Source of the DNA: Chrysomallon squamiferum
Lineage: Eukaryota; Animalia; Mollusca
Reading direction: 5' to 3'
Assembly (NCBI GenBank): GCA_012295275.1
Contig: CM022671.1
Location: 22,134,001 to 22,198,000, forward strand
DNA: 64,000 nt
Positions 1 to 64,000 of this stretch are shown one piece after another. The notes beneath the pieces are model-generated. The model did not search any database. It worked only from the letters and a program-made list of their open reading frames with translations, and was not told where the DNA came from. The position numbers were made by a program, and so were the translations under genes. The stretch's first letter is position 1, and every line of letters starts with the position of its first letter.

Positions 1-484
1 ACAAAGCATATACCTTCGTAATATCAGTAACCTTACTACTGATCTGAATATATGATAAATCAGTATCATAATCCAGAAGTCGGTAAAAAGATTAAGGAAA
101 TGATAGGGTATATTGCTCATTAAAAAATTGTGATTAAAACGTTCTACGACCGTGCATGCGTGTGTTTTGTGTGTTTTTACATGTGTGAATTATTTATTGT
201 TGTATATCGATATGTGTTTGAAAATGTTTGTGAATAAACCATCAATTTATATTAAATATATTTATGTTTTTGATTAGTATAAAGGCGCGTATTATTCTTT
301 GATGTTCAGATACGTGAGTTATCCTATAGGCCTAGACAGGCAAAATTTCGTGTATTATATTTGATTATTAGATATAATTTTATGAAGCTAAATGGAATCA
401 AACTGAACAAAAAAAAGAAAGAGAAAAAAAAAAAAAAAGAAAAAAAAGAAAAAGAGATCAATATTCTTCAACCCCCACAAGCAT

Positions 485-512
485 TTCTAGAATACTCTAG
501 AATGTTTTTGAA
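485..512. promoter_or_regulatory. Candidate heat-shock element (alternating nGAAn/nTTCn units)
   Basis: TTC-ta-GAA-ta-CTC-ta-GAA-tg-TTT-tt-GAA: six units in exact 5-bp register, 4 perfect and 2 with one mismatch. Confidence 0.4.
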
Positions 513-1375
513 CACTACGAACAATTTGTTCGACAACTATTAAACATTAATATTTCGAGCTTTAATTTAAAAAAAAAAAAAAAAATAAATAAAATTAAAA
601 AGTCTCTGCCATTTCAGTTTTTGCTTGCATAAATATACCGAAAACGTTATCATTCGGTTTCGTGATACAATATCAAATTATTTTATGTGAATGTAAATGT
701 GATTCAGTTATTAGTTATCAATACACCACGAACAATATTATTTGTAATATTTGTTCATAATAATAATATTCAGAATTAGAGTTAGTACTTTTATGAGTTA
801 GTGTTATGAGTCTTGAAATGTTTTTAGTGAACTTACATAATCTAAATAAATAAAACCAAAAAAAAATAGAAACATTCAAGAAAGAGAGAAGTAAACAACT
901 ACATGTATACATGAAACTGTACATGACTCAACGTGGATTTGGAGAAGAAAACAGTTTTTTGTTTTCTACATACTACTATTTTGTGTGGAAGATAGAATTT
1001 CACCAGCACTTCCTTCGTGATATCATTGTTCGCTAACCCATGGCTGTAATATTTCATTTTACAAAAACAAAAAAAAACCGTCAACCGATACGAAACTGTG
1101 GTGCAAAATAACATGTAAACTCATACCATTTAGATACACATATAGAAAAAATAGATACATCAGTGAGTGAGAGAGAGAGAGAGAGAGAGCGTGTGTGTGT
1201 GTGCAATCGATACTTCGTGAAAAGTAACTCATAAAAAAGGTTTTTTTTATATATATAAACATTGCCACTGACTTATCTCGGTCTGTGATAAACTACTTTG
1301 TAGGAACAGAAAATAACAGGATTGTTTGTCCCGTCTTGGGCCAGCGTTCAGAAATTTAACTGAGATCAAATAAAT

Positions 1376-1377
<2 letters not shown>

Positions 1378-1455
<78 letters not shown>
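1378..1455. repeat. (GA)n microsatellite
   Basis: Pure AG dinucleotide run; it produces the spurious SLSLSL ORF. Confidence 0.97.
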
Positions 1456-1459
<4 letters not shown>

Positions 1460-1584
1460 GAATAATAATACAAATAAGAAGAGCACTTAGAGAGTTAAAT
1501 AGAAAAATCTATCTCTACAAAGTTTTCGTGAGTCTATTGTGCAGCATAGCATCACTGATGTGAAACATAAAAAACGGATCGTGA

Positions 1585-1861
1585 TGTTAAAGTTCAGTGT
1601 ACTATAAAATACTATTATTGTCAGTCACAATTCACTGACAGAGTACACAACAGTCTATAGTTTGTTCTACAAGTTTACAGTCTGATGCAATACTTTATTT
1701 CCACAAATCATTTAGAAAGTGGACTTTTACTGAAACCATATATATATATATATCTGAAAAGATGAAGAAAAACGAAATACAAGAAAAAAATATTTAAATT
1801 GTCATTTTGAATATCTTACATGCAAACATTTGGTTCAGAAATAAACAGAGAACAAGTAAGT
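1585..1861 (+). promoter_or_regulatory. Candidate distal TATA promoter and alternative first exon of HPD
   Basis: DR1-like ATGTTA-A-AGTTCA (1585-1596), TATAAAA (1603-1609) and Inr-like TCAGTC/TCACT (1621-1636). ATG 1820 opens MQTFGSEINREQ, ending at a phase-0 GTAAGT donor (1856) compatible with phase-0 HPD exon 2. Confidence 0.35.
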
Positions 1862-2072
1862 AAAAATAATTGAAGATTCTTGTTCGCAGCTATATTATTT
1901 TATTACAGTACTTTGTTATTAGGAAAGGCTGGTCGCTAGTAATTATAAAAAGAAAACTTGTACATGGATACAAAATGTATATCGATCATTTATTTATATT
2001 ATCATGGATTTAATTTCATTTAAATTTAGCAAATATTAATTTCCAACTTGGATGAGTGTAATATATGTCTAG

Positions 2073-2212
2073 AATAACTGGTTACTGTCTTAAAATATCA
2101 GCTTTATCCTGCGAGGGTTAGAATTCTTATTGCAGCGAGGCTCTGACGAATTCCTTTCGCTATTCGAGCTAAGCATGATACAGCATATATCTTAAGACAG
2201 TAACCAGTTATT
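2073..2212. mobile_element. Palindromic MITE-like element
   Basis: Perfect 21-bp inverted repeat AATAACTGGTTACTGTCTTAA (2073-2093) / TTAAGACAGTAACCAGTTATT (2192-2212) around a ~100-bp GC-richer core. Superfamily not determined. Confidence 0.55.
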
Positions 2213-3408
2213 TAAATAATAAAAAAATGTTACTTTTCTCAACTAAGAGCTCTCTGGAGTACTATATTCACCTGTATCGATTTATTGTCGCCTACAAAAT
2301 ATATACATCAAAGCAAATAACAATAATTTAAAAAAAAAATGAAATAGAAAATAAATAAAAAGTAAAATATTCTTTAACAACTAAACCAGCAATTAAACAC
2401 TAAAGAAGTGACTTTGAAAAAACATATATAAATAATAAATAATTAATAAAAGTCTAAATTTGTCTAGTCATTGTATTTTGTCACTATTTATAGTGTTTGC
2501 TGGATAAAAAGATATTATTACTGACTGTATGCCACTGTTATTTCTCTTTGTTTATTTATATAATATTACGTACATGTGTACTATGATGAAATATTTATAT
2601 AGCATGACAACATAAACATATGGATAAAGATGTGTGTCCTAGTTATTCATTTTTTTTCTTCTTCATTTTTATTTTTTTAAATTTGTTTTTACATGATTGG
2701 TTTTCTTAACTTTATTTATTTATTTATTTAGTTGTTTTGTTTTGTTTATAATTTGTTTAGGCCATAAACCGTTTAACTGTGTTATTTTATTATTTATTTT
2801 ATTTCCTTCCATTTGTCTCTGAGCACTCGTATGATTCAGTTGTTTTAAAACTAGGAGTACTTTGTGAATCGTAGCATATGAAAAAACGCAGAATAAAAAG
2901 AAATTTAAAACAAAATAGTAACCAGTGATAACCTATGGAATATCAGATATAGCATATCTTTATCAACAATAACAACAACAATAATAAATTTAAAAAATGT
3001 AATGATGATTAATCTGTATTCATTATACCGTATAATTATTTTATTAAACATACCACTTATTTTATTCGTCACCTTGATATATATTATTTCAAAGGTCTAA
3101 CGTCATAGTCCAAACAAGTAAATAAATAAATAAATAAAAAGTCAAGAAATACATGGTTTCGAATCGAGGGCACGTGAACTTTAACATAGCTTAGTCTTGC
3201 TGGAACCTTAAGTTTTTGTAATAATCATAAATCCCAAACCAAAAGCTACATTTTATCATAATGCTCATGTTAAGATCCAGACGTTCTGTCTCGTATTATT
3301 TTTGCTGTTGTCTGCAATTCGTATACATAGATAGCATTCTGGTTTTATCTTCTTACGATGCAGAATTATGTGAGACACGTTAAGGCCATAACATCGTCTG
3401 CTATGTGT

Positions 3409-3576
3409 GTGTATGGTTAAAAAAACAAAAAACAAACAAACAAACAAACAAATGAACAAATGAACAAAAGGAAAACAAGATAAAAAAAAAAGTGTATGGT
3501 TAAAACAAACAAACAAACAAACAACAAACAAACAAATGAACAAATGAACAAAAGGAAAACAAGATAAAAAAAAAGT
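3409..3576. repeat. Tandem duplication of an ~83-bp A-rich unit
   Basis: GTGTATGGTTAAAA..(ACAA)n..ATGAACAAATGAACAAAAGGAAAACAAGATAAAA occurs twice head-to-tail. Confidence 0.85.
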
Positions 3577-3825
3577 AAATAAATAAATAAAAATAATAAA
3601 AAAGACTCGAAACCTAGTCTAAGAATGGAAGATTTATCATTTTCAGTTTATTATCGTTATGAATGAAATCAGCGTTCTAGATTTATGTTTCTGTTTTTAT
3701 GTAATAACGTGAAATACTGTTTTTTTATGCCATCAGTATATTACATTAAGTGTTTGAAGTAACTGTCTTGATTAATAAGTAAATTCACTAAAAAAATACC
3801 TTGAAATGTATCATTTTCTTGCTTT

Positions 3826-3829
<4 letters not shown>

Positions 3830-3905
<76 letters not shown>
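3830..3905. repeat. (GA)n microsatellite
   Basis: Pure GA run; it produces the spurious ERERER ORF. Confidence 0.97.
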
Positions 3906-3907
<2 letters not shown>

Positions 3908-5030
3908 TTTAACGAAGTATGGATGGTAACGGATTTTAAACTGATTTCAAATTCTGTCCGTTTTTGTTCCTTTTTTTTTTGTTTTTAATGTTATTTTTTT
4001 TCTCATGAAAAATGATTGGAAGATCGTATTACGTACCACTAAACATTAACATATGTGTACATACCAGATGTTAAACCTGATCCTAAAACCGTTATTGATC
4101 AAACTATGTTGTTAGCGACAGCAAGCCAACTGACCTTATTCTTTTTTTCTATTGAACTTTTTTTCTCTTAAATGGAACATGTCTAGTACAGTGTTGTGAA
4201 AACATATGGCGACACGTAGGAGCTATTTTGAAAAAAAAAAAATGTTAAGAATACTTGTAACTAAGTGTAAATAAACAAAACCTTAATACTCCACCTTCAG
4301 GGACCTAGAGTCTAGATCCTTTTGGATGACGTGGAGTGTAATTACAGAACTTCATATGAAATACATAAATTTTAATATGTATAAATAGAAGCAGTTATAT
4401 TTATATACTTGCTTAGAAATCCACGTATATATAAAATAATACATACATACATAGACACATACATACATACATACACACACACATATATATGCCTATACAC
4501 AAATATGCATGCTGTGAACATAGAGGCTCGTATAAAAGTGCATCACTCATTCAGATAAAAATATACTTATGCAAGTCAAACTTTTGTTTCCCTAACATCA
4601 CTGCAAACAGTTCATGTGCCAGACATATTATGCAGGGTTAGAAATGTCAAAGTTCTAGGCCACCTGAAAGAGCATAATGACCGATATTTCGCTAATTTGT
4701 TGGCCCTAAGCCAAAAGAGGCTTAACCAACAGGAATAGTATTAACATCTCTCGGCCTAATATGACCTCAAATGAAAGCTGCTCAACGTTTCAAAACAATA
4801 TCATGACATTTTTTTGTTTTCATAAAAAGAAGCAAATCCATACCGACCTACTTTTTCCTCTGACTGGAACGTTTTCATTCACAGTAAACTAATTTCATGT
4901 TGAAAGTGTAATCAGTCATATAAATTCCCACGGATAACTATCTTGTTTATTTTTTATTAGGCCCAGGTTATTTATAAAATTCAAAATAATGATAAAGGAA
5001 AAAAACATATAATTTACTTTTGAAATTTAA

Positions 5031-5084
<54 letters not shown>

Positions 5085-5619
5085 AATAAATAAATAAATC
5101 AGTCAATCAAAAATAAAATAAAATAATATATATATATTCGTATGTATGTATAATTATATGTATGCTCATAGAGGTGTAATATAGTTATCGTGCACCGAAT
5201 GTATGTTTTTCTAAAAAACAAGAACAACTGTACGTATATTTATTTACATTACATAATTACGAAATATCTCACTGATTTACACACATACATAAATACATTC
5301 ATACATACAAACAAACATACATACATGCATACATACATACATACATACATACATACATACGTACGTACATATAATTATGAAATACAAATTAAGTGTTAGT
5401 GTCAGAGGACATGTTAATAATAACAAATGCTGTTTTAATTCAGTGGAATAGTTCATTAGTTAGAAAAGTTACAATAATTTCTAGAAATAGTGCATAACTG
5501 CGTAAATAACAAACTGCTGATATTTAATAATTATTTCTATTGTGTGAACTGATTTAGTTGAGTGACTCCTGTACTAGTAAACATTGATAATACGATACCA
5601 GGTCGTTATAATAGTACTG

Positions 5620-5755
5620 AAATGATTGGCTAGCTACGGGAGGCGTGACCCAGAGCTTGATATTTCATTGGCTAATATCTTAATGTACAAGCCAACGAAA
5701 ATACCTGTTATGTTGTAATTTATTCTAACATTGGCATCCACGCATTTGGGTGATA
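5620..5755 (+). promoter_or_regulatory. HPD proximal TATA-less promoter / 5'UTR
   Basis: Reverse CCAAT boxes ATTGG at 5625, 5667 and 5730, and a GC-box-like GGGAGGCGTG (5638-5647), just upstream of ATG 5756. Local CpG enrichment. Confidence 0.55.
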
Positions 5756-15883
<10,128 letters not shown>

Positions 15884-18759
15884 GAATGAAAAAAACAACA
15901 ACAAAAATACCTGTGAAGTTTATAGAATTTGCAGCATTTTCATTCTTTAAAATAATAGTCACTTCTTTTAAAGCCATTATTAACATAGATAAAGACATTC
16001 TGTACCTAATGATTAATTAACTAGAACACAGAACTGAAATTGTTTTTACAGACAATCATGAATCAGAAAATATTTTTATTTTCAAATAATAATAATAATA
16101 AAAAAAATTATTTTGGAGGAACAGAATTACAGACAAAAAAATATTATCTTAGATAACTGACATTTTAAATGGTACAAAAATCATAGTAATTTTAATTGTT
16201 ATATTACATGATATAGAATACAAACTAATAATTAAAAAATCATTAATAAATAAAACATCATTTTACAACATACCAAATCACCCATTTATAAAATAAATTA
16301 AACAGAATTAATGTCAGATAAAATATGATGGCTCTTTCTTTTATGCAAAATTCAGTTGTTACATTCCATTTCGTATGAAGAGGTACATTCAGCTTGTATC
16401 TGTGACTTAGTCTCATTTTCATTCAGTATTTGTTCAGGACGAAATGCGTGAAATGCAATCATTTATATGCAGCATGCTTTAAGCATACTGTGTTGTGTAT
16501 ACTGTTGAAAATAATAACATTATTATATAATATATTAGTCATGATTTGGGTTTTGGCAGCATATTTTATTCAGAATTGCATACATATATATATACATATA
16601 TAAACGTAAGTATATATATATATTTATATATACATATATCGGCACAACTGGATTTAATTCATTAACATGGTTGTGGGGAATAAAATTTTAGTGAAGGTAT
16701 TGGTAACTGTGTGCCGTAGAGATTACTTTATTACTGAAATTTTTTATTTGTTGACTATGTTTTTTAAATGATAAAAATGATTCTTTTTTTTTAATGTAAA
16801 AGTAAATCTTGATTTAAAAAATATCCTAACAGTATTATAAAATATCGGACAACATTAAAGAAAAATAATTATTAAAAAAAAAAAAAAAAGAAAATAAATA
16901 AAATGTAAACACATATATACTCTTACTGCATTCAGAAATTCAATTTATTTTGTTTTTTAAACTCCTTTGAAGTGCATAAGCTGATTCTCTTTGTTAACCT
17001 TTAAATATCATCTGATAATGAGAATACACTGCATTAACCCTATATGCTAAATTGACAATCATAATTTTAAATATTTTAACAAGTGATGTCTTCAAAGTAC
17101 TGGATAAATAAATGTTTGTTTTTGTTATAATTTTTTTTTTTAAAAGTGCTGACCTCTATCCAAATATTAACACAGTGATTTGGTGGTAATGTCTGTTATC
17201 AAAAACAAAATAGGTGATTATTCAAGAAAGGCCAATCAGTATTAAAACAGATGAGTTGATGTTTAAACTAGAATTTCTTGAAGAAATATTGGTAACAATA
17301 ATTATAAAGAATTTAATTTTTGGTTGCACACAAGTTTTAATCTAGTTGTATATAAGTAATTTTATGACAGTTATTCTTGATTTACTATGATTTTTTTTGT
17401 CCTTTGAACTATTTTTTAAAAAACATATTTAATAAAGATGATCTATTTTTTGACTTGTTAATGTACAAAGTTTTATGAATGTTATAATCATGTTTTATTT
17501 TTTGTTCACTAGAACATAACAAATTAGTGCTGTTCAAAGAGAAGTATTATTTGTTAGATTGTGATTTTTTTTTTGATTTTATCAGAATCTGTTTTCAGAA
17601 ATGTTTTGTATTTTTTTTTTTTTTTTCATTTAATATGTTACATTTAAATTCATTTTATAGTATTTCATTCATGAAATTATTTTAGGAAATTTGAGCAAAG
17701 TGCTCAGTTGGTGTACACTGAAGTTTACAAAATTAAGAACACAAAAATCCATTCCACAGACTTACAAATTTTAAAATTAAAAAATTATTTTGTTATAGCT
17801 TATGAATAAGATTCAGAAATATTTTACATTTTGAACTTTAAAGAAAACAATTTTTTTTTTAAATTTACATGGATATGTGTAGAAGAAAATGTTCAGTTAA
17901 TGCACTTATATAAAGAATATCATCTTTTCTGGTTTACAGCTTTTGGATATGATTTTACTTTTTGATATAAATGTGTAAAAAACAAATATTTTCTGCAGTC
18001 TCAGTATTTACTCGTATGTAACTTCTATTTTAATTCAGTTTACATTTCAAAGTTGACTAATCGTAGTCTTGTAGTTAAATATATGCAAGTTGGGAGAAGA
18101 TTGTTATTTAAATGTGTGTTTTTCATTATAAACAAATAATGTACATTTTAATTTAGCCATGTCAGAATGGTTTCTGCAAATAACTAACTTTATCAGAAGA
18201 ATTGACAGAATACACATGAATATCTTTTGCATAAAACATGCTGGTTAACAGAACTTTTAAATGTTTTGACTGCAGAAATTCACTATTTTACAAGTTGACT
18301 AATTTTGTAATATTAGAATAAACCACTAATATATAAAAATAAACAGTCCATAAAAATTGTTTTATCCTTTTACATGTAGAACTATTTTTGTTATTTCATT
18401 TAAAATATATACAGTGTCTGTTTGTTGAGCATTTTTGAACAATATAGCCATTGTTAAGTTATGTTGTTGATTTGATGGATTATTATTAACTACGGTGAAG
18501 ATATTTGTTTTTTCTGTTGTTGTTTTTTTGTTGTTGTACAGCAGTGTGGAAATTTAAATTCTGTGTAAAATAGATAAAAAGATTTTAGGATTTTATTTTT
18601 AAAAACATGCTTTGGTGAGTGGTCTTGTTTGTGAAAAATCCAACTGTAAAATTTAGACTCTTATTTTCTTCAGTTAACAATTAAAGAAAAATTTCTCCCA
18701 TTTTCCAATCCAGCAAGATATGCAATAAATTAAAATTCTTCCAAAGAAATGGGCGTTAA

Positions 18760-18762
<3 letters not shown>

Positions 18763-18810
<48 letters not shown>
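18763..18810. repeat. (AAT)n microsatellite
   Basis: Pure AAT run. Confidence 0.95.
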
Positions 18811-18820
<10 letters not shown>

Positions 18821-21800
18821 CAAAAATAAAATGGTATGTACAAAATCAAGATATCAGTTTCTCTAATTCTTTAGAAGTTACTTATTACATTTTTATGTTT
18901 TAAATTGTAAATGACCATAGAACTAACTCTAAAATTCTTAAAATAATAGGCACATTTTTATGAGAGAAAAAAACAAAAGTTAACAATAATAAAAAATTGC
19001 CTTTATATATTTGTTTAAAAAGCTATTAAAAAGAAATAGGCTGATTCTGTGTTGCTGTTTTCCTGAATACCTACTGTTTCTGTACTGTTGATTAAAAATT
19101 AATTAATGTTATAGAAGAAATGATTGGAGAAAGATTTGGATAGAGGTGTTGTATAGTTTGTTTGTGGATGTATATATTATTACTCAGTGACATAGTTGTT
19201 AAGTCTATGTTCTGGTGGCCCATTTTGGCAGCTGATTTTGAGTGTGAAACCGTACTTAATATTGACTATTTTAACCAGTGTGTGCTTTATGTAATATGTA
19301 TCTTTTTTTTTTAAATTTAAGAAGCATTGAAGGCCTTTGATTCAGAATGTAACTTACTGGTTTTAATGCATAATAGACATTCTAATATTCAACGCACATG
19401 GTGAACATTTTAAAGTTTGTTATAGGATTGTGTTGTGTTTTGTTTTTTTCATCTTGTTATTTTATTTTGCACAAAGCAAAATGGTTCATGTTAAAAGGAT
19501 GTGCAACTTTAAATTTAAATATGTATGAAAACCTTTAACATTTATCATTTTAATGCTTTTTTATGTGTTTTTAAGTGGAACATTTTATGTAAAAAAAGAG
19601 TAAAAGATATATAAATAAATTGTCCATGTTTTTAAAAAGGATTCACAAAGTATGCACAAATTTTAATCCTGTATTCATTAAGAACAAATTTTGTTGTTGT
19701 TAAAAAGTATTATGACTTCATTATGAGCACATTTTAAATTTTGTTGTTATTTTATGAAATTTTATTTTTATTACTAAGTTCAAAGGCCTTCTCTGCTGAT
19801 AAATATTGATCCTCATGTCTTGGTGCAGTATATAACTTAGCTTGATGTTTTGTTTTCAATATACATATTCTTCTGTAATCCTTTTCTTTGATGTTAATTT
19901 GTATGCTGGAATGTTTTAATGTTAAATCCCTGGTGTATGAAACATTTTTCTGTCATTTTTATTGAAATTCTGTTATATCAGTATTTAGTTTTTCATTTTA
20001 TAATTCAAAATTCGTTATTGAAACAGAACATTTGTTTTTTTGAAATTTAAAACGAATTCACATTAATTAATATATTAATTGAAATCCGTAATAATAATAC
20101 TCAGATGGTTGTATTTACTTAGGCTGTGCCTTAAACAAAATTTAGAAATAATTTGTTTTGAATATTGAATATTGTGTGACATTTTGTTATATAATCACAA
20201 GTTTGTAATAAATAATTTACATGGACAGAAATGCCCATTTTGAATTTGGCTATTGGTACTAGCATTTTTTAAATAGAAAACTATTAACTGGAGACATCGG
20301 AAAAAAGAATTATATAATCTTTTTTCACAGGGTCATTCTCAGAAACAGTTATATCTGCAGATACCTCCAGGTTATATTTTTATTATCTGGTTGTGGTTAA
20401 TTTTTCATTATACCTGTACTCATACTTGTGCAATGTAGTTAAATCTAATTATTAATTTTGAAAAACTACTTTATATATCACTAATAAAATACATTAATAA
20501 AAAAATAACTGGAAATGATTGTCTTGGTTCTTGTTTTTAACTCTTTCTTTTTTTCTTTTTTTTTTGTGGGTGTGTAATTTGCTTGTTACAGTGACAGAAT
20601 ATTTTATATTCATTTGTTTTTCTTCCTGAAAGAAAGGTAACGAAACACACACATACACACAGAAAATATACATATACTGGAATCAAGATAGATCAACATC
20701 CACATGGCTGGATTTTGGTAATAGTACCCTAAATTATAACTACTTAATACATACACTAAAAATAATGCAAGCAGGTTTTAGCTAACATGTTCAAGAATAT
20801 TTAGATTATGTATCCATTCTTCAGAAAAATACATACAAACAATGCCTTATCAGTTAAGAATTACTGAATTGTATAAAAATGAAAACAAATTTAAAAATAA
20901 ATAGAAAAATAAAAAGATTTCAGTTCATTATAAACCTTCATTCATCTCTTTCTCCTGCTTTTTTTTAAATGTGCTAATACATAATGTATACTTCAATATT
21001 TGTTATTTGTTTTACTGGTGGGCAGTCTTTGTTAATAATAAAGTACGACCTTTAAAATACACAAACACATAAAGCTGTTTGAAAGAATTTTGGTGGCTCA
21101 GGCTATTAGGCTTTTTTTGTGTGTGTGTGTGTGTGTGTCCCTGTGCAAATGCATTTGTGAAATTTCAGAATGAAAGGTTAAATTGGTAATCTCATTCAAT
21201 CTTATTTCACTGGAATCTTGTGTGTTTATACAACTTCTGTCTGACCCAGCTCCACCCCCAAAAAAACAAAACTGAAAAAAAAAATAACCACCACCAACAA
21301 ACTTATTCAAATGTTAATAAACACATTATGAAAATTAATATACAAGTATCATTAGAATCACATTAGACTCCAAGATGTGACAAAAAATAATAAAACAATG
21401 ACTGCACCTGGGACTGTATTGCAAAAAATTTCTCCAGTTATTGTTGGTGTAAATTCTCTGATTTACACATTAAAAAGTAACAATAAAATGGAAAATAAAA
21501 AGAAAAAAGAATTTTTTTTTAAAATTTAAAAGAAGAGACAGAGAAAACTAAATACTTCATAAGACAAAAATAAGAGTTAAAAAAATCTTTAGTGATAAAC
21601 AATAAAGCTTTATTATATTTTAGTTTATTAAAATATTCACAAGTCACACTGACATTAAATCAGCTCTCATCCATTTTATTCATTTAAAGTAAACATATTT
21701 AGAACAAGTTAAATGTATGAACAGGTAACAGTGTTTATCTGCAGTATATGGTTTTCTCACTTTATGTGAAATTGTTTTGACATATTGTTATAATGTACAT

Positions 21801-22506
21801 TGACTCTGTACTTAATTAAGATTAATAACAAAATGAAAAGAAGTCAAAAACTGTCATGATACGAAATATCTCATGTTAGCATTTCATATCAACACTGAAA
21901 TACTGCAATATCAACCAACAACTTTTATTTCTACTTTATATAAATAACAACAAACGAAAACATGAAATTGAAACAAAATATGATGGTAAATCTGTTAACA
22001 ATGAAAAATCTACCCTGAAACTCATCTTCAGAGTATTCCCTGAACAAACCAATTTGAAATTATTTATATCTTTTAATTATTCTTTGGAAGAATTTTGTAG
22101 AGCTGATGTTGGAATATTCTAGAATTTCCCAGATTGAACAGTTTTGTGAAAATTTACTTTCACAGTACCACAAAGAGGAAATGTGCAGACTTAAATTAGT
22201 TATTTTAAAAGTTTACATTGCACTCTCAAGAAAAGCTGTTGCTTAGATTCTCTGAAAGCAGGATAATGTGAAGTGCTCACTTTCAATACTGAGAATCTGA
22301 ATTGATTCTGTCATCTTGACTGATTCTTGCTTGTGCCAGTAATTAAAAAAGATATTATAACACTGGTTTCCTTTCCAGTTAAATTTGAACTTTCATATAT
22401 ATGTCGAGGTTTTCTGTTGTTGTTTTTTTCAAGTGGGTACTGGATTTGCCTGGACTCAAGAATAACATACTTATTTTATTCATTAAGATGTATGCTGCCT
22501 ACAAAT

Positions 22507-24336
22507 TCATTTATTAACTGTCCAAGGTCTTTCAGACTGTCTTTGCTGCTCCAATCTAAGCAGTGCCTGTTTGGGAGGAATTAAAGTATTTGAAACACCC
22601 ATTTTTTTCTTTCTCTTTTTGCCAGCCAAATAACTATCATCATCTTCAGGCTCAGTAGAAGACATTCCAAATGAACGAGATGTTTTCAACATAGCCTTCT
22701 CATCAGAGATTTTGTCCTCGTCCACTTTCTTCAGAGCATGATTTACAATGTTTGACTGGTCGTGAAAGAATCGACATTTCTGACCCATGTGACACTTCCC
22801 TTTTTTAAATTTAAAACAAATTTGTCTCGTTCCCCTTTCTGGGTGTTTTTCCGTCATCTGCACATGCTTCTCAAGAATTGAGCTCCTTGCCAGCTCAGCC
22901 TGTTCGTAGCGGTTCGTAAAGACGGACAGCCCAGTGGTTGACACATCCAAGTCCTTTCCTGGCACAGGCAGCGCTTTCTGACTGAAAGGGTTGGGCAGTT
23001 TTGTTTTATTTTGCTGGGACTTGTCTAACCGCGAGTCATCTTCTTTTTCACTCTCTGAACTGGTATTTTCTTCTTCACCATCTTGTGATATCAGTAAGTT
23101 ATTGCCACTTGATGCAGTATTTTTTTCACTATAGAAAAAAAATTAAAAATAATAAAATAAAATCTTGTTATTCTTTATCCATGTACAATACATGGCTATT
23201 CCAATAATACACTTACAAATTTGGTTTCTACAGGAAATAAAATATAAATGAAGAAATTTAATTTAATAACACTCAGTGAGTAGTTTTAAACCACTGTAAT
23301 ATGTCATCATACAAACTGTTAAGGAGAAAGGAAAAGTAATTGTCATATATATCTTTTATCATTATTATCAGGATTTGTTTTCATAGTATCATTATCATTA
23401 TTAGGAACAAAAACTATTAAACAGTATTAATAAGAAGAAAAAATTCAAAAAGGAGACAAAGTTTAATATCAAATGCCACATAAAATCCATCCAAGAAAAG
23501 TTGTAGGAAGATAGCTAATCATTATTTTTTAATGTTAAATTATTTGTACCATTCAGTATTAAATATATGCTGTTATTCTGAGTAACCTCTTATGCAAAAA
23601 CAAACAAACAAAAAATCAGTTTAACATATTTAAGATTTAACAATCAATATTGTAAATTCTGGTCTGCAGTGGCTATTAGAAACAGAACATTGCACTCTGC
23701 CTGATACAGAACAAAATGCAGACTTATTTTGGAAAAAAAATAAATGTCACTAATTCAAATGTGCTTCATAATGGTATTTATAATCCTCTATTGTTTTATC
23801 ACAAGGCATCAGTTGTTTAGTATACATTGAAAGGAGAATTACCAATATACATCATGGTTTCTTTTATTTTTTATTAACTGGAAGGGATCTTTTATGTGTA
23901 CATCTCTCAGAAGGAAAGACCATACCTCAGTCATAGAAAAGCTAGTAAGAACTTGGCTGAGATGGGACATATGAATGAAATGATAAGGATCGGCTTTTCA
24001 AAACGGGACTAAACATGCAGACGTCGGAATAACTGATCCCTTTTAAATACGCTAATATATAGTTTAAAAAAAAATACAGTTTAATGGTTAAACAGCAGTT
24101 CACTAGACAGATTTAGAAACGAATGATCAATAAGTATACGAAAATGGGTATATTACGAATTCAGATAACATGACCAAAATATAAATATAAAAACACTGTA
24201 ACCGAGATTCATCTGGATTAAATAAAGCAAAATAAAATATCTCTCTCTTAAACCACTAATTTCGTCTATACCTATTTTTAATTAAATCATCATCTGATAT
24301 CTCATCTTCACTGCTGTAATCTGCAACCAAAGCCAT
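22507..24336 (-). CDS. Uncharacterised single CCCH (C3H1) zinc-finger protein, 228 aa, 2 exons
   Basis: Exon 1 is 24336-24272 (MALVADYSSEDEISDDDLIKN, phase-2 donor GTATAG). Exon 2 is 23128-22507 (acceptor TTTTCTATAG) and is in frame with the 152-aa ORF. Motif C-x7-C-x5-C-x3-H (CFKFKKGKCHMGQKCRFFH), acidic N-terminus and basic NLS-like KKRKKK. Confidence 0.9.
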
Positions 24337-24863
24337 GTTAATCGACGCCAAAGCGAAAGTAATGCGGTAAATCGTCCGAATTTTTTGATTGGTCTAATGT
24401 ACCGGCAAATGTTTAGAGTCGGTCGTTGTCGGAGAAAGTGAAAATTAACAATGAAAATGTATTTGTGATATGTACCTAACATGAAATTTCGGGATTTCGA
24501 TTGTTCTGGATCAGTATAATGTTAAACATTAATGTAAAAATTGCCGTCTTATTTGACATTGCTGAAAACCACGCCTCGATCAGCTGACGGATGTAGGTGG
24601 CTCTACAATCGATTTGATAGATCCGAAAGGGGAAGATAGAAATTGTGTTCATTTGATGACAAATTATTTTTTTAAATATCAGTTAGACTAATATATCTTT
24701 AAATACAGATATAATATATTTTATTTTGGAACTGGGCTTAATTTTATTGCCTTCATGATTTGAGTACGCTGAACGAACACTAATTTAAAATTTCCAGACA
24801 AGACTCAATTCTCAAGGTGCCCGCTTCAGCTTCGACCTGTCTGTCCACTCGACTTGAGTAAAG
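24337..24863. promoter_or_regulatory. Bidirectional (head-to-head) promoter
   Basis: Only 527 bp separate the divergent ATGs of the CCCH gene and the NTPase gene. CpG-rich relative to the flanks, with ATTGG at 24388, CCACGCC near 24569 and E-box CAGCTG at 24581. Confidence 0.75.
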
Positions 24864-27800
24864 ATGTCTGGGAAAGTGAAGTCCAGAAGTTGCGCGAACC
24901 CAGCTGACTCTGCTACGCAGTCACTCAACGAAAGAATTTTGAAAGAGTGTCATACACTTTACATCGATCCAGAGAACGGTATATTTAGTTTTTTTAATAT
25001 ATAATACGTTGCCAGACATATTAAAAAAAAAAAAAATTCATGTAATTTTTTTTTTTAAAAACCATTTGCGTAATGTATGCCCAGCCGATGACTCGGCAGA
25101 CGGCTAACGCAATTTCAATCACCTGGAATTAAAGTTTTAAAATTATGAGCTTACTTAGTCATCGTGCTGTAATTTATATCATAAAGTAAAATTTTGGAAT
25201 TTAAATATTTACTTTAATGTTAGTTTTGCCACTTTGCTTTTGTTTCTTTTGTTTCCAGACGAAATGCTATATATAAATCTGTCGGCAAGGTTTCCTCTCA
25301 GCTGATCAAAGGTCATAAAGGCCAATGACTCATGTGGTGTGGCAGTGAAATGTTGTTTTAAAAAAAAAATATATTATGTTATAATTAGTTAGCAGAAATA
25401 ATGATTAAAAATGTTTGTTTTCAGAAATGTACAAACTTCAAAAAAATATTCCTCTTTTTTTTTCTTCAAATCATTATAACAACTTTCCTACTAATTTCTA
25501 AGTATTTCCTTTTTTTTCTCATAATCAAAAAAAATATTAAAATGACTGAAAAGATAATATAAAAATATCAAGAAATTGACTTTCATCAGTTTTGTTTATA
25601 ATGGTATTAATGCAAAATACTGATGTCTGTCAAACTCGGCTGGTTATGAAAAGTAAACACAAGATGTTTTGCTTGCATGATTTTTACAAAATTAATTTTC
25701 TTATTCCTTAATTTGTGGATGGATAGGGAAGTTCGTAAGTGACACGAGAAAGTTAAATTAATGATAAATAATAATTTAAAAAATCGCCCCAAAATAAACT
25801 ACCATAGAAAATCACATAATCTGTAATGTTTCTTTTTAAAATGTAATTGTTTGTTTTTTTGAAAGTCCATTTGTATTAGGATTCTTTTGTTAAATTGTAT
25901 TATATACAAAAGATAAATAGCTATAAATTTATTATTAACAAATATGTTAATTTCATTTTTTATTTTTTTTTATTTTTTTATTTTTAAAGACAAAAACAAA
26001 AAAAGAAAAGTAAGACAGATATATAAAATAAACTTGTAAAGTAAAAAGAAAAAGATCTGTAAAATGTGATAAGCTTTACTAAAATCTGACACTTAACAAT
26101 GTATGGTATTTAATGAATGTTAAAATGGAAGGGACACAACTCTAGGTTCCTTGTATTTTGCAGATATTGTGTGACAGATTTGAACAGCTAACTTTTTTTC
26201 CCCCCCCAGAGTTCTAGGTTTTGTACAAAGTAATTTATTTTCTGAATAAATATTTTAACATTTTTGAAAAAGCAGTGGTTGAATTATATTTTGTAGATAC
26301 TGGGAAATGAAAATCATTTAATATTAAAAAAACCTATGAAATTTTTGTGTTACTCTAAAATGGATTATATATATAATGTTTAATGCTCTTTCCTGCAACA
26401 TACTGAATAATAAAAAGGAATTTCACTTAGCTAGTTAATCACAGTTTTATACAAGATAATAAATATTATAAAAATAGATATTAAAAGAAAGTTGAAAGTA
26501 TTTAATTACAGAAATGGATAAATATGTATCTTGTTTATTCTATAATATGATGATTTTGCATGACATGATGTATAAAGGTAACTCAACAATGGTCTTGTAA
26601 CCATAAGTTGAAAATAGACCTATGGTGCTGTTATAAGAATTAATTAAAATGATTTGGCAAATTGATTATGGAATTGGTTATTATTGACATTAAGTCTTTA
26701 ACTGAAATTATTTTTGTTTTCATGAAGACAGCTGATTATGATTATTTATATATTTACCCCCTCAAGAAAAACTAAAACCCTCTCCCTAAATAATTTTATG
26801 TTGATTCTATATGTCTGAATGAGAATAGGATTTCAAAAGGTAAATAAAAATACCAGAGAGGTTTTTTAACTGAGGTTTTTAACTGAGGAAATTACTGACT
26901 AAATTTCAAAAGCTGTGTGTTTGTTATTTTAAATTTTTTCTGATTTTAAGATAGTTTTTGAATGAAGTTGCTACAATTTTATGACGGATTGCTAGTACTT
27001 CTTGCACCTAAAGTAAGCAAAATAATTCCAAAAACAGTTTATGCAAAACAAAAAAACAAAAAAAGTCACAAAAATGTTAAATGCATCACTGCCCCTTTCT
27101 AAAGAAAAAGTGAAAAAATGGAACATGCAAAAAATTGCATTTTCTTTATATTTTGATAGAATTTATAAAACTGAAGGATAAATTTATGAACAACATAAAT
27201 AAATATATATATAGTTTTTAAAAATGTTAGTTTTTACTATTTAACAAAAGGTAATGTATATAAAACAGGACTAAGATAACAACTAAAATAACGGGTATAT
27301 GATATTTTTACTTGTTCATGTTATTTTTTTCTAGGTCTTGTCAAGATTGCAGAAAGTTTAGGTTTGAATCTGCTTGCTCCAAGAAAGAAAATATCTGTCC
27401 TGCTTATAGGAAATCATTCAGCAGGAAAATCCTCATTTATAAATTGGTAAGAAATTTTATGAGGATGATTAATTGTAAAATAAAAAAAACCCATTAGCTT
27501 GTACTTTAGATAAATGAAAATATTCTTGTTTAAACATAGTAAATTAGTACTTAGATGTCTTGATATATTGTGCCTTGCTGATTAATAAAAACAGGTAAGA
27601 TATTACAGAAATTTTAAACTTTATTGTTTGAGATATATTGCATTTGTGTTGGACACTGACAAAATATTTTTTATTCAAATGTCATTTGTTACTTATGACA
27701 GAACTGATAAAATGAATGAACATAAATGAAGATGTACACCTACATTTTAATAATTTATTCAGTTGTGTATAGGCAGCCCTGATATGTGAATATTGGTGTT

Positions 27801-30800
27801 GTATAAATAAATAATTAATGTACATGGTGTGTACTTATTGTAATGTGAGGTTAACATCATGAGAAGAAGAGCATGCTTCATGTTTTCAAAAAGTTCTTAT
27901 TTATTTAAGCAGATGATAACTTCCAATGATAACCAATGTCAGCAAATAATCTGATGGACCATTTATCAAAACTGCAAGACGTGGTTATGGAAAATCTGAA
28001 AAACAATTAATAGATTCCAAAAGAAGCACTTTATATACAATTTTAAATCAAGATGGGTTAAAAAATAAAAAGTACATTTTGTAACTTGAGTAAAATATGT
28101 TCCATTTAAATAATATACTTATTTATTCATTTGTTTAAAACAATTAGAAACAGTTTTTAATTTTTAACAAATCTTTAAAATATACACAGAACTTTCTAAT
28201 AATAGTTATTAAATAACATCAAAAAGATCAATCAAGTAGTAATAAGAAAAAAGTAATCTTGTGAACATGGTGCTACTTTTAAGCATGACATACTGGATGT
28301 ACAGAATGTCAGTCAAGCATAACTTGAAAATGAATTTATTGAACAGTAGTTTATTGGTTGGTTAATTTTCCTGAGAGAACCTTTATGAATGCATGCAAAA
28401 GATGAGAAATGTAGGAAGGTGATAAACAGTTAAAATACTGAAATATAGTTGGACCAAAATGCATGTGTTTATATTAGATACTCAATTCACAATTCACAAT
28501 GATATGAAAGATGGAGTATTGTTTATACTTTTATATTACAATGTAATTAGTTTTGTTTAAAATTAAGCAAACGTTAGATAAATTCATCCTTGTTTGTGTC
28601 TTACAATGTCCGTATTTTCTCAATAATGATTTTATTGACCAATTTTTTGGAAAGCAAAATATGATTTATGCCATAGTATTTCATTATTATCATTGCTTGT
28701 AAGATAGATAGAATTAAAATATTAAATTTAAAAAAAAAAAGCCATTGTGTGCAAGTGACAATTCCATGACAAAAACCTTTTCTTTTCTGTATTTTTTTTT
28801 TTATTTTTTTTTTATTGATAACTGTCAGCTAAAAAAAAAATCAGAATATTTGCTTATTTTTGAGTGTTGATGAAATCATATGGGTGGAAAACATGAATTT
28901 GTAAAGAAAGGCATTGGTCATGTCTATTGATTTAGTGTGGGATTTGACAAGATACCTTTTTGCTGTATACTGATTGTTAGTGTTCTAACCATTTTAATTT
29001 TAAATTATATAAATAATTATGGTGGGGGAAATAAAATGTTATTATATATGATTTATTCTTTTGTTGCACAGATTAATGCTTCTAAAAGTTGGTTGTAGCT
29101 GTAGTTGGAATTCAGAGAGCATTTTAGTTGTGATTATGAGTAAAAGTTCTTTTCTTTGAACCTTTACATAGCCCCTCAACAGTTTTTTTTTAAAATCAAC
29201 ATGATATCATCTATTTTCCAGTTTCCAATCATTATAAAGAAGTGCATAAAAGCTCCCCTGCTGATAACTGATAAGATTTTTTTATTGCATTTTTATATAT
29301 ATATATATATATATATAAAATGAGATGAACACCTAGTAAACATAGCTTGTTAAATGCCAGTAAACATTCACTTGATTTATAAATACACTAGTTGATCAGA
29401 AGCTATAGGTTTGTTGGATCTACATGTCTCTGCAGAGGATTAAAATATTTTCTTTTATACTTTGATATCCTAGTGTGTTAAATTGGTCATGGTTAGATAT
29501 GTGCATCTCTATCATTGGTTAAACTAGTCTGAAGAAGGCATAAATTTAAACAGTAAATAGGCAATCAATATTCCAAAACATCTGAATGAGTCGAAGGAAC
29601 ATTCTAAACCTAAACATTGTATGTTTTCTGTAACATCTCCTCTGGAAAATTTATCTGGATGCTGCTTGGTTGTGTATTAAGTAAAACAACTCATTCGTGG
29701 GACATGTCATTAACCTAGGTTAAGTTAGATTCCTTTTTCATATTTGATGGATTACTTGTTTGAGAGAAATGCAGTTAATTTTTATGACAGGACTGAATTA
29801 TGTGGTTTAAGGGAAGATATTTTTGTCCATGTAAATATGATTTACCAGCATTTAAATGTGTAGTACATTTTAAAAACAAAATATTGTTATTTATTGTTCA
29901 GTTTAATAATGCATTAAATCTGTTAGTACTGACATTTGTGCTTACAAAATTGTGTATATGGGTGACTGTTACATCCATACATGCACATACCCATATATAT
30001 GCTGTCATAACTTGAAGGTTTTAGACAAATAACTTTTAAAATGTCTGTTTACACCTTGTTTTTTTTTTTATCTTGCATGCTGTTTAATATGCAGTAATAG
30101 CAAAAACAGACAAAATACATTTAATATGCAGCATGGATTTATCAAATGCATAATTATTTTCAAATGCAGAGCATGGCAGAAACAGTGTATAATATTACAC
30201 AGTTATTTTTGTGGTGTTTTTCTTCATACAGATGTACCATTTTATGCAAAATGTGAAAAGAAAATGCACAATGTAGTACATTTAAATAGGTAATTAACCA
30301 TTTGATTTACCTGATTTGCTTGAAAAAGCATCTTCTACTAATGTATACAGTATGAAAAGCAGATAATGAATTTTCCCTTTCGTGTTCTATAAATTTTCTC
30401 AGGACCTTTTTTAATCCATGTTTAAAAAATATAACAACAGGGATTTATAATTACTTTGTTTTAAATTACTATTCTAAGAAGAAGAAAAAAAAAATCCTAA
30501 ATGGCTGGCACCAGATATTCAAGTAGTATATAATATTTATTTATGCAGCTTTCTTTGTGCAACAAAACTTGACAATGTAATCAATATTTCATCTGAATTG
30601 TGCTCAATTTTATAAGAGCCAGACAGTGGTGGGATGGGATAGCTATTTCTGAAGTACAGCACAAACTGCCAAATATCCTATGTAAAAATAATTCATTTAT
30701 GGCTGCTAGGTAGCAGCAGGTTCATGTACAATGCATGCTTGAGGTGCGGTGTACTGTTCCAAACATTTAAAAAAAAACCTACATTAGCACAGTTTGTCCA

Positions 30801-30833
30801 CACTATATCTGTATCTACATATGTGTCTATAGC

Positions 30834-30865
<32 letters not shown>

Positions 30866-30998
30866 TATATAATCAGTATCTAATATACTGCCTTCTGATA
30901 CTTCATTCATATTTAATTTTATCAGTAAATGAACAAAGGATTCCTTTTATTATACACCATATATAAATTATTCAGTAGAACTTCACTGAAACTAATTT

Positions 30999-31038
<40 letters not shown>

Positions 31039-31983
31039 TAGATAATGTGCATTATATATTTAAAAATATTTGTTTTATGAAATGAACTTGTTTCTTTGGT
31101 TAAAGAGTGCATTTAGTAAACTGACCTGGCTTTTGAGGTAAAACTCCTCAGAATTAAAAAAAGACTTCAGATTCTGTAAATGTAACACAATTTTGTTGGA
31201 TGCTGTATTTTATAAACCTACTGTCTATGGTCTGGTATGCCAGCCATGTGGCTACCTCCCTCACATGGATCAAATTAATCTGCTCCTGATAAGGTACATT
31301 TTCCTTTTTACTTAGTTCTTCATGTGATGTAACTTTCACACTCTTCTCTATTTGGGTTGGGTGAGAGGTCACTGGGTGAAATGTGGAAATATAAAGGCTG
31401 ATCAGCTGATTGCATGGTTGGTAACTGCAGTAGCTTCCAGACAGGTTGACCTCAAGGTAGGTCACACTGGCCTAGTTGACCAGACTGGATTAGCCAGAGG
31501 CAAACATTGTGAAGCAGAACTTACTAGAGGACAGTGTCTCCAGCCTGTGCCAGACAGAGAGAGAGATTTCACAGGCATATAGTATCAGATCAATACTCAG
31601 ACACTTTTTCTAATCGGATGATCTATCAGATTTAGGTAACGTACTTTCCGATGGATCTGTTCTTGCATAGTGTTGTATTTGTGCATTTTTGTATGCTATA
31701 TAATTTGCATGATCAGTTGATATTTGTGGTCTGTGATTGCTTTTTGCAGTGCTGATGTTAATCATTAATAAACTGTTTAATCGTGTTCATTGGTTGATCC
31801 TTATGTGGGACAGAACTGTTATTCCATTATTCTGCAATCAGAGTTCATGAAGAAACTTGAGCACTGTGTAGACAAAGGAGAAGTGATGAACATATTTTAT
31901 TAGTAATATGTCTGAGTATTTCATTAGCCAGAGCATGTATTTCACTGACTGTAATTTGCTGCTGCTTGCTGTGACCAATCATG

Positions 31984-32015
<32 letters not shown>

Positions 32016-32200
32016 AATTAAAAAAATTTATACATTAAAAAAAAAAAAAACACTAATGTATTAACAATAAAAAAAAATTGTGGATTTTTTTTTTTTAAAT
32101 CACTTACAGCTGCAATGTTTCTGTATAAGAAGCATTGTTTGCACTTACCCAAAGTAATGTTTTCCTTCATAAATTTTTAAAATTTAGTTAAAACAAGTGT

Positions 32201-32234
<34 letters not shown>

Positions 32235-35200
32235 ACATTCTTTATAACTAGATGTCTGAAATTAAATATGTCCAGTTATTTATAATTATAATTATTGTTA
32301 TAATACATATATTATATATATATTTTTTATATATATAAATGCTGCAACCATTTTAAAAACAAAATATGGTGATAATTTGATAAAATCCTGTGTGGTAAGT
32401 TGTAGCTGAAGTGAAAAATGATAATACCTCATTTAGAGGTTTAGGGATAAAACGTTCTTTGACAACATCATAAATTTGTTTAATGTTTCTGTAAATTTTG
32501 TTGTATTTTCCTTAACATTTTATTTTAAAAAAAAAATGTTATCATTGAATCAGTTATTCATAGTTTGTGTGTTTTCTGTAGAACAGCTATGGTGTATGGA
32601 AAATCTTTAAATATAAAATTGCTGGAAATGATTCTGAATCAACAGATTGTTGTTACCTCTCTGGCAAAAAAAAAAACACAACAAAAGTAACTAATTTATG
32701 TGTCTAGCAGTATTTGCTATCAAGACATTTAAAATAAGTTAAATAAAAGACCAATTCTTTCCACTTAAACAAGTGTGTGTGGTATAATCGATGAAGGTGG
32801 TTGATCATGTCCTGTCTGGGGCATGGTCACACAATTTGACATTTTAAAATAGACTGTCTCGCCATTTTCAATAAGATGTCTCACAGGATCTTTCGACTTT
32901 CGTGAAAAATATTGATTCAGACAAGATATTGGCAAATATGCATTTCTGGCAGAGTATGCACCGACATCTGTATGATACTGCCAGCTTGTAGCCAAATTAT
33001 TTATTATTGTAGAATCAGCATAGACATACTGTTAGGTGATTTGTGGTGTATGACCAGACCACACTGCTCTAGTGATTCCCACTGATTTACAGATCATCTG
33101 TTTGAATTTGGAAAATTGTTTCAAACAACTTTGCACTTTTTTTTTTGGTTTAAATGTTGTCTGGCAGTTGATTGAAACGAGGGATGATGGCTGATCATTG
33201 AGAGTATTTTGTTCAGCAAAATATCTTTTTGCATTTTTGTCTTGTCTGGTTGTGTTTCTTACTAGTGGGTCACTAGTGAATCATTTTGTTTGATGGTCAA
33301 GATTTTATTTCTTTATTTCTATTTTAATTTTACATTAACCTTTTTAAAAACAATATTGAATACATGTATAAAATTTTAAAAAAAAGAGGAAATATTTTGA
33401 CTGGTTATGTTAATTAGTGAACTGTCCTTTACTGTAATACTTTTTTCTTTTGTTTGCTGAATTAATTACATTGACATGCATTATGTCCTTTGAAAAATAT
33501 TTTAACAGTAGCAATAATTTAAACCTGTAACTGCATTTTTCTATTAAAGTAACAGAATGTGTGTGTCTTGTACACAAACATTCTGTTACTGTATGAATGC
33601 ATGCAAGCATGTACATAACTGGATTTTGATAAAATATTATTAAGAAATACTATATTTTTTTCCCTGTCTATAAAATAATTTTGTTATCAGCTGTTATTTA
33701 AATACAAAACATGTTGCTATATTATTGATAATTGGATTCATTTATATTACTGGATTTTTTGTTTTAAAAACCCAAATGGCACCATGATGAAATAATTGAC
33801 CCACCTAAGTGGTACTAAATAAACCATGTTATATTAGATGATTTGCTTGGCATTATATATTTCTAAGTAACTGATGCAGCTGAAGTTAAAATGCACTAAG
33901 ATGATGACTAAATAATCTTGTGTAGAGATATTATCAAGGCAGTTTTAAATATACATCAATCAGATAAATTAGTATTTATGTAATCATTGTCATGATTGTT
34001 ATACCTGTCATTTCACTGCACTAACAATGACCTTTGTATTTTTATTGAAGTTTGATTCTTCATTTTAAATAAATTTATAAACCTTTCCTTTTATACTGTA
34101 ATAAATCCAGTTTGTTTCCTTTATGAGTATTACTGCATCCTTCCTGGCAAAATGCCATAAAATAAAATTTTCAAAAAGGTGGGGGGGGAGGGAGAGGTTG
34201 GAATAAATTTGAGGGGCAAGAAAAAAAAAATTAATTTAAAAAATAAAAATAAAAAATTACAAAAATTGTTTTACATGAATCATTCTAAAGTACATCTTTA
34301 AAAAATCTAAAGACTAAAAAGGCTACAGAATTTAGGTTGTGGATGCAGTTAACTGATTGATTTGTGGCAGATCAATGCAGACATATGAAACATGCTGTCA
34401 GAATGTGCATATTTCCTCATTTCTTTCTCTGCTGCATTGCTAAATATATATTGGATTAGTGTCAAGAATTTGCTGCTGCTATGTCGAGTGGAATGTCCTA
34501 AGTGCAGGCCCTGTGGTTACTGAATACATGTGATGTTTGAGTGTGAGTTGCATGAATTCCATTCTGCACTAAATATTTGTAGTGACATTGGAAACCTGAA
34601 TTTTATGGCCTTACCCAATTAAGGTTCAGAAAACTTTAATCTTATTTATTATTTTTTTTAATGAAAATAAAATATGAATATTTAATATTTTTTATTTATT
34701 ATTTTCCTTCTTTTGCTTAATGTTTATAATTATTATTATTTTAAATAAAACCATAAAATAATGTATCTTTATGGATCATATCAAGGTCATTCCTTTTCTG
34801 TGGCATTTAACTTTTGTTATTGATTCTATTTTAACAGAATAATTCCTCTATCTTTCCTTTGAAGTTTTGAACTTTTAAACTGTCAATAGAATGTTAAATA
34901 TTCAGGGAACAGTCAATTTTAGCAAATAAAAAAATATTAAGTCAGTTACAATTTGGTACCATCATAGCAGTTTAAACAGTTGTAATATCAACTGTAGTAT
35001 ACATTAAATCCAGTATGTAATATCTTTTATATAGGGAATTAATAAAAAGATAGATATTTAATATGACAATAAACTTATTTTACTGATTAATAAATAAAAA
35101 ATGCTATACACCATAGAATGTAATTTTGCTGTTGTTACTTATAACTTTTGTGACAAACATCTCCTTTAATAATGAGTTGTTGGACAGTGGTACATTGGAG

Positions 35201-35872
35201 GTTTGATCCTGAATTCTGCAGGACTTGGGTAAATGCTGTTTTGAAGGTGTTGGAAAGATATTTCAAAGTTTGATTAAAACAGACATTGCACCAGTCATAA
35301 GACATCTATGTTACACTTGAAAATTAATGTTGCACTGATCATCATTGTTTTGATGTGTTAACATAAACATTAAATGTTTTTCTCTGACCAACCACTAGAA
35401 AATTATCATTTTGCTGACTGACTTTGTACAGCTATAGAAGATTTCCCTTGTGAAATTAATAACCATAGCTTTGCAAGTAATTTAATTTTGATACTTAATG
35501 AAATATTTAATAAAGAGGTGGTACTCAGAAGAGAATCAGTTTTTAAACTAAATTTTATACATGACTTGCTACAAGTTCTAAAAACATTTGATTGATATAA
35601 TTGTATTAATGTTGCAGGTATGTTGAGGAGCATGTTCAAAAGACAGGTGTAGCTATTGAAACACAAGGTTTCACTTTTGTCACTAGTGGAAGGAAGAGAG
35701 AATCACTCACGGTACGTTTCTTTCAAAATTTAAATGTGATTCGTGACTTTTTTTTCCAGTTCTGTTGATTTTTTACTATTCAGTATTCTTGTAAATTGTT
35801 AGATGTATGCATGAATACATGCATGTATGTATAGATACATATATAAATATTTATCGCATACATACACATAGT

Positions 35873-35905
<33 letters not shown>

Positions 35906-35918
35906 GTGTGTGTGTGTG

Positions 35919-35982
<64 letters not shown>

Positions 35983-38900
35983 TACATATATATATACACA
36001 TTTATTTTTATATATATATGTACATTTATTTTTACATACATGTATATATATATGTATGTATGTATGTATTTTTGGGATAAAATGCATGTGCACATTTCGC
36101 ATCTGTATGTTTGATTATTGCTCAGTGGCTGTCAGTATGGTTTTTATTTAGAAAAGTTATTATTTTGTTCCAGTGTTTATCTGAACATACTCCATTATTT
36201 CTCTGGAGAAGTGTTTTGTCATTTGTAAATGCTTCAGTATATGTAGATTTAACATTGATTAAAATGACAGTATTGAGAATTTTTCACATTAAAAGTAATT
36301 AGTTATTACCTGATTAGAAATTCTGTATTATTTTATAGTTTTTTTCCCTTTGTTTTGTTTTTTTCTAAAAATAATAATAATAAAAAAGTGTTCTGGTATC
36401 ATTTGCACAAAACTAGTGAGACTAGTTGCTTCTTGCTTTAGCTCCAGTTTTTTTTATAATTCTGACTTTCTTCATTTGATTTATCTAAATTTGATTTACT
36501 GAACATAATGTTTCTAATATGCTTAATATAAAAAAAAAATGCCTGCATGCATCCTAAAATATTATTTCCACTTAAATGTCTGTATTTGAAATGTTAAACT
36601 TACTTTGAATCATCATCCAACTGTAACTTTCTTTTTCTTTTTCCCTTTTTTCTCTTTTTTTTTCCCAGAAGTAATCACTAAAGAATGAAACACTGCTAAA
36701 ACAGTAAAAATAAAAAAGTGCACTTAATAAAAAGCTTCATCCTGCTGAACTCTATTTTCAGTTAATTTGTTAGTATCTAATAGCTGATAATCCAGTTAAA
36801 AAATTCGCAACAGAAATTGCTGAAAAAGGTAACTAATTGCATTATGTTTTTTTCTGAACATTATTTTATATCAAACTGTTCTTTGGTTCATATTTTTATA
36901 AAATACCTGACACAGCTCTCTTTTCATATACACAAATTAGGAACGGTAAAAAATTATTGGCTCAGTGAGGTTCTGGATTACAAAGCATCATTCTTACTCT
37001 TCATAAATTATTTTAAAATTAATTTTAAAAAAGTTAACAATTTGGTGAGATGGTAAGTAATTTAAAGCATTTTTCATAGTGTGGTAATAAAAATGTTCTG
37101 CAGATTTTATTATTCATACTGCTTAATTAAGTTTCAATTTTTTTTTGCTTTCCTGGTAAGTATAAAAATGTTGACAATAACAATGTATATGTTAATCATT
37201 TTGTGAATTTCTTAAATCTCCCATTAAATTTTATTTAAGCTTTTGTATTTTGACAATTATTTGACATTGAAATGCACAACCTTTAGCATGCTTAACATTT
37301 AAGTTGAATGCCCTGTTTAGTTTGTTTGAATGTAGTTCAATCTTTGTTGTGACTATCAGTATTTACTTTGTTAAAATTATGCACAAATGTTTTATGCAAT
37401 GAATAACTGTTATTTAACAATATCAAAATATAACTTGAGGTTTAAATCACAATATTTGGTATCTTTGAAATATACATAATAAACGAAAAAAGAAATCTGA
37501 ATATAAATTTTGCTATTTTGTTTTCAATATAAATAGCTCACCTTTTTTTTTTTTTTTTTTAAAGTTCCTAATTTTTCACTGTTGAAGATATAATTATTAA
37601 ATTATGTAAGAAATGTCTGACAATGGTAAAAATGAATTAAAGTTGAAATATCCATTTTAAATACAACAGTACATTTTGTTCAGATTCAGTCATTTGGAAA
37701 AATTATTTTGCAGCTGGAAACAAGTAAAGAATATTGTCTTTTCTTAGCCTTCAAATGGGATGTATTTTAAATCTGTTTTATTAATGAAGTTAATAGCATC
37801 AAAGCCAGTAGTGGCCCAAGCATCTAAAACTTATGTATACATAATCACACTGAGGAGAAAAGCATACAAAATGTCATTAATTCATGAGTAGCGAATAATG
37901 GCAGCAAATTTCCTTTTGTCATCCAAAATCCTTAGCTTTAACAATTAAGGTTTAATTAAATATTAATTTTATTATAATAATAATAATACGTTTAGCTGTA
38001 AATAGTATTTATTATAAAAAGTTGTGATGCAAAGTTGAACAATTTTAGTTTTTAGAAATGTGAAAAGTGAGCATAGATGGTTTAGATTAAGCTGTCTTTG
38101 GAACAGAATTGTTTCAGTTTAGTAATCTGTAGATAAAAATTAGCCTGTGCAGTTTTATTGAATTTCAGACCATTCCCAAAGGAAGTGCTAACTTCTGTCA
38201 TGTATCATTCTTCAGTATCTGTTTAATGCATAATTACATAAGACTGGAATAAGATTTTAAAATTTCTTCAGTATTCACTTAACATAGACGTAATATTAAC
38301 CTTTTTGTTTTTAATGTACATCGATCAATATGGATAAGACTGAACACACTGCATGACGGAATAGTCTTGGTTTCTTTAACATGTAGACAGGCAAGCGAAG
38401 CAGTGAATCCTAACAAATGAGATAATTTAGATTGTCTGTTCTTTTGCCAACATCAGAGACCAGACAAAGAAATCCTTGAGAAAAAAAACTACCTATGTCT
38501 GGTCATTATCCTGTTTCATCATTTGAAACTTCATGTGAGGTTTTTAAAAAAAAAACCTAAAAAAAAATGTGTTTTTCTTTTTTCCTTCTCTTCCATTTGA
38601 ACTGGTATTCAGATTAAAGTAAGAATAATAAAATGTCAGAAAAATAAAAAATCACTTATTACTTAGTTTTTTATTAGGTGGAAAGAAAATGGCTAAATTT
38701 GTAATTTTTTTTCGAATGTTGTAAAAAAAATTCATATTGAACATTTTACAATTTTTTCAAATAATTTCTGGCTTAATGCTTGTGAATTTTGAAAGATCAA
38801 AATTTAGAGAGTTGAATTAATTAATCTATTTAAAATCTAGGAATGTTGGTTATCAGAACAGGGTTAACTGATATGTTAACAATTCAGTGTTTTACAGCAG

Positions 38901-41900
38901 CAGTTGTTAGATTTGCCCTCATTTTATATATGTAGTGACTAATCCCCCACATTTGCTTTATTCTATCCTGGGAAACTATCAGCTACTATATGTTATTAAT
39001 TGAAAGAGGTAATCCATGAGAACAGCAGTTACAGGCTTTGGCTTGGGCTGATCTGTGTTTCAGGATCCACTGTTTGATTTGCTCAATTATGTCATTTGCT
39101 GTCCCAGCTAGTACTCCTTACAATTGCTTTTGTGTAAGATGTTTGTTGTCTTGAGTAAAGTTACATACACATGACTCATTTGTTGAAATGTAGGTGGACC
39201 ATACTGGCAAAAACCAAAAAACAAACAAACAAATGCAAAACTATAAAATGTATTATGAAATAAAAAAAAAAAAAAATCCCAATTCATTTTAAAAATACAA
39301 ATGTATGCCACCTCCCCACTCCAAATAAAAACAATCACCCCCCAAAAATATATCGCCCATATAAAGAAGAAAAGAGTAAAATACAATTTTTTTGTGGTTA
39401 AACTTAAAGTACTTAAAAATGACATGAATCAAATAACAAAGAAAATGTGACACATGCATTCATCGAAATAGTTATTTAACAGAATAAATGGTATGCACCT
39501 GTTGAAAAATTTCAAATTGATTATTTCGATGAACAGCCAGAAAATAAATATATATAGGCTATACATTATTTTTAAATTCATGTTCACTGAAACTAGTTGA
39601 CAGTAAGTGTAGTTTTTTTTTTCCCCACTTGCACAGCAGTTGGCTTACTATGTCACACAGTCGGAATGTGCTCTTGTTTCCTGATCGTTTCCTTCACACA
39701 CTGATCAACATGTCTATCACTGTATATACATCCTAGTCACAGACTGTGGTTAACTTGTGCACCCTCTGACCTCTGACACACTGACAACTGCAGGAAATAC
39801 TTTTCCACCTTCCCTCTAGGCTGCAAGGAGTGGTACACTTTGTTATTATTGTGTCTGCTGGGTGAGTTGAAAGAAAAAAACATCTACACTGAAAACTGTT
39901 TCAAGGATAATTATTCCTGTTTTAAGCTGTGTTAATTTTCTTCTGAAAGTTTTGATTGTTTCTACTGGCCAAGTTGAAGAAAGAAACTGTGTTTGCATAC
40001 AAAAAAGTGTTTGAAAAATGTAAGACTTTTAACATGCAATTTTCTGTTACGTTAATTTTACAAATTAAAATTAGTTTTTGCAGAGTTGTGTAATATAGTA
40101 GAAAATGTATTGCTACCCCCACAGAAGCATTTTCTGTAGATTTTGTAAAAAAAAAAATTAAATTATAATGTCTGTTTTGTTAATTTTCTTTTTTTAACTA
40201 ATAATCAGTATCTATCTTGCTAATTCTTAAACTGTGAAAAATATTTCTTAGAGTAATGATTTTTTTTTTTTAAGTTTTTTACTGGAGAAACTGTTAAAAT
40301 CAATCATTTTTGTTAACTATTATTTTGGAGGAAAACTGGGGGAAAAAAATTAACAACAAAAACAATAACACCCCTCAAAAAAAATCTCTCACATTTACAC
40401 AACTACATACAGTTTTCAGTTTGGCTAATTTATGAAATTATATTTAAAAAAAAAATGTTTTGATAATTATTTTTTAAAATTACTTATTCTGTTTTACATT
40501 AATGTTACTTGTAAAGGTATAAAATTTGTAATATTTGTCTAATAAGTGATTTATATTTTAAAAACTACTGTAGTGTATGATGACATTCTTTATTACTATT
40601 TCATTAACTTCAGTTTTAATATTATTATAATCACTGGCAAGTAGAATAAACTGTCAACAACATAAAAAAAAAAAATAAAAAAAAAAAAAAAAAAAAATGA
40701 CATACCAGCCTAACAGGTGCAATATCAAATATTGTAAATACATTCCTGTGTATAGTTTACACTGGTGTTACAATTTTTAAAAATAACTGTCATTTATTAT
40801 TTATCCATAGCTTTTTGTTTAGTTTGTATCTTAATTGTATTTATTTTTTTTATTTTTTTTTTAATTGTTCGTTTCATGTGAGTATATTGATTATTATTTA
40901 AATGTCTGTTCTTGTAATTGGTGAAGACCACTTTTATTTTTTTTTATGTATTTTTTATTTTTTTTTATAGTTTATTGTTATTTTTATAATTTTTTGTTTT
41001 TGTGGGGGTTGACTAGATGTTTATGTACATGCTTTAGAACTGAAAAAAAAAAAGAAAAGAAAGACTAATAGCCGTCATATAATAATATTATGGTCAGAAT
41101 ATTCATCTGAAAAGCATAGAACTGGCACGAAGCCTGCCCTATCAGTATTGCCAGACACTTTTCTTGACAATTACTTTGTTGAAATGTTATTGCGATGCAA
41201 GTTATTTTCAATGTCTAGCCAGATGGGAATGGTAGAGGAGTGGTTGTCAGACACATAATCAACATTGAGTTGAGGTACAGACTTGGTGCACACTGAGACC
41301 ACCGACACTCCAGACAGCTCAATGCAGAAACCAGCATAACTTGTTTGTGCTTGACAATGACAAAAACTTAAAGAACAATCATGCAGTAGCTGTACTTTTA
41401 TCGTGTGAGACTTAATGTGGTTTGAAAAGTCTACCAAGCCTACTGATAATGCGGTTAATAACAATGGAATGTCTAGAAAGGATATATAATTGGTTTTCTC
41501 CTCAGGACAGTTTCATACAGTAAGTGTGAAGGTTAATATTTTATAAAACAACATCAACTGAAGAGTTGTGTATTCTTTGAGTTTATAAATGAAAAGCATT
41601 AATTAACTTTTAATGCTTTAAAGTGACTTGTGAGGTCTTTGTAACATATGCATTTAAAAAAAAATGAGTTTAAAAAAATATAATAATGAAAAATAAAATA
41701 AACAAAAAATGATTTCATCCGCATAAAGATTGCTGACTGTTAAATTTCTGATTATTTGGGGATTTTTTTCTTTATTTAAGAAGACTTATTTAGCAGGATT
41801 AGAACATTTTAGCAATTCATTTATATGCATTTATGTGTGTAATATTTTTTTTAACTATTTATTTTTTTGAATCGGTAAGTCATATTTAAATGTGTATTTA

Positions 41901-44900
41901 ATAATCAGTGCTTGTACTTAGCACAGCTTAATCCATTTGTGTTATATGATTCAGTTTTTAAATTTTTAATAATAAAAATTACAACCAGAGAAATAAAATA
42001 ATTGAAAAACAGCTAATTTAAAAAAATGCATATGAATGGTTGATTTGACTAGCATATGTGCATTTCATCTTGCACACTCCATTGTGTCTGAACAAGATAT
42101 TTTTATTCACTGTGGATGGTATTGTTAGAAGTTTGAAAATAGCAGGAATGAATTCCTTTTCACTTGATCACTGAATTGTTAAAGAGCGAGACAGTGCTGA
42201 ATTTTGGCACTCATGTTTTCTTGTACTCTTAAGTTAACTAATTGCATCGTTGTTGAAAAGATGACTGTTCTGCAGTGAAGAAAAATAAATAAAAATGCAA
42301 GGTATATAAATAGGTGGTAACAAACAGTTAATACTTCCTGAAGCACAGAATTGTGAAGTATGTTCAGTATGCCACTGCTGAGATATCATGCGATTTATAC
42401 TACACATCTACCAGTACATGGAGGTCAGAGGTTTATAGAGTGAATTATCCTTGGAATTCTTTACAAACCTAATTTCAGTCATTACCTGTACAGCTGACTG
42501 TGTTGTTTAAATGTGTCTGCTTGAACAGTATGCAGCAAAGCTGAAACTGCAGTCATATTCAGCAGATACAAACCGTGCTGTTGGAGATATAATAACCACA
42601 GCTAGTCTTGTATACCCTTGAATGTGTCAGCTGCTGTCAGTCAGTTCATTGACCTAATGAAGTTTAAAGGTACAGACAGTAGTGGAATATTTTTAACGAT
42701 AAAGGGCAAGTTGGGGATTTTCCCTCAAGTTTCACCGTCTCAGTTTATGTGGAAGTGCATGTCTGTATGTAATAATTGATTTTTTTTTTTTTGGATTTTC
42801 TTCTCATAATGTTTTTTAAATGAAGCCATATTGAAATTCATTGATGTTGAGAATTGATAGAAAAATGCTGTGTCAGCATGATTCAGTATACGTGGTGTGG
42901 TTGTCTTGAAGTTGAGTTGTTTTTCTGCTAAAGGATATTATTTTCTGCGTATCTGGCTGCAGTGAATAAAATTACTTCCAAAAATTATTAAATACAGACA
43001 TGTTTAATGTGTCTGGGTTAGGACAGAATATTTTAATGTGCATCCAGACACATTATTGATATTTAAGCATTAACAATTGCATATGATAACAGAAAGATTG
43101 AATACAGTTATCAGATAAAATTATACTGTCAGTTGATAAAATCATATCCTTTACTTAATTTTTTTTTTCTTATTTAGTACAGTTGAAAAGGAATTAGTTA
43201 TATTAAAAACCTAAATGAAAAATAACTGAAATTGTTTATCTTTAGCCTTCATACTTTAACATGGGTAAAAAAAAAAAAAAAAAAAGAGGTCCACATTCAG
43301 GTTTTGAATTATTAAAACATTGTTTAAAGTTTAGGAAAAGAAACTAACAAAATTTTATTTTTTGTTTTATTGAAGCTTTAATTCTGTTGCTGACTTAGAA
43401 ATATTTACAATTTTAATTTATCTGAGATTGTCATTATATGTTTTTAGGTTTAATGATCAGTTAATTTAGAAGCAGTGGACTTGGTTTATTGTTCTGAAGC
43501 AGTGTAGGATTTTAGGATTACTGCAGCATACTTATTGAATATTACTTTTCAACCATTGCATCATAACTGATGTGTTGTCCTGTCGGTGGAAAGTTTAAAT
43601 AAATAGTTATTTGTGACTAGTAATGATAGAATTTTTTATAATTAATTAAAGAAAAAAAAAATACATACATTTAGTTATTAAACAAATATTGTGTTACTCA
43701 TGCTGTGTACAAGACATCTTAAAAATGACAATTAACATTTCCAGATCATGACCATTCTTTGGATATGTTAGGCTGTTTCAGATTGATGCATATAAACAGA
43801 TATTTATCTTAAAAACAGCTACAACAAAAATAACCCATTCACATCCAGATGATTTCATGCAAAAATAAAAATGTCTGAGTATGGTTATTATATTTATTGA
43901 TGTAAATATATATGTATCGCAACAGTTTCAGTAAAAACACACTAAAATACCTTTCACTCAGTTATGGTTTGTAATCATACAGTAATTATCAGAATAGGAA
44001 AGTTTCCCTCTCAAATTTTTCCAGTAAAAAAAACCTAAAACCTACGTTAATTATAATAAAATGTAGTCTACTAATGTAAGTGGTTATTTATCATCGGACC
44101 ACTTCAGTAAGTAATCAAACAATTGTATAATCAAACCCAGAGCAACTAAATGTTCTAAACAAAACAAATTCAGATAATTTGTGTTTCAGTAGGTAAATCA
44201 TGCTTGGCTACCTGTTTAGTTATTGCTGGTTGATTTATAATCATATCCTGTTATAATGGATAATCACATAAATTAATGTTAACATTTCTGTTGTTCACTT
44301 TTGTCAAAAAAAAAAAATTAAAAAAATTAAAAACAGGTTGTTCTGTCTTTGTATGTAAATATTATTAACATATATTATATATTGTTTTGCAGGGAAATGC
44401 AACCCTCCATCTGTATCCTCATTTTGAACCACTCCGCCAAATTGAAGGTAAGATCATTCTGTCAGAATATTTTACAGTAATAAACAGTTAAGATTTAAAA
44501 TATTTATTTGACATTTTTCTGACAGAAAGATGTGTTGGGTGCTCTGATCTGTATAAAGAATTCAAAGAAAAATAACAGTTGTTTATTTTATGTATTTAAA
44601 AAAAAAAAAAAAATTGTAATTCCTGCACATTCTACACGATAAACCAAAAAGATTTTGTAAAATTTTGTTAAGAGTTTGCTTGCATATGCTCCATCTTTTA
44701 TCTGTAAACAAGTTTTTTGCCTAGATGTGATATCATTAAATATTAACTTGACATTTCAAACTGACTGTTTCAAAAACTGAACAACAAAAAAAATAAAAAT
44801 AAAGAAACAAAAATTGAATTCTTCTCGTCTTGCTGCAGGATATTTATATGAAATGTTTCATTTAAGTTTCCTGCTAAATTATTTAATTGAAATGATGTTT

Positions 44901-45261
44901 GGCATGCACAGTAAATGTTATGCAAGCGGTATGACATTCCCAGGGTCTTAAAAAACAAGTAGTTTGAGGAACAGACAAAATAACAATGCATGGAATGTAA
45001 TGAATTTTGTGTAGTCGTTTTCCTGCTGCTGAAATTGTGACTTCATTCATTTGTAGTTACCTAAAATATTTGTTGACCTTCAGGTCTGTGCACTTAGTCA
45101 ATACGGATCCATTCACTGGAGAATTTTTCTCAACATGTTTCAAAACACTCAGTCTTTTGAGTGCAAATAATGTCCGTGCATGTTAGAACCTTGAGCCAAT
45201 TTGTATCATCTCGGAAAAAATCAATAGTTTGCTTAGCTTTTGTGTTGGCCAGACAGACATA

Positions 45262-45304
<43 letters not shown>

Positions 45305-48300
45305 TTATAAGAAAGGTACTCTTAGATTGAGAAAGGTGAGGATTTTTTAAAATCATGTCTGGGCAGGGCCTGGTGCCAAGCAAATTTCATTAAATTTACA
45401 ATTTTGACATCTTTCTGTCATTGCTTTTTAATTTACTATTAATTCCTGTTATATTTTTGAAAAAAAAAAAAAGAAAAAAAGAAGACAATTATAATAAAAA
45501 ATGAAACATGTATATATTATTTTCCTATATTTTCTTTCATTTTTTTAATTTAATTTTCTTTATAATTTTATAGTCTTTCACAGGAGTTTTATTTAAAATT
45601 TATTTTAACCCCACATGGTTGAAGCATTTTGTTTTATAAAAACCAATTTAATAATAAAATTAATTTCTTAATGCACAGCACTTACAAAAAAAACTCCGTA
45701 AGTTACAAACATAATAAGAACACATATAAAAATGTTTTATCTCGTTATTACATCTGCTGCTTTATCTTACATTGTTACTGGTTTGGTAATTTACAAATGC
45801 ATGTACCAGTTACTGGAATCTACAGCATTTTGACATTTACATAATTTACCTATAAAATAAAATTAATTAAGTGAAAATATACATACACATACTAACTTGA
45901 TAAAAAAAAAAGTATAATAAAATAAATTCTCATAAGAAATTCAGATTTTAAAGAATCCCATGTGTTCACAAAATAATAAAAATTCTTCCATACAAATTTT
46001 TAATACCTACATGGTCAAACTTAGGTTATTGGATAAGTTACATTTGACTGATGAGATTTGTGGACTAGCTAATACGTGACATAACATTACAGTTAATTAC
46101 AGACTGGTTATGTTTTATTATTTCCCCAAAGAATATGTGTATTACAGAACCCTGGTGAATAATATGACTATTGACACAAACTTCCACAAACACTATTGAT
46201 ATTTTGGCAAGGTAATAAAGCTAATGAATGCATTGCATCATAGTTTTTGATATAACCAGGCCTTGGATTATTGGCTAGAGGTCTGACTTGAGTGAATTGT
46301 CCAGTTAATATAGCAACTGGTCAGCCACAGGACTTGAGCTTCAGTGAAGTAGAGGTTTGGATTGTTTTTCCACAATTCTCAACAAAAAGTAAATTTTTCT
46401 TAAAGCAGAAATTTGAATTGACATTTTATTTGATACTGATTTTTGTTTTACAATTTTAAATAGAAAGTTGTGTCACAAAAGGCCAAGGCAGAATGAAAGA
46501 TTATTAATTTTATTTATTTATTATTATTATTATTATTTTGTTCGTTGCAGGTGTGACACACTGTTTCAGATGTTATTGTCACTTTCTGAGCAATAATTAG
46601 AAAATAAATGTTGCTAGATTGGTTATGAAATACTGTGATGTCCATTAATATATTATCTTGATATTGGCGGCTTTTCATGTGGCAGTCTTGTGAAGACACA
46701 TCAAGCTGCCTGATGAAGAGCTGTCCAGTGTACAAGAAAATACTACACATTTTTAAAATTTCTTTTTACATCGCAGAAAATGAAGAAATAACAAAGAGTT
46801 TGTGTGTCATTATCTGCATATATAATTGTTGAAATGTAATAATGTACATTTAAAATGAAGTAGTATGGTGGAGAGAAAAAAAAAAAAAAAGAAAATCAGC
46901 ATACACAACCAGTCATTATTTATAATTATTTAGCTTTCATTTTAATTTCAGTTCAATGGTTAGGATTACATAATTAATTTATTAATCATTTTCATTTTCA
47001 TTCTTTTTTTGTTTTTACCATACAATGACAATAATATTGAAATAATTATCTGTAAATTTAAGAACCTCCCCTCTCAAAATATCAATTCAAAATAACACAC
47101 ACACTGACACATCATTTTTTAAATCATTGTCTAGATATTTAGTTCCTTTTTTCCTTTAATCCGAAATTTGAGTTTTATTATAGAAGTTCGGTTTAGCTAA
47201 GTGAACAGTTAATTAAAAAGGCATATGTCTCGAGTTTTGATGGATGTTGCCGACTGCCGCTCTTCCTTTGGTCAGCTATCGTTCCACTACAGAGAGCTGC
47301 CAAATGAAGGGCTGTGATTGGTGACAACAGCGACTAATGATAAATGTTGACAGAGTTGATGACTTGTGTCTGGTTTCAACTAATTAACTCTGTTCTAATG
47401 CAGAGCAGACTTGTATACATGTATTCAAAATTATAGTAATTTATTGGTAATAAAGTAGCAGTGAAATACAATGAATTTAGGATTTAATTATGAATTTTTT
47501 GTTTTGTTTTGTTTTTTACATTTTTGTTAATGTTGAGGTAATTTTAATTTATGGATTTAAAAACATTTATGTTTACTACTTTAAATCACTGCTTTATACA
47601 TTCATTAAATACCTTGTGAACGGTTTTATCTTTTGGCATCATTCTGTATAAGAACAGGAAATGATAAAATAATATATAATGTGTTGCATTTTCCTTATCA
47701 GTTGTTTGGAATTTCAAGCAAATTTTAAATGGAGAAACTTAAAACAAAAATGATGTAAATATATAACTTTGTTTTACTTCAGTTCTTTATTTAGCTGCTT
47801 CTGTTTTTATTTTTAGTTCATTATTATTGTTATTGGTGGTGGTGTTGTTGTTATTATTATTATTATTATTGTTAATTAAAAAAAAAAAAAAACACAAAAA
47901 ACCCCCAGCAAAAAACACAAAAAACTTAAAAAATAAATCCCACCACAACAACAAAAAATAAAATAGAGATAAAAAATAAGTATCTGGTCTTGAATAGTTC
48001 ATAATTTTGGCCAGCTAGATATTTTACTATCATTGCTTTTTAGCTTTGTTGATATGTTGTCATTTTATGTGTATGGTGATTTTTATAAAATATACCTTGA
48101 AAAAGAAAATGTAAAAAAAGAAGTGATTCATTTTTTTACTTTCCTGTTAATTGTTCCGGTATTTGATCAAATGCTCCACTGCTGAATTGTTAGTTGCATT
48201 AATCATAAGCTGATAGGAATAGTATTATTGATGGAGTAATATCATAAATAATGGTTGCAGCCCACAAAACAATTTTAAAAATAACAAATTCTTTTCATTG

Positions 48301-48856
48301 TTGGGACTAAACAGATAATAAAAAACATATTTATAATTTAAAAACAATTGTTGTCTTACATCTCAAGCTGAATGCTTTCTTTTGTATGTCTGTTGCAGTG
48401 TGCTTTTGCATGTAAAAATCAAATCACGCTTATTTTTCTTTTTCTCAGGGGTTGTTGACTACCTGCAAACAGAAATCTCAACATCAAAACAAAAGAAATT
48501 CAGCTTGGTTACATTTGTCGATACTCCTGGTCTTGTGGATGGTGACATGAAATATCCTTTTGATGTCAACGAAGCTATCTTGTGGCTAGGTAAGAATATT
48601 TCCTGATTTTTTTGATTGTTTTGTTCTCTTTTTTGTGTGTTAAAAATGAAAATATAAATGAAAAAATAAAACAACAATACACACCCACCCACACATACAG
48701 ACAAGAAAAACAATTAAAACACAACCCAACTCCTCCAAAAAATTGTTTGGCCCATTTAGTGCTTGATTTGGGATATGGTTTTGTCCATCAAACAGAAGGT
48801 TAATTACTATAAATATAATATTTAAAAAATTTGTTATTGTTTAAATGCTAGTCATA

Positions 48857-48893
<37 letters not shown>

Positions 48894-51800
48894 CTTTTTA
48901 TAATTCTCCCTCTCCTGCAACCATATCTCCAGCTTTTTTTACAATTAAGATCCTTGGGGGGAAAAAAAAAAAAAAAAAATACATCTAAAATAAAATAAAA
49001 TAACTAAATAACTAAATAAATAAAGAAAAAAACAACAACAAATAAAAAGCTTCCAGTCATGTTTCTTTTCAAATATGGTGTCAGAACCCACACTTAAAAA
49101 CAAATTAAAATAATAACACAATGATTTAATTTCAGACAACTTGTGGGCACAGAGTTAAAGTAATTTCAGCTTGATTATGAATGTATTTGGCATATAATTG
49201 AACAGTCTAGCATCATACAAAAATCAATAACAGTGTAACGAGGCATTCTGACATTGTGTTCATTGTTGGATGTCTGATACCCACCCACCACCTTTCACTG
49301 CTCATGTCGTCATGACCAGTCGTGATATACTCACCAACAAATATGATTCACATTCCAACAATTCTGTTGTCAGTAAAATACCATCAGAAAGGAATACTGG
49401 TCAGGTTTAACTACACCTTCCCCAAATAACTTCTTGGTGGTTCTGCCAAAAACAAGCAGAGATGGAAAAAAAAGAAAAGAATTAAAATGAAATAAATTTT
49501 TAAAATGTGAAACTTGGATACATTTGGAACTGTCTGATATATTTTTTGAATATGCGAATTCAGTTGTTAGATTCTTTCTGTTAACATTAAATGTATATAA
49601 ATATTTATTGCGTTCGTGTTATTTCATGAAACATTTTTAAAAAATAAAATAATAAAAAATAAATATAATAACTGTATCTGAGGTGGAAGATAATTTAACA
49701 TCCAGTACTTAGTATTATTCCACCAAGTGGCCATTAATTAAAAATTATATTTGATAAAAACAATTTATAAAAAAAAAAAAAAAAAAAAAAATTATAGGAA
49801 GAAATAGAAAGAAAAAAATAAATAAACTGGAAAAAAAAAAAAAAAAAAAAAAAAATACCCTGTCACCAAGAAGTAGTCCAGGAGTAACTTTCTGAAAATA
49901 AGATGCTTAAATTTATTTATAAATTTTCTAGGTGACATGGCAGACTTGATTTTTGTTTTCTTTGACCCCATTGGCCAAGCTTTGTGTAAGAGAACTTTAA
50001 ACATAGTGGAACACTTAAGTGAGAAACATGCAGACAGGATGAGATTCTATCTTAGCAAGGCAGATGAAGCAGGACATGAAAGTGATAGACAGGTAAAAAA
50101 TAATAGAAAATTATATTATTACAATATTTGTCTTGTATTCTGAAATTATATTTTCCAAAAATAATAGTTTACAAATTGATAATGCTGCAAATTTTAAAAA
50201 AATTAAAATGAATTTTCATTATTTCAGTTTTAAACTAATTAATTTTTAATTGATATTTCAGCTATATTTATTTGTTTCTTTTTCAAAAATATGCTTGAAA
50301 TAATGTTACTGTTAACAAATATTCATGTCTGTGCAATGTTTCGTTGTATGCAGAGAGTTATGATGCAGATAGTGCAGGAATTGTGCAAGCGACCTGGATT
50401 AAATAGAACTGGCTTTGACATGCCCACCATCTATATCCCAAGCATGAATCCAAAGGTATAAAATTATATGTAATAACTAGAAATGAAGAACACATTGAGA
50501 GCATTTTCATGAAGTGATAGCATATATAGCATATATAACTTACAACACAATAAAGTAAAGAAATAAAAAAGAAATAAAAATTATCAGTTGTACTGATAAA
50601 TAAAACATGTTTTATAATAGATTATCATTTCATATATTCAGCAATATAAAATTTATATATTTTTTTTTATGGATGTAGAATTAATGAATATGAATGTATT
50701 TTACACTGAATATTGTTGGGTTTTAATTGTTTTATTGGGTTATTGTAACTGATGTGTACAAGAAATATGACATTATCATTAAGCTTCATTTAACAGGCAA
50801 GTCGATGTGCTAATCAGATAGATCAGGTTTGTAAAGATGTGGAAAAAACAATAAACCAGACCATTCAAAACACACTGAACACACTGGAGAAAGACTGTGA
50901 CCAGATTGCCAACATTGTGGAGAAAAAACTGAAAGAAGACAAGTAATTATTTTAATTAATTAATTAATTTTTTCAGAATTTAAAAAAGAAAAAAAAAAAA
51001 AAAAAAAAGCAATTAATAAACCAATATAAATTCAGACATAAAAAAAAAATATATATATATTTTGTTAGCATTGATACCATTTTCATAACTAAATGCATTT
51101 ATCTTTGCAGTGAAAAGAGTTCTAAAAATATGAAAGCAAGAATCCGTGGATTTGTATTTGGTCTTGTGGGTTTGTTGCTACCACTGTTACTATTAGCAAC
51201 CTTCATGATCAGTACCTCCCACAAAACATTACAGAAATTACTAGGGGAGTCACTAGTTGTTACACTTGGGACATACCTCGTAAGTATTTTAATATAGAAA
51301 ATAAATCCTAGTAGCATCATAATGCAACAACAACAAAAACTGTTAATAACATTAAAAACAAAAAATGCATATTCATTAGTTCATCAAGTCTCATCTCATT
51401 CCATATTTGGGGAATTTCTTTTCTTTTAGTTTAAATTAAAACAAAAATTGTAAGATGTTCATCATTAAAATATAACCAATATTGTAACATTTTGGAACAG
51501 TAATAATCATGAAGGATATTATCCATTTTGAAACAACATTAACAAAAATATTCAGATATTGTCATATTTTTATTGCTGTAATTAAATTTATATTTCTAGG
51601 GTCCATTTGCAACTTTATGGCAGCAGATCCCACCAGCCTTTGCTAATCATGTTATCATTGGAACATTAGTCTTAGCCTTGATAATGTTAATAATTGGCAA
51701 ATTTTTCTCAAGGTAAACATTTTCTTATTCTTCTCTTTTAATTTAAAATTTTCACGCTGAGTAATGATTATGGGAATTAGTATAGTACACCCAGTGATAC

Positions 51801-53251
51801 ATGATTCTTATGTATGGCTGAGCTTTGAGCAGAAACTGGTGCTGTTGAATGTGTAAATGTGTCTTTATTTTATTTTATTTTTTAATTCAGAGATGCTTGA
51901 AATATCAAAATTTTAAACCAATTACTAATATAACATTTATGTCAAATTGGTAATGAATTTTAGTGGGAGTTAATTTCAAGTAAGAATACAGTTTTTTTAA
52001 AAGGTTCATTAATTAACAATTGTAAAACATATACGAATGCAGTTTATTATTCAAGACTTAAAAAATAGTGTAGCAAATATTTTTTTTTATGTAAGAAATG
52101 GATTTGAGTTGGCTGAACCCAACTTACTGTGGACATTTCAAGATTGTAGAAAAAAACCCCTTAAAAACCAAAACAATCAGTGCATTAACATGTGAAATAA
52201 ATATATTTTTTGTGCAAGAAAATAATTTAAGGAAACTCTACCTGTGTAATCAAACCAAAATTATTGAATGAATCCTTTCAGTAAAATCACTGTATTAACA
52301 TCAGAAGAATGGAAATGTCAGCAGCGACTTTGTTCATTTTCATTATATATCTGTTGGATTCTGAATTTAGGATTGTATATAATACATACATGACAGTTGA
52401 AAGTTTATCCATTGCAGTGCAAATGGCTTTCATATCAAACACTGGTATTTTTATCTTTATACAATGAAACAGAAATTAGGAGTTATGTAGACAAATAAAA
52501 TGTACATTTAAATAGTAAAATATCCTTTGTAAAATACAAGATACAAAATTTACTGAATAGTTAAAAGGAATTATCAAAAAATTACCCTCATTATTATGCA
52601 CTAAGATTTTGATATTGTTAACTGCAGCTGCGATAAAAAATCTTTTATTAGCTGACATCATTACAGATTGATTAGAAACTAGTTTTGTTTTCAGGACTGC
52701 ACCGACAATGAATAGAAAACAGAAGAAAAATCTTTTGGAGATCAGGGATTATGTGCAAAATATAGTCAAATCGAAAAAGGTAAATTTGTTGTATATATCA
52801 AGTAAATTGTTGTTTGTTTGCAATAAAAAAAAAATAATACCTACAACAGCAATTTTATTAAATCAAAAAAACAAAATGGCATTAAAGCAGTAATGACCAT
52901 TATAATAAAAGTTTTAAAAAATAAAAAAAATATGAAAAAAAAAAATTATTCGATTTTCAAGAACTAAAAGAAAAATTATGTAATTCTTAAAGTATTTTTT
53001 TTTCCTAAACATGTTTTTCTTTTAAATAGTTTTTTTCAAACCTGCTTCAGTTTAGTTTTTTTCTTTTGTTGTGCCATCATTTTAAATTCAGTTGTACATG
53101 AAACATTTGAGTAGTTTTGAGTTTTATATATACAATAAGTAACAAATCAGTATGTAGATGTTGTTATAACATTTTTTATTATTTTTATTTTTTCCAGCAA
53201 GCTTTATACCAAGAATATCTTAAACAGAGTGTGGCTGACCAAGATTTATAA
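24864..53251 (+). CDS. EHD/dynamin-like P-loop NTPase with C-terminal two-TM hairpin, no EH domain (448 aa, 12 exons)
   Basis: Exons: 24864-24978, 27335-27446, 35618-35711, 44393-44447, 48449-48589, 49932-50092, 50354-50455, 50797-50942, 51111-51279, 51600-51712, 52695-52779, 53198-53251. All introns are GT-AG and phase-consistent (1347 nt). G1 GNHSAGKS, G3 DTPG, G4-like SKAD. Hydrophobic segments [21 protein letters not shown] and [19 protein letters not shown]. Confidence 0.93.
31340..31641 (+). promoter_or_regulatory. Intronic promoter/enhancer-like island with nuclear-receptor elements
   Basis: GGGTGA-g-AGGTCA-ct-GGGTGA (31359-31379, DR1+DR2), TATAAAG (31390), TGACCT-N6-AGGTCA (31447-31464, ER6) and a donor-like AG|GTAACG (31636). 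GC content is higher than in the flanks. Confidence 0.4.
35820..36070. repeat. Compound (TA)n/(TG)n/(CA)n microsatellite
   Basis: Directly visible; source of several YIYIYI ORFs. Confidence 0.95.
46656..46737 (+). ncRNA. mir-745a: miR-745a hairpin (Mir-22 family); mature 3p ~46704-46726
   Basis: The 3' arm AGCTGCCTGATGAAGAGCTGTCC matches molluscan miR-745a as I recall it. It pairs with the 5' arm GGCGGCTTTTCATGTGGCAGTCTTG (46666-46690) across an 11-nt loop. Apical UGUG and a CNNC (CTAC 46743) ~17 nt after the 3' arm. Confidence 0.95.
47245..47329 (+). ncRNA. mir-745b: miR-745b hairpin (Mir-22 family); mature 3p ~47294-47315
   Basis: The 3' arm GAGCTGCCAAATGAAGGGCTGT matches miR-745b as I recall it. 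It pairs with the 5' arm TGCCGCTCTTCCTTTGGTCAGCTATC (47255-47280). Basal stem TGTTG/CAACA and CNNC (CGAC 47331). Confidence 0.95.
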
Positions 53252-53530
53252 ATCTGACAAAGAGAGACAATTCAGTTCAAAGCCTTCATTTTGCACAGTA
53301 ACTTTGGAACTGTTTAGAAATAAGTTGATACTATCATTGACATAAACTTACGTCTATACTATATGTATTAACTATTGTTATTTCTGTTATTTCATTGAGG
53401 TTAATTGCTCAAAATATTTTTTTTTTTTTTTTCATTTTTTGCATAAACTATTTCTTTAAAACTTGCAGTAATTTTTATTCTGAATTTTAATAAATACAAA
53501 CTTTGCAGTATTGGTAAAATAGGTCTAAGC

Positions 53531-54303
53531 CAGTGGTTCCCAAAGGGTGTGTCCAGGCACACTGGTGCACCCAAAGACATCTTAGGTGTGCCCCACGAAA
53601 TTCTAGGATCTAAATATATATTTGTGATGACAAAACCACTTTTGTGAGCTCCGTTGAGGTGAATTTTGGATTAGCAGATTAGCATTTGGCTGATATATTT
53701 CAGCAGCTCAATATTTTGAATGCAAGGAAATGAAGAAAATATTTTGACGTCTACTGATAAAAAGAAAGCATTTCAGAAAAAAACTACTTATCTGGAAGAG
53801 AAGAGCTTCTGAAGGTAATTAGGAAATGTTTCCTTTGACAAGTAAAACTTGCATAAATGATATCTTCCCCTTAATACTTGAACATATGACAAGTTTTTGA
53901 AGATAAATTAAATTATTATTTTCCATCACTTAACACTGAACAATACGCTTGGATTCGAAATCCATTCATAGAAATGTCAGATAATGCTAGTTTAACATTA
54001 ATCAAAAAAGAACTAGCAGCTGTATCCACTGATGGTGGATTGATGATTAAATACAAGAAATCTAGTCTTAAAAAATGTTGGATTTCAATCGGAAAAGAAT
54101 ACCAGTCAGTATCCAAAAATTGAGAAGACACGTCAGGCTCATACTGCCCATCAGCACAAAATAGATGATAAAAAAAAAAAGTATATACACTTCTTTCAGT
54201 TATTTCTTTATTTTTTTACATTTTGCATTATATTTTGCATTATATTTCTTTGCCTGCAGTTTTTTGTAGGGCTCCAACTGTGCCCTGACTTCGAGAACCA
54301 CTG
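53531..54303 (+). mobile_element. Internally deleted, decayed hAT (Buster/Charlie-type) DNA transposon
   Basis: TIRs CAGTGGTTCCCAA / TCGAGAACCACTG and degenerate 8-bp NNNTANNN TSDs GTCTAAGC / GCCTAAAG. Frameshifted transposase C-terminal remnants: LADIFQQLNILN, MQGNEENILTSTDKKKAFQKKLLIW, YYFPSLNTEQYAWIRNPF, CWISIGKEY, RQAHTAH. Confidence 0.9.
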
Positions 54304-57300
54304 GCCTAAAGACAATTTGGCAGTTATATTTTTTTGTTTATTAAAGAAGCTGAAATAATTGATACATAATAATCCTGACAGATTATGCTTACAAAACAGC
54401 TTTAAAATTCTCAGGATTTGTATATTTAGGATTCTCATAAATTGCTCAGTCAGCATTTTGGATTACTAAAACAATACAAATATAAGTTTTAGAAGATTAG
54501 GTTTAATTTATTTTATTTCAAAGTAAACTGTATTTTTTTTATTTAGCATAGTTGACAGGTGATGGGTTGGAAGTAAGATTTTGTTAGAAAAATACGTGGT
54601 TCTTTGAAATATTTTTTTTACAGATGAAGAAAAGGTTATATTGAACGAAAATACAACATTTTCTGCATTTTTGAACAAATGGCACAAACTAAATAATCAT
54701 ATTTATATAAACATTTATGAAATTCATAATTTTTGGACAAATGAATTTTGCATATGAAAATTGGGCTGTTTGAACATTTTACTGGATTGTATTTTCAAAA
54801 ATTATATTATGCCTTAATTTTCTGTATGTAGGAAAACATTATGATCAAAATGAATGAAATAAATTTGTTTAACATTTCTTACTCAAGGCAGCATGATAAA
54901 TATCAATTGTTATTTCATTGTACAGAAATTCCTTTTAAACCTTATATTTTTTTTTGTTCACTGATTTATGTTAAATTTATGAAATCCACAGACATGTTTT
55001 TCTTTATTTGGTGATGGGTATATTTTTGGAGATGGTACTGGAAAGGTAAACAAGAACTGCTTTGGAGTAATTTTCTACTTTATGAAATGCCTTCATGTTA
55101 CTTTTTTCAAACTAATTTTGTTATATTTTCCATTTTGTTTGTTTTTTTAAATAAGGAAGGCATTAGAAAATAAATTTGGTAAATATAAAAACAGAACTTT
55201 AACAGAAATTTTGACTAAATGTTTTGAAATACATTAATAAATTTTCTAAATTGATTTTAGTTTTAAATGCTATTAATTTGGTAAAATGTATTCTGATTAT
55301 GTGCAGTAGCAGTCAAACAAAACATTGAAACATCAGAGGGTTTTTCAGTAATTAAAATTGATAATTTAATAAAATAAAAAAAATTGATATTGCTGTTATT
55401 TAGTGATATTGTCTGTTGAACTCAAAAGTAAATGTATCTTAAATAATTCTGATGAAATATCAATAGTTTTAATTCCTGAAAAAGAATTGTCAATTGCCTT
55501 CCTGCTGCAAAGCAGATTCAAACTGCTGTTGACCTGCTAATTGTCTGCTGAGCTTTTTTTTTTTATTTATTAAATTGAACTGATTTTTTTTTCTCATTTT
55601 TTGTTTTGGGTGAAAAAGGAACATTAAAACCACAAAATTCTTTCATGAATAGTCAATCATATGTGCAATGAGTACAAGAAGGAACAATACTGCTGTATAT
55701 ATATTTGTAGTTTTGCACGTCCATTATTTGTTGAAAACTCCTCTGCTGTGTTCTGCATGTCTCAGATGTACAGGGAGGGGCATGCTTGTGTGTGCATGCA
55801 TGCCTCTGTAAAGAAAAATGAAAAAGGTTTAATCTTTTCATTAAAACTTTAATGTTAACAAAATGAAATTGTGAACAGATTAGATTGTACATTTACAAAC
55901 ATGTTTTCACATTCTTTTTGTATTAATTATCAGTTTGTAAGAATTGATATGTTCGTATCTGATGTACTATGATTAGTCTTTATCTGTTATCTTCAAAAAG
56001 GCAGCTTTTAAAAAATATATTTTGTTCTGAAATGTTTAAGAAACAACGCAATAAATTATTTTCATGAAAAACTTTGGGCTTTTTGTTTATTATTATGAAT
56101 GTTCATCTTTTTTTTTTTTTTTTTTTAATCAAGCAGCAATTCTTGGTTTTACTGTCTCCAACTATAATTCTGTGTTAACAAATCTTGGAGTTAAAAATTC
56201 TGTCAGTTGCTTTTTTGTTATTTTTTGATACTTGAGCTGACTGAGACAGAAGGGGTTTCTGAATTGATTCTTCTTTGTGCACTAGGTGGACATTTTTGTT
56301 TCTATCTGGTTCCTATGACTGAAGGTGTCTTAGTGCCTATGTGATAAATGTAATATAAATATCTTGTAATAAGTACAGCGTTAGTAAACACCTTATTAGT
56401 TAAAATAACCCAAGGAATGGCAGAAGTAGGCTTTCTAATATTCAGAAATCACACAGCTGACATCAAAGTATTAAAATGAATGAATAAGGATCCTTGAAAT
56501 GCACTTGAAAAATGAGTTATTAAATATATTCAGTTCTAGAATCTGCATCATTCTTTGTTATGGACAAGCAGTTACATAAATCATTGTGTTCACTGAGCAA
56601 TAAACTACAACAACAAACTTTTTTTTTTGTTTACTGCCTTGGGGTTGTGTTGTAATAGTTAAAATTTAAGTTTCTTCATTTTCAAAGAAATAATGACAAA
56701 ATGGTAACGTCTTAAACAATTTTTTTATTACTATTTTGTTTCTTAAACATGATTGTTACATGGAGCTAAATAATACAGTGATGTTAAATTTTGGATGTGT
56801 AAGAAAAATACTAAACATAAAAATGTACACTTGCGGAAAATGATTCGTTTTTAAAAAAAAAAAAAAAAAAAAAAACTTAAAAAACAAAAAAACCTTTCTA
56901 TAAAAATTATAAATTAATAATTAAACTTTCATGTAAATGCTATTCTGATAAACAAATCCCATAAAATAGCTCAATGTTTTTAATGTACATAATAAATAAA
57001 ATGTTTTTGTATAGACGAGAAAAGAAGGAAATAAAAATGAAGACAATTCCAAAATAAAATGGCTGTGTGAAAGGTGAAAAATGGAATATTTTGTAAATTA
57101 ACTGTAGCCCTCTGTGCTTCATGACTGTGTGTCTGGAAACAGTATTACTTTTCATGTAAGTAAAAGTCCCAAGATATGCTATATATTTTTAAATCATAAA
57201 AAAAAGTATTTGATTAACTTAATTCAGTGGTATGAAATAAAAATTAACAAGACAGAAATGGTAAATAAAAGTGCGTAGTAAACTAGTGAAGTGGTATTTT

Positions 57301-59143
57301 AAAATGAATATTTTCCTGAATTAATAATCAACAACACAACATCATAAATTTATTTCAAATACTTGTTGATCTGAACTTAAAAATTCCTCCCAAAAACAGA
57401 CTCAACATTTTTTTTGATGCTGCATATTAATTTTGTTTCATTTTTAAGGAAAAAACAATTAACAAGTGTGCAGTTTCAAAAATTGTTTTCTGTTTGTGTA
57501 ATCAATACACACAGTAAACCAAGTTATATTAGTTTTCAAAACTATTTTGTTTTACCCCTTTAATTTAAATAAATTGTTATTAACATAATTATTTTTTATA
57601 TTTTTTCAAATATTACAAGTCATGTAAATTCCATGATATATAACACGTTTTCTTAATTAAAAAACAAAAAAAAAAAAAAAAAAACACAAGCAATTTGTTA
57701 CACTATGTTTAGGACATATTTCTCCTTTTATTTATGGATTTATAAAAATTGTTTAATGAAAATAAATAAAAGTTCTATGAATTTAACTGCATGTAACTTC
57801 CTTTTTTTTTAAAATATTAAGTTTCTTTTTTTATCTTTTGGCACAAAATCACTGAGTTTTATTTGAAATCAAAAACTCTCTTTCAGTCTACAATAAATAA
57901 AAATAGCAAAAAGGTGGATGATATTGCATTACATGAATGTAGAGTACAACAATTTAAAACAAAATAAAAACAATCCACACCTGAAAGCATATCATTTACT
58001 CTGAAAAAAATTATTGCACACTTACATTTCTGTACCAGGTTTTCAAGGAACAATTTTCAAAAAAAAAAAAAAAAAAAAAAAATAATAATAATAATAAAGG
58101 TATTGTTACAAATTGTGCATCATAGATAAAAATTATGGAAATTTCTTCATAAACGAGACATGACTAAATATAGACATCACTGTTTTCACCAACCATCCCT
58201 AGTAGATCTTTGAAAAGAAAGAACCCTCCCAATATTCTTGGATTTAACCTATGAAAATAATTTTGTGTAACATACTCAAATGTTAATAATTAACAGTGAA
58301 CAAAAATATGAATGGTTTAAATATAATGTATACAGAACAGGGAGTCACATTAAAAATATAACAAAGCAACATGTTAAACACATATATAAAAATGATATCA
58401 GTTATAAAACCTTCACACTTAGTATGAGGTATGTAAAATCAAGACATACATATATATATATATATAAAACTATATTAAAGGTAATAATAATGTATAAAGA
58501 GACATCAATGGAAGAAGCACATCTTTTTCTTCTTCTTTTTGTTTTTATTTCTGTAAATTATTTATATACTGTTCATTCACAATATCATTCATGATTTATT
58601 ATTTTTAATTCTTTGTCATGTTCTATGATCAACAACCATGTCTTGGCTGTACAATTTATAAACTTTAAAAAATAGAAGTGTAATAAAATAGCTATAAAAC
58701 TAAACATTTTACAAAGTCCAACTACAACCATATATGTACCATCATGACTAACCTGTTTTGGTCACTGTAATTACTTCGTTGGTAAATGTAAAAAATTATG
58801 TACAAAATATACTATTTTGGTAACGTAAATTTGTAAAAATGAATTAAGAACTTTGGGTGTTTTTTTTTCAAAAAATATATATTGTTACTTTGATTTTAAA
58901 TTTCAATATCTTTTCTTTAAAAAAGAATATATTTTTTTTAAATAAAAGCTAATGTTTTATTATCTTGATTAAATTATTATATGTTTTGGTTTGAAAACAT
59001 TGTGACAGACATACATATATGTATGTAGTTGTGTGAGTGAGTGTGTGTGTGTTAAGTTATAGGTTTTTGTTAAAAAAAAAAATCTAATAAGTCTGGTCCT
59101 GCTGTAAGTTGTAAGAGACATTTATTATTATCTAATACAAAAT

Positions 59144-60262
59144 TTAACTAATAGTGTATTTGTGTTCATCGGGATGACCGTTGACTGCTGTCAGCTGAAA
59201 CAGTGGATCTGACCTCTCATCATGCAGCTTCGACTTCAGGCTGTTCCTGAATTTCTACGGAGTATTAAAAATAAAAAAATTAAATTTAAATTAAAAAAAA
59301 AAAAAAGAAAATATATTAATATTAAAAGAAAATATAATAAATAATAAATAGTTAAAAATTGTAAAATAAGAAATAATTACAATACCACCACCAAAAATAA
59401 AATAATTTATATATATATATTAAATATATAAATGTTTTTTTTCTTATTATTATTATCTTTTTTAATTAACTAAAACTACAAGCAAGAACAAGAACAACAG
59501 AAGTACATGATAAACTATACTCTGTTTTCAACAGATGGCAGCAAAAGATAAATCAAGATAAAAACAATTTACAAAATAAAAATTTAAACAATACTGTCTT
59601 AGTGCTGCTGTGCTTTTACCTGCCATATATTACTTCCTTTAGCCTGGATTACTGCATGGATCATGCCAGCTGGAATGCAGATTATGGACAAAAAGGCAAT
59701 AAGCCAGCCCATGCCCAGTGCCCATGATGGGTACTCATAGTTACCCACAGACAGTGGCCTGTACTGGATCATACTGAATACCCAGATACCCTGAAAATAA
59801 AATTAAAATAAAAAGGTCACAAAATACTACAACACCAACACTAACAACAATAACAATAACAATGGAATAATAATGGAATAATAACAACAACAACAACAAG
59901 AACAGTAACAATAAATAAAAATATCTAATGTCATCTCTATTTAAATTATTTTCCTCTGTGATTTGAAGCTATTTCAAGCATTATTTTATTTATTTGTATT
60001 CATCTGTTTTCCATAAATATTCCTTCAAAGAAAATGGTATCACATTTAGACAGGATATGCATCAAATTGCAGTGATCTGTCACTTTTTAATTCAGGTAAA
60101 AAGAACATCATATTTTCCACATGCTGTTATTTTAAATGACCAACATTTCTACTGACCAGAATGAGTAAAGGTGATACTAAGTACCAGCATGCAATGATAA
60201 AAAATGGAGCTTTAGAACCAGTCATTTCTTCTATGTTGTTACTAAGCCTTCTTGCACCTAGA

Positions 60263-60302
<40 letters not shown>

Positions 60303-60569
60303 TAAAAATAATAATAACAGAAAATAATTATAACAATTATAGAAATAAATAATTTAAACAATAAAAACATCAACAACAACAACAACAATAGTAATAATAA
60401 TAATAATAAAAGATAATAGTTACATCAAATAGAAATAAAATATAGAAATATATAGTTTAAATAATAATAATAATTACAATAATGATGATGTTGGTGATAA
60501 CAATAATAATAATAATGATAAGATAATAATCATAACAACTGCAAATACATTATAGTAATACATATATTA

Positions 60570-60600
<31 letters not shown>

Positions 60601-63600
60601 TTTATAATGATGATGATAATAAAACACACTCTCCATATTTTAACAGATTTCTTATGAAGCAACAGAAATGTAAGTATTATAAATGGTATACAGCAAGGTA
60701 CAGATGTTTTTAGTAAGGAAATCTTACCATAAAACCAGGTAATTGCAATCACCTCAAAAAAAGCCAGAACCATCAAAGACAGAGCTGCCGCATAGCGATC
60801 AATCAGTTGAAAGAAGTAAATCCCTCCCTGGAAAAATAAAAAATAAAAAATAAAAAATAAATAAATAGTAGTAGTAGTAGTAGTATCTGCAGTAGTAATA
60901 TAAATGAATGTAAAATTGATAATACATATAACATAATGATGATGATGATGATGATACGATTAAATATAATAATAAAATTAGAAATAAAAACAGTAAAATA
61001 GTAAATAAACATAATACTTATCTATATCTTGTATAGCAAAATCTCTTTTATATAAACATACATGCTACTTGTTTAGATACTATAGGATATGTTAAAATGT
61101 ACTTACAAACTACTTTACCTGTGTAATGTTGGGAAGTCCACACAGAAATGACACAACACACACAATGAGAACTAGAAATTCTTTTCTTCTCAGGTATTTC
61201 TTAACCTGTGGACCAAAATGATCACTGATAGCAGTCACTATCACTTCAACAGATGCAAACTGAAACAGAAGAAAAACAAATTTAAATAAAAAAATTAGGC
61301 AAAATAAAATTAGACAAATTTTATTGTGTAAGTCAGTAAGGTATTTGAATACTTTTTGTTTTTAATATCTGTAATTGCTTAACAAATGGATGAAACTATA
61401 ATCATTAAATTATATTGCTTTGTTATATTTTTAATTCTTATTAAGACATATATATCTGAAGAAACAGTAAAAGATTATATTACACTTTTATACTAATACA
61501 AATTCTATATATTACACAAAATGACAAAACGCATCCTAATCATATACACAGATAAAATAAAAACGATATAATAGATTAGAAAATATCCAGGTAATGCACA
61601 CAAATTGCTTTAACAATGTTTTATTAATTGTTAACATAATCACTGTATTATTACCTGACTGTCTATACCCAGACAGATAAGCATGAAGAAGAAGAGAAAA
61701 GCAAAAAGGGGAGCAACTGGCATGTTTACAAAGGCTTGTGGGTAAATGATGAAAACCAAACCAGGGCCTTAAAAAAAAAAAAAAAAAATAAAAATAAAAA
61801 TAAAAAACAAGATTTGGTAAACAAAATTAAATGCTAACATCTATTTAAAAACATTTTTTGTAAAATTAAACAGCAATAAGAAAACAAAACAAAAAAAGTA
61901 ATTTTAAGTTAAAAATTAAAATATAATCAACTAAATTACAACACTAACTATTTAATATTAAAGAAAAAAAAAAAAGAAGAATTTTGATTTGACTACTAGT
62001 TTTAGACTTGAAGAAGTCAGAAAAAAAAGAAGGATTTACTACTGTGTTTAAGTTTTAATATAATTTTGAAAGCCTAATGACTTCAAGTAACTGTGGAACA
62101 ATTTATTTACAGAATACACCTAAAGCAGTTAAATCTGAAACTAAAGTTGCTTATCATACTGCAGTTATAATTATTCTAAAACAAGATTTAGTTCAAGTTG
62201 AAATCAGTTCTGATCACAGACTTAGATTACAAAATAACTGTCATAGTAATACCAATCATATCTTTAATTTTATCATGCAAATACTGAAAGCACAATTTAT
62301 TATACCAAATAATTCTCAGAAAACATCTGTAATCACGTCTAGTGGGGCTTTTTAATCGTAATAATTGTGAATCCTTTGTAACTGTATTTAAAAGCCTACC
62401 TTCTGATACAACATCCGTTACATCCTTGCCCTGGATATAAGCAAGATTGCCAAGGATTGAGAAAATGGCAAATCCTGCCAGGATGCAAGTGAAAGCATCA
62501 GCTGCTGCCAGTAACAAAACATCTCTGGAAGAAAGAAACAAAGAAAAATTAGGACACTGTAAGGACCGGACTATATCTATAAGCAAGAGAGGGAAATAAA
62601 GACACGGTCCATGTACATACAATATTAAAATTCTAAACAAAATTACTTGTATTTTTAGATGAAAGTAAATTATTGTTATGGTGCATGATATAATAGTATA
62701 TATATATAAAAAAAAAAAAAACCTGAAGATAATATAATCACAACAACAATAATGTTCACTGACAATAAAATAAATTTAAAAAAAAAAAAGAATAATAAAT
62801 ATAATTGAAAATATATTTTTTTAAATTATTATTATACATTGCCAGGTAGAAGATAAATGTATTTTCAGTAAAAATAATTAAAATAATCTAGATTTCTACC
62901 TGATATCATGTCCAATACAAAATTAAATTATTAAATAAAATCAAAATAATAAAATTAAAATAATAATTTTAAAATATTTAGTTTCATATCTCATTATACA
63001 TTAACTTTTCTTAATTAATATATATATATACAAACAAAAACACACATATAATTCTCTGGAAAATAATTTGAGACAGTATTTTAAAACTAACATTCTGAAT
63101 ATTAAATATCTCATAAATGCAAAAAATAAAATAAAATAAAATAAAATAAAATCAATAAGATAATTAACACAATAAGCATCAAAATAATTCATAAAAGTTT
63201 AACTCAGTTTTAAATTTTAACCAGTGATATAGTAATTTTGATTACTGATATAATGAATCAAATAATTGAAGGTTAAATATGACCTTGTTGGTCTATATAA
63301 TTATGACTATACTGAAATTTGGAATTATATGAAATTAAAACATCCCTCTTTCCATCAACAAACTGAACCAGTCAAAGCCATTTTATTTATCATTGTTATT
63401 GTCCCCTTTTAATAAAGTCTGGATTGTTGAAAAGAAAGTTAATATACACAATATAGATCAATTGGTCAAAGGCAAATGATTTATTGAAACTAATATATCT
63501 AATGAAAATAACAACTTAAATATAATAAAATGATTTAAACAACAATAATAATAACACAAATGAAAAAAAAGTAATTTTAAATTTAAAAGGAAACTATAAT

Positions 63601-64000
63601 CAATCAGCATATGCATATAAATATGTATAATTTAAAAATTAAACAAAAACAAAAATAAACAAAAAATATAAATAAAAAAACTAAAAAAACTAACAAAGTA
63701 AAATAAAATTTAAGAAAGATATTAATTAAAAACATAATAACTGAATTATTATATGCTTTTTTAAAAAGAACAAAAAAAAAAAAAAAACACCCCAAAATGT
63801 CTTCTTATCATGTATAGGAAAGAAGCAGTAAGAATGTTTTTTTTTTTTTTTTTTTTTTTTACAGTTAATTAACTTGTACGTCTGTATACGTGTATGTTGT
63901 GCTGTATACCTGAGAATTTTATTATTAAACTTGCTGTAACTGGACATTGTGATGAGACCACCAAAAGCTACTCCCAAAGAATTGAAAGTCTGAGCTGCAG
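59144..64000 (-). CDS. ine: SLC6 sodium:neurotransmitter symporter, inebriated-like (3' part, TM6-TM12; 5' part outside window)
   Basis: Minus-strand exons: >64000-63910, 62524-62400, 61767-61655, 61259-61119, 60827-60728, 60257-60157, 59790-59620, 59254-59144 (TAA). All are phase-consistent. Motifs [93 protein letters not shown] and PNIxQGG resemble Drosophila Ine. SLC6 membership is secure; ine orthology is less so. Confidence 0.9.
60262..60620. repeat. (AAT)n/(AAC)n-rich low-complexity intron
   Basis: Directly visible trinucleotide runs. Confidence 0.9.

Follow-up and report, generated by a model that had tools for sequence, protein, structure and literature searches.

Transmembrane (TM) segments located at the tip of a helical bundle have been described in several members of the dynamin superfamily, namely atlastin, mitofusin and BDLP (PMC5084822). 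In the EHD proteins, interfaces 1 and 2 are formed by the alpha6 YG..W pattern and the KPF loop (PMC9741607), and in EHD2 the G4 motif is separated from the membrane-inserting Phe322 by 103 residues (numbering partly from PMC13427840). Bacterial relatives of EHD and sarcalumenin that include two TM segments were already published by Schaffer et al. in 2020 (PMC7016017). The MfnL family, defined by a pair of C-proximal TM segments downstream of a G domain, includes Trypanosoma brucei TbMfnL and homologues from protists and from PVC bacteria and proteobacteria, as described in a preprint (bioRxiv 10.1101/2023.06.28.546890). According to that source, this layout was found in neither animals nor fungi, and a small "ancient paralog" group includes stramenopile, alveolate and haptophyte sequences. 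It also reports that TbMfnL requires a 41-residue presequence and raises mitochondrial branching only when both the P-loop lysine and the TM pair are intact, that direct fusion was not established by the authors, and that the knockout had no shape phenotype.

The 64,000-nucleotide stretch of Chrysomallon squamiferum DNA analyzed here (the window) includes a spliced gene on the + strand that extends from an ATG at 24864 to a TAA at 53251 and consists of 12 exons with an open 448-amino acid frame, all 11 introns being GT-AG. These ends are exactly those of the original prediction, and the seven motifs quoted in it were all located on the + strand, two of them straddling splice junctions. The predicted protein aligned without gaps to P0002, a natural 448-amino acid protein from Gigantopelta (92% identity), and a tblastn search with P0046 recovered the 12 exons in collinear order. 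Five GT-AG joints found in all three RNA runs from one study agree with the model (exons 6-7, 7-8, 9-10, 10-11 and 11-12); single RNA contigs span from exon 8 to exon 9, loose ends reach from exon 6 into exon 5, and contigs extend beyond 53500 into the 3' UTR. A fourth run, whose kind is unrecorded, included none of these joints. RNA support thus covers exons 5 to 12, while the junctions among exons 1 to 5 are based on collinear homologues. The gene is real, spliced and transcribed, and the suggestion that exons 9 and 10 might not be spliced to the G-domain exons was overturned by RNA contigs that join the latter to both hydrophobic exons. Repeat scans of the window detected only microsatellites and one minisatellite.

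The first four exons, defined by the gene model and homologues, are exon 1 (24864-24978, aa 1-39), which includes the ATG and, in the predicted fold, the first helix of the helical bundle; exon 2 (27335-27446, aa 39-76), with the P-loop motif GNHSAGKS at 27409-27432; exon 3 (35618-35711, aa 76-107), with the switch I region; and exon 4 (44393-44447, aa 108-126), which aligns with the EHD KPF-loop region although the motif itself is absent. Exon 5 (48449-48589, aa 126-173), identified by motif, model and homologues and with RNA loose ends at its 3' end, includes the G3 motif DTPG and a shortened EHD signature. The remaining exons are all supported by both the model and RNA. Exon 6 (49932-50092, aa 173-226) was also recognized by its G4 motif SKAD at 50054-50065, and exon 7 (50354-50455, aa 227-260) includes the helix equivalent to EHD alpha6 and the end of the G domain. 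The predicted fold assigns a long stalk helix to exon 8 (50797-50942, aa 261-309) and the basic beginning of a C-terminal helix to exon 11 (52695-52779, aa 403-431). Hydropathy places a predicted TM1 (aa 324-342, 51154-51210) in exon 9 (51111-51279, aa 309-365), which also includes the start of the loop, and a predicted TM2 (aa 383-401, 51651-51707) in exon 10 (51600-51712, aa 366-403). The coding part of exon 12 (53198-53251) specifies aa 432-448 and the TAA.

Members of the family were found in animals, choanoflagellates, chytrids, amoebae, algae, oomycetes and metamonads. The original prediction could not match the protein to a named gene; it does match named fish genes of the same family, the zebrafish si:ch211-11k18.4 and si:dkey-98f17.5, but these are unstudied, and we agree that the gene has no functional name. 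A literature search found no experiment on any member. The family evolves very slowly, the window's protein sharing 55-92% identity with each of 60 close relatives of full length, and apparently has been lost in mammals. No relative was found on plasmids, none of 59 pattern matches on viral contigs was confirmed as a relative, NCBIfam gave sub-threshold matches only, Rfam gave none, and an Atlas search with the C-terminal part returned nothing beyond the family itself.

The proposal of an EHD-class G domain was borne out: the G1 to G4 motifs are intact and conserved, and the best PDB sequence matches are EHD2 and EHD4 (E 2e-18). Among 57 aligned members the P-loop serine S67 is invariant, and D217, P54 and P255 are found in 56, 54 and 53, respectively. 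Of 217 members, 177 have a G4 of the form SKxD and 28 have TKxD, the next residue being mostly E or T rather than M. The EHD alpha6 YG..W pattern, which includes the dimer interface-1 tryptophan, is missing; instead the equivalent helix shows newly invariant residues, Q231 (55/57) and Q234 (48/57), and a [KR]PF motif occurs in one of 231 members. GTP seems a somewhat better candidate than ATP as the nucleotide, although EHDs retain the G4 aspartate and use ATP (PMC5084822), so that G4 does not settle this point.

The hydropathy peaks of exons 9 and 10 are 40 residues apart and precede a basic tail, in agreement with the paired TM segments and basic tail described beforehand. TM calls were made with a hydropathy window rather than a topology predictor; by this measure, two hydrophobic segments are present in all but one of 130 close members and in 51 of 67 divergent ones (one or three were scored in the other 16), while 25 of 29 environmental EHDs have none. 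Across 185 proteins, K/R residues are sparse in the loop (0.08 per residue) compared with the stretches ahead of TM1 (0.24) and beyond TM2 (0.34). The G4-to-TM1 distance is 109-111 residues, as compared to the 103 between G4 and Phe322 of EHD2, and the pair of TM-like helices begins at about the position of the EHD lipid-binding tip. The absence of an EH domain, also noted before, was confirmed: Pfam searches of three relatives found no EH, EHD_N or DUF5600 match in any of them, and the protein ends 47 residues past TM2.

A structure model of P0002 (pLDDT 77.9, pTM 0.67) matched EHD4 and EHD2 as the closest solved folds (Z 23.8-24.2 over 315-316 residues); in the case of the EHD4 open form, model residues 20-442 aligned with residues 19-403 of the chain (Z 23.8, rmsd 4.0, 316 aligned). 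The predicted fold is therefore that of EHD, with the helices preceding the G domain, the stalk helix and the C-terminal helix in one bundle and the membrane anchor at its tip. Truncated MFN1 and MFN2 followed with Z 17-18, spanning model residues 19-442; the values for truncated mitofusin-1 were Z 18.4 and rmsd 6.8 with 314 residues aligned. A homodimer prediction for residues 15-320 scored 0.01 and spoke neither for nor against pairing. The single-sequence fold of a bacterial relative (pLDDT 43) was unusable and was left out of the fold searches.

EHD1-4/RME-1 and sarcalumenin share with the family the composite helical domain, the membrane contact at the tip of a long helix and the P-loop serine. 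On the other hand, the G domains are only about 21% identical, the peripheral tip of EHD is replaced by a predicted integral anchor, and the EH domain, the KPF motif and W238 are all lacking. The trees place the family outside the EHD/sarcalumenin clade: the two were separate in an LG+G4 tree (SH-aLRT 99 for the family and 100 for EHD) and in a more careful tree (89/77 for the family, 86/98 for EHD plus sarcalumenin). Attempts to root the tree with an outgroup of four further dynamin-like proteins from bacteria failed; EHD joined the bacteria in the LG+G4 tree (82), the outgroup fell among family sequences in a quick mixture tree, and the careful tree gave a three-way split. Because of this failure, and because AU tests rejected neither family plus EHD (p 0.36) nor family plus bacteria (p 0.58), we make no claim on the donor or the order of events.

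The closest studied relative is the MfnL family, in which this layout is already known. Both have an EHD-class G domain, a long helix and a C-terminal region within about 440-460 amino acids. The sampled bacterial set, which we infer to be MfnL from its matching taxa and layout (TbMfnL itself was not among its sequences), also shares two C-proximal hydrophobic segments, a G4-to-TM1 spacing of 110 and a GNHS-type P-loop. A profile alignment between family and set (E 9e-44) covers residues 18-304 only. The family differs in a loop of 38-40 residues between the TM segments, which are adjacent in the bacterial proteins (7 residues); in a tail of 47-49 rather than 94 residues; in an S/TKxD rather than NKxD G4; and in the loss of alpha6 YG..W, which the bacteria keep. 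Eukaryotic MfnL has an N-terminal mitochondrial presequence, whereas a crude composition rule revealed none that is clear among 66 divergent members of the family. The family also occurs in animals, chytrids and green algae, lineages for which the MfnL preprint reports no member. In trees whose MfnL-type sequences were all bacterial, the family was placed outside the bacterial clade. The family appears to be a separate third lineage beside EHD and MfnL. The sister family MfnL does have the expected topology, as the original prediction anticipated for a characterized group that might absorb this protein, but the family did not nest within the sampled bacterial members. In the surroundings of the gene at 80 bacterial loci, no widely shared partner gene was found, the largest clusters being frames that overlap the gene itself.

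The reading of the layout as an EHD-class G domain, stalk, two TM-like helices and tail also stands, except that this topology had been published for the closest relatives of EHD. In mitofusin/Fzo1 and BDLP, as predicted for the family, helices from the N- and C-terminal sides of the G domain come together in a single bundle that carries TM segments at its tip. Mitofusin has a second helical domain between the G domain and the membrane. Mitofusin and BDLP are 700-850 amino acids long, whereas the family proteins have about 450, an EHD-class G domain and no second helical domain, since there are only some 110 residues, forming one helix, between G4 and TM1; the mitofusin-1 sequence match was weak (E 0.018). 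In atlastin, Sey1 and RHD3 the G domain is likewise followed by a short stalk, a pair of TM segments and a C-terminal helix, but this likeness, stressed at the outset, proved superficial. The P-loop arginine (also absent from Sey1/RHD3) and the RD-type G4 of atlastin are missing, for which reason we rejected the identification as an atlastin, and in place of the free amphipathic C-terminal helix of atlastin-type proteins the model shows a tail folded back into a composite bundle of the EHD/mitofusin type. Neither atlastin, Sey1 nor GBP was among the matches listed in three fold searches.

We favor, at about even probability, a tether that faces the cytosol, probably runs on GTP and brings about the joining or branching of organelle membranes. 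Animals would then have a type of membrane-joining enzyme that so far has been examined in trypanosomes only. The single 448-amino acid protein would hold two TM helices in an organelle membrane with both ends cytosolic and the loop of about 40 residues luminal or in the far leaflet. It would be a monomer in the membrane because the constitutive dimer and filament interfaces of EHD are changed. Nucleotide binding would order the switches, and the G domains would pair, doing so in trans at contacts between two membranes. Cation-assisted hydrolysis through the invariant P-loop serine would follow, and the bundle would swing at P54 and P255, both conserved, much as in EHD, and thereby pull the anchors together. 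The ER or endomembranes are slightly favored over the mitochondrial outer membrane. Against this reading, Q231 and Q234 could form a different stable dimer, and a single helical bundle has a far shorter reach than that of mitofusin.

A less probable, though still substantial, alternative to this tether is a permanently membrane-bound EHD whose cis polymers, rings or filaments, make or hold curvature in tubules or necks, or cut. The closest solved folds and an anchor at the curvature-making tip of EHD fit it, as do a TM1 proline in 32 of 57 members and the amphipathic helices of the loop in the predicted fold, which could act as wedges; the family nevertheless lacks two elements from which EHD filaments are built, the dimer tryptophan and the KPF loop, and it branches outside EHD. 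We consider improbable a matrix-side, MfnL-like mitochondrial protein: the layout, spacing and profile match to the bacterial MfnL-type proteins and the mildly basic N-termini would suit it, but the N-terminal extension is only about 20 residues (median of 218) as compared to the presequence that TbMfnL requires, none of 66 divergent members passes the presequence rule, and none of 232 members scores better with the bacterial profile than with that of the family. Equally improbable is a factor for membrane repair or cell-autonomous defense at damaged or pathogen-containing membranes, comparable to some bacterial dynamin-like and IRG/GBP proteins; such roles have been reported for bacterial members of the superfamily in the discussion of the MfnL preprint (bioRxiv 10.1101/2023.06.28.546890). 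The apparent loss in mammals would suit a dispensable role, but the very slow evolution and the lack of any sign of expansion among the matches seen do not. Immune GTPases are not usually slow-evolving, unexpanded families.

A wider interpretation, which we regard as possible but on the unlikely side, is that the family represents a membrane-fusing GTPase that has been overlooked in animals, in addition to atlastin, mitofusin and OPA1, present since the last eukaryotic common ancestor and lost in mammals. Together with MfnL it would retain the membrane-anchored ancestral state of the EHDs, which would have arisen from it when the TM pair gave way to a peripheral tip and an EH domain was acquired. 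Few membrane-anchored members of the dynamin superfamily are known from animals, each defining the fusion machinery of some organelle, and a slow-evolving family extending from metamonads and algae to fish, for which we found no study, points to an unassigned job in membrane remodelling. The family qualifies the published absence of the MfnL layout from opisthokonts and provides a third lineage in which to ask if integral membrane proteins gave rise to the EHDs; the two named zebrafish genes are available for testing.

The gene predicted at positions 24864 to 53251 of the plus strand lies in AT-rich DNA (the G+C content of the window is 23-33% per 2 kb) and can be modeled as 12 exons, whose open 448-amino acid frame ends at both of the claimed limits; all seven motifs quoted in the original prediction were found on this strand. 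Additional exons were needed between 27446 and 48449 because of the exon phases, and two intermediate exons were placed at 35618-35711 and 44393-44447 (plus strand). All 11 introns are GT-AG. No nested gene was recognized among the GC-richer open frames of introns 2 to 4 (8.2, 8.7, and 4.0 kb, within 27447-48448), and the 3′ introns measure 0.17 to 1.3 kb. The product aligned over its whole length with each of 60 full-length proteins (58.8-92.2% identity), three of these alignments beginning 18 to 37 residues in. The best homolog was P0002, a 448-amino acid protein from Gigantopelta aegis (92% identity, no gaps), which makes a gastropod host likely; tblastn with a second homolog, P0046, recovered 12 of the 12 exons.

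The 3′ part of the gene is present in five sequencing runs, four of them recorded as RNA (two studies). Three RNA runs from one study and one run of unrecorded kind were mapped to 49870-53700. Joints 6-7, 7-8, 9-10, 10-11, and 11-12 are GT-AG and agree with the model in all three RNA runs. The 8-9 joint is missing from the joint table; one contig per RNA run crosses from exon 8 to exon 9 and carries the three expected bases in between. A single 1,637-nt contig includes exons 6-10 and 12, and loose contig ends extend into exon 5. In the run of unrecorded kind, one contig spans 51069-52815 without a break, and the model joints are all absent from the mapped region. RNA joints and contigs covering exons 5-12 therefore show that the G-domain exons are spliced to exons 9 and 10, a connection on which the original prediction depended.

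An AlphaFold model of P0002 built from 60 sequences (pLDDT 77.9, pTM 0.67) begins with helices (21-46) and a G domain (about 58-245), followed by a single helix (267-344) continuing into the first transmembrane segment (TM1), a loop holding two short helices, TM2 (377-401), and a C-terminal helix (410-442). The five top Foldseek matches were EHD4 and EHD2. The best of 48,161 chains was open EHD4 (Z 23.8, rmsd 4.0, 316 residues aligned, model residues 20-442 on 19-403), followed in this comparison by MFN2 (Z 17.2, rmsd 10.3); truncated mitofusin-1 gave Z 18.4. Because the EHD4 and mitofusin matches reach model residue 442, the C-terminal helix likely closes an EHD-type composite bundle, and the tail of the original prediction is unlikely to be free.

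Transmembrane segments were called by a 19-residue hydropathy rule and counted after the G4 motif. The proposed pair was found in 129 of 130 close members (lengths 430-490 only); divergent members had two segments in 51 of 67 cases, one in 10, and three in 6, and environmental EHDs had none in 25 of 29 and one in the remaining 4. TM1 starts 109-111 residues past G4, and Phe322 of EHD2, described as membrane-inserting (PMC13427840), lies 103 residues past its G4. Basic residues are frequent on both sides of the pair and sparse in the loop (0.24 per residue before TM1, 0.08 in the loop, and 0.34 after TM2, n=185), in keeping with a topology in which both protein ends are cytosolic. Conservation is lowest in the TM loop (0.20 vs 0.59 in the G domain).

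The layout itself is known, and a characterized related family has it. In Schaffer et al. 2020 (PMC7016017), the closest bacterial homologs of EHD and sarcalumenin are described as carrying paired TMs downstream of the G domain, and a preprint (bioRxiv 10.1101/2023.06.28.546890) describes MfnL, whose trypanosome member TbMfnL combines a presequence with a G domain and two neighboring TMs. Of 201 matches to a GNHS search pattern, which biases the set, 153 were bacterial two-TM EHD relatives, 80 loci being kept (mostly PVC, Myxococcota, and Proteobacteria, taxa from which the bacterial examples of the preprint also come); 1,458 proteins were also recovered. By sequence comparison the family is related to MfnL-type proteins yet distinct. 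The profile match of the bacterial set spans only family residues 18-304 (E 9e-44), the TM loop has 38-40 residues in the family versus 7, and the tail 47-49 versus 94. In none of 232 family members did the bacterial profile give the better score; the medians were 604 and 103 bits, a gap that follows in part from how the profiles were built. G-domain identities were 25.5% (family-bacteria), 21% (family-EHD), and 32.5% (bacteria-EHD). At three Verrucomicrobiota loci (L004, L026, L048) the bacterial gene adjoins one or two dynamin-like genes of larger size whose P-loop reads GPLKSGKST; the products possibly form hetero-oligomeric sets.

In a tree of 75 G domains, with EHDs represented by unnamed environmental sequences that had been assigned by motif, the family, EHDs, and bacteria each formed one group (SH-aLRT 99, 100, and 89). 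A 48-row mixture-model tree, also built without eukaryotic MfnL, from which 28 rows, among them the window model and a number of long branches, were omitted to shorten the run and to which one sarcalumenin fragment was added, gave a three-way split (family 89/77, EHD plus sarcalumenin 86/98, bacteria 90/85); none of the tested pairings was rejected. Four environmental proteins of the EHD clade (L153, L163, L174, L175), each with a single strong hydrophobic segment toward the C terminus, cluster with L108 in the 75-domain tree, which suggests that a membrane anchor was gained separately within that clade.

Exon 6 alone retrieved 1,117 proteins, a profile search 1,279 of 7,996 scored candidates, and an exhaustive search 245 family representatives at E≤1e-30. 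An organism name could be attached to 17 of 30 divergent representatives looked up. Named members come from animals (teleosts, Callorhinchus, Nilaparvata, Graphocephala, Orchesella), other opisthokonts (Hartaetosiga, Pigoraptor, Chytriomyces), and other eukaryotes (Clastostelium, Gefionella, Hemimastix, Tetraselmis, Hemiselmis, Aphanomyces, Barthelona, and isolate TZLM1-RC). Their spread over the eukaryotic supergroups suggests that the family dates back to about the time of the last eukaryotic common ancestor. Mammals, Drosophila, nematodes, and land plants do not occur among the names, which is no evidence of absence as the lists were ranked by mollusc likeness. P0471, a 1,376-amino acid fish database protein with family sequence at 432-824, is probably a merged gene prediction.

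No study of the family was found in the literature searched, which covers few subscription papers. The fish symbols (si:ch211-11k18.4 and si:dkey-98f17.5) led there to one table row, which lists sarcalumenin, with a value of only 2e-5, as the best human match of si:ch211-11k18.4 (PMC3530609) and is the sole external hint of absence from mammals. The portions seen of a 2026 EHD review (PMC13282721) hold no passage on TM-bearing relatives, those of PMC8565484 nothing on the family, and sarcalumenin-type proteins are described as excluded from the trees of PMC11789081. The authors of the MfnL preprint report finding no such architecture in opisthokonts or plants. A separate pan-eukaryotic lineage including animals appears undescribed, and members may stand in the Schaffer or MfnL supplements.

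All of 57 diverse members keep residues G64, S67, K70, S71, D150, and G153, which makes an active enzyme likely. At G4, 177 of 217 family sequences read SKxD and 28 read TKxD, whereas NKxD is found in 117 of the 120 bacterial and 51 of the 59 EHD sequences. A review ascribes ATP use by EHDs to an EH tail that occupies the G4 aspartate and to a methionine that follows. Since the family has neither, we lean toward GTP, although the methionine is also missing in many EHD sequences of the motif comparison.

The EHD filament interfaces reported in the sections seen of PMC9741607, the α6 tryptophan and the KPF loop, are lost in the family. An EHD-fold protein permanently anchored and devoid of these polymer interfaces would most likely work like other TM-anchored dynamin relatives, a reading to which we give even credence: nucleotide binding would pair G domains across two membranes, and a swing of the bundle would draw the anchors together. 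A scaffold curving its own membrane in cis would suit the closeness to EHDs seen in the fold but would have to form without those interfaces, and we regard it as doubtful.

A matrix-side counterpart of MfnL seems improbable. TbMfnL is reported to face the mitochondrial matrix; its overexpression raises branching, for which the P-loop lysine and TMs are needed, its knockout is without effect, and direct fusion was not demonstrated by its authors (10.1101/2023.06.28.546890). A crude rule found no presequence-like N-terminus among 66 divergent family members. A role in repair or defence we consider just as unlikely as a matrix-side function.

An open frame of 211 amino acids (22510-23142, minus strand) carries a CCCH zinc finger (Pfam sub-threshold, E 2e-6); it is divergent from the gene, lies about 1.7 kb from its ATG, and possibly shares its promoter. 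Elsewhere the window includes 4-hydroxyphenylpyruvate dioxygenase exons at about 9500-13000 (plus strand; HPPD structures are hit by 12784-13002 with E 2e-27, the others being assigned by eye), an SLC6/SNF sodium:neurotransmitter symporter exon (59602-59802, minus strand, E 3e-9), and a minisatellite at 14733-15191 (15.5 copies of about 29-bp units).

What the first reader, a model, noticed from the sequence alone, without database searches (positions are those of the whole stretch)
46582..46602. Near-perfect miR-315 complementary site beside pre-miR-745a: possible miRNA-on-pri-miRNA control
Seen: the plus strand reads CTTTCTGAGCAATAATTAGAA. Recalled: protostome miR-315 is UUUUGAUUGUUGCUCAGAAAGCC. 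Positions 1-21 all pair, with 18 Watson-Crick pairs and G:U at 3, 5 and 9, and nt 10-21 are uninterrupted Watson-Crick across the slicing position. All three deviations are wobble-compatible, as expected if RNA pairing is selected. The site is ~55 nt upstream of the miR-745a hairpin, inside the candidate exon and abutting its AATAAA. It is not the arm of a good hairpin on either strand. Inference: miR-315 may slice or modulate the miR-745 primary/host transcript, or this RNA may sequester or degrade miR-315. Such extensive sites are rare in animals and I know of no description of this one. Chance in AT-rich DNA is not excluded.
Basis: partly seen in the sequence, partly recalled or inferred. 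Interest (0 to 1): 0.8.

Follow-up and report, generated by a model that had tools for sequence, protein, structure and literature searches.

The report
miR-315 match beside snail miR-745 cluster
A snail genome has a 21-letter stretch just upstream of two microRNA hairpins that pairs end to end with an unrelated microRNA, miR-315; this is likely a rare coincidence in AT-rich DNA, but it could be a site through which one microRNA controls the RNA that makes another.

Summary
The match is real. Window 46582-46602 (+) pairs with miR-315-5p nt 1-21: 18 Watson-Crick pairs, G:U at 3, 5 and 9. miR-315 is unchanged in 8 of 8 non-cephalopod molluscs listed. The site ends 48 nt before a true miR-745a (Mir-22) hairpin of a gastropod; miR-745b follows. 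For miR-315 alone, chance is 4e-4 per window. Over about 100 miRNAs it is about 4% per window and about 2% per genome beside any hairpin. Nothing supports function yet: the seed has two wobbles, the exon and poly(A) claims are unsupported, and the one other miR-745 cluster obtained lacks the site. It is not a miR-315 star arm (0 of 46 stars have its register). A decayed, inverted miR-315 copy remains possible: 18 of 23 identical on the minus strand, with a weak partner 13-mer upstream. Odds: chance 0.45, in-trans slicing-type site 0.28, decayed copy 0.22. Aligning this flank in related gastropod genomes would decide it.

The parts
46582..46602 (+). 21-nt stretch complementary to miR-315-5p nt 1-21 (18 WC + 3 G:U); read on the minus strand it is miR-315-like with three transitions
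46651..46742 (+). miR-745a (Mir-22-P1) hairpin; mature 3p arm at 46704-46726
   Evidence: fold z -7.7; Rfam mir-980 E 6e-6; mature arm as in Biomphalaria and octopus
47245..47325 (+). miR-745b hairpin; mature 3p arm at 47294-47315
   Evidence: fold z -3.8; Rfam mir-22 E 4e-5; mature arm as in Biomphalaria
46536..46548 (+). 13-mer with 11 of 13 identity to miR-315 nt 1-13, partly complementary to the site; possible other arm of a decayed hairpin, weak
   Evidence: 9 such positions of 127,974, but 4-25% of control tiles score as well; Rfam mir-315 aligns 46525-46613 at 13.6 bits against a gathering score of 63
46603..46608 (+). AATAAA abutting the site; use as a poly(A) signal not shown
   Evidence: 267 copies on the + strand
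46609..46615 (+). 7-mer predicted to pair with the middle of the site in the local fold, partly hiding it

Best explanation
The 21-mer pairs fully with miR-315 and sits 48 nt upstream of a miR-745a hairpin, but it is likely a chance match with no regulatory role. miR-315 is U/G-rich, so its complement is A/U-rich and tolerates wobbles at 14 of 21 positions. In 73% AT DNA such sites arise about 2 times per 400 Mb for miR-315 and about 260 times for a set of 100 miRNAs (computed; genome size and miRNA set are assumed). One happened to fall in the flank of a pri-miRNA. Shown: the pairing, the hairpins, the rates under a Markov null. Inferred: that no AGO complex acts there.
For: Look-elsewhere rates: any of 100 simulated miRNAs gives a site this good in 4% of windows and within 300 nt of one of 100 hairpins in 2% of genomes; one mismatch worse, 97% and 46%. 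Two of the three wobbles lie in the seed (nt 3, 5), where a selected site should be best paired (established knowledge of seed targeting), and two face miRNA G residues, the cheapest near-miss in AT-rich DNA. The only other miR-745a/b cluster obtained (L001, 1 of 10 metagenome loci) has no site in 2.3 kb upstream or 3 kb downstream (best score 14.5 against 19.5; best duplex -16.4). The exon and poly(A) context is unsupported. In Biomphalaria miR-745b is annotated as intronic, where cytoplasmic RISC would not meet the flank. A review notes that even near-perfect sites were not associated with cleavage signal in C. elegans (PMC4206712 passage).
Against: For miR-315 alone the site has p = 1-3e-9 per position, 4e-4 per window and 6e-7 within 100 nt of one hairpin; for any of 100 miRNAs, 6.5e-5 per hairpin. 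It stands about 7.7 sd above the mean of all tiles. Nt 10-21 are unbroken Watson-Crick across the slicing position. Only about 1% of three-deviation sites are all-wobble. L001 is a distant, unidentified animal whose flanks do not align with the window at all (scores 25-27, shuffle maxima 36-37), so its lack of the site says little. A second weak coincidence (the upstream 13-mer) is left to chance too.
Confidence: 0.45

Rival explanations
1. It is a selected in-trans target site. miR-315 loaded in the miRNA-class Argonaute would bind the miR-745a/b primary or host transcript and slice it between 46592 and 46593. The cut would uncap the downstream RNA and expose both hairpins to 5'-3' decay in competition with Drosha, lowering miR-745a/b; or, if the AATAAA is used, it would clear a short host RNA that ends before the hairpin. 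All steps after the pairing are inferred.
For: 21 of 21 paired, nt 10-21 Watson-Crick, -28.2 kcal/mol, stronger than the -25.1 reported for miR-122 on pri-miR-21 (different program; PMC5829740). Same strand as the hairpins. Better paired in the 3' half than any of 46 natural miR-315 star arms. miR-315 is abundant in Biomphalaria (1.6 million reads in one library). RNA-library contigs of 3 samples (one study) cover sequence on both sides of the site, for example 45978-46500 and 46748-46986 (strand unknown, DNA carry-over not excluded). Precedents exist: miR-196/Hoxb8 cleavage and miRNA sites in pri-miRNAs.
Against: Two seed wobbles and a wobble at nt 9. No exon or poly(A) support. Outside the Drosha basal region. 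Most of the site is predicted paired in local structure. Absent from L001. Cleavage is described as not prevalent in animals. Slicing by mollusc miRNA-class AGO was not tested.
Confidence: 0.28
2. It is the remains of a duplicated pre-miR-315 inserted in inverted orientation. The minus strand of 46580-46602 would be the old mature arm, and 46536-46555 the old star arm. It no longer folds well and likely makes no miRNA. It could have been co-opted as a target afterwards.
For: Minus strand matches miR-315 at 18 of 23, and the three changes in nt 1-21 are all transitions. This reading explains the bulge-free register directly. An 11/13 partner segment lies in the right orientation 67 nt from the far end (9 of 127,974 positions match so well). 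Rfam mir-315 aligns over 46525-46613.
Against: The partner segment is matched by 4-16% of all 61-nt tiles, 9-25% of T-matched tiles and 9-23% of shuffles. The Rfam score is 13.6 bits, E 6.8, on the + strand only. The implied loop is 24 nt against 15-19 in 12 mollusc hairpins, and the mollusc flank motifs are not visible (compared by eye). miR-315 is on another scaffold than miR-745a/b in Biomphalaria, so no linkage is known. The plus-strand version (site as star arm) fails: 0 of 46 star arms have the unbulged run, and 12 of 12 mollusc 3p arms have C opposite G5 and G9 where the site has U.
Confidence: 0.22
3. The site is the 3' arm of a long-range or intron-split hairpin whose 5' arm is the miR-315-like 16-mer at 36110-36125, 10.5 kb upstream, giving a divergent miR-315 family member after splicing.
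For: 36110-36125 matches miR-315 nt 2-17 at 15 of 16 with the seed intact and pairs with the site over 16 nt (-23.5 kcal/mol). In-silico splice products fold into a long stem (-25 to -37 kcal/mol for 14 donor/acceptor pairs).
Against: 9 of 300 GC-matched random 21-mers have such a partner in the window. None of the 7 GT candidates tried behind the 16-mer is a consensus donor. No RNA joint at 46551 or 46570. [quoted passage not shown]
Confidence: 0.03

Closest known systems
miR-196 / Hoxb8 and miR-249 / ZK637.6 cleavage sites (passages of reviews PMC6223193 and PMC4206712)
   Same: Near-complete pairing along the miRNA, unbroken across nt 10-11, in a bilaterian.
   Different: Those sites are conserved, lie in mRNAs and have demonstrated cleavage. 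This one lies in a pri-miRNA flank, has three wobbles (two in the seed), and has no conservation or cleavage data.
miR-122 on pri-miR-21; miR-709 on pri-miR-15a/16-1; let-7 on pri-let-7 (passages of PMC5829740 and review PMC8077553)
   Same: A mature miRNA complementary to the flank of a primary miRNA of another (or the same) family.
   Different: The miR-122 site has a perfect seed and lies 13 nt from the precursor, blocking Drosha without a fall in pri-miR-21. Here the seed is wobbled, the site is about 65 nt from the predicted cut, and the pairing is slicing-shaped. No such case in molluscs turned up in my searches.
TDMD triggers of Drosophila (PMC10102002 passages)
   Same: Seed paired allowing G:U, nine or more consecutive 3' pairs, strong energy.
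   Different: No central bulge; conservation unshown; those five triggers lie in 3' UTRs.
Mir-315 precursors (MirGeneDB rows in PMC12553114 supplement file 2; Rfam RF00717)
   Same: Site resembles either arm in sequence, and a weak second arm lies at precursor distance.
   Different: No stable hairpin, no star-arm bulge, loop longer than in molluscs, flanks not recognisable, 13.6 of 63 bits.

Membership tests
miRNA-directed cleavage site (miR-196/Hoxb8 type) | Extensive pairing, Watson-Crick across nt 10-11 | tested here: met
   nt 10-21 WC, 21 of 21 paired
miRNA-directed cleavage site (miR-196/Hoxb8 type) | The species expresses a miRNA with this sequence | tested here: inconclusive
   No genome or small RNA data held. 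Canonical in 8 of 8 non-cephalopod molluscs including Haliotis and Lottia; changed in 4 of 4 cephalopods
miRNA-directed cleavage site (miR-196/Hoxb8 type) | Site conserved beyond its flanks | tested here: inconclusive
   Absent in the single, unalignable comparator L001; no close relative obtainable
miRNA-directed cleavage site (miR-196/Hoxb8 type) | 5'-phosphate ends at the nt 10/11 position | not testable with these tools
   Only assembled contigs were available
miRNA-on-pri-miRNA control (miR-122/pri-miR-21 type) | Site on the strand of a true pri-miRNA, near the hairpin | tested here: met
miRNA-on-pri-miRNA control (miR-122/pri-miR-21 type) | Perfect seed and overlap with the Drosha basal region | tested here: not met
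   G:U at nt 3 and 5; about 65 nt from the predicted cut against 13 nt
miRNA-on-pri-miRNA control (miR-122/pri-miR-21 type) | Processing changes when miRNA or site is altered | not testable with these tools
   Needs experiment
TDMD trigger | Seed pairing (G:U allowed), nine consecutive 3' pairs, strong energy | tested here: met
   criteria; pairing
TDMD trigger | Central bulge of 1-6 nt | tested here: not met
   No bulge, only G:U at nt 9
Mir-315 precursor | Stable hairpin with intact mature arm | tested here: not met
   z -0.5 to -1.3; Rfam 13.6 of 63 bits; no intact miR-315 arm in the window
Mir-315 precursor | Star arm with the family's one-base bulge | tested here: not met
   0 of 46 listed 3p arms share the site's unbulged run (by eye)
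Mir-22 family (miR-745a/b) for the neighbouring hairpins | Mature arm identity and hairpin fold | tested here: met

The most novel reading that the evidence does not exclude
A gastropod lineage has wired two ancient miRNA families together: miR-315 slices the miR-745a/b (Mir-22) primary transcript at a plant-like, fully paired site just upstream of the first hairpin, possibly born from an inverted scrap of the miR-315 gene itself. This would be miRNA-guided cleavage used to gate the biogenesis of another miRNA.
Probability: 0.25. Interest if true: 0.78.

Novelty: new member of a known kind. Interest (0 to 1): 0.32.

Why it matters
The novelty label describes the two non-chance readings (together about 0.5), each of which is a known kind: a near-perfect miRNA site or a decayed miRNA copy. 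Under the chance reading it is no functional feature. If functional, it would be a rare slicing-shaped site in a bilaterian and, to my searches, the first miRNA-on-pri-miRNA link in a mollusc. It would tie miR-315 to Mir-22, which is reported to gate synaptic plasticity in Aplysia (passage in PMC9820140). It is cheap to test: one genome alignment, and a slicing or minigene assay in Drosophila cells, whose miR-315-5p is identical.

Tried and rejected
No whole genome is held, so this species' miR-315 gene was not located. Comparators: the metagenome scan with the miR-745a arm gave 10 loci, of which 1 (L001) is a miR-745a/b cluster; the other 9 lack miR-745b (5 or more mismatches). Viral contigs gave 0 and 0. 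Genome contigs gave 1 hit in a bacterial MAG, not examined further. L001's record is not searchable. Five look-ups of earlier findings gave nothing relevant. The RNA contigs do not cover the site or either hairpin (nothing between about 46537 and 46744). The tool states that a hole proves nothing, and a similar hole lies before miR-745b where there is no site, so this is no sign of slicing. No RNA joints were listed. Sequence upstream of 45520 was not examined with reads, so an upstream exon remains open. X5's 940-nt piece shows 6 other letters and 2 gaps, none in the site; about 0.2 would be expected there, so this is uninformative. Star-arm relic on the plus strand: rejected. Repeat origin: the site is in no tandem repeat and in none of the 20 direct families or 25 inverted pairs shown of at least 60 and 1284. 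ORFs between 23,200 and 60,500 were listed (290 of 42 aa or more) but not scanned against families, so a protein-coding host gene was not excluded. The look-elsewhere figure uses simulated miRNAs, not the real mollusc set. The MirGeneDB Mir-22 rows have only 30 nt of flank and do not reach the site's position. Supplement file 2 of PMC12553114 was cut when stored, so rows may be missing. The supplements of PMC7773633 had no matches.

Full report
Observation. The 21-mer is at 46582-46602 on the + strand and is unique in the window within 3 mismatches. Nt 1-21 pair with 18 Watson-Crick pairs and G:U at 3, 5 and 9; nt 22-23 do not pair; the duplex is -28.2 kcal/mol against -37.1 for a perfect one. 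It is the best of 12,792 tiles in the window. Nt 10 and 11 face 46593 and 46592, as stated.

Setting. The window is 23-33% GC in 2-kb bins. A CCCH zinc-finger reading frame at 22.5-23.1 kb is 72% identical to a Gigantopelta aegis protein, then 52% and 46% to Haliotis, so this is a gastropod. Two hairpins lie downstream of the site: miR-745a at 46651-46742 (z -7.7) and miR-745b at about 47245-47325 (z -3.8), matched by Rfam mir-980, mir-22 and mir-745 below their gathering scores. The site ends 48 nt before the stem base and about 65 nt before the predicted Drosha cut. This species' miR-315 could not be read. Among the 46 Mir-315 rows of the PMC12553114 supplement, 8 of 8 non-cephalopod molluscs carry the canonical arm and 4 of 4 cephalopods differ, so the canonical sequence is a safe inference.

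Chance. Markov models of order 1, 3 and 5 trained on the window give 0.8-1.1e-9 per position for the strict pattern and 2-3e-9 for an equal score, or 1-4e-4 per window. With 100 simulated miRNAs an equal site is expected in 4% of windows, within 100 nt of a given hairpin at 6.5e-5, and within 300 nt of any of 100 hairpins in 2% of genomes. One mismatch worse, the last figure is 46%. A 400-Mb genome of this composition (assumed size) would hold about 2 such sites for miR-315 and about 260 for all. The simulated mean is driven by low-GC sequences (mean 3.2e-9, median 1.7e-10), so these figures may be high. The match is thus unusual but within reach of a large scan.

The wobble argument. Only about 1% of random three-deviation sites are all-wobble, which looks like support. 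But the site was chosen for pairing, and that 1% is already inside the rates above. Read on the minus strand, the three deviations are three transitions from miR-315; neutral change gives three wobble-compatible differences 4-10% of the time. Two wobbles fall in the seed, which is not where a selected site would be expected to carry them (established knowledge, not tested here).

Exon and poly(A) claims. AATAAA occurs 267 times on the + strand, so one starts within 30 nt of a given point about 12% of the time. The CAG at 46548-46550 is in the top 9% of 1583 YAG sites by pyrimidine content. RNA-library contigs from three samples of one study cover unspliced sequence up to about 46500 and again from about 46745, and list no joints. 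Contigs show neither strand nor absence, so the exon is unsupported, not refuted. In Biomphalaria miR-745b is annotated as intronic in a coding gene (PMC12261956 supplement).

Conservation. One comparator was obtained: L001, a marine metagenome contig with miR-745a and, 943 nt on, miR-745b. It has no miR-315 site (best score 14.5 against 19.5; best duplex -16.4 on the hairpin strand, -17.0 on the other), but its flanks do not align with the window above shuffles and its taxon is unknown. The other 9 of 10 loci and three further scans gave nothing usable. The decisive test is therefore still open.

Is it a piece of a miR-315 gene? As a star arm on the + strand, no. None of the 46 listed 3p arms has the site's unbulged run opposite nt 13-17, and all 12 mollusc 3p arms have C opposite G5 and G9 where the site has U (read by eye). 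As an inverted, decayed copy, perhaps. The minus strand is 18 of 23 identical to miR-315, and 46536-46548 matches nt 1-13 at 11 of 13 at precursor distance. Only 9 of 127,974 positions match that well, yet 4-25% of control tiles reach the same local alignment score. Rfam mir-315 aligns over 46525-46613 at 13.6 bits, E 6.8. The region does not fold better than shuffles, the implied loop is 24 nt against 15-19, and miR-315 is not next to miR-745 in Biomphalaria (PMC7328434 supplement 1, read whole). A second miR-315-like 16-mer at 36110-36125 pairs with the site, but 9 of 300 random 21-mers have such a partner and no consensus donor follows it.

How it would work if functional. The pairing is slicing-shaped, like miR-196/Hoxb8 (review passages). 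It lacks the central bulge of TDMD triggers and lies outside the basal region that miR-122 blocks on pri-miR-21. The likeliest functional mechanism is therefore a cut at 46592/46593 that uncaps the hairpin-bearing RNA in competition with Drosha, or clearance of a host RNA ending at the AATAAA. Local folding hides much of the site behind 46609-46615, though weakly compared with the duplex. Every step beyond the pairing is inference.

Literature. Searches for miR-315 with miR-745 (13 papers), with miR-745a and cluster (1), with TDMD (1), molluscs with miRNA clusters and miR-745 (2), miR-315-3p (6) and MirGeneDB terms (18) showed no description of this site. I saw listings for most. I read passages of PMC7328434, PMC12261956, PMC12553114, PMC9820140, PMC7488030, PMC6223193, PMC4206712, PMC8077553, PMC5829740 and PMC10102002, and supplement rows of PMC6828783, PMC7328434, PMC12261956 and PMC12553114; PMC7773633's supplements gave no hits. 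The library lacks most subscription papers and bioRxiv supplements.

Verdict. Observation confirmed, interpretation open. My odds are judgement, not a computed posterior: chance 0.45, in-trans site 0.28, decayed inverted copy 0.22, split hairpin 0.03. Interest 0.32; about 0.78 if slicing of the pri-miRNA were shown.

Noticed in passing
window 36109-36125: A 16-mer identical to miR-315 nt 2-17 at 15 of 16 on the + strand; on the minus strand it is a site with a perfect seed and pairing to nt 17 (-23.7 kcal/mol), the second best in the window. It forms no hairpin alone.
   Followed up: yes
window 22507-23142 (-): Reading frame of a CCCH zinc-finger protein, 72% identical to a Gigantopelta aegis protein.
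   Followed up: partly
window 60567-60959 and 62227-62775 (-): Frames with hydrophobic peptides that look like exons of an SLC6 sodium:neurotransmitter symporter (family name recalled, not tested).
   Followed up: no
L001:2351-2635: A 78-nt tandem repeat (3.7 copies, 92% matches) starts at the last bases of the miR-745a mature arm; each unit ends in a GAAGAG-containing stretch resembling the arm's 3' half, and the array is open in two frames. A 50-nt repeat (5.7 copies) lies at 3904-4188.
   Followed up: partly
window 46669-46690 (miR-745a 5p arm): The 5p arm differs visibly from the four mollusc Mir-22-P1 5p arms seen while the mature 3p arm is unchanged.
   Followed up: no
window 46610: Run X5 carries a one-base insertion just behind the AATAAA, inside the 7-mer predicted to pair with the site.
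   Followed up: no
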